Positions 1 to 64,000 of a stretch of 64,000 nt of DNA are shown here, in pieces. The stretch is from positions 21,204,001 to 21,268,000 of the forward strand of contig NC_043005.1 in NCBI RefSeq assembly GCF_006345805.1, read 5' to 3'. The notes under the pieces were generated by a model. The model was not told the DNA's origin. It made no database searches and saw nothing but the letters and a program-made list of their open reading frames with translations. The position numbers and the translations under genes are program-made. Numbering within the stretch: position 1 is the stretch's first letter; every line of letters starts with the position of its first letter. The DNA comes from Octopus sinensis. Taxonomy: Eukaryota.

Positions 1-47
1 GTTGTTGTTGTTATTTTTAATTGGTTTAAATTTTACTTCAATTCTAG

Positions 48-287
48 ATATTCCAGCGAATTTTGTAAAAATAAGTAGCTCGTTTTTGGATGTATCTGGG
101 AAAAGGTTGTGGAATAAGAAAAATGTAACAGTGGAAGCCTGTGCTGACAAATGTTTGTCTTACAAAAACTGTTTATCATTTGAAGTAACTAAAAAAGGTG
201 GAAAATGTTACTTACTTCAGGGAAGTGCAGTATCCTCCACAGAAATAAAAACATCAAATACTAGAGATTACTACCAACGAGTAAAAC
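48..287 (+). CDS. Exon A1: PAN/Apple-like domain, type A (internal exon of a PAN-PAN-Sushi repeat protein)
   Basis: Acceptor attctag|AT at 47/48 (an in-frame alternative ccag at 56), donor C|gtaatt at 287/288. 240 bp, phase 1-1. Encodes ..FVKISSSFLDVSGKRLWNKKNVTVEACADKCLSYKNCLSFEVTKKGGKCYLLQGS..RDYYQRVK, with the PAN core C-x3-C..C-x-S-F..C-x-L and a terminal DYY strand. Confidence 0.88.
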
Positions 288-1874
288 GTAATTATTTTTG
301 CCTTTTATTATTGGATTCACTTTTCCTCTTTTTCTGAAATTAGTGATTCATTTATACTTCAGAGTATATTGACAAATACTTCTGTAAAAATATTGATAGG
401 CTTCATTATAAGGTTCAACAACAGGTTCAACATTGATATGTTCCTAAAAAAATAGAAAAGAAATGTTAGGGAGTGTAAATATTGTTAGTGCATTCTCACA
501 GCATTTGTTCATCTTAAACACCATTATGCATGCTTTCAATTGTTTTTTTTAATGTAAAAAAGTAAAGTGTTATTTTTCTTAAACCTGAGAAATAATAGCA
601 GCAGTAGTATAGTAGTAGTAGTAGTGGCAGCAGCAGTAGTAGCTTTATATTCATTTGTCTTTGTTGGCTTGACTTGTTACAATATGGCTGCTATTAAGTG
701 TAATAGGATTAATATGCATCTATACTATAATGGAGAAAGCTGCTTATTAATTTGGTATGTAACAATTACTAAAAGTACTAAAAAACGATTGACTTTCTGG
801 AAATATCTTTATAAATTCATGTTTTAAGAAATTTCTTGTAATTTCAATTTCTCAAGTTTCTTGAATTTTTTAAACTCCAATTACTCACATATATTCATTG
901 CATTCACTGCATCCAATTCTTCACAAATTTAAATATTCATTGCATTCACTGCAGTGTATTCCATTTTTATTTGCAAAGTCTCACTTTCTCACTTAATGCT
1001 TTCATTTCAAGTTTTAATTCACTATTTGGAAAACCGCCAGTTTATTCTGTTAATCTATACGTAATGTAAAAACATTTATTAAATGAAAATTTTTTAAAAT
1101 ACCTGTATAATTTATGTAAAAATATTTAAAAGTGATTTTGTTGTTATGGTTGTTTGGAATGCTATAGGCCTTACAATAATAACTATCCAGACTGATTTTG
1201 GCCATTTTCCATTTTAACTTAAAATCAAGGGAGGAGCAGTTTCAGTAAAAGAAAGCAAAACAATAAAAAAAATTGTAAATATTTTCAGAAGAAATGGTGA
1301 AAATTCAAAGGAGGTTTCACAGTTGTTTCTAGCACAACTCAAACAATCTTCCCTTTTCACTCTCACATGTTTTGATATTTTTTCAATATTTTTCTCCCAT
1401 TAAACACATTTCATGGAATGATTATGCTGAAGTAACACACACATAGTCCATTGGTGGAAGAAAAACAACAAAATATATTGTCATCTAAATTTTTATCCCC
1501 GCTGTCACTTTGAAGCCGCAACTTCTTCACTGACAAAACTTTGTGTTGCATCAATTTCGTGAAGTTTTGTTAGTGAACAGGTCAAGGTCTCAATGCGAGA
1601 AAAATATTTTGAAACAAATGAAATTTAAATGTTGAAGTGAAACTAACTGTTTTTGTGTTGTCTTAAATGGCTTACAAACATCTTCCATGCTGCAATTGTT
1701 TCTGTTTCAGCACACGATCTCAGATCAAGTCACTTGCTATGCAAGTATATCTCCGTAATTTTTTAAAAATCACTGTGGATAAATGTCAGCAATGACCTAC
1801 TCAGTCTCTTTGGGGGTAGGGAGTTGGGTTGCAAAAATTTCATAATTTCTTAAATATTTCATTTTTATAGCATA

Positions 1875-3540
1875 CTAGCAGAGTTACCCGGCGTTACCCG
1901 AGTTACATGCAATTGAAGAATTAGACTTTTCTGTTATATTTTCTGTAATGAACTGGAATACCTTTGTTTCGAATTTCATCAAAATTGCAGATGAGGGTGA
2001 CTTCCCTCTTTACACACCCAAACAAAATTGTAATCATGCCACATGTATCCCATACTACTGATTTTTATGCGCATATTCCAAAATTCCAGTCTTATAGAAC
2101 CTGTTAAAAGGATTTTGCTCTTGAAAAATAGAGGTCATGGAGCTCTAAAATGTGAGAGTTAGCGCTCCTATTGGGGGTGGTCATCTTAATGTCAAGCAGA
2201 GAGGTTGAATTGTCGAGAATCTTTTTAACTTGGGTCTTATATCTTTTGTTTGAATTTATTTGAAATAGGAAATATATGTTCACTGGGTTTGTAAAAGAGA
2301 GCAAAGCTACAGGAAACCAAAAGACGAATGATCACAATAAGCAGTCAGCTACAGTACCCTAGTCGTTACCACTCCCAATGTAGTATTCCTCACCATGCAG
2401 GTGATAGGCACAGCCGTGAGATGCATTACAAATCTATAGCAATTGGAAGGGCATGACCCATCTGAAATAAACATTAACAACTGTGTGACGTTAGGGCTGA
2501 GGAGGAATGAAAGTTGGAGTTTGCAAATGATACGTAACTGGACAGAATAAATATACAATCTATAAATGTCTTTGAATAAGCAGTCACTCATCTGGGAAGA
2601 CCTTGAAATCAATGTTAGCATCTGGGGACTATGTGTGACCCAGTGATAATAAAAAGACTGAAAGGAGATCTGCAATCAAATAACTATACTCAACACTTTG
2701 CAACTGAATCAGTGGAGGCAAAGATGCCTCTCATTTACTTGACAATTTATGCACCACATTGCAGAAATCACAATCTAAGTGTATGTCAAAGCAAACTGTT
2801 ACACTGTTGTACCATTGAATTACAAATAATGCTCATCTTCTATGCTTGGATAACCCAACAGCTTTCAAGAGTACAACTATTCATCTTTGCTTAGATAAAA
2901 TGACAAAATTGTGGGTGTTAAATCTCCATGAAGGGCTCTTTCTAACTTGTAAGAAGATGAAAGTTTATAAATATTACTTCATTTGTATCTAATATCCATG
3001 GTTAAAATTTTATCAAAAGGAAAAATATATGAATTGTCATGGGGGTTGTGGCCCTTATGCATAGAATATAATTTCCAAATTTTGTAAAGATCCATTCAGT
3101 ACTTTTGACTTAGTTTTGGATCATAAAAGAAATTACTAAAATGTGGAGTTAAGACCCCCATTAAGGTGTCTTAGAATCCTCATGTGAAGTGGAAACTTTG
3201 AGAATACTTCTTGATGTGCATCAATTACCCATGGTTGAAATTTCATCAACATCGAAAATTTATGAATTTTCATGGGGGGTTCTGCCCCCTTTAAGCCATC
3301 TGAAATTCAAACCAAACATATTGCATTATACCCGTCCTTATGCATTGAATCTAAGTTTCAAATATCATAAGGATCCATTCAGTAATTTTGGTCCATGAAA
3401 TTGTATGAAACACACAGCATTACCCTTCTCCCTAGGCTTCGATTTTGTGTTCCAAATTTCATTATGATTGGTGCAACACTTTTCAAATGTATAAATAATA
3501 CACGAACACATAAGGACATTGTCTTTGATATAATAAATAT
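1875..3540 (-). mobile_element. Non-autonomous Helitron-like element
   Basis: On the minus strand it ends ..CGGGTAACGCCGGGTAACTCTGCTAG|T (subterminal hairpin plus CTAG). 1875-2830 is an inverted homolog of 49530-50508. The far (5') boundary is approximate. Confidence 0.6.
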
Positions 3541-3993
3541 GAATGTACACATGTACATACATGTATATATATGTGTGTGTGTATTATATATATATATATA
3601 TATAAAGTTAATCCAAACAAGAAAACACAAAACAACAAAAAAACATATATATATATATATATATATATATAGTATATATAGTATAGGTATGTGTATAAGT
3701 CGTGGGTCTGTGGTTTACGTGTGTGTATTTGTGTGTGAATGTTTAGGTTAGGGGGATTACTATATAGGTTTGTTTTAGAGTTTAGCAAAGGGAGATTTTA
3801 TCGTTATATGTTTTTAAGAGTTTTGTTTTATCATGGTTTTTTTTAGGGAATTCGTGGTAATTTGTCTATATTTTCGATATGGATTATATATAGGTTATAT
3901 ATGGATTATATACTTATATTTTTTCATTTATACTTTAATTATTTAAAATTATTATTTTTATATTTTAAAATTTTGATTTTTTAGATTGGAAGT

Positions 3994-4036
3994 CCACCTG
4001 AAGATTGTCGATCAAGACAAGAAACGATTGTAGTGG
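3994..4036 (+). ncRNA. Minimal type I hammerhead ribozyme motif
   Basis: CCAC-CTGAAGA-TTGTC-gatcaa-GACAA-GAAA-C-gatt-G-TA-GTGG: stem I CCAC/GTGG, CUGANGA core, stem II TTGTC/GACAA, GAAA box, minimal stem III and a GUA cleavage triplet. Confidence 0.65.
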
Positions 4037-4389
4037 CGGTTTTTTTGACTATTTATTAAAATTTTATGTATTGATTAAGTCTTTCCTTGTTTGTTTTGCA
4101 AAATAGTGGTTTTGTCTCTAATAATATTTTATATATATATATATATATATGCACACACACACACACAAAGATAAATTGATAGATACAACTGAGTGGGCAA
4201 GCAAAAATATGAGACACAGCGTAGTGCTTTTTTTATGTTGATAAGCCTGGAACTTATTCTATTAGTTTGTTTTGTGAAACAAGTAAGTTATGGGGATGTA
4301 AATAAATGAACAGCAGTTGTGAAGCAGTGATGAGGGTGAAACACAAACAAAGCCACACACATACACTTAAATATATACATACATATACG

Positions 4390-4548
4390 ATTGATTTCTT
4401 TCAGTTTCTGTCTACAAAATCCACTGACAAGGCTTTGGTTGGTCTGAGGCTATAGCAGAAGAAACATGCCAAGTCACCACACAGTGGGACTGAACCCAGG
4501 ACCATGTGTTTTGGAACGAAGTTTGTTACCACACAGCCACACCTGCAC
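4390..4548 (-). mobile_element. tRNA-derived SINE, 5' portion
   Basis: Minus strand reads GGTGCAGGTGTGGCTGTGTGGTAA..GGGTTCAGTCCCAC (Pol III A/B-box-like). A related copy lies at about 48300-48420. Confidence 0.6.
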
Positions 4549-4616
4549 CTATGTATGTGTGTATGGGTGTATATATGTATGCATGTATATATGTGAATAT
4601 ATATGTGTACATATTA

Positions 4617-6003
4617 CATCATCATCATCGTTTAACGTCCGTTTTCCATGCTAGCATGGGTTGGACGGTTCGACCTGGGTCTGGGAGGGCAGGAGGCTGC
4701 ACCAGGCTCCAGTCTGATCTGGCAGTGTTTCTACAGCTGGATGCCCTTCCTAACGCCAACCATTCCGTGAGTGTAGTGGGTGCTTTTACGTGCCACCGAC
4801 ACGGAAGCCAGTCAAGGCAGCACTGGCATTGGTCACGTACGGATGGTGCCTTTTAGGTGCCAGGGTAGGCTGGCATTGGCCACATATGGATAGTGCATTT
4901 TACATGCCACCGGCACAGGTATCGCAACCACAATTTCCATTTGATTTTTGATGCTGACGTACTTAACTCAATCGGTCTCCTCAAGCACAGCAGGTCACCC
5001 TACGATCCAAGGCACTTTGGAAGGGCTGGGGCTTCTATGTGAAGCTGGTGCAGGAAACAGCCATGAACTCACATTATTTGTTGGGTCTTCGCAGTCACAG
5101 CATATCTCCAGAGGTCTCGGTCTTTCGTCATTGCCTCTGTGAGACCCAACATTCGAAGGTCATGCTTGACCACCCCATCCCATGTCTTCCTGGGTCTACC
5201 TCTACCCCGGATTCCTTCAACTGTTTGGGAGTGGCACTTCTTCACACATCTCTCCTCATCCATCCATAGTACATGACCATACCAGCGCAGACGTCTCTCT
5301 TGCATGCCACATCCAATGCTTCTTATGTCCAGCATTTCTCTCAGGGCACTTACACTCTGCCGTGTATGCACACTGACATTACACATCCAGCAGATCATGA
5401 TAGCTTCATTTCTTTCAAGTCTACGCATGTCCTCTGCAATCACGGCCCATGTTTCACTAGCGTGAAGCATGGTAGTTCGCACACATGCGTCGTACAATCT
5501 AACTTTCACTCTGAGCGAGAGACCCTTTGTCACCAGTAGGGGTAGGAGCTTTCTAAACTTTGCCCAGGCTATTCTTATTCTAGTGGTAACACTCTCTGAG
5601 CATCCACCCCCACTACTAACTTGGTCACCTAGATAGCGGAAACTATCAACTACTTCTAGTTTCTCCTCCTGGAGTGTGATGGAATCTGTTTTCTGAGTAT
5701 GAATGGTGTCTATTGCCCCAGTGCATCTGCCGCACATGAAAGCTATCTTCTTGGTTAATTTTCCTTTGATGGTTATGCACCTCTTATGTGTCCATACCTT
5801 ACACTGTGTACATCTTATGGAGTTTCTGCCTACACCTTTTCTACAGATCGAGCAGTGCCACCTACCTGAGGGGTGTGTGGAGTGTTTGCCTTCCTGCTTA
5901 CTAGGACTTTAGTCTTTGCTACATTGACTCTAACGCCTGTTGATTCTAAACCTAGCTTCCATACCCGAAATTTCTTTTCTAGTTCCGGTCGTGATTCTGC
6001 TAT
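4617..6003 (-). mobile_element. 5'-truncated RTE-clade LINE (RT C-terminus, 3' UTR, (GAT)n tail)
   Basis: ORF 5069-5737 has RTE motifs (EVVDSFRYLGD, RIRIAWAKF, RRLRWYGHVL, RGRGRPRKTW). Highly similar to 35830-37470 in the opposite orientation. Confidence 0.88.
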
Positions 6004-9000
6004 TATTTCTGCTAATATTTCCTCATCTGTCTAGTGTCCTCCAGATGCAATGAAAATACGAGAATCAGTATTTCTAATCTCAAGAAAAATTCTGTTGGAG
6101 TTCTTGAATATTGTTCATTGTACGACAACATGAGTCAACTCCATCACAAATTATAACAGAAATGTTATGATTTATGTAGAAGGTGGTACACGTAAGAATT
6201 TCCATTTGGTGTACACAGCAGAATGCATCAAGTACAACAGAAATATTAAATAAAAGCTTCAATGGGCATATGTATGATGTCTGATTCTATAACAGTAGCT
6301 TGATAGAACTAATCAAACATTTTACATCAAACAGCTGTAAATTTGAGTATCATCTGAAAGTGCACATTCCCAGGAAACATTTTAACTTTATGGCACTTTC
6401 AGTTCTTAAAACACATGAGGATAAATATCTACAGAAAAATCTGGATCATTGCAATGATGAAAACTAGTATGAACTGGTATGAGTATTTGTGCAACATGTG
6501 TTTTCACATTTTGTCTCCTTGACCAAGCTGCAAACATTGACCAAGCATCGACTGAGGGTGGACATTTCATATATAGAATGTTGCCAGGTACTCTCAGCAA
6601 TATACCAGCGAGACAAGTCAGAAACAATTGTCTGAAAAACAATTATAGATTTTTTTAGAGGGTTAATTGAGTGTATGAAAGACGGTGGCCTAGAAATGAC
6701 TCCAGGCTTCATTGTAAACAATCAGAGCAGTCTCTTCTGGATGACTTCCTGGTTTAGGTCAATTGATAACTTCAACATGTCTTTGATATGGCATTGCTAC
6801 AGGTGGTAGCATTACCTGTCTGAGGGAAGCCCTACAGTTTTGGAGTGTTCTCAGTTATTATCATTATCATCATTTATTTGGATGGATAATCAAGTTAATA
6901 CAAGAAAGTATCATAGTCAATTCATAGCCAGCAGTATCATTGTAAGCTGCTACAAAAGTAAATAAGATGCATTAGACAGAGAAAATTGTTATCATATTTT
7001 TGGATCAGGCTATGAAGGTGAGAGAGAATCATAGCACAAATGATCCACAGCAGAGTAATTTGCCTGCATGCCTAGCAGAGGCAGCATGAATGCAATCTTC
7101 CTAGTGAGAAATACTTTGCTAAATGTAAACTGCTATTTTTGACATTCATCAACAGAGTGCTATACTTTGTAATTTATTGGTTACAAAGGAAAAAATAAAA
7201 CATGTTTAGATAAATAGCTTGTGATGGCTGTTGAAGGTGCATTCGGAGATGCATTAAGTAGAGTCAACAATGATTTCACTGATAAACTAGGTTGCATAAT
7301 ATTCATTTTGATGTACACTCACAAATAAACTTCATAATGTTGAATACCAGGCTCACCAAGGTGATTGGCACTACTTTGAGGTGATAACAGGAACAAAAAT
7401 CTACCCAGAGAAGTCAGTGGGCTTGCATCTTTGTGCCTGGAGAAACAGGTCTGTGCCATCCAGCAGGATCGTGGGGAGGGATGGCTTGGAAAGATGGATT
7501 GGTTAAATTACTTGGGGGTCTGGTTAATCCCGACTTCTAGGTGTAGAAGTATTTGGATGAGATGACAAAAAGTCAGTCTCACTCAAATATCTGGCAGAGG
7601 TGAAAGCTTATATTGCTCCATTAATTACAACCACATTGTTATCATGCCTTGTGTTATTTCACATCTCACCAGGCTGGATCATCTGTTCTTTTACTCTCTG
7701 TGCAAAGAGCACATTCCACTGGTCAGGCTCTTCATTGGCTGTCATAACCTATTCCATGGCTGATGATGCAGAGATATGTGCTGAGACTCTGACATATCCA
7801 AGAATTCTTTGATAGTGAATATATGTGGTTACTGTTTGCCAAAGAGATAAACTGTGGAAGAACAACTTAGCTTTTTTTGAGAGCTGCAGTTCTGGATCAA
7901 ACAAAATCAAGACAGAGTGCATGGCATCTGGAATGCTGTGAAGTACTGCTATTCTTCAAACATTTCCATTTTTGCATCCTATAAAAATTTATTTCAAGGC
8001 AAGAACATCAATTGTCACAGGGAAATACTGTGTCAATGCAAATCTACTATTTGTTTGATCTGTTCCAGAAAAGCTGCAGCATCTGGTCTGCGGATGATTT
8101 CCAGAATTCCTTGGCCTGGCATCACTACCAGTGGGAATTGTCAGTTCATGATAAACTTTACTTGGATAGTAGAATCCAAGATGCATGAAAAGTGAGGAAA
8201 CTCTTCTGCATGCAGTTATCCAGTGCTTTACTATTGGTAACTTGCAAAGTTAAGTCAAACACTTAATTTCATGTGTAGAACAGATCCAACTATCAGCTGA
8301 GTCTATCATGAAGATCATCCTACTGCCTTGTTTTGGCTGGGAAAGACAAACAATCTTTAAAAGTCTGGTGGCTTTAGCAACAAATGTTTTTGTGGTGGAC
8401 GGGATTGAAAGAGCTGAAGACAGACATTTTTCTATTTGGTTAAGCTCACAGTGCTATCCCTCAGCAAATTTATTGAAAGAGAATGTTCCAGCTTTGAATT
8501 TGTGTCTGTAGATTAGAGAAGGATACTGGATGAGGCACATCCTTAGTGGTCGGGGTGGCCATGATTCTGTAGGCTTTCTATGAATAATACAAGGAGGCTT
8601 CCCATCCTTTAGGGAATTATTACTTTTTACTTGAAATTTTTGTTTCTTTTTTTCTGTTATTTTACAATTTACATGCTCTTTTATTAATCTCACATATCAT
8701 CCTTTAGCTTCCCCAATGTTTTTGAGTACCCTTAGTGATTACTAAAGAAATGTTGTTATTGTTATTATTTTATATAAAAAATTTTAAATGTTATACAATT
8801 ATGTAGAAGTAAATTTCATGTAAATGAAATTTTAAATAAAATATGAGAAAACCATTTGATGCATTCTTTTTTAAATGGACAATTTATCATAAAATCACAA
8901 TCCATTCACAAGATTAGTTTTTGGCTGACACCCTTATCAAGAATTACTGTGGATTCTTTTACATTACAAGACTTTCAAAATTTTGCTAGAATGTTTCAGT

Positions 9001-9412
9001 TTTAGATAATCCATTTGTATATCCCACTTTTGATGGTGTGCTTTTGTTTAGGATTAAATGGTTATATCAACACTTAGCATATTGGTTGACCATATGTTTA
9101 AGGGATTATTAATCTTATAGAATTACACCAATAGAGAAGAGATGTACAAATGAATTACCTGCAACCTAAATATTAAAACAAGGTTTTAAGTAAGTCTCAA
9201 AATGTTCTGTTGCTCACACGAATTCTTGCTACAGTATCATTTAGTGAATTGGTAATTCAAATATAATATATTGTCCTTTTACAAAATTATGCACTTCATG
9301 CTTTATAATGTTTAGTTACGTGTGTGTGTATGTGAGAGAGAGAGAAAGAGAGTGAGAGAGACTAAGTACAACTGAGTATAAAATGTATTCTTTTCCTTTC
9401 TTTTTCTTTAAG

Positions 9413-9613
9413 CCAAAGATAAACCCAGTACAGCTGATGATCAACCGCCTATGGATGAAAATGTAAAGAGATGTTATCAAACTTGCCTTAATTATGTAGG
9501 ATGTAGATCATTTGAGTACAGTGAAATAATGAATGCTTGTCATTTGAGTAATGTGACTCGCTTGACATATAAAATTAAACTTGATAGTATATCCGGTTCT
9601 AATGCTAAACCAG
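9413..9613 (+). CDS. Exon B1: PAN/Apple-like domain, type B (divergent, shortened)
   Basis: Polypyrimidine tract plus tttaag|CC acceptor, donor G|gtcagt. 201 bp, phase 1-1. Encodes KDKPSTADDQPPMDENVKRCYQTCLNYVGCRSFEYSEIMNACHLSNVTRLTYKIKLDSISGSNAKP. Upstream intron is homologous to that of the other B exons. Confidence 0.8.
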
Positions 9614-9689
9614 GTCAGTGGAAAGTTTCCATTTTATTTATTGTGTGCATGTTTGTATGTATTGATAAATATATATTTATATATATGCT

Positions 9690-10080
9690 CATCAGAACTG
9701 CAATGTTGTATAGTAGTGAGGCATGTACTGTGAACATAGAGGATGTTAGAAGATTGGAAATAAATAAAGTAAGCATACCCCTTTGGGCATGCACTGTAAG
9801 TGTACATGAATAACATAGTATAAAAATGCTGTGTGAAAAACTAGGCCTAAGAGAAATCAGATGTAGTGTTCAAAAGAAAAGTTTGCACATGCAATGCATA
9901 TGGATGAGGTCAGATGTATAAAGAAATGCTGATCATTAAATGTAGCAAGGGCTTGTGGACGACATGGATGTAGAAGACATGAGACAAAGAGAAGGTTGAC
10001 CTCAAAATCTGAGCCTCACAAAGTAGATGACACAGGAATGAGATATCTGGTCATACATAATTCTTGGGAGAACCTACCCA
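9690..10080 (+). mobile_element. Degraded RTE LINE fragment
   Basis: RTAMLYSSEACTVNIEDVRRLEINK matches the RTE C-terminal region seen at 36350-36450. Confidence 0.65.
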
Positions 10081-10477
10081 TCATGCCAAAACTGACTTTT
10101 GGAAGCACTGTGTGTGTGTGTATGTGTGTATACAAGGTGTCTCAAAATTAAGGCAACCAAAGTTTTGAGTTTTAATAACTATAAATAAGTTGTGGTAAGA
10201 TATGAAAATTATACATCATTATAAAAGGTTAGCATGTCTTCTTTTTGTTTCAGACTAAATAAATTCAGATTTATAAATTAGACTAGCTACTTTGACCCGT
10301 GCTTTGCTCGGGTTTTGGTGGTGGTGTTGTTTTGTGCGTGTTGTCTCCTTTTCCCTTTCTGCTTTTGTTCATTACATCAAGATAAACACAGAGCTGAAAT
10401 CTCTGGACATGTAGGGAGTCTTGGTGTAATATGCTAAATTGTTCAGCGATATCAACTTTGGATGCACCACCAATATA

Positions 10478-11331
10478 TGAGATCTGATCAATAAGTATCC
10501 GGACTGTTGCCATAGTAATGAAGCTAAAGTCTGCAGAGTAAAACCACTTTACAAAAATTGACCTTGAACTCTGCTGTGCATGCACACTAAGTTTTAACAT
10601 TCTAGCTAATTTCTGTTGTTTACAGCAGTGCTTAGAAGGAAGGTGTGTAGTGTATGATAGTTGCATTGACCTTGACAGAGGCCTACAGAAAGTTGCAGAA
10701 AACGTATGGAGAGGAGTGTATGAGCCGCACACAAGTGTACAAGTGGTTCAGACATTTCCAAGATGGCCAAAAACTTGTTGATATTGACAAATATTCTGGG
10801 AGACCTGCAACCAGCAAAACTGAGAAAAACATCATAGCTGTGAGGGGAAATCATCGAATCGCCATCTGTGAGTTATCAGAGGATGTGCAGATTAGTTACA
10901 GTTCAGTTCAATCCGTTATCACTGAAGATTTGTGTATATGAGACATGTGTCTGCCAAGTTTGTTCCAAAACTGCTTTCATCTGACCAAAAAGACACTCGG
11001 GGTTTCAGTTGCCCAAGATCTTGATTGTGTGGAGAAAGATGAAAACGTTTTGAAAACTTTGCATAGGCCTCTGAGCAGGTATTGCCAAGCTTTTGGCAAA
11101 ATTTGATGCAGATTCACTGCTCTACTTTCTCTATCATGGCCAATGCAACAATCACACACTACACACGTTCCTTCCAAGCACTGCTGTATACAGCAGAAGT
11201 GAGCTAGAATGTTAAAACTTAGTGCTCATGCACAGCAGAGTTCAAGGTCAGTTTGTGCCCAGTGGCTTCACTGTGCATGCTTTAGCTTCATTACTATGGC
11301 AACAGTCTGGATACTTATTGATCAGACCACA
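10478..11331 (+). mobile_element. Internally deleted mariner element with about 200-bp terminal inverted repeats
   Basis: TA|TGAGATCTGATCAATAAGTATCC.. and ..GGATACTTATTGATCAGACCACA|TA. Inverted homology runs about 10478-10670 versus 11140-11331. Internal transposase HTH fragment TEAYRKLQKTYGEECMSRTQVYKWFRHF..SGRP..VSAKFVPKLL. Confidence 0.85.
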
Positions 11332-11844
11332 TAGCTCTGCTATCACCACCTGTATGGATTCCAAATGAGATGGACATCAACAAAGAGATACCATCTTCTC
11401 AAACCTCTTTACCGCATGTCTATAAATGATCATCATTGGAGATGTACTAGGTTCTTCCACTGCTAGAGATACAAATGTAACCCGTAATTTCATTGTAGAT
11501 GACATGAAGATCGATGCTAAAAATGTTTACAATGGAAAAAACAGCTGGAGTTAATTATTACAGTTTCAGCTGACATAGGAATGGAACGTGGCCAAAAGAA
11601 GTGCTTGATTATGATTGTTAAATGTAGAAAATCAGTCCCTAAAACCCAAAAGATGTACATTAGCAGCCTCCTCTCTATTGCTCTAGTTCCACAAAAGGAA
11701 TGCTGCAGATACCTAGGCATTGATGAAAACTTATCATAGAAGAGTGCTATGAAGAAAAATAGTGACATAAGAATACTACACCAGGTTTAGAAAGATATAG
11801 TAGTTGGAATTTTTCTCATACAACAAATTGATATACTGCAATAC

Positions 11845-12260
11845 CATTGCTTTCGGAGCAAAGGTTCAGCAAAAGGGATGAGACAGTTTAGAATCAGTTT
11901 GTTGTACAATTTTGCAGCAATTGACATTAGAGATATACCCCTGTAGTTGGTGACGAGGGATAAATCGCCTTTTTTGGGTATTGGGATGATTTGAGATTGG
12001 TGGCAAATCTTTGGAGCTATAAAAGTGGAAAGTGTGTGATTGCCAAGATTGAGCAAAAGTACGTGAAATCTATCATCCTTCCAAATTATAGCTGGGATGT
12101 TGTCAGGACCAAATGCTTTCGAGGCTTTCAGTTGTTTAGTGACTGCTGTTAGTTCAAATATGGTAAAAGGAGAGGTGTTGATGTCCAGCGTATCTGATAT
12201 AGGCACACTTGGAAGAGTGGGGTCATCAGGGATTTTGGCATTCTTTCCAAGAAGGTTTTT
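11845..12260 (-). mobile_element. Non-LTR RT fragment (RTE/RTEX-like)
   Basis: KAFGPDNIP..IIPIPKKGDLSLVTNYRGISLMSIAAKLYNKLILN, the RT domain 0-2 motifs. Confidence 0.8.
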
Positions 12261-12356
<96 letters not shown>

Positions 12357-12367
12357 ATATATATATA
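12261..12367. repeat. (TA)n microsatellite
   Basis: About 100 bp of TA repeats; source of the IYIY ORFs. Confidence 0.95.
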
Positions 12368-13053
12368 AGCATCAACACAAGGAATATTGATGGAACATTC
12401 TTATTAAAACTTTTATCAAAGGGAAACATAATAAGCTCAGCATCCTTGTTATAAATATCGGCTGCCTTGCTAATGTGAATATCTCTTCAAAAATCAAAGA
12501 GAAAGAAGATAACTATGAACAACTGCTTCGAAACCTTTGGCTTTGATAACATTTATACCAATAATAATTGGTGCACTTAATTTTGTTTGTAAATGCTGAG
12601 TTGACAGTTTGGATGACCTGGGGTTTTCAGAAATTATCCAGCTAATACAGATACAGGTATATTACAAATACAATTTGTAAACGGAACATTAAAAATATGC
12701 AAGACTTTTCTCAAATTCAAGATGTGAATTTGTTTTTGTTATCTCCATTCTAGTGATAGAGCTTTGTATTATCATCATCATCTTCATTTAATGGCTGTTT
12801 TCCATGCTGACATGGGTTAGTTTCTTTGTTAGAAACCAATACTTCAAATAATTAACAATAGAAGAGGACATACATATGTACACATGGACACACACACATA
12901 TGCACATGTGGTTATATGTATTTATGTGTGTGCAAATGTCTTTAGTTTGTTTCAGTCAACATCTTCTATTCTAAATTTGTCATTATCCCTTCATTCTCAC
13001 CCTCTTCCTAATATATACTCACCATTAATATCAGTTTGTCTTACCTATTTCAG

Positions 13054-13224
13054 ATTACACAAAAGTTGATTGTGGACCTCCAAAAGATGTTGTTGGTGCA
13101 TCAAAGTCCTACAATACCACCACCTATAAATCTGTAGTGACCTATACTTGTCCAAAGGGAGAAAAACTAAATTCAACATGTGATAAGGACCATAAATGGA
13201 CTCCAGTAGCTTCTACTTGTAAAG
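13054..13224 (+). CDS. Exon S1: Sushi/CCP/SCR domain
   Basis: tttcag|AT acceptor, G|gtatct donor. 171 bp, phase 1-1. Encodes YTKVDCGPPKDVVGASKSYNTTTYKSVVTYTCPKGEKLNSTCDKDHKWTPVASTCK, with CCP hallmarks C-G-P-P, V-x-Y-x-C-x-x-G and C-x5-W-x6-C. Confidence 0.88.
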
Positions 13225-14689
13225 GTATCTTAAATAGCTTCTCTCTTGCTGTCTCTGTCTATGAAATTTTGTTTTACTTTGTGCTAAATGTCAGAGGAAG
13301 ATTGGCTGACTCCTTGACAATTTCCTCAGTGTTTGTGAGTGGTGGAAGAGAGAGAGAGAGAGAGAGAGGAATCTAGCTTTATACCATAGTCATTCCCAAA
13401 TGCCTGGACATCATTAATCCTGCCCAAGTGTCAGGTATTAAACTGAATGATGGATTAAGTCTGCCAACCAAACAGGGAAAATATGAAAGCTTGTTCTCTC
13501 TAGTTGGCTTCCACATAGTTTTCATCCACCAAAATTCTTCCTTTGATGTGAAGCAAAGTTTTACTCAGATAATCAAGACTCCACCCAGTACCAAAATGAT
13601 GTGAAGTAAACTTCTTTACATCACAGTCATACCTGAGGATTTCTATGTAGATCTTCTCTTAATTTCTATTTTGACCTTTCCACCTGTACCATATGTCGTC
13701 ATCCAAAACTGTGTGCAATATAATGTCTTGTGTCTTCATTAGGATTCAGTAATCCTTTGAAATAACCTTCAAATGCTCTAATGATACTTCTGATCCACCA
13801 TCTTTAATTATAATACATACAACTCATAATGATAATGGTTTCTAATTTATCCACAAAACCAGGTATATTTAATGGCAGGAGTTTATTCTTTAATATCAAC
13901 TTCAGTATTTGAATGATACTGTATTTGATCAATCCCTGAATGGATAACAAGCTAAGTTGGCCTTTGCTGGATTTGAACTCAGAACATAGAGTCCGAATAC
14001 ATAATGCAAAGGATTTCTTCCAATACTCTAATGATTCTTTGAGATGACAATCCTAAATTTTAATTTTAAAAATTCTACAGAATCTTAAATACAATACTAT
14101 AAACCTGAATGTCAGAGAATGACAGTCAGTGTTCACACTGATTGTGGATCACAGAGTTTATTGGCAAGCCCTCAATAAAAGTACACATGTATGAGCTGCA
14201 CTGGAGGCAAATAAAAGAAATCATTATTATAATTTTTAAAATTATCAATGGAATAAAATCAATGGAATAAAATGTATCAATGGAATAAAATGGCCCTAGG
14301 CCTATTTTGTATTTTCTTTTCTTTTTTGTTGGCAAACAGCATCTTCATTTATAGCTAAAATCTTACTTCAATTGAACTATGCACAAAAGCAGCTATATTC
14401 ATAATTTTACTATACTTTATGCAAGGGGAGAATGAAAATGAAGCATTTTTCACACTTTGGCCCAGAGTCAGACCAGTACATATTGGTGAAAATGAAAAGC
14501 ATACCTGGATTCAGTTACAAAAAGTGTTTCAGAAACACTTGTCTACTTGACATAAACATTTCAGTCCCCAAATTCTGTTGACCGCTGTTATCTTCATTCA
14601 TAATAAAGGGGCCTCTCCCCCAGAATAAAGGGCAGATTGTATGATGCATATGTACAGACAACTATGCTAGGGAGAAGACGATTATGTCA

Positions 14690-15060
14690 ACCCATGGCTG
14701 TGACTGCAGAGGTCATGTAAAGGTTTGAAGAAATGAAGCCAGCATGCTCCAGTGGATGTGCAGTGTTAGTGTGCATGTACAAAAAAGTATACATGTTTTA
14801 AGAGAAAAACTGAGTATAAGAGTCATCATTTGTAGTGCACAAAGAAGACTATGTTGGTATTGTCATTTGATGGATGAGGACAGCTAAGTAAAAAAGAGGT
14901 GATCTCTAAATGTGAGGGGAAGTTGTGAAAGATGAAGGTCCAGGAAAATGTAGGACAAAGTGGTGAGAAATGATTTTCAGATGTTGCACCTTACAGTGGA
15001 GATGAAAAGAGGACCAAGACATTTGGTGATTTGTTGGGCTTGAGAATACCCACCCAGCTA
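14690..15060 (+). mobile_element. Degraded RTE LINE fragment
   Basis: Nucleotide similarity to 36385-36760 (catggctgtgactgcagagg.., agaaaaactgagtataagag..). Confidence 0.6.
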
Positions 15061-15610
15061 AGCAAAATCAAAGAAATAAAGACGGGTCTTTTATGTCTAT
15101 GTGCCCCCTCCACCACAGCCCTTCTTCCTGACACCTCCCTCCCTTCCTCCGCTCATGCTCACTACTGCTGCATTCTCCTCCCCTCTATTCATGTACCTAC
15201 AATATGTCCCAGTTGAGCTCCTTCACAACATATCCTCCAAATAGTCCTTCTCTTTACCTGTGCTCACTCACTACATCCCCCACCACCATCATCTCCTACT
15301 TAACTTTCTCAATCTCTGGTTCACTTCACTATATACACCTCATTGTAACTTGACTATGTAACCCCTGCTCCTTCCCTGTCACATCTTCACCATCTACATG
15401 CTTCTCTCACCATCTGAGATAGCCATGTTTCTCTTCTAATGCAAGCCACCTTTTTCTGTACTTTAACACTACCATCCACTGTTAAGGGATTTTGCCTTTC
15501 AAGTTACTTAAAACAGCTCAACATTATGAAATTACTTCTTAAATGATTTCCATCAATATAATAATTTATGTATGTATATGTGTGCATATATCCGTAAATA
15601 TATATACATT

Positions 15611-18150
15611 CATCAATCCATCTTCTTTACAGTTCCAGGGAGGGTCATGGGTGAAGAAGCATCCTATCTAAAGCAACCATCATTAGACTTTCCAACTGGA
15701 TTCTCAAGCATGGCTGTCTGAGTCTGTGGATATTATCCAACCATCTCATTCTTGATCTACTCCTAGGACTCCTGTCAGTTGGCTTGGCATGAAGAATCTG
15801 TCTTGAAATTCTTTCACATGTCATTCTAATGACATGTCTTTCTCAACACATATGTGTAATACTAGATCTGTGATCTCTGAATGTGGAAAAATAGTAGCTC
15901 AACCTGAAGAGAATCCCTGATCATTGAGGTACACATGTGCTCAAATTACATTACTCCAAAGATCCTTCAAAGAAATACCATTTAAGATGCTTGTATTTGT
16001 GATCATGCTCCTTTGATCATTTCTCAAAATTCATGACCATAGGTGAGGATAAGCATAATACCACAATTGATAGCATGTTTGGCCTTTTTACCAACTTCTC
16101 TTCTCAGGATCAAATGCAGGAGCAAGTACATTACTGAGCCAGCACCTGCAGTTTTAGTATCCAATTCAGCCACCTGTTTCCTGTCACTCATGAATACATA
16201 CCTAAGCTATTAAACTCTACTTGTCTCAGTGATGTTCCACTAACATGTAAAGCGTGAAGACTTTCTTGAGAAGACCCATGTCTCAGTCTTCACAACATTA
16301 ATTCTCATCCCTGCCTTGCTACACGTGGTTGAAAATTAGTGTTGCAAAGACTGAGACATTGGTCCTCTTGAGAAAGCTTTCCTACAGCACTCTGCATGTT
16401 AGTGGCATATAACTGAGAAAAATGGAGAAGTTTAAGCAACTTGGGTCTGTACTCACTCCTGCAAAACTCTGAATAGCATATATTGTGGTATGCAGTTATA
16501 TACATTTCATGATCTACAGCTCTTGTACAGCTCTTGACAATATTACCCCAATTTCTTGGATACTTGCTACAAAGTAAATATCTGGTTAGTTGTGTTGCAC
16601 CCTGGGTGGGAGTTATACTATTTCTGATCAAGTTTCTGTGCAACAATTTCCCTACATCTCTCTCCAAGACACCCAGTATAGACTTTATTGGGGATGCTTA
16701 ATGAGGAGATTCTTCTTTAATTAGAGCACTCTCTCTTTTTCCTCTCTTTACAAATTAGGATTATCACCCTTGATAGCCATTAATTTTGTGTTTCTTTCTA
16801 GAGGTCCAGTCCACCTGGCATACACAAGTCAGCCAGCGAATATCATCTTTGTTTAAAACTTTTAATATTTCAAGCCAAATTGCATCTTTCCCAGCTCCCT
16901 CACCATATTTAAGCACTTTAATCACCTTTAGTCTTTGCCCTGAGGTGCACCTCATGTCTACCAGAAGATTTTATGGTAACTGAATTTAGGAGATCAAAGT
17001 ATTCTCTCCACTTCCAAAAAGATGCTCTTTTCTTTAGATAGAAGAACCCCAACTAAATTTTTAATGGCAGATTTGGAAAGGCACTTGTTACGATATCAGT
17101 AAATGATCTACTAGAGTACTATATTAGCCAACCTGAAGTCAGAGTCCAGTTTAACCCCAATGTCCTCCCATAACTTTGGTATTTTTAAGGTTTCTGCTAT
17201 AGCTTTCTTTGCTCAGATGGCATCTTTAAATTCCTGATTAAACCAAGATCTTTACTACCTGGTATCACACAAAGCCACTCTCATTACAGCATTGTAAAAC
17301 CAAAGAAGACACTGCCAAACGAAACATTTCCCATTCTGTTTCAATGTCCTTGGTTTGTTCAGGAAGGTCCTTGAATTTGGAAGCATTTGTTTCTGTTCCT
17401 ATCAGCCATCAGTGTTCTCTCTGCTGTTGATAGTTTCAGGTTACTGACAAATAAGAGGTTGTCAGGTGATAGCTCAGCCCCTCTCTTCACACAAACATCC
17501 TGCACAGAATCAAAGAAGTTTGAGACAATAAAAAAAGTTTTTAGTTACCCCTGTCCCAAAATGTCCCTATTTCTGGTATACTTACAGATATCCCTCTGCT
17601 GGAAGATGTTCATAATAGAAAGGCAATAAAGAAGTCTAAAAAGACCTTTCCATTTGCACTGAGTTCATTGTTACCAATCCTCTTAAATACTCACTTCTAT
17701 GTTTGATGAGTGGTGCCGACTTGTGCATTGAAGTCTCCTTGTAAGATAAATGACTTTGTCTTCTCTACATCTAAAGATTCATTACTTCATCAAGGAAGGA
17801 TTTGTTCTTGGCCTTACTGTTTGGTGCATATACTTGAAACATACACAGCAGTCCTTTCTTCAGATTCAGCTTCAGGAGGCAAACCCTCCCACCTAGTGAG
17901 ATCCATTTCATAACACAATCTGACAGCCAAGAGCTTATGTGTATCCAACTTCCACCTGTGCAGATATATTTGACACCACACTGTCAGAGTGGATTTTTCA
18001 CTCTCCATCTAAATCTAGTCCCAGAGCCCCGCAAACTTGTAGAGAAGACACCAACTATATCTAACTGTCATCACTGGCTGCCCACGCTAGTGCCTGCTAT
18101 GTACCCATAAGGTTTGTGACATTCCAACACCTAATTTTTAGCAGCTGTTC
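15611..18150 (-). mobile_element. Degraded RTE-like LINE of a second family, with APE endonuclease and RT remnants
   Basis: Minus strand LKIRCWNVT (endonuclease N-terminus, about 18110-18145), a GDFNAQV-like motif at about 17720-17740, and KVLKYGEGAGKDAI..EILK (RT lead-in). Many stops. Confidence 0.65.
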
Positions 18151-18631
18151 CCTCATAGACCTGCTTCAGAGACCTTTCATTTGTGCTTCCACCCCATGCC
18201 TCTCAGAACAAGTTACAGGTTTATTGCTGTTGTACTGAGATTGGGTAAAGACTGCAATATATTTTTCAGGTAGGTAGTTGTACCTAACTTCCAAATGCAC
18301 CTCTTGTTCCTTAGATGTTAGATGGTGCAGTATGGTTATTATTTTGAAGACAGTTCATATCGTAGCCTGTAGTGTTATTTGTGCAGCTGCCAAACGGGTA
18401 ATTGTACTTAGCTTACATATTTTATGTATTGGAACATGAATACGGATAGACACACATATAAGTATGTATATATATATATACATTTATGCATACATGTGTA
18501 TATATCTATGTCTGTCAGCTGATTTTTTCAGTTTGTTTCACTCAATCCCTTCAAAATTTGTCATTATCTCATTCTCACCCTCTTCCTAATATACAAGCAT
18601 CATTGATATCAAATTCTGTTTCCAATTTCAG

Positions 18632-18802
18632 CTTATAAATACATTGACTGCAGAAATCCAAAAGAAGTTGTTGGTGCAACGAAGTCCTATGAAACTACCA
18701 CCTACAAATCTGAAGTGACCTATATTTGTCCAAAGGGAGAGCTACTGAAGTCGATATGTGAAAAGAACAGTGAATGGACTATGGTAGCAAAAACCTGTAA
18801 TG
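18632..18802 (+). CDS. Exon S2: Sushi/CCP domain (not in the ORF track)
   Basis: tttcag|CT acceptor, G|gtaata donor. 171 bp, phase 1-1. Encodes YKYIDCRNPKEVVGATKSYETTTYKSEVTYICPKGELLKSICEKNSEWTMVAKTCN; about 36/57 residues identical to S1 by hand alignment. Confidence 0.87.
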
Positions 18803-19595
18803 GTAATATAAATAGCTTCTATTCTGTTATTTCTGTCTATATAAGTTTGGTTTAAATCTGTTAAATGTCTTTGTCAGAGGAAGACTAACTCTATCCACAA
18901 CAATTTAGATGGTGTTTGTGGCTCATTGAAGGAAGAGTCGAAGCTCTCCTTAGATGAGAGACCTTTCTAAACGTTTGCAACAGACTGGACTCCATTAATA
19001 CTATCCAAAGGTCAGGTAATGCTATTAAATTGGGGATTTAATAGGGTAGAAGTTTGTTGTCTCTAGCAGGCTTCCACATAGTTTCTCACCACCAAATTTC
19101 ATCAGCATGTGAAATGAATATTTAAGCACACAAACAAAATTCCACCCAATGCCATGTTGTTCAGTAAACTTATTACCTACACAGCTGAGCTCATCTTGAT
19201 AGATTTTCTCTTAACTTCTAACTTGACCTTTCTCACTCATACTTGGTGCTTTTCTCCAAAATACTGTACAATATAATGCCTGAGTCCTTCCTTACTAAAA
19301 CTCAGCAAGCCTCTGGAACAGACTTCAGTTGATTATGTTATCTTCCAATCCACCATCCATGATTATAATTCTTCTATTACTAATAATAACGATTTCTGAC
19401 TTAGGCACAAAACCAACAATTTTTTATGGGAAATGTTTAGTCAATACCATCAACCCTACTATTTGACTGGAACTTTTATGTTATTCACCCCTAGAAATAT
19501 GAAAAGCAAAGTTGACATTAGCTTGGTTTAGATTGATAGCCAAAAGAGCCTAATACATGCAATAGAGCATTTCTTCCATTTTTTTGATTAGTATA

Positions 19596-22250
19596 CATCA
19601 TCATCATCTTCATTTAAAGTCTTTTTTCCAGCTGGCATAGGTTGGATGGATTGACTTGTAGGAGAGAACAAGCAGGGGCACAGAAAGGATGGAGAGCAGC
19701 ACATATTTGTGTATAGATCACAAAGTAGAGAGATGATGTGCAGGCTGTGAGAGTGGAAAGAGATGAGAGTGTGATGAACTGTGGCAGATATGGGGGTTAG
19801 AGGTACATGAGGGTCTTCAATGAGATGGGCAACAAAGTTGGGGAGGGAACTAATAGTAGTTATGAGAGATTGTGGAGAATGATTGGAAAGGTGATAACAT
19901 GAGGTATGGCAGACTTAAAATTTAGTGTCGAAGGGAGAAATTAATGAAAGCACAGAAAAAGGGTAGTTGGAAAGTTGTATGGACAGGGACGATAAAGAAA
20001 GTGGAGCATGCTAGTTTCATTTCTTTCAAGCCTTCACATGTCCTCTGCAGTTGAAACCTATGTTTCATTGCCATGTAACTTAGCTGTTCACACACAGGCA
20101 TCATACAACCCACAGGAAGAAGCCCTTTGTTACCAACAGCTTGTTCTTATTCTAGCAGCAATGTTTTCAGACTTTCTTCCTTCACTGCTAACTTGGTTGC
20201 TTAAGTATCAGAAACTATCTACTGCTTCTAACGATCCCCCAGACATTTAAGTTAGTCTATTTTCTGGACATTTTTAGTGTTTATTGTACCTTTACATCTG
20301 CACAGACACAAAGACTACTTTCTCCATTAACTTTCCTTTGATACTACTTCACCTCTTATGTATCTATAGTTTGCCCTGGGTAAACCATATGGAGTTTCTA
20401 CCAAACCATTTCTACATATTGAGCAGACTCTGGAGGAGTTAGTGATTTGTCTATTTTCCTTCTTACTAGGACTTTGGTCTTTGCTAAATTTGCTCTAAAG
20501 CCTTTTGATCCCACACTGCTTCTTCACCTAAAATTCTTCTCTTGATCTTATTGTGATTCATCAGTGTAGAGGTGTTCTCAAGGGCACCCAGTTTTAAATT
20601 CATCTATTACATGGTCCAGAAGACTATGATAAGTAAGAGGAGGCTGAGAACTGATCCTTGGTGAACTCCTACTTGTATATTGAATTCATTGCTATACTCA
20701 TTGCAAGCCTTCATCTTATCAACAACATCTCCGTACATGGTTTGTATGGCTCACACCAACTACTCACCCATTCCTAGCTTCCACATTCACCACTAGATAA
20801 GGTAGTGGTAACCCTATGAAAGACTGTCAGCAAAAGCCAAATACAGAGATTTATTTTTGGTTAAATACTTCTCCTAAAGCTGCTTTATCAGGAAGATTGC
20901 TTCCATAGTGTTTCCTCCTAGCACAAAACCAAACTGCATCTCATCTAGACTGACTCTCTTCCTAATTAGTTGAACTAGAACCCTTTCTGTAACTTTCATC
21001 ACCTGTTCTAGCAATTTAACACCTATGTAATTACTTCTGTCTAATACATCACCTTTACCTTTGTAGCAGTTGACTTTAATGCTGCTACACCAGCTGTTGG
21101 GTATGACTCCCTTGTAGACAACCTGACTAACTATATTGGTTACTAGGCCATATCCTACTCTCCCAGATATTTTAAGCATCTTGGCAGTGATTCCTGGTGG
21201 GCCAGGAGCTTACCCTGTCTTCGTGACCTTAATTGCTTTATCTACCAGGCTACTGTCAAGCTGGATAGCTGGTGCCTTTGATGGATCCACATTAGGCAGA
21301 CTGTTCTCCCATATGTTCTCTATATTTATCAGCCTTTCATAGTGTCACTTCAAAGCCTCTTTCTTTGTAGAATCAAGCCTCTGTTTTTGTAGAATGCAAG
21401 TGAACCATCATCCATGCGAACACTCTTTTCTCCTACAATATCATGATTTTCTCTGACATATTGACTTGCAATCTGAAATACTTAAAGCCTCTAGTCCTTG
21501 CACTGCAGAACATTTGCAAATTTCTTCCTTTCTGCTTCTCCCCTAGCTAAATAGACCTGTCTCCTTGCTTCCCTTCTAGCTACCTGATATAGCTCTCTGC
21601 TACCATCAGTTTTCCACTCCTACCAGGCTTGTCTCATTGCTCTAATGTCTACTTTTCTATTCCACCAACATGTCACCTTCACTCTGGAGGAGACTTTGCA
21701 CCAGCCACTAATTTCGTCAGTGGCTCTCTTTAAGTTTTCCCAAAGGAATCTCCAGTTGTTCTCTGTGTTATATGTATATATCTCCCCTCCACTTCTTGTC
21801 AACTGCTTCAATTAGAATGTCTCTAAATCTCTGACTGTTCAAAGGATCTTTAAGCTTCCAGATATTTCTTTTCCAGGTTGGTTTGCTTCTTGGTATCTTG
21901 CTAGCCCAGAGATGAAGTTACTAATGACTAGCTTATGTTGAAAGGTGCACTCTCAACCTGGGAAGCATTTTGCATTTATTAGCAACCACTTTTTCTGCTT
22001 TCTAGTGAGAATGTGGTCGATCTAGCTTGTGTGGTCACCAGATTAAAAAGTGAACAGGTAACTGGCTGATTTCCTGTATCACCGATCATGTGGTCATTTC
22101 CTAGCTTCCTCTTCATTTCTGGAACTGGCTCCCTAGCCTCCATTGACTCATGGAAACCACTTGAATTGTGCCCAACATGTCTGTTGAATCTACTAGCCAT
22201 GAAGAGGTCACTTCACTGTTGTTTGTTGACAAGGTAGTTTGCAACAGGGT
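19596..22250 (-). mobile_element. Degraded RTE LINE (endonuclease, RT and tail)
   Basis: ORFs 20874-21179 (CYKGKGDVLDRSNYIGVKLL..DEMQFGFV), 21620-21811 and 21979-22200 (SRFNRHVG, like GDFNGHVG) are homologous to 34150-36770. (CAT)n tail at 19596. Confidence 0.85.
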
Positions 22251-23097
22251 GTCAAAAAGTACTCTGGGTCACTTCCTGCATCAAAAACAAATATTAAAAT
22301 GTCTACTTATTGAACCAAAATATTATGAGTGATTAAAATTTCACCCTTAGTGAGTAGTAAAATCATTATGTAAATGACATATTCTCATCACAAAATTCGT
22401 AATGATAATCATGTTTTTATGTCTCATTAAATTTTAATTTTGATGAATTAGAATTCCTTAGCTTGCTACATTAAATTCTCATTGTTCTCATTTACAACAT
22501 ATATTCATATTTGTTTACTAGAAATGATGAAAGTGAAATTATTTTAGTTTTCCCTGGGCAAATCCTTGCAAAATCAGTAAAGGGATGTGTTATAGTCCTT
22601 GCTATGATTAAGTATATTTAGTTACATCCTTTTACATTCTGGGTTCAAATTCCAACAGTATGTATGATGCCTTACATACTTCTGAGGTTTATTAAACTAA
22701 CACTAGTCAAGTATTGAAGCTGATATATTTTAATGTATCCTCACCGAAGAATGTGTGGCCTTATGTTTGAGTTAGTAAGTATCATTGTTGATATTGGTAA
22801 TAGCCATGGTAATTATAATTATCATTGTTGTTAAGGGTAATGGATTGACAGAATCATTTGAGCATCAGACAAAATGTATTGTGGTAGTTTTTCTAGCTCT
22901 TTGACTTCTAAGTTCACATCCTGCTGATGTTAACTTTGCCCTTCTATGGTCAATAAAATAAAATACCAATCAAGTGTAGAGCCCAATTTAATTGATCAAC
23001 TCCTACCTTAAATTTTTAGCCTTCAATATATATTAGAAATTATTATTGTTGATGTTGTTGTTATATTCCGTTGCTCTATATTTTACTTTAAATCCAG

Positions 23098-23337
23098 TTA
23101 AACACATCTATTTTGTGAAAGTGAGAGGTGCACGTCTGGATGTTTCTGACAAAACATTGTGGAATATACCACGGACAACAGCAGAACTCTGTGCGAAAAA
23201 ATGTCTGTCTGACAAAAACTGTTTATCATTTGAAGTAACTAAAGGAAAAGTACAATGTTACTTATCAAAGAAAAGTGCAGCTACCTCTGACAAACTAAGA
23301 AAGACCAAAAAGAGAGATTACTACCAACGAGTAAAAG
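23098..23337 (+). CDS. Exon A2: PAN/Apple-like domain, type A
   Basis: aatccag|TT acceptor, G|gtaatt donor. 240 bp, phase 1-1. Encodes KHIYFVKVRGARLDVSDKTLWNIPRTTAELCAKKCLSDKNCLSFEVTKGKVQCYLSKKSAATSDKLRKTKKRDYYQRVK. Confidence 0.88.
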
Positions 23338-23502
23338 GTAATTATTCTTTGTATTTGTCCTTTGTTTTCTTGTTTTTCTGAAATTTGTGATTTCATTTGT
23401 ACTTCATAGTATATTGACAACCACTTCAATGAAGACATCGACAGGTTTACCAATAAGGACAGGCATGGACACATTCTAGACATAAGCAATATTAAGAATT
23501 AT

Positions 23503-23700
23503 TAAGGCAGCATGCTGCGTAAAATGTTTAGCAGCATTTTGTCCATCTTCACATTCTGAGTTCAAATTGTGCCAAGGTTGACTTCGCCTTTCATCCTTTG
23601 GGATCAATAAAATAAATAGCAGTTGAGCACAGGGGGGGGGGATGTAATTGACTTAGCTCTTCCCTCGAAATTGCTGGCCTTGTGCCAAAATTTGAAATCA
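23503..23700 (+). mobile_element. SINE copy (family with a GTTGACTTTGCCTTTCATCCTTT central block)
   Basis: B-box-like GAGTTCAAATT, then GTTGACTTCGCCTTTCATCCTTTGGGATCAATAAAATAA. Related copies at about 22835-23040, 46110-46310, 54105-54320 and, inverted, 13840-14040, 19390-19580 and 37480-37630. Confidence 0.6.
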
Positions 23701-24179
23701 ATATTAGGAACTGTAAATACTGTTAGGACATTATCATACAGCCTTTGTTGACATTCGGCACTTTTAGATATGTTTTAAATTGTTACCATAATTAATGTAA
23801 CTGGTGCAGAATAATAAAACAAAAGGGAACAGTTCCTACACTCATAGAGGAAGACGATCTTGGTTTTCTTGTTTTTCTTTTCTTTCTTCTTGTTTTTCTC
23901 TCCTTTTTTTTTCATTCACCAACATTTTGGTTTTTTAACTACATCTAACATTGTATGTTTTATAAATCTGCCAATTTAATATATCTGAAATCATGAAGTT
24001 ACAAATGGCTCTTTTGTAATTATGTTTATTAAATGTTATTTGTCTCTCACTGGATAGAGTGCTTTTTGTTGATCTTATATATAATGAAACTATATACCTC
24101 CAAATGCATGGCTTTCTACTACAAATTCAGTATCAACATAGTTTGGCATATAGCCACGCATATAGCCAAAGATGAGTGA

Positions 24180-26800
24180 TTCTAAGGATTCTGCCAAATT
24201 TATACACACTATTATGGATTTATATCACATGGATTGCTCTATAAAAATATACCTGCACCAACAAAAAACCTATAATTTAGGATTCTTCTAGAGAAAGTTG
24301 AAAATTTCTTGAAATAGATGAGATGGAAGGCCTTAATTTTTGATTCTATGTTAGCATCAATTTCCAGAGAACATTATGAATTAAAATCATAAATATCCAC
24401 CCAAGATAAAAGATTTGACTCATTTTGAGGCAGATTTCCTTGATTTACTAACTAATATAAGATTCTGTAAGTATTATAACCATTTGTGAGCCAAACTAAA
24501 ATCTGATATTAGAAATTCTGAAAGTTCTAAAGACAAGTTCACATTTTATGATAACTCTAATAACTAATATGAAGACAATAATGTTTTTTATGAGAGTTTG
24601 CTGCAGGACCCCATTTCTACTAAATATAGGAAAGCTAATGTAGATAGATACAAAGATATTAACGACAAGACTAAATTCCTCTCTAAATGAACTAAAATTG
24701 ATGATAGGTTAGAAAGCTTAGCTTAATGTGAAACTTTTATTACTCTAAAAGACCATGAACCCAATATCAGTAATAAGTCTGCTTGAATACTTTTTAACCC
24801 AGTGATAACTGAAGTTGGTTTAACAGCTAAAAAATACTAAGAAATATTAATATCAGAATTATTATTAATATCTGTCACATATTGGTTTAAAAATTTAAAG
24901 AATAAGCATAGAGCTAGATTTACACAGACATAGTAAATCTTTATCCCTCGATATTAAGATTGTTGCTAGATAAGGTTAGTGAGTTTGCAAAAAGATATGT
25001 CAGTATCCACCACATAGACCTATACTTTATGCATGAAAGGCTGTGTATTTGAATCACATCAGGGTCACCAAGTTTTAGTTGAGATGGCACTAAAATAACA
25101 TTTGACTTTTTATAACAGCAGTAGTATAATACCTTGTAATGCAACAATAGACAACATTCAGAAGGCTTAACACAATAATAATTATTTATTGTAAGTGGAA
25201 TTGGTGACAGAATTAAATAGAAGCTTTGCTTGTCAGTGATAAGGTAAAACAGTGTCCTAAGTTCATAACAGACATTTTAAAGATCCTGGACATAGCTCAC
25301 AAATCCCAAAAAGGTGTATGCAGCATATTAGAGACATAATACTTATGGTTACGGCATAAAGTAAAAAATATGGAACATGATAAACATTCAAATAATCCAT
25401 AAGCAGTTATTAAGATCTAGAATGTTCTTCCATTAGATATTTTCCACATGGGGTTGAGTTGAGACAGAAACATGACAATATATCTTTCTCACTTGGATGT
25501 CTGTGCCTGACTTGAACTGACTAAAAAAACTTCCTGCATCTAAGTGACAGGCAGTGGCATGTATCTATGTGTGATACAACACAGTTGGCTGAACCAACCA
25601 AATCACACACAGCTGGATAACAGTTCCACCAAAGGACAAAAGTGCTCCTACAAACCTAATAGCCAAGAACAGTAATAACATATCCAATTTATCTTCTTCA
25701 AAGGAAATATTTGCTAAAACAGCCCCATATTATAACAATGCTATAGCTAACAGTGTCTTCAAAGATAAGAAATCATACAACCCTTTAGTTAAAAGTATGA
25801 AACCTAATAATAGACCTAGGAATAATATGGTTCACCCTTCCCTTCTCCTTAAATGTTAAAACTAACATAGGCAAGAAATTCCTGGTATTATTAAATAAGC
25901 ATTTCCCAGTAAACCTCAAACAGGAAAATTTTTAATAGATGCTCAATAAAAATTTTGTACAGCTGCTGCCCCAACATGGAGGATGTTATCACTCATAAGT
26001 CACACAAGGAGCTGACTCCCAGTTGTAAATGTAAAGACCCAGAGGCTTGTCTGCTTGACCAGGATTGTTTGATAAATCCTGTTGTTTATGAAACCAAAAT
26101 TACAGCAGTGCTCAAAGACAACATAATTGAGAAGAAAAATTATATTGGTTTGTGCAAAGTCAATTTTAAAAGCCATTGTGCAAACCACCAGTCTTCTTTC
26201 CAACATATCGATAAAAATAAGGCCACTAAGTTTGCTAGCCATATATGGGATCTGAAGACCAAATGCAGCTCAGAGTCAAGTGGAAAATCATGGAGAAATC
26301 TATGCCATATATACATGCAGCAAAGAAATGCAAGTGATGCATTGTTGAAAGATCATATTCTTTTAGGGTTCAAGAATTTAACCACACTACTTAATTCCAG
26401 ATCCAAAAGTTTTAGCAAATGCAAGTAGATAGGCAGATTTCTTTTGTCAAACTGGAGGACACCACCCACACTGGATTGAGTAGCTATCTCACAGACTTTG
26501 AGCTTCTTTCTGTCATATAGTTATGCACCAACTACATTAATTATGGTTTCTAAAGTCAAAGAGGATGATGATCTGTTTTCTTACTTTTCTTTTCATTCTT
26601 CTCATTCCGGTTTTTGCATCAACCTTCTCCACATCTTTTCTTGTTTTCATAAACCAGCATCCTAGTTTTAAAATATATGTAACATTATAAATTGAACCAG
26701 AAAGCTTTCTTGGAGATACATGGCGTGTTATATAAATCTGCTAAGTTAATGTATTTGATGGATCTGATGAGTTTGGATCAATCCAATGCAGTTTACTAGG
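24180..26800 (+). mobile_element. Degraded Penelope-like element (RT plus GIY-YIG endonuclease), apparently interrupted at about 25090-25660
   Basis: FITLKDHEPN..FNP..TEVG (about 24737-24820) and DIVNLYPSI (about 24928-24955) are PLE RT motifs. ORF 25955-26428 has CKCKDPEACLL..VVY..NYIGLC..FK..NHQSSF..ATKFASHIWDLK (GIY-YIG). Confidence 0.8.
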
Positions 26801-29541
26801 TGAAGTATTTTTACTAGGCAGCTGTCGTAAGAGATATTGATTTGGTTCCTTCTTCAGACACTGGATCTCACAATGTAGGATGGCTTATATTCAATGTTCA
26901 CATTAATTGAGCAACCCTTGGTACTATTTATTATTAAATGCTTGGTCTGTCAAGAAAATTCTCTCTTATCTCTACTGTATATTTTAGCTGTAAAGCATTT
27001 GTAGAATTATGATAGCTGGGCACTTCAATAAATTAAGTTTCCAATCAATCATTATTTACATATAAACATTTCAGAGATTACTTGCTGGGAATGTTATGCT
27101 GAATATCAGGAGTTTGTCTATGTTCAGAGAGATGTGAGATAACACATTTTTATATTTGCTGAGGTAATTTCTTAACATGGCTGCCAGTAAACCAAGAATA
27201 CCTCTACTGATCTTTGCCATGCTCCTTTACTGTCTGACTTGTATTTCCTGCACATGTCAATTTCTGACCATCATGTGGAGTGAAAGGGTATGCAATTTTC
27301 CATTACTCTTGATACCCATACAAATATGCCAGGAACGAATTTGGCTAAAAGAATACTAAAATCACCAGATGTGAAACATCATCACCAAATATAGAAATAT
27401 ATGTTGTGAGTTTTGTCCAATGCAAAACTATCATGGTTTTAAATGTTAAGTACCACTACATGTTTACTGGAAGGATGGAGAGATTGATTGGTATCTCACT
27501 GGAAACAGGCCACCTTGAATGTGACTTTGTCTATGGTAGCCAATTTGGCTTACATTAACAATGTCACTGTCGTGGTATCAGACTCTTTGAATGTAGAAGC
27601 CATAGATAAGATACTGAAAGAGTAAAAGGTTTGTACAGACATATACATAAACTGAAACAAATTTATGTGCTTGCAACTAGCCACTTGGAGAGGTAAGCCC
27701 ATGTTGGCCATCAATCAAAATGCTCAGAATCTGTTGCAAATTAGAGTACGAGATGTTGTGAGTGGAGTGACCTGCCTCGCTCAGGAAACTGTTCCTGAAT
27801 ACTAGCACAGATGCAAGTAATGCAGATATTGATTTGATGGTGTACTACCATCTGACTCTCACACGTTGATCAGGCTAGAGCAGATACTTTTCCACTTCTT
27901 TTAAAAGGAACAGGTTCCACTGGTCAGGAAATCAATTTGCTGCCATACCTACTTTATGATAGTTTTTAAATGTCATACTCTGAGGTTGACTCACCTACAG
28001 AAGTTTCTGACCCAATGCAATGATGATGACAATTATGAAAACCAGTGTGAACTGATGTCATTGTCTTTTGTACAATACGTCTTTCTGTAGTTCATCTCCT
28101 AAGCAACAACCATGAGTCATGCATAGAACAAGGCTGGACAACATTTTGTATCTAGAAGATTGCCAGGTGCTCCCAGCAATAGAACAGCAGGTCAAGAGCA
28201 TTGTCAGGAAAGTAACTATAGATTTTTATAGAGGATTAATTGACTGTAAGCGGGATGATGGCCTGGGATTAACTCTGGGTATCAATGACAACAGCTTGAT
28301 CAGTTTCTTCTGGAGGACTTTTGGGCTGGAGTTCTTAGACACAGTTGTATTTCATCCTTTATATTGTCCTCAGACTTTATTATTATCATCATCGTCATCT
28401 GTAGTAATAGCAGCAGCATTTCCTCAGATAAATAATATCAGGAAAGTGTAATAGCCAGTCCTTGGTCAGTAGTATCATTGTAAAGTGGTACAAAAACAAA
28501 TGAGACACAATAGAGAAAGGGAATTGTAGTGGAGTCAAATTATTGAATCAGGCTATGAATATCATTGAGAGATTCACAAATGATACCACAAAAGATGATG
28601 CCCAAATATGTACTGAGGCTGTGACATACCTAGCAGTTCTTTGACAACGAACATGTATGATTATTGTTTGAGCTGTGGAGAAACAGAATCTCTCTTTCAG
28701 AGAGCTGTAGTCATTGGTCAAACAAAGACCAAGACAGGCTGTTGGTAAACAAATTCTCATAAAGTTCTCACAGTATTCCACTAATAGGGTTCTATGGTCA
28801 GTAGAATTTCCACTTTCACTTAATATAGAAGGTTAGATGAAAGTTAGTGCAACAATGTTCTTGAGGGAAATCTGGATGCTGGTCAGCTCCTAAAGAGTTT
28901 CAGATCAGACTAGTGAGAGAGGGCATTTGTTTTAGCGATCAGGGTGACTGTAGTTTTGTAAGGTTTCCTCAAGTAACTCTTGGAGGTCTCCAATGCTTTG
29001 GGAAATTTTTTCTTTGTTTGAAATATTAGATAATTAATTAGAAGTACAAGTAATTGAAATTTTGACTAGAATATAAAACCATTTGGTGCATTGTTTTATA
29101 AATAAATGGATAATATAAAATTACAATCGATCCATGAAACTATTTTTCTGTGCAAAACACTCTTCAAAGAATCAATGCAAATTATAGCACATCATGAAAC
29201 ATGAAAGATTATCGTAATATTTCAGTTGTAGATAATCCATTTGTACATCATTCTTCTGATTATGTGCATTTGTTTAAGACTGAATGACCACAACAGCGAT
29301 ATTGACCCTTCAAATCATAAATATTGAGGCAAAGTTTCAAATAAGTCTGATGATGTTCTACAACTCACATGAATTCTGATTAAGGTGTCATTTCAAGGAT
29401 CAATTTTTTTGTTTATAATAAATTGGCTGTTTACAGAATAATGCACCAGATGGTTTACAATATTTATCTTATGTGTGTGTGGATGTGTTTGGGTTGGTTC
29501 ATGAGTATAAAATATATTTCTTGATTTTTCTTTCTTTCCAG

Positions 29542-29775
29542 CTGATGACAAGATTTTAATGCTTAAAAGAGTTAGCATACCACCACAGAATATTTTGGGA
29601 CACTTTAAGAATAAGACTTCAAAGGATTGTAGTGAAGTTTGCCAACAATATCTAAGATGTAATTCTTATCAGTATAATGAGAAAAATAAATTATGTGACT
29701 TGAGTAATGCAACTCAGGCAATTCCTGAACTTAGACCCAACAATGGAAACTGGGATACTTACATCTTTATAGAAG
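29542..29775 (+). CDS. Exon B2: PAN/Apple-like domain, type B
   Basis: tttccag|CT acceptor, G|gtcagt donor. 234 bp, phase 1-1. Encodes DDKILMLKRVSIPPQNILGHFKNKTSKDCSEVCQQYLRCNSYQYNEKNKLCDLSNATQAIPELRPNNGNWDTYIFIE. Confidence 0.88.
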
Positions 29776-30724
29776 GTCAGTAGAGTGTTCTCATCTTATT
29801 TATTGTGTGCATGTCAGTGTGAGTGTGCACGGGTTGGACAGAGCTTATTCAGGCAGATTTTCTTCGAGTAGATGCCTTTCCTGTCACCAACCCTCACCTG
29901 TTTCCAAGCAAGGTAATATTTTCCCATAGACAGGCATGTTTTCACAGAATACTGGAAATGATTTCCACTGCTTTATGACATTGGCAATTGTTTTACAAAT
30001 ATCAATTGATGTCAAGGCAAGGAGACACAGACATACACACATTCGTGCACAAATGCATATATATTACATATATATATTTATATAAAACATTTTTTTATAT
30101 GTACTTTAATATACTTTTTATTTGCTATAACTACTTTACTTTTTCACTTTCCTTTTCCTGTTTTTTGTTAACTTTAAGGTTGGTCAATTTTCTGAATTTA
30201 GATCTAGCACCTTTATTGATATGAAGCAACATATATTCAATTTTACTGACCATACCAAGTTAATTTTATCTAGTCTCAGTCTTCCATATATCGTATATAT
30301 AAAGGAAAATTTTGTATATACACTTAGAGTTGAAGCATTGGTGTAACACTGATGTTAGCTATTAAGCTAACTTTCTTTATCTACATTGATTTGTAATTAT
30401 ACAATTGCATTATATAATGTATAGCATGTATATTAGTGCAGGTATGTAAAGGTAATTTATTATGCACTAAAATTATCATCACACAAAGAACACCATGAAA
30501 TGGATGACAAGTGGTTGAATATATATCATACCTCCTGATATTTTACAGTTTATATACTTCTTATAAAATAATCTCATCAATTGGATATTCTGGATTTCAA
30601 CTGCATGGAATTTAATCTATACTGAATTATTATGTGGTTTGTTAGCCGAGTCCAATAGAGGAGTTTTTTGTAATAGCCACCTGATTCTATGAGACTATAT
30701 ATTACACTTCAAATTCATATACAT

Positions 30725-31870
30725 TATCATCATCATCATTTAACATCCATTTTCCATGCTGACATTAGTTAAACAGTTTGACTGAAGCTGACCAGCTGAA
30801 GAGCTGTCTGAGCTCCATGTTTTTTGGAATGGTTTCTGTGGCTGGGCACCCTTCATAACGCCAACCACTTTACAGAGAGAACTGGGTACTATTACACATT
30901 ACTGGCACAGGTGCTTTTACATAGCACCAGTGCAGTGCTTTTTATGAGACACCAGCACCCACAAGCCCACAAGATTAGAATCACTCAGCTGAAGAGTGAT
31001 GTAGAGGACTTGTTTGTATGCAAAGACAACCACAATTTTATTTAACTTGACAAGTCTTCTCAAGTACAGCAAACTGCCAGAAGTCTCAGTTTATTTTCAT
31101 CTTTTTAAGGCCCAACATCTGAAGATAATTTCTCACCACTTTATCCCACATTTTTCAGGGTCTACCCCTTCCACACATTCTCTTCATTATTAGAAATAAG
31201 CACTTCTTTATGTAGTTATCCTCATCCATGCACATTACATCACCATACCAGCACAGTCTTCTCTCTTGCATTCTTCATCTGAACCCTTGTATAACCAGTT
31301 TTTCTCTCAAATCACTTACACTGTCATATAAGCACACTCACATTATCCATCCAACATAGCATGCTGTTTTCATTTCTTTCAAGCCTTTGCATGTCCCCAA
31401 TAGTCATAGCCCATGTCTCACTGCCATGTAGCTTAGCTGTTTGAACACAAGCATCATACAATCTACATTTCAATCTGAGCAGGAGGCACTTTGTTATTAA
31501 TAGAGATAGTAGCTCTCTGAACCTTTCCCAGCTCTTTCTTATTGTAGCAGCTACGCTTTTGGAACAACCTCCACCACTGCTAACTCAGTCACCTAAGTAA
31601 GAGAAACTGTCTACTACTTCTAAGGATCCCCGACGACATTTGAGGGAGTCTATTTTCTGAACATTTTTGGTGTTTAATGTACTTGCACATCTACTACAAG
31701 TAAAGTCTACTATCACTGTTAATCTTCCAGTGATACTACTACACCCCTTATGTGTCCATAGCTTGCACTGGGTACATAGAATGGATTTTCTACTGACACC
31801 TTTTCTACATATTGAGCAGGGTCATATCCCTGAAGGGATTTGATGGGTTTGTCTAATTCCCTACTCACTT
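30725..31870 (-). mobile_element. Degraded RTE LINE, 3' portion
   Basis: (CAT)n tail at 30725, followed by sequence homologous to 5100-5900. Confidence 0.75.
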
Positions 31871-32939
31871 AAGACTTATTCCTAGTTTGAGAGTTGTTTT
31901 CATCTATTCAGATTTGTCTCTAAGCTTCTTGTTTGTTTGTACTCTGTCACTACAATTTGCATGAGATATTTGTGTGCATATCTTGTCTATTTGATGATGA
32001 TTATCAACCTGCAACTGAATATTCACAAGCTGAACCGGCTCATTATATTGTTTTGAAGTACATTTTTATCTTCTTGAGATAGTCAAGCCAGTCTATCATG
32101 TGTAGCAGAAACAGAATCATATGCTCTATGTCTGCAAGCATATTCAGACTGTTGATTGTCATTTTGCTCGTGTTTTCTCTGAGTTATATGTCCTTCTTAT
32201 CTTTGTTGTTGTACTTTTGCTGCTGACCATTGTTTTTTAGTTCAATATTTTTTTCTGAATGCTCTGAGTTGAATTGAAAAATTCACATACTGAATTGTAG
32301 TTAACATATTAAATGAAATCAACAAAGGCAAAATCAACATAGGCACAGGAATTAACCAAAGGCTTTCCTTATCCAAAGGACCATATGTGACACATTTGTG
32401 TATAATGCAATAAAACTTGAAATGGAAACTTTCTATGAAATTTTGATATGATATATAGATATAGTGTAAAAACTTTCACAAGTATTTTCAAAGTATCTTG
32501 AAGGAAAGCATTGTAGTCACTTATTTTCAATAAAAATAAGTGTATAGAATTGGTAGAGAGAGAAGGAATGAGAGAGCATATTGCAAGGGAAGAAGCTGAG
32601 AGTAACAGTGTGTGCAGGGAAAGACAAAAGGCATTAGAAGAAAGAATATAGGAAGGGATACAAATGAAGTGTAGGTGAGAGAGGACCCAAAAAGGGAAAG
32701 AATTAAGATGATAAAAAATGCTGCTGTTTTGCACTGAATAAAAATTAGTTTCCTGGTTCAATCGCATAGTTAAAATCTTGAATAATAAAAGATTCTTGCA
32801 AACTACATTTTGATAAAAATTTATTAGAATTGATGTTTTTAAGCCGCATCTAGACTGTAGATTTTCATAATTGCATTTTTTAGTAAAAGCCACATGCTCA
32901 TGCATATATATGTGTGTACAGGTATACAATGCATCTATG

Positions 32940-33017
32940 TACATACACATACATACATACATGCATGCATGCATACATACATACATACATACATACATAC
33001 ATACATACATACATACA

Positions 33018-33048
<31 letters not shown>

Positions 33049-33192
33049 GTGTGTGTGTGTGTGTGTGTACACGTGTACACGTGTACATATGTGTGTATAT
33101 ATGCTGTGTGCAAATTTCTTCAATATATTTTTCTCATGAAGTTTCATTCTAAATTCCGCCTATATATTTGTGTATGTGTATGAGTACATATA

Positions 33193-33228
<36 letters not shown>

Positions 33229-33260
33229 TGTATGTATGTATGTATATGTGTGTGTGTGTG
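32940..33260. repeat. Compound microsatellites (TACA)n, (TG)n, (TATG)n
   Basis: Direct inspection; source of the YIHT and MYVC ORFs. Confidence 0.95.
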
Positions 33261-33374
33261 TCAATGTATTTATATCTGTGTGAAAATTTCTTCAGTTTGT
33301 TAATATACTTTATTCTCAATTTGATATTAACACCTTGTTCTCACTCACCACTGATATTAATTTCTCAATTCCAG

Positions 33375-33544
33375 CATACAGAAAAATTGACTGTGGACCA
33401 CCAAAAGATGTTGAGGCTGCAAAAAAGTTCTACACATCCACCACGTATAAATCTGTAGTGACTATAAGTGTCCATTGGGACATGTATTGAAATCAGTGTG
33501 CAAAGAGGATAATAAATGGACTTCTGTAGTGTCAAGTTGTAAAG
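33375..33544 (+). pseudogene. Exon S3*: frameshifted Sushi/CCP exon (pseudo-exon or sequence error)
   Basis: Intact ttccag|CA acceptor and G|gtaatg donor, but 170 bp rather than 171. GTG AC-TAT at about 33462 versus GTG ACC TAT in S1 and S2. The entry frame reads YRKIDCGPPKDVEAAKKFYTSTTYKSVVTISVHWDMY* (TGA at 33488-33490); the shifted frame continues YKCPLGHVLKSVCKEDNKWTSVVSSCK. Confidence 0.8.
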
Positions 33545-34152
33545 GTAATGCAAATAGGTTCTTTCTTGTTGCCTCTGTCTAAGTAATTTTGTTTTAGTTT
33601 TGTTAAATGTATTTGACAGAGGAAGAATGGCTGTGGCCATAACAATTTCCATTGTATTTGATGGAAGGTAGAGAAGTTATCCTCAGACCAGAGAACTCTT
33701 CAAATGCTTGCAACAGGAAGAGATTCAGTAAAGCTTCTCAAGAGTCAGGCAATGGTATTAGTTTGGGGGATTATCTATGCATACCACACAAACTCAGGAA
33801 AAAGGGAATCTTGTTTACCTCAGCAGGCTTCCACATAGTTTCCATCCACCAGATTTCATTCACAATGCCTGGTTTTTAAGTTGACTTTTAACATGCAACC
33901 AGAAGTCCACAACAGTACCACAGCTGTTAAGTGAACTTAACACATCCACAGCTATACCTCACTTCATCTTGACCATTTTTCTCTTCATTTCTATGTTGAC
34001 CTTTCTCTTCAATACATTGTGTCATCTTCGGAAATTGTACAATACAATGCTCTGAGTCCTTCTTTACCAGAATTCAGTAATAATTTGAAGCTGACTTTGA
34101 TACTTTAGTTATCATCTGGTCTAAAATCTTAAATGATACAAATAATAATAAA

Positions 34153-37100
34153 TCGTCGCGGCTGGAGACTTTAATGGGCATGTTGGGCGGGAATCAGGTA
34201 TCTTCACTGGGGTACATGGTGGCCAAGGTATTGCACCCGAAATGATGAGGAAACTAGACTACTGGAATTCTGTGATGCATGTAACCTTTTAATCTGCAAC
34301 ACTAACATCAGGAAGCCAGACAGCCACCTTATAACCTATCAGTCAGGGGACTCTGCTAGCCAGATAGATTTCATCCTCACCAGACAGCGGGATGCAGGGT
34401 TGCTCTTAAATACAAAGACCCTCCCGGGTGAAGAATGAGCTCCTCAGCATAGGCTAGTCATTAGTGACTTTAGGCGTGAAGCCAGAAGATACCAAGAAGC
34501 AGACCAATCCAGAAAAGAAGGATTTGGAAGCTAAAGAACCCTTCACATGGTCAGAGATTTAGGGACATCTTCATCAAGAAATTTGATGAGAGGGAGGAGG
34601 ACCTACAGATGTCGGACATAGAAGGTAGCTGGAAATTCCTACGGGACAGCTTGCTGAGTGCCACAGACCAAGTCTGCGGATGGTGCAAGGTCCCTTCCAG
34701 AGCTAGAGTTACGTGGTGGTGGAATAATACAGTAGACAAAGCCATTAGAGCAAAGAAACAGGCCTGGAAAGCCTGGAGAGATGGAGGTAGCAGGGAACTG
34801 TACCAGGTAGCCAAAAGGGAGGCTAGGCAGCAGGTATACATAGCCACGAGTGAAGCAGAAAAGAAGTTTGCCAATGTCCAGCAACGTGAGGACCAAAGAA
34901 CTGAGGTATTTTGGATTGCAAGACAGTGTGTGAGAGAAAATTGTGATATCACAGGAGAGAAATGCGTCCACATGGATGATGGTGCACTTGCTTTCAATGT
35001 TTCTGAAAAGAAAGAGGCTTCAAGAAGCAATTATGAGAGACTGCTGAATGTGGAGAATGAATGGGAGGAGGAGAGCCTTCCAAATGTTGACCCAGTAGCG
35101 GGACCAGCTATCCGAATAGACAGCTCCCTAGTAGATAAAGAAATTAAGGGTATGAAACCAGGAAAAGCCCCCGGCCCATCAGCAATCCCTGCTGAGATGC
35201 TTAAAACATCTGGTGGTGTGGGCTATGGCCTAGTCACCCGCATTGTAAACCAGGTAGTTCATAATGGAGTCATACCCAATGACTGGCGTAGCAGCACCAT
35301 AGTTGACTGCTACAAGAGTAAAGGTAATGCTCTAGATAGAAATAACTACAGGGGTATTAAACTGTTATATCAGGTGATGAAGGTCACAGAGAGGGTCATA
35401 GCCCATCTCATTAGGGAGAGGGTTTGCTTAGATGAGATGCAGTTCGGTTTTGTGCCGGGTAGAAGCACCACTGATGCCATATTCCTGGTTCGACAACTGC
35501 AGGAGAAATACCTACCTAAAGATAAATCCCTCGACATAGCTTTCGTGGACTTGGAGAAAGCTTTTGACAGGGTCCCCTGATCCCTTATCTGGTGGCCAAT
35601 GCAGAAACTGGAGATTGACGAATGGTTAATAAAAGCTGTACAGGCCCTATACAGAGAGGCCATTAGTAAGGTTAGGATTGGCAACGAGTATAGTGAAGAA
35701 TTCCGAGTAGACGTAGGGGTCCACCAAGGCTCAGCCCTCAGCCACTTTTTATTCATCATAGTCCTCCAGGCAATAACAGAGGAATTCAAATCAGGTTGCC
35801 CCTGGCAGCTCCTCTATGCTGATGACTTTGCCCTAATAGCAGAATCACTACCGGAACTAGAAAAGAAATTTCGGGTGTGGAAGCTAGGTTTAGAATCAAA
35901 AGGCCTAAGAGTCAATGTAGCAAAGACCAAAGTTCTAATAAGTAGAAAGGCGAACTCATCACACACCCCTCAGGTAGGTGGCCCTGCTCAATCTGTAGAA
36001 AAGTTGTAGGTAGAAACTCCATAAGATGTACCCAGTGTAAGGTATGGACACATAAGAGGTGCAGCACCATCAAAGGAAAATTAACCGAGAAGATAGCTTT
36101 CATGTGTGGCAGATGCACAGTGGCAATAGACACCATTGATACTCAGAAAACAGATTCTATTACACTCCTGGGGGAGAAACTAGAAGTAGTTGATAGTTTC
36201 CGCTACCTAGGTGACCAAGTTAGTAGTGGGGTGGATGCTCAGAGAGTGTTACTACTAGAATAAGAATAGCCTGGGCAAAGTTCAGAAAGCTCCTACCCCT
36301 ACTAGTGACAAAGGGCCTCTCACTCAGAGTGAAAGGTAGATTGTACGACGCATGTGTGCAAACTGCCATGCTTCACAGTAGTGAAACATGGACTGCGACT
36401 GCAGAGGACATGCATAGGCTTGAAAGAAATGAAGCTAGCATGATCTGCTGGATGTGTAATGTCGATGTGCATACATGACAGAGTATAAGTGCCCTGAGAG
36501 AAATGCTGGACATAAAAAGCACTGGATGTAGCATGCAAGAGAGACGTCTGTGCTGGTATGGTCATATACTATGGATGGATGAGGAGAGATGTGTGAAGAA
36601 GTGCCACTCCCAAACAGTTGAAGGAATCTGGGGTAGAGGTATACCCAGGAAGACATGGGATGAGGTGGTCAAGCATGATCTTAGAATGTTGGGTCTCATA
36701 AAAGCAATGACGAAAGACCGAGACCTCTGGAGATATGCAGTGACTGCGAAGACCCATCAAATAATGTGATTTCATGGCTGTTTCCTGCACCAGCTTCACA
36801 TAGAAGCCCCAGCTCTTCCAAAGTACCTTGGATCACAGAACAGCCTGCTGTACTTACTTGGATCGTAGGGCAACCTGCTGTGCTTGAGGAGACCTATTGA
36901 GTCAAGTACATCACCATCAACATCAAAAATCAAATGGAAATTTTATGCACCATCCATACGTGGTCAATGCCAATGCTGCCTTGACTGGCTTCTGTGCCAG
37001 TGGCACATAAAAAGCACCAACCAATTGTGGCTGTTGCCTGGCACAAAAAAAGCACCATTCATACGTGGCCGATACCAGCGTCGCCTTGACTGGCTTCCGT

Positions 37101-37470
37101 GCTGGTGGCATGTAAAAAGCACCAACTGATCATGGCTGTTGCCAGCCTACCCTGGCACCTGTGCTGGTGGCACCTAAAAAGCACCATCTGTACGTGGCTG
37201 ATGCCAGCGCCATCTTGACTAGCTTTCATGCCAGTGGCACATAAAAAGCACCAACCGATTGTGGCCGTTGTCATCCTCCCCCCCCCCGGTGGCACGTAAA
37301 AAGCACCTACTACACTCACGGAGTGGTTGGTGTTAGGAAGGGCATCCAGCTGTAGAAACACTGCCAGATCAGACTGGAGCCTGGTGCAGCCTCCTGGCTT
37401 CCCAGACCCTGGTCGAACCATCCAACCCATGCTAGCATGGAAAAAGACGTTAAACGATGATGATGATGAT
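34153..37470 (+). mobile_element. RTE-clade LINE, longest copy (partial endonuclease, RT, 3' UTR repeats, (GAT)n tail)
   Basis: AGDFNGHVG at about 34160, ORF 34609-35580 (KAPGPS, NYRGIKLL, QFGFVPGRSTTDAIF, FVDLEKAFDRVP) and ORF 35599-36009 (GVHQGSALS, LYADD). Several stops and frameshifts. Inserted in the intron flank shared by Sushi exons. Confidence 0.92.
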
Positions 37471-39412
37471 GTTACTCATTTACCTACAAACCAGCATTTT
37501 AAAAATAGAATGGGTTTAGTCAATATCATCGACTCTAGTACTTGAGTGGTGTTACATGTTATTGATTCCAACAAGAAAGAAAATCAAAGTTGACATTGGA
37601 TTTGAACAAAAAGCATGATGAATCTGAATACATGCCATAAAGCATTTCTTCAAATTTTATAATTTGTATACATTTATATATTTAAAATAAAGATGAGGAT
37701 GAAGATAGAATCCTTTTGAATGCAGAAGTACCTCTAACTGGAGCCAACTGAGAAGCTCCACCATCAAAGATCTCAAACTGCAAGGGAAAGTGTCTTCTCT
37801 GGTTATTTGTCTGTGACCTACAGGTTTATGGACTTTGGGCCTCATCTACTCCTACCATTTTAACCACTTTTACTATGCTTTCTATAGTTTCCTTTGAGGA
37901 CAGCATTTTTCTCTCCATCATCACCTTCTTTACAGGTGAAACTTTAAAAATTCAGATGTGTGATTGACCAAAGAAGAAAGTTCCTATCATCAAACCTCAC
38001 AGCCTCATCCACAAGACAACCTCTTTTGTCATAGCTACCAGACAGAGGCAAACTTCCTTCTCTGCTTGGTTAAGGATGCAAGGCTATAATCACTATGGAC
38101 TTGACTAACACCCTGACCTTACCCATGCAAAATGACTGCTGTTTGACATAAATCTACCTGTCATTAATACCTAGACACTGAATGAGGCCTTGTAAAATAA
38201 ATCTATTGCACTGTGCACATCTCAGTCTGCACTGACTGGTGGCACTCCCTAGTATTTCCTGACAACAAGGTTTTTGAAACAAACTTACCACTTCATTCTC
38301 ATTGATGCCAGCATGTTCTTAAGAATGTTGGTGCTCTTTAATTCACTAATCCTATATAGATTACTCCAGTGGAACACTTAGTAATTTGATTGACCATGTC
38401 AGGGTTAATACAGTAAACTTTATCATATGCAATCCTTAGGGTTACTTGAGATAACATAGCCATCCTTTTTTACGATATTAGGTTGTGATTGGAGGAGATT
38501 TTGTTAATATTTCGGGCATGTCAGATATTGATATCAGGCCTTCCATAAGGGCTGGTTCACAATAAATATTGAAATTAATATTGCAAGCTAACAGATCTGA
38601 CACAGCTTATTGTCTGGTATAATCTGTTGTCTGATACAGCACCACCACCTGGCCCTTCAGATATCCATGTTGAATATAGTAGACAATACTTGGTTAATGT
38701 TTATATATCTATTCCAGTAATAAATTTATGCATTAACCCACAGATGCTCAAACTGGGCATAGATGTTATGAATCTCACATGTATAGGAGGGAGGATGGCA
38801 TGGAAATTTCTTGACATTGCTGTTTCCATCATGACTAACTGAAGAAATAAATATACCACTTCATTGTCATCGATTTTGTATTCATTATTTAGGTACATAG
38901 CCAAACATAATAAAAGAAAGCAATGAAATTATGTGGTATTCATGTCTTTCTCAAAGGCTCTAATTGTCTGTAAAATGAACTGATTTAGACTGAGAATCAA
39001 ACTCTGATCATTGATTCACACTACTTAGTCCACATTTATACTAAAAGAATAACTATGGGAAAATACTGAAGATCATTTCCTGCTAGGAAAACAAATAGTA
39101 ATGTGGCTACATATTGAAGCAAGATATTATGATTAATTAAAATTTCTCTGCCAATGGGTGGTAAAATCATTATGCTAATGACTTATTCTCATCATGAAAT
39201 TCAGAAGAGACATCCTCATAAAGATAATCATATTTTTATTTCATTTTAATGAATTATAATTCCTTAGATTGCTACATTAAACTGTTAGTGTCCACTTTTA
39301 CTACATACATATATTAATCCACTAGATGATGATGATGATGATAGTACTGCTGTTTTAGTTCCCAAGGACAAATCATTGCAAAATCAGTAACTAACAATAC
39401 ATCCTTCTGAAT

Positions 39413-42400
39413 TGTAGTATTGCACAGGCGTGCCATATTGAGATCTTGCTGGCAGCCATTAGCTGCTTGAGACTAGAGTGAGATCTCACAAACTTCCAGT
39501 GGGTATGCATAACGAGACAGTAAGCCTTTCCGGAAGGAAAGCTATATAAAGCAGGTCTTGAGCTTGTTCACTCTCTTTTCCCACGTGCCTCTCATGCTAG
39601 AAGCAGCTCATCTCACTAGCAGCAATTCACTGCCTTACACATACAACATGGCTGACGATACACTATGCTAGAGATGGTTTACAAGAGCCAAACTTTGAGC
39701 CTGTAAATAAATGTTATTCGGATTTGTTATCTCACTTTGTCTTTGACTTGATACTTCGTTTCACTGGATCTAAATTTTATGATGGGAGACACAAGGTACC
39801 CTACCAATATCTTGGCCAACAATGGCCTCCCATTATAAAAATGGTGACCCCTGAATGTGAAACAAACATGCAAGCCAGTAGACGTACACAGCAACTCGCC
39901 CAAATTTTTATACAGCACTGTTTGTGAATCATTTCACCGTCATTTTCACAGCTAAAATACAACCTGCAGGCCAGACTGTCTCTCACCACCAACGCCACCA
40001 CTATACTGATGTCTCTCCACTGTCACCGTCACTATTTTCATAACGTCAACACACAGCTCTGTTTTTTTTTCTACCACACTATTTGTGAACTTACTTCACC
40101 AAGGGGCTAACAGTGACAACTACATACAGCTAGACACCTGTTGATACAAGACAATTCATATCAGTTGAAGGCGCATGGCTCAGTGGTTAGAGCGTCGAGC
40201 TTACAATCATGAGGTTGTGAGCTCGAATCCCGGACCAGGCTGCATGTTGTGTTCTTGAGCAAGACACTTTATTTCCTGTTGCTCCAGTTCACTCAGCTGT
40301 AGAAATGAGTTGCGACGTCACTGGTGCCAAGCTGTATCGACCTTTGTCTTTCCCTTGGATAACACTGGTGGCGTGGAGAGGAGAGGCTGGTATGCATGGG
40401 CAACTGCTGGTCTTCCATAAACAACCTCGCCCGGACTTGTCTCTAGGAGGGTGACTTTCTAGGTGCAATCCCATGGTCTGTGTTGTGACCGAAGGGGGTC
40501 TCCGAATTCTTTCCAACGTGTACAACTGTCTCTGTGACCACATATAAAGACAAGTCTAAATTACCATTATAAATGGTGAACAGCTACGGAAAAATTTTTT
40601 TTTTTACAGCAGTCAATCCTGAGGACATTCCAAAAACTGCCATCACTACTCCCTTTGGCAGCTTCGAGTTCCTTTTTCTGAGCTTCGGTTTTGCAGAATA
40701 CCACAAGCACGTTCCAGAGATTTATCAATGAAGTTGTTCACAGACTTGATTTTGTGTTCACTTACATTGATGACATACTCATTGCAAGCAACACACGTGA
40801 GAATCATCTCTAACACTTTACTCTTTCAGTGTCTTCGCGCCTACAATGTGCGAATCAACCCCAATAAGTGTGTTTGCGGGCAGTCCTCTGTGGAATTTCT
40901 GGAGCATTATATCGACTCAAATGGTATTAGACCTCTTTCTTCCTAAGTCAATCCAATTCAACGCATCGCACCTCCTTCTTCGCTATGCCAATTTCGCCAT
41001 TTTGGGGAATAGTTAACTTCTATAGATGCTTCATACACAGATATGCAAACAAGCTATTTCCCTTGACTCAGCTACTGAAAAACAACACTAAAAAAGATGC
41101 TCATCTCACTCTCTCAGCTGAGGCATTATCTGCCTTTGAATCAATCAAAAAGGAAATAGCTTCTGTTCCTTTGCTTGCACATCCGGTTCCTGATCTTCCT
41201 CTCTCTTTAACCATTGATGCATCGGATTCTGCAATTGGTGCTATTTTGCAGCACATTGTAGACAATCAGACTAAGTCTTTGGCATTCTTTTCTTGTCGAT
41301 TTCAACCTGGTGAACGTCGCTACAGTACGTTTGATCGTGAACTCTTGGCAATCTATCTGTCAGTTCGTCATTTTCAGCATCAGCTCAAAGGTCGTGACTT
41401 TGTGATTTACACTGATCACAAGCCTCTTATGTTTGCCCTGTCATCTCTATTGGACAAATTCTCACCTCGTGCTTTCCGTCACCTGGATTACATATCCCAG
41501 TTCACGAGTGACATTCGCCATATACCTGGGACAGAGAATGTGCCTGCTGATACACTCTATCATCTCCCTGTCTGTTCAAATTTATCTCCTGCTGCAATCG
41601 ACATGACTACTATTGCGCAGGATCAGCCAGCCCTGGACACTTTGGCTCTAACTTCTTCCAAGCTGTCTTGCTGCAGGTTTGCCTATCTTCCACTCCTTTT
41701 GGCTGAAGGCACAATCCTTCGTGACACATCTACTGGTTCTCACAGGCCACTTGTGCCAGAGAACCACCAACGTCCTGTATTTGATACCCTGCATTCATTG
41801 TCACATCCAGCATCACTGCATCGGTGAAGCTTATCACTGCTCAGTTTTTCTAGCCTAATATGCACTGCATAATCACCACTTGGGCACGCTCTTGTACAAA
41901 GGGCCAGTGTTCCAAAGTCCACAGGCACCTTCGCACTCCACTTGGACAGTTTTCTTCTCCGGAGATCCATTTTCGCCATGTTTACATTGATCTGGTTGGA
42001 CAATAGCATGAGTTGAGGGTTCTCTTACATATTAACATGTGTCGATTGCTTCTCCCATTGGCCAGAAGCCATTCCAATAGTGGACATTTCTACTGAATCA
42101 GTTGCTCGAGCTTTTGTCTCTCACTGGATTGCTCACTTTGGTGTTCCAACCAAAATAACTACTGCTCGAGGACGCCAGTTTGAAGCTTCCTTATTTCATG
42201 AGCTGTCACGAATCCTGGGTGTTCATCGCATTTGTACAACCAGTTACCATCCAGTCTCCAACGAGATGGTCAAATGCTTTCTACGTGCCTCTCCAGATAC
42301 ACAGTCTTGGACTGAGTTTCTGTCTATCGTTCTTCTTGGTTGTTGCACTGCTGTTAAGGCAGACTTGGGTTTCTCTTCTGCCAAACTTCTTTATGGTACC

Positions 42401-43254
42401 ACTCTGGCATTACCTGGTACGAAGTTGGCACATGTTTCACTGCTTTCTGATCCAATGTCGTATGTCACCAGACTTCATTCCTCTTTCTCCAGTCTTCGAC
42501 CCATGCATCCTCATGACCAGTCACCAGCATCTCACATCCCACTGGACATTGACAAGTGGACTCATGTTTTTGTTTGAGATGATTCTGTCAGGGGACCTCT
42601 TCTTTCTCTCTATAAGGGACCATTTCATGTGCTATCGCACACAAACAAAACTTTTACTATCAACATGAATGGTCGAACAGAGACCGTCTCTGTAGATAGA
42701 CTTAAAAGAGCTTGCCCACCTTTGATCCACTGCGATCACCCACACATGCACCTTTGCTCACATTTACACCTTCAGCTTCATCGTTACAACCTACCTCACA
42801 GCCACAACCAAACAAACTTTATGTCTCTAGGACAGGCTGCACAGTTCATTGGTCTAAGAAACTTAGTAAGACTATTTATATATGACATTTTTTTTCTTTT
42901 TCTTTCCAGTGATTTTCTTGTGTGCTGAACATTTCAATGCCTTGACATTGAACTTTGCAAAGATCACTTTGTGCATGTCTCTTGTATTTTGATTGTAATC
43001 AATTTTCTTTTTTCACGTATTTCATTGTGCAACACTTATTGTTATTTGCTCTCACTGCCATTCTCTGCCTTCTTGTGCTCTCCTACAACTTTTTAATTTC
43101 GAACCTGAGTTCTCAGGGAGGAGTCCTTTGTAGTGTCGCATTTGTTATCTCACTTTGTCTTCGACTTGATACTTCGTTTGACTGAATTTAAATTTATAAT
43201 AGGAGACACAAGATACCCTACCAGTATCTTGGCCAACAATGGCCTCCCATTATA
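39413..43254 (+). mobile_element. Degraded Ty3/Gypsy LTR retrotransposon
   Basis: 5' LTR 39413-39837 followed by PBS-like TGGTGACCCC. RT (EDIPKTAITTPFG, YIDD), RNase H (TIDASDSAIGAIL, YSTFDRELLAIY, YTDHKPL) and integrase fragments. Purine tract then a shortened 3' LTR at 43129-43254. Flanks gaat/gact form a 4-bp TSD with one mismatch. Confidence 0.9.
40170..40502 (+). mobile_element. tRNA-derived SINE nested in the Gypsy element
   Basis: A box TGGCTCAGTGG, B-box-like GAGCTCGAATCC, then a CORE-like GTGTTCTTGAGCAAGACACTT block. No tRNA acceptor-stem closure. Confidence 0.75.
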
Positions 43255-43659
43255 GACTTTTGGATTCAAATCTCATCTGAATGCACTTCACTTTTCATAC
43301 TTCTGACATTGATAATGCAAGCATTAATCAGGTCTGAGATTAATTTATTCATATGCATTCTCACTGCAAAATGTGTAGCCTTGTGTTTAATTTAGAAACG
43401 ATTATCATTAATATTGATAATTTCAGCAATAAATATAATTATTCTTGTTGCCACAGGTGAAGGATTGACAGAATTATTTAAGTCTCAGATAAAATGTATT
43501 GTGAAAATTTTTCTGGTTCTAGAATTAAATGCCAATCAACTGTAGACGCCAATTTAATTGCCCAACTCCTGCCTCAAAATTTTGGCCTTTTTTCTTTTAT
43601 GTTAGAAATTATGTTTATTGTTGTTCTTTTCATTCATCTAAATTTTACTTTAATTCTAG

Positions 43660-43896
43660 GTAATCTGATCCAGTTTGTGAAAATAAAAGATGCATTTCTG
43701 GATACATTTGGAAAATCACCATTCAACAAGGAAAATGCAACAGAAGAGTGTGCAGCGAAATGTTTGTCTTACTCAAATTGTTTAGCAATTGAAGTAGATA
43801 ATAAAAATGGGAAATGTTTCTTATCAACAAAATCTGCAGCTTCTTCCAAGACATTAAAGGCAGCGAAAAAGAAAGATTACTACCAACGTACAAAAC
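43660..43896 (+). CDS. Exon A3: PAN/Apple-like domain, type A
   Basis: attctag|GT acceptor, C|gtaatt donor. 237 bp, phase 1-1. Encodes NLIQFVKIKDAFLDTFGKSPFNKENATEECAAKCLSYSNCLAIEVDNKNGKCFLSTKSAASSKTLKAAKKKDYYQRTK. Confidence 0.87.
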
Positions 43897-44819
43897 GTAA
43901 TTATTCTTTGTATTTTAATATTATGATTCTCTTTCCCTCTTTTTCTAAAATTTGTGATTTCACTTGTAATATATAGTATATAGACAACTATTTCTGTAAA
44001 GGCATTGACAGATTTAACTATAAGAACAGACATGATCCTGAAGAAAAAGCAACATTTGGAAGTGTGAATACTGTTAGGACATTCTCATACAGCATTTGTT
44101 CACCTCAAACATTTGATGTTTTCAATCATTGCTTTATATAAGAAAGGAAACTCTTGTTGTATTTCTTAAATCAAGGTGGTGGTTGTCGTCGTCTTCGTGG
44201 CAGCACCAGTGGCATGTGTGTGTGGGGGTAACATTTTCAAATTTTGGCTGAGTGACAGTGTCTTTGAAGAGACGGTGTTAGTCAAGGCCATCACTCCCAG
44301 TTCTTGTCTGGTATAATATTGTGTCAACCCCAAAAGGCAAAGTTGACCTCCATAGAGTGTGAACTTGGAATTTAATGAATCAGAAGAAATACCATGCGGT
44401 GGCATAGCTTAAGTACAGTATCTCACTACTAGTTGCAGTCCTTCATAATCTGGTATGAAAAATAACTGGAAAAGTAATGCCAGTCTACATAGTTATGTAT
44501 CTCCTATATTTTGGCATGTTTACTTGGGATGGACACCCTTCTTATCACCAACCATTATACAACATACAGAGATTATATATTCCCATACAACTGGAGTTTG
44601 AAAAGTTGTCTGCTGGGATAAAAGGATCCTCTCAACATGAAGTAAATTCCTATTCAGAATAGTTCCAAAACAAATTTACCTGTAATTTCTTGCACACTTT
44701 GATCTCAAAGATTTTGTCCTTTCCTATCAAAATCATTAATTCTCGAATCCCTGGATATCAAAGGAAATTCACTAGGCTTAGTGATCTCAATATTAGAATA
44801 CTCAAGAAAAGCCCTTTCA

Positions 44820-45686
44820 TCACAAATACTGGGTTAAACTAAACAGAAAAGAAATGGACAGGGAAAAATCCCAACAATGGCTGAGAAGCTCAGAACTCAA
44901 AGCAGAGACTGAAGGAATTTTAATTGCAGCACGCAGCACAAGACCAAATCCTTCCCACCAGAAATTACCAAAAATATGTAATGAAACGAAATACATGTAA
45001 CTTCAGAATATGTGAAGATGGACAAGAAACAATAAATCATATTGTCTCTGGCTGCTCAGTCCTGGGTGCTAAGGAATATATTCACAGACACGACAGTTGG
45101 AACCTATGTACACTGGAATCTATGCCAACACTATGAAACAACAGAAAAATGATGGTATAGGCACATGCCAGAAAAGGTCACTGAAAATGAGAACACGACC
45201 ATACTCTGGGATATGCCAATACATACAGACAGAGAAATTAAGATCAATAGGCTGGATATAGTTGTCAGAGATCACCATGAAAAAAGAAAACTTTCTAATT
45301 GATGTCAATACCAACTGGTGACAATGTCTCTCTAAAAGAAATGGAGAAACTTTCAAAATACAAAGACCTGGAAATAGAGGTAACTTGAATGTAGAGTCTA
45401 AAAACAGAAACAATTCCTATCACAGTAGGTACATTAGGTATAATAAAAAAATATTCAGACAAATACAAAGCAAAAACACTAGGACTAATAAGTATGTATA
45501 ACATACATGAAATAGCATTACTAGGCACCACACACATCCTACCTAAAACATTTTCAATACAATAAAAATAAGAGCACCACAACAAACCACAGCACATACC
45601 CAAGACACAGACCTGCACTCAGTAGTGCAGTGAAAGCACATGATAAAAATAAGACTACTGAATTATAATAATAATAATAATAATAA
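44820..45686 (+). mobile_element. R4/Dong-like non-LTR retrotransposon, 3' fragment
   Basis: QQWLRSSELKAETEG..AAQDQILPTRNY..FRICE..ETINHIVSGCSVL..EYIHRHD..ILWDMPIHTDREI..KYKDL (zinc-knuckle remnant, RHD motif, REL endonuclease). Ends in (AAT)n. Confidence 0.8.
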
Positions 45687-46048
45687 CAAGAGCACTCAGA
45701 GTGCAAACCCCCACCAAGGCAATACCAACATCCTCTCAATGATTAGCCAGAGTTGATTTTTTAAATGAGAATATCTGAAATAAACTCGACTGCTCTTACA
45801 AACGAGAATACTAAAAATGAACTCGAACTCTCTCAAAAATTAAGTAAAAAATCAAGAAAAATAATCCAGACACCTTGTGCAGTGCCAGATCATCTCCAAA
45901 ATCTAATTAGTTTGTACCAGTCACGTGGCCAAAGATCCTTGAGAGTTTCATCTGAATCCACCCAATGGTTCTTGAGATATCTTGTCCACGGACAAACAAA
46001 CAAACATGACTGAAAACAATAACTCTGCCTTCACTAAGGAGAAGGTAA
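45686..46048 (-). mobile_element. Short non-autonomous element, Helentron/DINE-like
   Basis: ACAAGAGCACTCAGAGTGCAAACCCCCACCAAGGC at one end; (CAAA)n and a CTCTGCCTT..AAGGAGAAGGTAAT hairpin remnant at the other; embedded in (AAT)n. Confidence 0.45.
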
Positions 46049-46053
46049 TAATG

Positions 46054-46088
<35 letters not shown>

Positions 46089-46515
46089 CAGCTTCATCAT
46101 AATTTTGTCAGATGGTTAAAGGGCAGAACCATTAACACACTGGACAGAGTGTTTACAGGCATTTCATCCATATTTATGTTCTGAGTTCAAACTCTGTCAA
46201 TGTTGCCTTTGGCTCTCATCCTTGTAGAGTTGATCAATTAAGTAACAATCAAGTACTCAGGCCAATGTAATCTGTTAGTCGCTTCCACAAAATTTCAGGC
46301 CTCAAAACATTAGATAATTATGTAGAAGTAGCATATAATGAAATTATAAATAAAATATTAGAAAGCCTTCTGGTTCAGTACTTTTTATATGAATAATTTA
46401 TTGTGGAAACACAATCCATCAACAACAATAATTTTCAGAGCATGAAATCCATCTCAAAATTCATTTGAATTAAACAGTAGCTGCACAACATCGTGAAGTA
46501 TATTTGCCACTTAAA

Positions 46516-46733
46516 TGTGGCTAACCCTTGAGGGTGGATGCTACTGTGGCTAACCTTTGAGGGTGGATGCTACTGTGGCTAACCCTTGAGGGGGATATTA
46601 CTGTGGCTAACCCTTGAGGGTGGATGCTACTGTGGCTAACCCTTGAGGGTGGATGCTACTGTGGCTAACCCTTGAGGGTGGATGCTACTGTGGCTAACCC
46701 TTGAGGGTGGATGCTGCTGTGGCTAACCCTTGA
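46516..46733. repeat. 29-bp minisatellite, about 7.6 copies
   Basis: Unit TGTGGCTAACCCTTGAGGGTGGATGCTAC starts at 46516, 46545, 46574, 46602, 46631, 46660, 46689 and 46718 (partial). Confidence 0.95.
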
Positions 46734-47127
46734 AGCTCACCTCATTCTTTAGATTGTAGATAAATTATATGTACATTCTAATTCTGCTGGTGTGCTTTTC
46801 TTTAAGATTAAATGGCCTTAACAACACTTGACAACTTGGGTGACTATCAATTGAACAGTACTTAGACTATACAAAAATTCCCCACTAGTAGAGGAATGCA
46901 CTAATAAATTATATGCACCTTAAATTTTGAAACAGCTTTTCAAATGTTTTTTGAAGATATGCTACAACTCGTATGAATTCTGATTAAGTAGTCATTTTGT
47001 AGACCACTTACTTTTTAAAAATAAATTGTCCATTTAAATCACATTAGACACCACATGTTTTATAATGTTTAATATGTCTGTGTTTGAATATAAATTGTAT
47101 TTCTCGTTTTCTTTCTTTTTGATCTAG

Positions 47128-47361
47128 TTTTTAGTGACATTTTTATATTTAAAAATGCTTACATACCAAAGCATGATACTTTTGGACAACTGAAAAATGT
47201 GAGCTTAGATGAGTGCAAACATGTTTGTTATCAGACTTCAGGGTGTAACTCTTATGAGTATAATGAAATAAATTCGCTATGTGATCTAGGTAATGTAACT
47301 CACCTGACTCATGAACTTCAACACAACAATGAAGGTTGGGATATTTACATAATTAACCCAG
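47128..47361 (+). CDS. Exon B3: PAN/Apple-like domain, type B (not in the ORF track)
   Basis: gatctag|TT acceptor, G|gttagt donor. 234 bp, phase 1-1. Encodes FSDIFIFKNAYIPKHDTFGQLKNVSLDECKHVCYQTSGCNSYEYNEINSLCDLGNVTHLTHELQHNNEGWDIYIINP. Confidence 0.86.
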
Positions 47362-48469
47362 GTTAGTAGAGAGTTTTCATTTATTTCATTGTGTGTGTGT
47401 GTGTGCATGCATGAGTCTGTGTGTGTGTGCATGCATGAGTCTGTGTGTTGGTGTATAATATATATATGTGCATGTACATACATGCATATGTAAAATTTAT
47501 GTAATGTGTACAAGTAGATGTACAACTGCTACTGTTAATTTTGGAGCTCCTCATAGATTATCATGGTCCAGTCTGCTTCAAGTATAATGGTTAAGAATCT
47601 GCTATACTTAGTAGTTGAAGAAATTACAATGAACACAGGTTTACATTATTAGCTCCAATGTACATCTTACCATTGTGGTAGCTTGAAACACTGCTTTAGA
47701 TGTTTTGGTATATTTGAATGCTTAACCAGAATGCATTAAATTGTTGAAAACTACATGCAATAGTGTTTCCTGATGATCCAAATGCACTTGGAATGCAGGG
47801 CTCAAAACAACCATCATGATGAATTATACATAGGAACTAATAATATAAACTTGTGTTTGTTGTAATTTCTCTTTCACCCCCTCCCCACACACAAATTAAC
47901 CCAAAAAGTAAAGTTGATAGGCAAATAGCTTTAATATTTCCATTGAAGTTGTAGAATTTTCATAATTTATTCAGAATTACATTATGAACTTCAATGTATT
48001 ATCATCATTGCTTTAATGTCCACTTTTCCATGTTTGCATGGATCAGACAAAATTTGTTGATGTGAAATTTCTATGGCCAGGTGTACTTCCTGTTGCCAAC
48101 ACTCACCTGTTTGTTTATATTAGTAAAATAATGCTTCATCATGACCAGACGAGCTTTTCATTGAATATTGGAAATAAAGGATATGCTAGTGGAACTCATT
48201 TACAACTAACACAGGATGTCAAGACATGGAGACAATAACACAAAGACACGCACACACACACACACACACATGCACACACCCATATACTTATAGATATGTT
48301 GGGTTCTTTCAGTTTTGTTCTGTTAAATCAATTCACAAGGCTTTGATCAGCCCATGGTTGTAGTAGAAGACATTTGCAGAAGGTGCAACACAGTGGAACT
48401 GAATCCAGAACCAAGTAGCTGTAAACATATATATATACATACATACATACATACATATATATATGTATG

Positions 48470-48499
<30 letters not shown>

Positions 48500-48502
<3 letters not shown>

Positions 48503-48930
48503 ATATATAAAACTGAGAATGTGTGCCTGTCTGTGTGTCTGTGTGAATCCCTAACACTTGAGAAATACTCAACCAATTTCATTCAAATTTTACACATGCA
48601 TTACTTAGGGTCCATGTAGTGTCATGGACAAAAAAATGTTTAACTTCTTGCCTAGGGCGAGCCCACAGCAATATCATATCTTCTCCACTATTTCAGTATT
48701 ATGTGTATTATGTGAAACAAAAACATCTCTCTATTGTAACGTCAGATACTTACATTTTAATAATGAAACTATTAAAGTCAAACTATTATATAACAGGGAT
48801 GAACCATTAACAGTGGACATCCATTTTGCTAGAAGAAGATCTGCTATGGTCTTATATGCTACACCAGTAGTTTTCAATTCATATTAATCAAATTAATATT
48901 CAATTTCTCACCCTTATTATTTTGAATTTA
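48500..48930 (+). mobile_element. Helitron-like 5' segment
   Basis: TATATATAAAACTGAGAATGTGTG-(CTGT/GTGT)n..ACCAATTTCATTCAAATTT, an architecture similar to the start of the element at 58773. Confidence 0.4.
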
Positions 48931-49039
48931 AATTTATATGTATATATAGGGATGTGTATATATATATATATATATATATACATATAGATGTATATATATG
49001 GTTGTGTATATATATATAAATGTATACATGTATGTATAC

Positions 49040-49518
49040 ATGTCGTTCGTGGCCGTTTGCCAGCTCCGTCTGGCCCCGTGTCGGTGGCACGTAAAAGCAC
49101 CATCCGTTCGTGTCCGTTGCCAGCCTCGCCTGGCTCCCGTGCCGGTGACACGTAAAAGCACCATCCGTTCATGGCCGTTTGCCAGCTCTGACTGGCCCCG
49201 TGTCTGTGGCACGTAAAAGCACCATCCGTTCGTGTCCATTGCCAGCATCGCCTGGCCCCGTGCCGGTGACACGTAAAAGCACCGTCCGTTCGTGCCCGTT
49301 TGCCAGCTCTGTCTGGCACCTGTGCAGGTGGCACGTAAAAAGCACCCACTACACTCATGGAGTGGTTGGCGTTAGGAAGGGCATCCAGCCGTAGAAACAC
49401 TGCCAGATCTGACTGGGACTGACGAAGCCTTCCAGCTTCACAGACCCCAGTTGAACTGTCCAACCCATGCTAGCATGGAAAGCAGACGCTAAATGATGAT
49501 GATGATGATGATGATGAT
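49040..49518 (+). mobile_element. Isolated RTE/SINE 3' tail with an internal tandem array of about 60-bp units
   Basis: Repeated GGCACGTAAAAGCACCATCCGTTCGTG units, then TTAGGAAGGGCATCCAGCCGTAGAAAC..CATGCTAGCATGGAAAG..(GAT)n; same layout as 36940-37470. Confidence 0.75.
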
Positions 49519-49529
49519 GTATATGTATA

Positions 49530-50506
49530 GCTGTATATTTCTAATTCAGTGGTACAACAGTCTAACAGTTTTCTTTGACATACTCTTACATTGTGATTTC
49601 TTCAGTGTGGTGCATAAATTGTCAAGTAAATGAGAGGTATCTTTGCCTCCACTGATTCAGTTGCAAAGTGTTGAGTAAAGTTATTTGATTGCAGACCTCC
49701 TTTCAGTCTTTTTATTATCACTGAGTCACACATAGTCCCCAGATGCTAACATTGATTTCAAGGCCTTCCCAGATGAGTGACTTGTTATTCAAAGACATTT
49801 ATAGATTGTAAATTTATTCTGTCCAGCTACGTATCATTATAGTGATTATTTGCAAACTCCAGAGGTGACACTTTCATTTCTCCTTAGCCCTCACGTCACA
49901 CAGTTGTTAATGTTTATTTCAGATGGGTCATGCCCTTCCAATTGCTATAGATTCATAATGCAATTGCTATAGATTCATAATGCCTGTCACCTGGATGGTG
50001 ACAAATACTACATTGGGAGTGGTAATGACTAGGGTAGGGTAGCTGACTGCTTATTGTGATCATTTGTCTTTTGGTTTCCTGTAGCTTTGCTCTCTTTTAC
50101 AAACCCAGTGAACATATATTTCCTATTTCAAAGAAATTCAAACAAAAGATATAAGACCCAAGTTAAAAAGAATCTCAACAATTCAACTTCTCTGCTTGAC
50201 ATTAAGATGCCCATCCCCAACAAGGGCCTTAACTCTCACATTTTAGAGCTCCATGACCTTCATTTTTCTGGGGCAAAATCTTTTTAACAGGTTCCATAAG
50301 ACTGGAATTTTGGAATATGCACATAAAAATCAGTAGATACATGTGGCACGATTACAATTTTTTTAGGGTGTGTAAAGAGAGAAATAACCCTCATCTGCAA
50401 TTTTGATGAAATTCGAAACAGATATTCCAGTTCATTACAGAAAATATAACAGAAAAGTCTAATTCTTCAATTGAATGTAACATGGGCAACGCTGGGTATC
50501 TCTGCT

Positions 50507-50508
<2 letters not shown>
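49530..50508 (+). mobile_element. Non-autonomous Helitron-like element, 3' part
   Basis: Ends GGGCAACGCTGGGTATCTCTGCTAG|T. Inverted homolog of 1875-2830, which explains the near-identical ORFs 2104-2304 and 50087-50287. Confidence 0.65.
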
Positions 50509-50544
<36 letters not shown>

Positions 50545-51149
50545 CTCTCTTTTATATATATATATATATACTCCCTTTTATGTACGTCATTGTACATAAA
50601 AGAGAGTAACAACTTAAAATCGCTGGACATAGAACAAAATCCATTAATGATGTTGAATGGATAAAACTGAGTAAATTAGTAGCCTAGATATTTATTAACC
50701 AAAGCTGGCTAAAACTTGTTGATGTCACGCTTTGGTTTACATGAAGTTGGTAATGATGTTGGTTATAAGCAAAATCAAATGAAGTGGATAGGGAACAAAA
50801 TGACATTCCTTGAAGGTATTGGGGTTTGTATGAACGGGGTGGTATAACTACTGCTGACAGGCACTGGAACTACAAATACTAAAATTACTAAAACATTTAT
50901 GCATGAATCCCCACAAAATGGTCAGGCACTATTGCATATACATGCTTTCTAATTGGTCATTATTCACACTCACATGTTGGCACCCAGTTGAATATTCTGT
51001 AAACAAATTCTCTCACATATACATACATACACACAACCTCACAATAGAGATATATCAATACACACATGCACACATATGTATAAACATTAAAACATACATA
51101 CCTCTCCAACACTACCCTCCTCACCAGCACCCACCATTGACCATATCAC

Positions 51150-51450
51150 ATCACCGACTCCTTCACCTGCACTTCTACCAATATCATCTATTGCATCTCC
51201 TGCTCTCTCTGTACATCAGACAAACGGGATGCCGCTTGGCTGACCGGTTCGTGGAACACCTCCAAGACATTCGCCTCTGTAATGACAGCCTGGTCTCACA
51301 CATTTCCGCTCTACTGGTCACTCTTTCCAACACCTGTCTGTCTTCGGATTGTCCTTGCACAGAAGCCATCCAGACTCCCGTTTGCGCCGTAAACAGAGAT
51401 TAATCTTCTCTCTTCACTCCTTTGCACCACGTGGGCTCAACTCGCCTCCC
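51150..51450 (+). mobile_element. Penelope-like GIY-YIG endonuclease fragment
   Basis: LYIRQTGCRLADRFVEHLQDI..VSH resembles the PLE consensus YIGETGRxLxxRxxEH. Confidence 0.65.
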
Positions 51451-51974
51451 CTCTTCATCTAACCTCCTCTCCTTGCCTCTCTCCCCCTCACTCCTACTTC
51501 CTCCCACCCACCTCTCCTCTCTTGCTCCAACTCTTATCTTCACTCCTACTTCTCTTCACCCCTACTCTGTCTCTCTTACTCTCTTTCTCTTTTCTCTCAT
51601 ACCCATCTTCCCCTTCTCCCTTCATCGTCAACCCTCCCCCCATAAGCCCACCCCACCCCTACACATTCCTACCCCACCTTCCCTATCCTTCCCATCCCAT
51701 CCCTTACAACCTCTCCCACATACCCCACCTCTACCCCACCCTCTGGTTCACCAGTCCTCAGTCAAATCGTCCAATCCATACATGCATCCATCCAGCCAGC
51801 CATACCTACATACATATATGCATACATGTATGTATATATTTGTACCTGTATAATAATTTTCTTTGATTTGGTTCACTTAATATCTTTTCTTGTAATATTA
51901 TCATCATTTGCTTGTTCTCATCCTCCTCCTAACATGTGCATACCATTGTTATCAATTTCTGTTATCTATTTCAG

Positions 51975-52145
51975 TTTTCCTGTCTGTTGACTGTGGACCT
52001 CCAAAAGATGTAGGTGGTGCATTGAAATCCTATAAAACTACCACCTTTAAATCTGAAGTGTTGTACACTTGTGAAAATGGAGACCAACTTAAGTCGACTT
52101 GTGAAAGGAACAGCAGATGGTCTCCTGTTGTGGATGCCTGTAACG
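51975..52145 (+). CDS. Exon S4: Sushi/CCP domain
   Basis: tttcag|TT acceptor, G|gtaaca donor. 171 bp, phase 1-1. Encodes FLSVDCGPPKDVGGALKSYKTTTFKSEVLYTCENGDQLKSTCERNSRWSPVVDACN. Confidence 0.88.
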
Positions 52146-53347
52146 GTAACATAAATAGAGTCCCTTTTGTCATATATGTAATTTTTTTATATGTTTGTAT
52201 TAATAGACACATCTGAAATTTGACTAGTGATCGTCATTACTGTCGCTGCCACCATCTGCAGTTGTTTTCAGCTTAAGAGGCAGAGAGAAATAGGTTTGCT
52301 AAGAAATATAAGATGAGGAGAAATTTCCCTCAAGGGGAGAGAATTGCTGTGAGAGAGATTTTATTTTTTATATACTTATTTTATTATGTGAGTAGATATT
52401 TCTATATAATTCACTCTTTTTTTTTTATATTTTGGTTGTTCTAGTAGCTGCAAGTAGATGCAGATAAATTCATTCCACTCTGATTTGGAGCTTGTCAATG
52501 CACCACAACTTGGGATAAAACTACACGGTCATTTAAAACATTTAGGAACTGTGTAAACTATCGACTTATCTTTTTTTTTTGTTTGTTTTAAATAGTAGAG
52601 AAAAGTGGTGAGAGAGTGAGGACATTAAAAGCCCAAGTCACAATTGAGATTAACATTATGCAAATTACAATCGATATGTTCTATTTTTTTGCTTTTAACA
52701 GTGGAGGAGAGCTTAACTGATAGAAAGTATTAATGTTATCGATAAAAGACTATTAAAATGAGTTGTTGTATACTGTTAACATAACGTGACAGTCCTGTAT
52801 GGGAATTACACCAACACTGTTTCGCTTGTGAAATTCTTTTGTGCGATATTATAATCACAAGGAATACTCATGTCAGTCAATAAACAGACTTTATTGTTTT
52901 GACCTTTCACAACAATATCTGGTTTATTAGCTTTGATGGTTTGGTCTGTATGTAATGGAAAGTCCCAAAGAACCATTACCATTTCTCCCTCAGTTACAGT
53001 CTCAGGGTGGGGATGTATATCACTTGTCAGCAGTTTTGATTTTATAATTCTGACATATTAACCAATGTAGATATTAGCCAACTCTGTCATGTCTTGATTT
53101 ATACTCCACTGGTCCTAAGATTTTTACACCTAGAGATTTGGTGGGATACTGTTTCAGTCATATCATTGCAGAATCAGCATGTTAAATCTACTCTGTTTTT
53201 TATCACATTGGCTTGGTAGTTCTTGGTCAATAAGCTTTGATCTTGTGCACCTAAAATGAAGTCTTCACTCTCTGCCTGTAGCCTTGAACTCCTTAGACAC
53301 TAATAGGTATTATCATAATTGTAATAATAATTATTATTATTATTATG

Positions 53348-53555
53348 CCAGCCCCGTCTGGCATCTGTGCGGGTGGCACGTAAAAGCACCCACTACATTC
53401 ACGGAGTGGTTGGCGTTAGGAAGGGCATCCAGCCGTAGAAACACTGCCAGATCAGACTGGGCCTGGTGCAGCCTTCTGGCTTCCCAGACCCCAGTTGAAC
53501 CATCCAACCCATGCTAGCATGGAAAGTGGACGCTAAATGATGATGATGATGATGA
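53348..53555 (+). mobile_element. Isolated RTE/SINE 3' tail
   Basis: GGCACGTAAAAGCACCCACTACA..GGGCATCCAGCCGTAGAAACACTGCC..(GAT)n. Confidence 0.75.
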
Positions 53556-53559
53556 TTAT

Positions 53560-54100
53560 TATATGTTTGGATTTTGCTTTGTATTTGTACATGTTGACTC
53601 CAAGTCTCATCCAGACAACAAGTTAGAAAATTAAAGTCGGGGTACCATATTTTTGGTTTTGCACTAAGTATTGTTCTAGATAGTGTCTGTCAAAACAAGA
53701 AAATTAAAAGTTTTTTCTAAAAGTAATTTGATGGTAAGAATACAGTAAAAGGTATTTGCTATTATGTACATTCAAAAGCACTTTTGATAATGTTCAAATG
53801 AATATCCTGGTATCTGAGACAAGGAGCAGTCAGCCCCTTTTGTTAACATCCCTGGGGTGCCTATGACAAGAGGTATTGGTCTAGTCTTCAGGTTCTACAT
53901 TATTACCAATTTCTTTTCCAAAATCTTTATATTTTCTGTTTTTAGTAGGTCTTGACAGATATATTTATGTTGATTAGGACAGTGATATTGATGAGGAGGC
54001 ATGATTTTTATCTGAGATCCTTCAGTATAATTTCTGGCTTATTGGCATCTATCTTTGTCTGAGATCCTTCAGTGTAATGTCTGGCCTATTTGCATCTATT
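53560..54100 (-). mobile_element. R4/Dong-like REL-endonuclease 3' fragment
   Basis: Minus strand IDANRPDITLKD / IDANKPEIILKD (locally duplicated, about 46 bp), plus a TIPLVIG-like motif. Confidence 0.5.
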
Positions 54101-54928
54101 ATTATTTAAAGCGGCAAGCTGGTAGAATTGTTAGCACACCAGGCAAAATGCATACTAGTGTTTCGGCTATCGCTACAATCTGAGTTTAAATTCTGCTGAG
54201 GTCGGCTTTGCTTTTCACCCTTTCAGATCAATAAATTAAGTACCAGTGAAACACTGGGGTTAATGCAAACAATTTATCCCTTCCCCTCAAAACTGTTGGC
54301 CTTGTGCCAAAATTTGAAATTATTATTGTTATTATTATCATCAAGTGTGAGAGCAGTATATGCCATCAAAGTGGCACTGGAGTACAAATATACAAAGCCC
54401 AATATACCCATCATGACTTCTTGTCTGATAAGGGTACAGCAGGCACATGCATCACAACTGTATGTGCATGACATGGTGATTTCATATCAAAATAAACAGC
54501 ACATGACCTTGCAGGTAAGACCCAGTTAGAATTTTCTTCAGGTCAAGTAGCTCATCCTGCTCAAAAAGTCCCTGAACAAGGATTATGGAATTTGAATAAA
54601 ACACCCATGTTTCCTGAGGTGAATTATTCAAACACCAAAGAATTCCTCTCAACACATGGCTATGATGCTTCCCAGCTACTTCTGCTCATGATCAGAGATG
54701 CACATATTGTAAGCCACCAAAGGACATGCTTAACTGATTAAGATCAAGCAACTAACAAGCAAATTTGTGATATTGAACAGAATATTTGCTGTAGCCCATC
54801 TTTTACATCCAGAAAAAACATGCCCATATTATTATTATTATTGTTGTTGTTACTGTTATTGTTATTGTTGTTGTTGCTATAGTAATAGTTGTTGTTTTTC
54901 ATTCATCTAAATTTTTCTCAAATTCCAG

Positions 54929-55168
54929 TTTCTATATTACATTTTGTGAAAATAAAAAATGCACTACTAGATGTACCCAAGAAAACATTGTTGGAGAAGA
55001 AAAATGTAACACCAGATGCCTGTGCAGAAAAATGTTTGTCTGACAAACGCTGTTTATCATTTGAAATAATTGAAAAAAGTGGAAAATGTTACTTATCAAA
55101 GAAAACTGCAGCTACCTCCAAGAAAATAAAACCATCCAAACACAGGGATTATTACCAACGAGTGAAAT
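54929..55168 (+). CDS. Exon A4: PAN/Apple-like domain, type A
   Basis: aattccag|TT acceptor, T|gtaatt donor. 240 bp, phase 1-1. Encodes SILHFVKIKNALLDVPKKTLLEKKNVTPDACAEKCLSDKRCLSFEIIEKSGKCYLSKKTAATSKKIKPSKHRDYYQRVK. Confidence 0.88.
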
Positions 55169-55439
55169 GTAATTGTTATTTGTATTTTATTATAAGAATA
55201 CTCTTTTCCACTTTTTGTAAAATTTGTGATTCCATTCGAAATTGGCGATATATAGACAACTGTGAAGATTTGACAGGTTTACCTAGAGGACAAATGAAAA
55301 AAATCAAAGGCATATTAAGAACTGTAAATACTGTTATGACATTCTTATGCCAAATTTGTTCACCTTGAAAAGTTTTATTGCATGCTTATAATTGCATTTT
55401 TATGTTAGAAAGGAAACTCATTTTGTTTTTCTTAAACCT

Positions 55440-55625
55440 GAGTAATAGTAATAGTAGCAGTAGCATCAGTGGTGGTGGTGGTGGTGGTGGTGGTGGTAGT
55501 GGCAACGGCAGCTGCAATAGTGGCTATGGTGGTAGCAGGAATGTTGGTGGTGGTTGCAGTGGTAGCAGTAATGTTGGTGGTAGTAGTGGTGGTGATGGCA
55601 ATACTAGTAGTAGCAGCAGCAACAG
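55440..55625. repeat. Compound (AGT/GGT/AGC)n microsatellite
   Basis: Trinucleotide runs 3' of exon A4, in the same relative position as 596-643 and 44174-44212. Confidence 0.85.
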
Positions 55626-56099
55626 CTCTTCATTTGTCTATGTTGACCTGGCTCAGATGGTACGATTATAGCACAGTGTCTCACCACTAGTTGCTGTCCT
55701 TCAGAATCCAATATACAAAATAACAGAAAAAGCAATGCCAATTTATGAAATTGTATATATATATATATATATATATTTGTCATGGTTAATGTAACAAGAT
55801 GCTCTTCCTATCACCACATGAAGAGAGTACATTTTCCCATGCTACTAAGATTTGAGAAATAGTCTGCTGGGACTAAAGAATTCTCTCTGCCTAAAATTAG
55901 CTTCTATTCAGAATAGTTCCAGAGTATTAAGAACTGAACAGCCAGCAAATTCACTCAAGTTTATTTCAAGAAGTTTGTCCTTTCCTGTTGAAATCTTTAA
56001 ACATCAAGGGAATTTCACTGAATTGTTGATCTCAGTTTTAGCATACTTGTGTACACTAGAATGTCATTTCTACAAAGATTAACTTTTCCGGGTTAAAAA

Positions 56100-56900
56100 G
56101 AAAAGCAAGCCATTTCTCTGTATATCTATGAGGATGTTTAACAGAGATGAAATTGCAGACCTCACTGCAATATTTATCTTGTGCACATTAATGAAATTCA
56201 AGTACATTCACAGATCAAGTTTATATAGAGAAAATAGCCTGGCAATTTCAATAAGAAGAAGAGCCATACCATGAATCAATTTAGGAAGAAATTGACATGA
56301 ATCTTCAAGAAGTTTGATTTAAACAAAATGACTACCACCAACCTAACTACATTCAACAAAGTGGACATTATTTTAGACATGAAATCAGGTATTAAACATA
56401 TAATACTCCTACAGAAAGCTTAAGAAGGAGCACAAACACCTTCATAGGTATTTCAACTACTTCTCCCAAGCTATAATAATAAACTTAGTGACTGGTATAT
56501 TATAGAATCATCACTTTCTCCATCGATAAATATATTTCTGACAGCATTTTTTACAGTGCAAGGTGTTAAGATTGACTTCAGTGAGAGGTTAGAATGAACA
56601 GAGCATTTTCCACTACCACACCTGAAAACAATGAGAAAGAGGTTAAGTTGATTCGATCCACCCTTCAACCTAAATAACAAGGGGATGTTTTCATGTATTA
56701 CAAACATTTTTCAACCACACAAAAGTACCACAAACTTATGAATGTGTATATTGTTATGGTTTATTACACATGTGTAGGTTAAATGACATCCAGCATTGTA
56801 TGTTTCGATAGAAAATGCATACACTTATCCAGGCTTTATCCCAGTCACCCACCTGTAACTACCAAAATCAATCCATCCTTCTTCTAAGAGAATTCTACTT
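56100..56900 (+). mobile_element. Degraded Penelope-like RT remnant
   Basis: A GxxRDD-like motif at about 56131-56150 and FDPPFNLN at about 56651-56675, comparable to the PLE at 24180-26800. Confidence 0.4.
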
Positions 56901-57491
56901 TTCTATAACAGTGGTTTATAGAGCAGCTCTTATTCTATGTATAAGGGAAGGAAGGTTCATTATACCAGCTGAGTATCACCTTCTCCCATTAAAATTATTT
57001 TCTGTCTTAAGGATTCTGGATGGCAAAAGAAGAAGCTCGTGAGTGGCTGCAATTCAATAATTGTTTATTGTGATTCCCGATCTTGTGTCCTGTTCTAGGT
57101 GTCCATCTTCATGGCAGTGTATGGCTTGTGATATCTCCATTCACATGAAGTACATTACCTCTGGAGAATAACATACATGGCTAGAGCGGGTTAGAATCTT
57201 CTGTAGCTGCCTGCTTTGTAGTGTCACTCAGTGTAAGCAAGCTGGAGAAGACTAAGAGGTTGAATGTCTTTTGCACCAGCTTAAATATCCATTGTTGAGG
57301 ATGGCCTCATTGCGGTGTAGTGCATGGCAATGGTTGTACGCGATATCTCGCTCTTGTCTTGGACAACATAATGGCTGCCACGAGGTCTTGTTCAAAATGG
57401 CACTGGCTACTTGTGCCACACTACATATGTTATAGTTTCCCAATGAATTACATGGGACTCACAACCAATGACTTCAAGGAAATTTTCACTC

Positions 57492-58620
57492 GGCTCATTG
57501 GAGGGTTGGCTGAAAAGTTCATAAGTTGATCAAGATATTCTCATGGAATGTGGCCAAATGAGGTTTATTTTTCAACATACTCTCCCTTGCGGTCCACAGA
57601 CTTCTATAGCTGTTGCAGTGCTTGGATCCCATTTCTAAAGAAAATTTCATCCTATTGGTCAAAAAAGTCTTCAACAGCAGGCATGTCATCATCTCTGTGA
57701 TATTCATTCCCAGCCAAGTGTTTTTTTTTTCATGTTGGGAAACAGATGATAGTTAGATGGGGTCAAATCAGGAGAATAGGGAAGCATATCAACTAGTTGT
57801 ATGCAGCAGTCATTAAAAGCAAGGACTTGTGTGCTGGAGGATTATTCTGATGAAACAAACCACTTTCAGTTTCCCTGGATGTTCATTTTTATAGTCTTTT
57901 GTAACTGCCTCAGGAAGCTGGCATAGAAATCTCCTTTGATGGTGTGGCCCTTTTGAGGACAGTCAATTAACACAACGCCTTTTGTATCCCAAAATGCTAT
58001 GGTCATCACCTTCCCAGCAGATGAAATGATCTTGGCCTTTTTTGGAGCAGGTCTCTTTGTCTCCGGCTCAAAGTAATGAAGCCAATACTCATCCTCAGTT
58101 AGCAAACATTCAAGGAAACCAGCTGGATTTGTCCCAAACAATGTCAGATTTTCCCATGATGTCATCAAACTGGAACACTTTTGATCAGGTGTCAGAAGAT
58201 GTGGCACCCACAAAGTAGAAACCTTCATCATGTCAAGTTCATTAAGCAGAATATTCTCAACTCTATCATGGGATATGCTAATAGCATTAGCTATTTGATT
58301 TAAAGTCAATCACCTGTCATCGATCACCATGTGGTGAATACAATCAATGTTTCCCTCAGTGGTGGCAGTTGCAGGACACCTAGATCTTCTGTCATTTTCA
58401 AGACTCATTGTTCTCCTCCTAAATTCAGCTGCTCACATTTGCACTGTTGATAAAGCTGGAATATCATTCCCTAATATAGCAGACATGCCAGTATGACAGT
58501 CAATGGGGGATAAACCCTTTTTTTGCAGGTACTTGTAAACAGCACAATGCCAAATTTTGTCCATTTTCAAAAGAAGTCACTACTTGTTACTTTTGAAGTC
58601 TTCTTTGAACATTCAGATGT
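57492..58620 (-). mobile_element. Degraded mariner transposon
   Basis: ORF 57866-58309 has KVSTLWVPHLLTPDQK, LTEDEYWLHYFEPETKR and SAGKVM..FWD (mariner WVPHxL motif and the region of the first catalytic Asp). TIR-like GAGGGTTGGCTGAAAAGTTC at about 57500. Confidence 0.85.
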
Positions 58621-58772
58621 CAATTTACCTTGCAAAATTATGCCATTAGAGAGAAGAGATGTACAAATGTATTGTCTAGAATCTAAGTAATGAGACAAGA
58701 TTTCAAATTAGTCTGAAGATGTTCTACATCTGACATGAATTCTGATTATGGAGTAATTTTGTGAATCTCTTA

Positions 58773-59814
58773 TCTATATATATATATAAGGCAGGATGTG
58801 TGTGTGTGTGTGTACGTGATTGTAATTTATGCACATCCACAAATTAGCACGCATGTCGCTCCAATTTTAGGAGGACATTCGTCAACATCCTACCTGGTTT
58901 TTGTCAACTTATTTTTTGCTAAACAGATACAGGTAAAAATCTATTTTCAGCCATTGCTTTTACCGATTTTGAAGGTTGCTAACATGAGTTAAGTTCCTTC
59001 TAGCCATAGCCAAGCGAAAATGTGAGTGTGAGGGAGAGAGAGAAGTTGTGTGCTGATGTATGTGTGTGTGTGTGTGAGGGAGAGTGTTTCACAATGTCTA
59101 ACAAAAATAGTAAAGAAAAAGTATGTGTAAAGAAGAGAGGCAGAGGGTTTGACAGCGATCTAACAAAAAAAGTGGTAAAGACAAAGTGAGAGAGTGAGGG
59201 GAGGAGGGAGAGTTAGTCACAGCATTCATAAAAAATAAAATGTAAAATGTTTTGTTTTTTCTTAAACACGAGATATAGTGTTCAAATTTAGGATGTTTTT
59301 GAAAGACACTATATTTTATAATCAGAGTATATATACTTTCTTGCACAACAATTACAATATATTTATTTATTTTAAATCGTTCATCTTTCTCCCCCATCTC
59401 CCTCACACATATATTACTTTGGGTGCGAAAGAGTTTTCTTTTTATTTTACGCCATCATTTATTTATTTTAAATCGTTCATCTTTGTCCCTCCCCTCTCTC
59501 TCACACATATTACTTTGGGTGCAAAAGAGTTTTGTTTTTATTTTACGCTGAGTAAAAAAGTGTTTTGTTGAGAATCCATTTATTTAACATATCATCACTG
59601 CCTTTCAAATATCTCATGAACATTACAAACACCTGACAGCAGAGCCTTCAAGTATATAACAGAAGTTATCTTTATTTCCTTAAATAACCCTATTAATTTC
59701 AACAGATTTTGCCCACATTTGACGTCGATATTACTTAGTTTGGTTTGAAATAAAAAACTTGATTAGCTTAATAATCATAACTTAATCCCGAGCAAGGCCG
59801 AGTTATACTGCTAG
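58773..59814 (+). mobile_element. Non-autonomous Helitron with both termini
   Basis: A|TCTATATATA.. at the 5' end and ..CCCGAGCAAGGCCGAGTTATACTGCTAG|T at the 3' end. Inserted between A and T with no TSD, splitting the conserved pre-B-exon flank. Internal tandem duplication of about 96 bp at 59361-59548. Confidence 0.8.
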
Positions 59815-59958
59815 TTTATAATAAATTGTCCATTTACATAATTATGTGTGAAAATGCTTTACAATATCTAATATATGAGTGGTGTCTGCATGGATGTGTA
59901 TGTGTGTGTTTGGTAGTTGGATAAATATAAAATGTATTTCTTTTCTATTTTTGGTCAG

Positions 59959-60183
59959 ATGATGGGAAACCTATTAAATTTATAAAAGTTACATTACGAA
60001 AAAGAGATATTTTTGGACGGCTTAAGAATAAGAACTTAAAGGAGTGTGATCAAGCTTGCCATGACTATCCAGGATGTATTACTTATGAATACCATGCGAA
60101 AGATAAGTTCTGTGACCTGAGTAATGAGACTCATTATCTTATACCCAATGGTGTAGGTTGGGAAACGTACCTCATAAATAAAG
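59959..60183 (+). CDS. Exon B4: PAN/Apple-like domain, type B (not in the ORF track)
   Basis: ggtcag|AT acceptor, G|gtcagt donor. 225 bp, phase 1-1. Encodes DGKPIKFIKVTLRKRDIFGRLKNKNLKECDQACHDYPGCITYEYHAKDKFCDLSNETHYLIPNGVGWETYLINK. Confidence 0.86.
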
Positions 60184-60311
60184 GTCAGTAGTATTTCCAT
60201 GTTATTTATAGCATACATTTGTGTATACTTATATACTCATATAAGTATATATGTATATAATGTATCATATCTATCTATTTTCTCTCTCTCTCTTTCTCTC
60301 TGCATATACAA

Positions 60312-60395
<84 letters not shown>

Positions 60396-60402
60396 CCTAT
60401 AT

Positions 60403-61050
60403 ATCATCATCATCATCATCATTTAACATCTGTTTTCCATGCTGGCATGGGTTGGAAGGTTTGACTGGGGAATGGTAAGCCAGGAGGCTGCACAGGGCTC
60501 CAATCTGACCTGTCACTGTTTCTACAGCTGAGTGCCCTTCCAAATGCCAACCACTCCGAGAGTGTAGTGGGTGCTTTTTACGTGCCACTGACATGGGAGC
60601 CAGTCTGGCAGCACTGGCATTTGCCACGTTTGGATGGTACTTTTTACATGCTACCGGCACAGAAGGCAGTCAGAGCAGGGGTTGCTGGCATTGACCACAC
60701 TTGGATGGTACTTTTTACATGCCACTGGCTTGGGGAGCCAGTCAGGCAGCACTGGTAATGACCGACACATGAATGGTGCTTATTGCAAGCCACCAGCATG
60801 AGAGCCAGTCAGTGATTGTGATTTTGATTTACTTGACTCAATTGGTCTCCTTAAGCATGGCATGTTGCCCAGTGATTCAAAGGTACTTTTTAAATAGGCT
60901 GGTTATGTGACACTGGTGTAGCTATGACTGTGATCTCACTTTCTTTGCCGGGTCTTCTCAATCACAGTATATCTCCAGAGGTCTTGGTCTTTTGTCATTG
61001 CTTCTGTGAGGCCCAACATTCGGAGGTCATGCTTCACCTTCTCATTCCAT
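60403..61050 (-). mobile_element. RTE LINE 3' end with UTR repeats and tail
   Basis: (CAT)n followed by TTTAACATCTGTTTTCCATGCTGGCATGGGTTGG..; homologous to 4617-5190. Confidence 0.8.
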
Positions 61051-61069
61051 GTCTTCTATATATATATAA

Positions 61070-62292
61070 GAAGTTGATTTGGAGAAGGTGTTTGATAGTA
61101 TTCCAAAGAAGGTGATTGAGTAGGCATTGACAAAGAGAGGTGTACTAGAGGTAATAGTGAGGGCAGTGATGAATTTGTATGAGGGAGTAAAGAGAAGAGT
61201 CAGAATTGGATCAGAGCTGTTGGAGGAGTTTGCAGTGAAAGTTGTTGTGCATCAGGGATCTGTTTGTGGTGACAGAGAGTGCAAGAGAGGGATTGATAAT
61301 GGGGATACTGTATGCAAATGACCTTGTTCTGATGAATAAGATGATGGAGGGATTGAGGGAGAAGTTTTGGAAATGGAAGGAGGTGTTTGAAAGCAAGCAT
61401 TTGAAGGTAAACCTCGAGAAGATAAAGGTGATGGTGAGCAGAGTGGAAGAAGTGTTAGTAAGGTGGATCCATGTGGTGTATGTGGGAGGAGGGTAATGGC
61501 AAATGCAGTGTTGTGTACGAGATGTGAGAAATGGATTCATGGTAGATGTACAAAAATGAAGAAGGTGACCCCCAAGACTGGTGAGAGAGTTTGTTTGTGG
61601 AAGATGTAAGAAAGGAGCTGGAGGGCTGGCAAAACTAGTGAAAATGCTATGTGATGAGGTGGAAATGGTGAGAGGGTTTTGTTACTTGGGAGATAGGGTG
61701 GATGTAAGTGGTAGATGTGAAGCAGCTGTGACAGCAAGAGCGAAACTTGACTGGGTGAAATTCAAGGAATGTGGAGCAATGTTATATGGGAAAAGGTCCT
61801 CATTATAGATGAATGGAAGGGTATATAAGAGTTGTGTGTGAGCTGCAATGTTGTATGGGAGTGAGACATGGTATCTGAGAGAGAGAGAGATGGTAATTTT
61901 GAGAAGGATTGGGAGAGAAATGGTGAGAGAAATATGTGGGATGAAGCTGTTTGATAAGAGGAGAACTGAGGATTTGATGATAATGCTGGGGTTGGAGGAA
62001 TCAGTAGAATGGTTGGCAAGAGTGAATGGAATGAGGTGGTTTGGGCATGTGTTGATGAGGGATGGAGAGTATGTTCAGAGGAGGGTGATTGCATTTGAGG
62101 TAAATAGAACACAAAAGCAAGGTAGACTGAGGAAAAGATGGAGGAGATTGGAAGGATTGGTTTGAGAAAAGAGGATGCCCAAAACCGGGCAAGATAGTGT
62201 GTGTGGGTGGTTGCTATAGCATTGAGGTAGATACGGCCATCTCTGTTAATGGAGACAAAACCCAGATTTAAAGCATTGAATGATGATGATAA
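61070..62292 (+). mobile_element. Degraded RTE LINE (different subfamily)
   Basis: VVVHQGS, ILYANDLVL, FCYLGD, MLYGSETW and MRWFGHVL motifs; short (GAT)n tail at about 62280. Confidence 0.85.
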
Positions 62293-63913
62293 TGACTTAA
62301 TAGCCCTACTGGATGAAATAATTGCAAGGTGATAACTAAAGTTATCTGAGACATGGACTTTTTCATCTTGATAAGTATATATTTTGTCTAACAAAATTAC
62401 TGTATTTTCTGAGGTATTTTCAAACATATTCAAAAATCCAGATGATTGGAATGCTTCGAGATTCACTGCAGTCCTAAAAGATTTTCAATTTAAATTTTTT
62501 TGTGGTTTTTAAAACCATATTGAGTGACTCAGAGATTCTGTTTTTGATTCTTTAAAGAAGTTTGCTTGATGTTTCAAGGTGTATTTATGAGGTTGAGAAC
62601 TTCAAAAAACAATAGGTTGATACTGTCATGGTAGATGTATTTGTTGTATTCATTGTGGTGTGAGATTAGGCTTGCTGCATATATTACAAACAGAAGCAAA
62701 CTCTTGAATATTTAACATCAGATTTAAGGGAAGGATGAACCTGAATACATACATAAATCATCAAATCGTCATTGGTAGAGAGACTAGGAATTAGGGATCG
62801 ACTTAACTGTGATTGCTCAGCCATTAGTTATCTTCAAGATGCAAGACTTCCAAATCTTGTTGAAACTTTGTCCTTGATATGCTAGGTGAGAGCCGAGTTA
62901 TGTTTTCTTCAGATGCCATGAGGGATCAGGTTGATACTTAACACCAAACTGCCTAAATGAAGAAAAGGTGTGAACCCAAGGAAACTTGAGATGATGTTCT
63001 ACCTGGAAGTGTACTCTCCTGCAAACTGGTTGGTTAAACAAAAGTGGTGTCCATCTGAAGATTGCATGTCCCAACTGTGGTTCACTTATGAGAGTGAACT
63101 GATAATTTAGTGAAATGGGTTCAAATCCTAGGGCTCACTGCAATATCAAGAACAGCAAGTTTGAAGAATTTTACCACCAGGTTTTGGATGGTGTTGCTGA
63201 ACTATCAGAGAAGTGTGGTTAATGTCAAACATCCAAGAAGTCACAGACATAATATTGGTGCTTGAAGTAAATCAGTTTCTGGCCAAAGTAATAAAATTTT
63301 CGTCTGATTCTAACCATACCTGCCACATCTGCTTCCTGAGAGAAATTGCTTTCTTCATTAAAGTGAGTAAATAATTACATGAGGTGTTCTCAAAGTGAAG
63401 AAGAGAGATTAAGTAATTTGGTCTTCATTTCCATGAATAAAAGAACTTTTGAAGAAGATGAAGGTAGAGTGTGGTGCTGATACATTTTATATCAAAATGA
63501 TCAATGAATCTACCAAAAAATATCAAGAATTGAACTGATTTACAAATAGATTTTAAGGAGCTCATTGTTTGTAGGTTCTATTATTTTCTCAGATTTCTGT
63601 CATAAAAAATAATGGTCATCATGGCAGGCCCATCACTAGAATATTGCTAATGGGGGAAAATCATGTCCAGCAGAGAGGAGTATCAAGCCCAAAGTGTAGC
63701 CTGTTGATGGAAGTACATTTCCTCACATTAAAATTATTTCATGTCACATTCACTGATGGAGTGGGGTTAGGTTTTGGTGAGTGGAAGAGTAAGGCTCCAC
63801 TTCCCCAGTTTCTGCCTAGGTATTAGCTTGTATTATAGGCTGCACACCCTGATTTCTAAGTTACCCTTTTCCACTGGCTCACAACTGATAACAATTTCTC
63901 CTTTCCATTCCAG

Positions 63914-64000
63914 CTTACACAAAAGTTGACTGTGGACCTCCAAAAGACATTGCTGTTGCAACAAAATCCTACAAAACTACTTCCTACAAATCTGAAGTGA
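63914..64000 (+). CDS. Exon S5: Sushi/CCP domain (cut by the window edge)
   Basis: ttccag|CT acceptor, phase 1. Encodes YTKVDCGPPKDIAVATKSYKTTSYKSEV.., clearly paralogous to S1, S2 and S4. Confidence 0.85.
   Translation, partial: LTQKLTVDLQKTLLLQQNPTKLLPTNLK

Follow-up and report, generated by a model that had tools for sequence, protein, structure and literature searches.

A 1.63 Mb locus of PAN and Sushi exons in Octopus sinensis, likely one gene for a predicted giant secreted chain, arose from a small neighboring GON-domain gene

Results

We describe a locus in Octopus sinensis at which 101 PAN-A (A), 102 PAN-B (B) and 128 Sushi (S) exons, i.e. 331 domain exons in 101 units, lie between a single start and a single end, the proposed span being 1.63 Mb on a single contig and a single strand. 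On balance, we favor the reading that this array is likely one gene that is spliced mostly in order and would give a secreted chain of ~23,500 residues with a GON end, predicted to be a multivalent cross-linker of polyanions or glycans. The window, i.e. the whole stretch of 64,000 nucleotides that was analyzed (NC_043005.1, hereafter C9, 21204001-21268000), lies wholly inside the proposed gene on the plus strand and holds units 43-46.

The original prediction, made from the window, listed 13 one-domain exons in the order A-B-S-S-A-B-S*-A-B-S-A-B-S, and all were found at the predicted places (Table 1), with AG acceptors in 13/13, phase 1-1 and lengths divisible by 3 in the 11 complete intact exons, and class-typical donors (gtaatt in 4/4 A; gt(c/t)agt in 4/4 B). 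The proposed domain classes were borne out by Pfam for PAN, with PAN_1 over the cut-off in 8/8 A and B exons, and in part for Sushi, which was over the cut-off in 2/3 intact S exons while the second S exon of unit 43 (S2) gave no Sushi match at E≤0.1. As had also been anticipated, the array continues past both window edges, for ~0.77 Mb upstream and ~0.80 Mb downstream.

Table 1. Exons of the locus. Positions preceded by C9 are those of the contig; all others are those of the window.
Feature	Position	Strand	Remarks
First exon, from ATG	C9:20437578-20437632	+	signal-type, upstream of array
Mini-exon	C9:20438539-20438568	+	between first exon and array
Domain-exon array	C9:20439834-22050281	+	PAN-A/PAN-B/Sushi
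Four GON exons, to stop	C9:22057217-22070114	+	downstream of array
Five frameshifted exons	C9:20547150, 20861419, 21237375, 21940098, 22040303	+	
PAN-A, unit 43	48..287	+	240 nt, phase 1-1, PAN_1 4.7e-9
PAN-B, unit 43	9413..9613	+	201 nt, atypical short, as it also is in the models of O. bimaculoides and O. vulgaris
Sushi, unit 43, first	13054..13224	+	171 nt
Sushi-class, unit 43, second	18632..18802	+	171 nt; alone no Pfam match, yet clearly S class
PAN-A, unit 44	23098..23337	+	240 nt
PAN-B, unit 44	29542..29775	+	234 nt
Sushi S3, unit 44	33375..33544	+	170 nt, frameshifted as assembled; open in O. vulgaris model P0004
PAN-A, unit 45	43660..43896	+	237 nt
PAN-B, unit 45	47128..47361	+	234 nt
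Sushi, unit 45	51975..52145	+	171 nt
PAN-A, unit 46	54929..55168	+	240 nt; model pLDDT 93, fits HGF and plasminogen PAN folds
PAN-B, unit 46	59959..60183	+	225 nt
Sushi S5, unit 46	63914..64000	+	cut by window edge; 171 nt in genome

One start and one end

The coding sequence comprises 337 exons and ~70.5 kb, and the chain length given above is a prediction from the summed exons. The signal peptide of the first exon was assigned by homology and by eye; at the other end, four exons ending in the stop codon make up the GON domain, the first of which matches PF08685 with 47 bits. On the plus strand of C9 between 20.35 and 22.05 Mb, there are 103 matches for A, 101 for B and 128/128 for S, while a profile search of the minus strand of the 1.85 Mb region gave one weak match only. 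Two profile hits (C9:21314640 and C9:21326784) were not counted as exons, each being a partial duplicate of a neighbor, and two acceptors and one donor in the exon set were assigned by hand. GON matches on C9 occur at two places only, after the small gene directly upstream of the locus and after the last array unit. Within the array, nhmmer detected 0 internal copies of the signal exon or mini-exon, and no internal GON copy was found; likewise, no transmembrane exon was found at the locus. In the terminal model P0005, Pfam identifies PAN, Sushi and GON domains but neither EGF nor ZP. Separately, the introns contain 40 long ORFs (≥260 aa), which by eye are mostly LINE, mariner or gypsy-like.

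In three Octopus annotations, the locus is hidden as uncharacterised, SVEP1-like or ADAMTS-like fragments. Because these annotations carry many individual models over the array, it could be argued that it consists of several separate genes; however, model ends often run into intron-like sequence, most models are without a signal or terminal domain, signal exon, mini-exon and GON are not repeated internally, and the largest intron is 21.6 kb compared with a gap of 71 kb to the real upstream gene. We consider separate genes very improbable and conclude that the 1.63 Mb locus is likely one gene. The fragment names ADAMTS9/20 and SVEP1 were rejected, as the Pfam domains listed for the models on the array include no metalloprotease/TSP1 or vWA/EGF/pentraxin.

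Integrity and divergence of the exons

When best-scoring splice sites were chosen without phase constraint, the acceptor was in phase 1 in 330/338 and the donor in 331/338 plus-strand profile hits of the 1.85 Mb region. Because phase 1 is near-universal at freely chosen splice sites, a chance origin of the pattern is excluded. All donors are GT, all acceptors are AG and 326/331 exons are intact; four cysteines are present in 99/99 intact A exons, and at least four in 102/102 B and 125/125 intact S exons.

Divergence between units, based on pairwise counts, is near neutral, with pN/pS of 0.82-1.03 using the four-fold-site spectrum and 0.5-0.9 using NG86, and 5/331 exons are frameshifted as assembled. 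Both observations would be expected of a silent or decaying duplication array, an explanation to which we nevertheless give hardly any credence: no nonsense codon was found across the 331 exons, as compared with ~430 stop-making changes expected under neutrality in a rough estimate from 162 disjoint pairs; the cysteines are retained; and orthologous modules show the same degree of conservation as the modules of the small gene, which is expressed. Specifically, the models of O. bimaculoides follow the array order for the most part, with a mean module identity of 79-90% versus 86-88% for the small gene, and unit order is conserved across Octopus species. The O. vulgaris gene models omit many exons, possibly by annotation error. 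In PAN-A, 16 sites carry an excess in a Poisson test without correction, a result equally consistent with diversifying recognition and with relaxed constraint.

Any real frameshift would truncate a constitutive chain. Of the five frameshifted exons, sister-species models have an open frame for three; one is uncovered and one is partly covered (O. vulgaris), the latter being the best match of a full O. bimaculoides module; DNA reads over S3 (two runs, low depth) contained no indel among the rows listed. Real frameshifts would be tolerable by skipping if the one gene were never or rarely expressed at full length, and if blocks were skipped by tissue or stage to give a signal-(ABS)k-GON family with many lengths and surfaces. 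That every module is phase 1-1 and that surface sites diverge fast are in line with such a family, as is the precedent of Dumpy, with internal exons nearly all divisible by 3 and tissue-specific skipped isoforms (PMC2930355). The uniformly canonical splice sites, the lack of nonsense-bearing exons, the occurrence of only two partial fragments, and the unit order kept between species argue against it, and we regard a gene that is mainly skipped as unlikely, if conceivable.

Origin from the small neighboring gene

The small gene directly upstream encodes a protein of 465 aa (signal-PAN-PAN-Sushi-GON) and is an orthologue of GON-Abd-1. The small gene has paralogues of both the first exon and the mini-exon of the giant locus (72-73% DNA identity including flanks, phase 1), the S-to-A introns are chimeras with a 5' part from the parent's S-GON intron and a 3' part from the parent's exon2-A intron, and a four-unit periodicity runs through units 1-33 and 61-101. 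We conclude that a signal-A-B-S-GON gene gave rise to the locus through repeated intragenic duplication, after which blocks of four units were themselves duplicated. With the parent next door and the history of its construction preserved in the chimeric introns, the locus is a clear-cut example of how a small gland protein can evolve into a giant one. An element conserved in the introns ahead of A exons was considered as a selector and rejected: because it is on the same strand, ~70% identical and within longer homology to the parent intron, it is a relic of duplication.

Exon order and splicing

The original prediction left a choice between a beads-on-a-string protein and an array of cassettes loosely like Dscam. 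In the latter case, each transcript would join a small choice of A, B and S cassettes, one or a few, to the common signal and GON exons, giving up to about a million versions of the 465-aa type. Compatible with this are the one constant start and one constant end, the one-unit parent, which demonstrates the viability of a short product, and the ~100 diverged versions per class, some with fast sites. The classes, however, are interleaved in protein order and ungrouped (101 AB, 99 BS, 99 SA, 29 SS, 1 BA and 1 BB junctions, with every A, 101/101, followed by B), such that same-class neighbors are limited to 29 S-S and 1 B-B. Complementarity of constant introns to exon flanks reached at best 26 flanks versus up to 39 for the introns of the small gene; in 500-nt flanks, no docking or selector complementarity above this small-gene control was found, although short or G-U-rich pairing could escape. 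Moreover, the shared intron stretches are ~70% identical same-strand duplication relics, super-repeats and S-S doublets are preserved, and no cassette was seen to be inactivated by a stop codon. Given the order of the classes, and with no complementarity above control found in the 500-nt flanks, the cassette alternative is unsupported, and we find it quite improbable. The beads-on-a-string protein, in contrast, is supported by the signal-type and GON ends and the lack of a detectable transmembrane exon, and is far larger than the window alone could show. Dscam-type mutually exclusive cassettes are at odds with the fixed A-B-S order and the super-repeats of four units, both of which agree with a giant chain of the Dumpy kind. 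For 51900-55300 of the window, no run on record as RNA was listed; one of two contig sets guessed to be RNA had a share of 0.10 for the Sushi exon of unit 45 and the PAN-A exon of unit 46. Over 33300-47375, both sets lacked coverage in the bins that contain S3 and the PAN-A and PAN-B exons of unit 45, which speaks neither for nor against expression.

Regarding the domains of this chain, the PAN-A model has TM scores of 0.79-0.86 to HGF-N and plasminogen PAN, and the PAN-B profile matches the MIC4 and SML-2 apple domains. PDB titles among the structure matches include HGF NK1 with heparin binding and SML-2 with a galactose complex. The net charge per module is +7.2 for A, -0.4 for B and +2.6 for S, totaling +994, and the chain carries 261 N-glycan sequons.

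Discussion

On our best reading, the product would be a secreted multivalent scaffold that is glycosylated and very basic and that perhaps occurs in isoforms produced by skipping. A message of ~70 kb would be spliced in order and its product, judging from the homology of the signal-type exon, would be secreted as a disulfide-stapled string with an estimated length of ~1 micrometre (3-4 nm per module). This string is predicted to carry a net charge of about +1000, mostly on the HGF-N-like PAN-A modules, and ~260 N-glycan sites, and may serve as an avidity-based scaffold in gland secretion or extracellular matrix, with polyanions or glycans as putative ligands on the basis of fold and charge. 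As in Dumpy, skipping is likely to produce some isoforms of differing length, given that every exon is phase 1-1. A bolder extension, in which a 337-exon, 1.63 Mb gene derived from a salivary-gland protein makes both a 2.6 MDa secreted filament and, by regulated skipping of 331 frame-preserving, fast-diverging modules between the constant start and the constant GON end, a large repertoire of secreted binding proteins, seems to us rather doubtful.

If spliced in order, the Dumpy-sized product would be among the largest extracellular proteins, and the gene among the most exon-rich, of any animal. Titin has ~363 exons, and the giant locus comes close. The locus would allow a direct test of how the splicing machinery handles 336 near-identical introns to yield a 70 kb message, and its product is a candidate structural component of octopus secretion or matrix. 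In a literature search by title or abstract start, no account of the giant locus was found, and a word search for GON or PAN in 10.64898/2026.04.09.716377, PMC13252362, PMC12607849 and PMC7656900 gave no mention.

The closest known system is GON-Abd-1 (UniRef R4G2C1, Abdopus aculeatus) with its Octopus orthologues, which share signal peptide, PAN-A, PAN-B, Sushi and GON, as well as their order and exon layout, with the giant locus but have one unit instead of 101. Cuttlefish relatives, including GON-Sep-2, have Sushi-GON or PAN-Sushi-Sushi-GON only. The idea that the repeating trimer has no known relative thus requires qualification: its one-unit parent is the GON-Abd-1 orthologue, and databases already contain pieces of the array among uncharacterised or misnamed Octopus models. 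The protein group containing R4G2C1 is present in the O. vulgaris salivary-gland proteome with 18 peptides and 43% coverage (PMC7693380 Table S1 row 1238); identifiers and motifs of the giant gene were absent from the rows listed in the proteome table of that study.

HGF N-domain, plasminogen, Toxoplasma MIC4 and Sarcocystis SML-2 resemble the PAN domains of the array by fold and profile, and have one to few PAN domains each compared with 203 at the giant locus. Dscam1 similarly has many paralogous one-domain exons and constant ends at one locus. In Dscam1, however, exons of the same class are grouped, docking and selector sequences pair, and the product is a membrane receptor, none of which was found at the giant locus, where pairing was sought in 500-nt flanks. 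Apolipoprotein(a), titin and nebulin also grew by tandem duplication of exon blocks and have super-repeats; their domains differ from those of the array, and titin and nebulin are intracellular.

Dumpy of Drosophila, with about 23,000 aa and 2.5 MD (PMC8520396), repeats a disulfide unit of three modules, is alternatively spliced and has internal exons with lengths that are multiples of 3 (PMC2930355), and the three-module repeat, the frame-preserving exons and the predicted length of the giant chain are similar. Dumpy, however, is built of EGF-DPY-EGF modules with a ZP domain and a membrane anchor in 78 exons, whereas the giant locus encodes PAN-PAN-Sushi with a GON end and no detected anchor, in 337 exons with one exon per domain. 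The likeness of the two is one of analogy and not of homology.

Extent and composition of the array

The window contains the 13 one-domain exons of the PAN-A (A), PAN-B (B) and Sushi (S) classes that the original prediction had read as a (PAN-A/PAN-B/Sushi)n array, and their order, phases and donors were all as it had claimed. All eight A and B exons passed the Pfam cut-off for PAN_1, and two of the three intact S exons passed that for Sushi; of the other two S exons, S3 is frameshifted in the assembly and S5 is truncated by the window edge. These exons correspond to units 43-46 of a larger array. Searches of the genome with one exon per class placed 103 A, 128 S and 101 B matches on C9 (NC_043005.1), all of them plus-strand and within 20.35-22.05 Mb; the few remaining matches were weak and on other contigs. 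Profiles built from the exons were then used to scan 1.85 Mb including the window (free of N), giving 338 plus-strand matches and one weak minus-strand match. With splice sites picked without phase constraint, 330/338 acceptors and 331/338 donors were in phase 1. Of the 336 distinct places that the 338 matches represent, three belong to an adjacent small gene and two are partial duplicates, which were left out; the other 331 are array exons (101 A, 102 B, 128 S), arranged as ABS (71 units), ABSS (26), AB (2), ABSSS (1) and ABBSS (1).

Extending the locus to count units and find a signal exon, as had been proposed, yielded besides these 331 exons a signal-type ATG exon upstream and a GON end downstream. 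Specifically, the first exon of the giant gene (ATG, 55 nt, hydrophobic stretch, phase-1 donor) and a mini-exon (30 nt, phase 1-1) lie 2.2 kb and 1.3 kb, respectively, before the first array exon, and are paralogues of the signal exon and 30-nt mini-exon of the small gene; the 3' end consists of four GON exons with the stop in the last. GON (PF08685) occurs on C9 at two places, one following an isolated A-B-S (20.35 Mb) and the other following the final unit of the array, and neither blastn nor nhmmer found further copies of the signal exon or mini-exon within the array. Databases fragment the array into many models with uncharacterised, SVEP1-like or ADAMTS20-like names, and matches named Octopus sinensis and O. 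vulgaris are 95-100% identical to the exons in most modules. That the array comprises several genes is very improbable. Summed, the 337 coding exons of the predicted giant gene come to 70,536 nt in the assembly (~23,500 aa) and span 1,632,537 bp, with introns of median 4.1 kb and at most 21.6 kb. We conclude that the locus is probably one very large modular gene, undescribed in the open literature searched.

Features of the locus and related sites (window, window coordinates)
Feature	Position	Strand	Remarks
Small gene, complete	C9:20341797-20366745 (L014-L016)	same as giant gene	71 kb upstream of giant gene
Partial A-exon copy in intron	L105, C9:21314640		123 bp, 99% to neighbouring A exon; left out of exon count
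Partial B-exon copy in intron	L106, C9:21326784		78 bp, 94% to neighbouring B exon; left out of exon count
132-nt intron, second-last A exon of open units to its B exon	L004:4706-5311 (C9:22034706-22035311)		In frame, stop-free, within 275-aa ORF; retention would therefore add 44 residues
N-terminal part of GON	L006:7219-7488		Resembles fibrillar collagen C-propeptide (COLFI), score below cut-off
Likely first exon of next gene	L010:6125-6820 (C9:22096125)		Open frame, signal-peptide-like start; 26 kb past GON stop
Distant PAN-A/PAN-B-like exon pairs	C13, 18.8-19.2 Mb and 64.9 Mb; C17, 23.72 Mb		Database models carrying pairs of this kind include WSC-domain and zonadhesin-named ones
B1 (first B exon), end	window 9613		Short, atypical; O. 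bimaculoides and O. vulgaris models share this form
Decayed LINE-type reverse transcriptase, intronic	window 34170-36770	+	By eye; very high depth
Decayed LINE-type reverse transcriptase, intronic	window 5070-5910	-	By eye
Decayed LINE-type reverse transcriptase, intronic	window 31330-31820	-	By eye
Decayed LINE-type reverse transcriptase, intronic	window 61120-61610	+	By eye
Gypsy-like retrotransposon, broken	window 40930-42930	+	Frames resembling RNase H and integrase, by eye
Mariner-like remnant	window 10650-11100
Tandem repeat	window 46516-46733		29 bp x 7.6
Tandem repeat	window 49044-49346		61 bp x 4.9
Extra base, intronic	window 38307		Relative to the window sequence; full depth in 2/2 DNA runs

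Integrity and selection

Intact array exons number 326/331, each keeping its four cysteines, and stop codons are absent from array exons, where a rough estimate for neutral change predicts 430 (162 disjoint pairs). The other five carry 1-4 nt indels, several next to homopolymers; sister-species models have an open frame for three of them, cover a fourth in part and do not cover the fifth. The extra intronic base seen in both DNA runs indicates that small assembly or allele indels are present at the locus. We regard a dead array as very unlikely. Between units, pN/pS is 0.82-1.03 (0.5-0.9 by NG86) and near 2 at some PAN-A sites (uncorrected test), which counts against a tightly constrained protein. 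Fold and frame are maintained, and module surfaces are free or diversifying.

Origin and relatives

The small gene (465 aa, signal-PAN-PAN-Sushi-GON) is orthologous to GON-Abd-1, at 82-83% per module; GON-Abd-1 itself reportedly originates in the venom-gland work of Ruder et al. 2013. The 5' end of the S-to-A introns matches the small gene's S-GON intron (up to 46/99) and their more internal part its exon2-A intron (up to 63/99), both at ~70% identity on the same strand, and the A-B and B-S introns resemble its corresponding introns. Chimeric S-to-A introns of this kind are what unequal crossing-over within a duplicate of the small gene leaves behind. The array later grew in blocks of four units: in units 1-33, distances at offset 4 average 0.16 vs 0.24 for A and 0.19 vs 0.33 for B, a periodicity that is less marked in units 61-101 and not seen in units 34-60.

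In O. bimaculoides models the array order is mostly kept, with 79-90% mean identity per class vs 86-88% for the small gene. Among the database matches found, multi-unit proteins were Octopus-named only; unnamed single-exon proteins with 51-84% identity to array exons, some of which match one unit clearly best, hint that more distant octopods may have arrays too. The O. vulgaris salivary-gland proteome includes the small paralogue (18 peptides), and giant-gene ids and motifs were not found among the proteome rows listed (PMC7693380 supplement).

Proposed product

The predicted PAN-A structure (pLDDT 93) resembles the HGF N-domain and plasminogen PAN, and the PAN-B profile the apple domains of MIC4 and SML-2. 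The whole predicted chain has 261 N-glycosylation sequons and a computed net charge of +994, with +7.2 per A module. The product would be a secreted, disulfide-stapled string that may bind polyanions or glycans by avidity and could cross-link a secretion or matrix. The collagen C-propeptide likeness of the GON start (P0009, the protein model used as query, vs PDB 5k31, E 1e-4) might hint at a role in assembly.

We somewhat favour a giant chain with its modules mostly in order; extensive exon skipping at the locus is possible but rather unlikely. Of the two interpretations originally offered, the giant extracellular chain gained support and the Dscam-like cassette array did not.

Comparison with known systems

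We found no description of the locus in the open literature (subscription papers and bioRxiv supplements lay outside this scope), nor anything on the giant gene in passages of PMC10081198. Dscam-type arrays group exons of the same class, whereas the octopus array does not, and a scan of locus introns and flanks gave no docking signal above control; Dscam-like choice among exons is accordingly improbable. Passages of PMC2930355 and PMC8520396 describe in Dumpy a similar size, triad repeats and frame-preserving exons, but the giant gene lies outside the Dumpy family. By descent it belongs to the cephalopod GON-domain proteins, whose cuttlefish relatives are Sushi-GON or PAN-Sushi-Sushi-GON, in contrast to the signal-PAN-PAN-Sushi-GON of the Octopus small gene.
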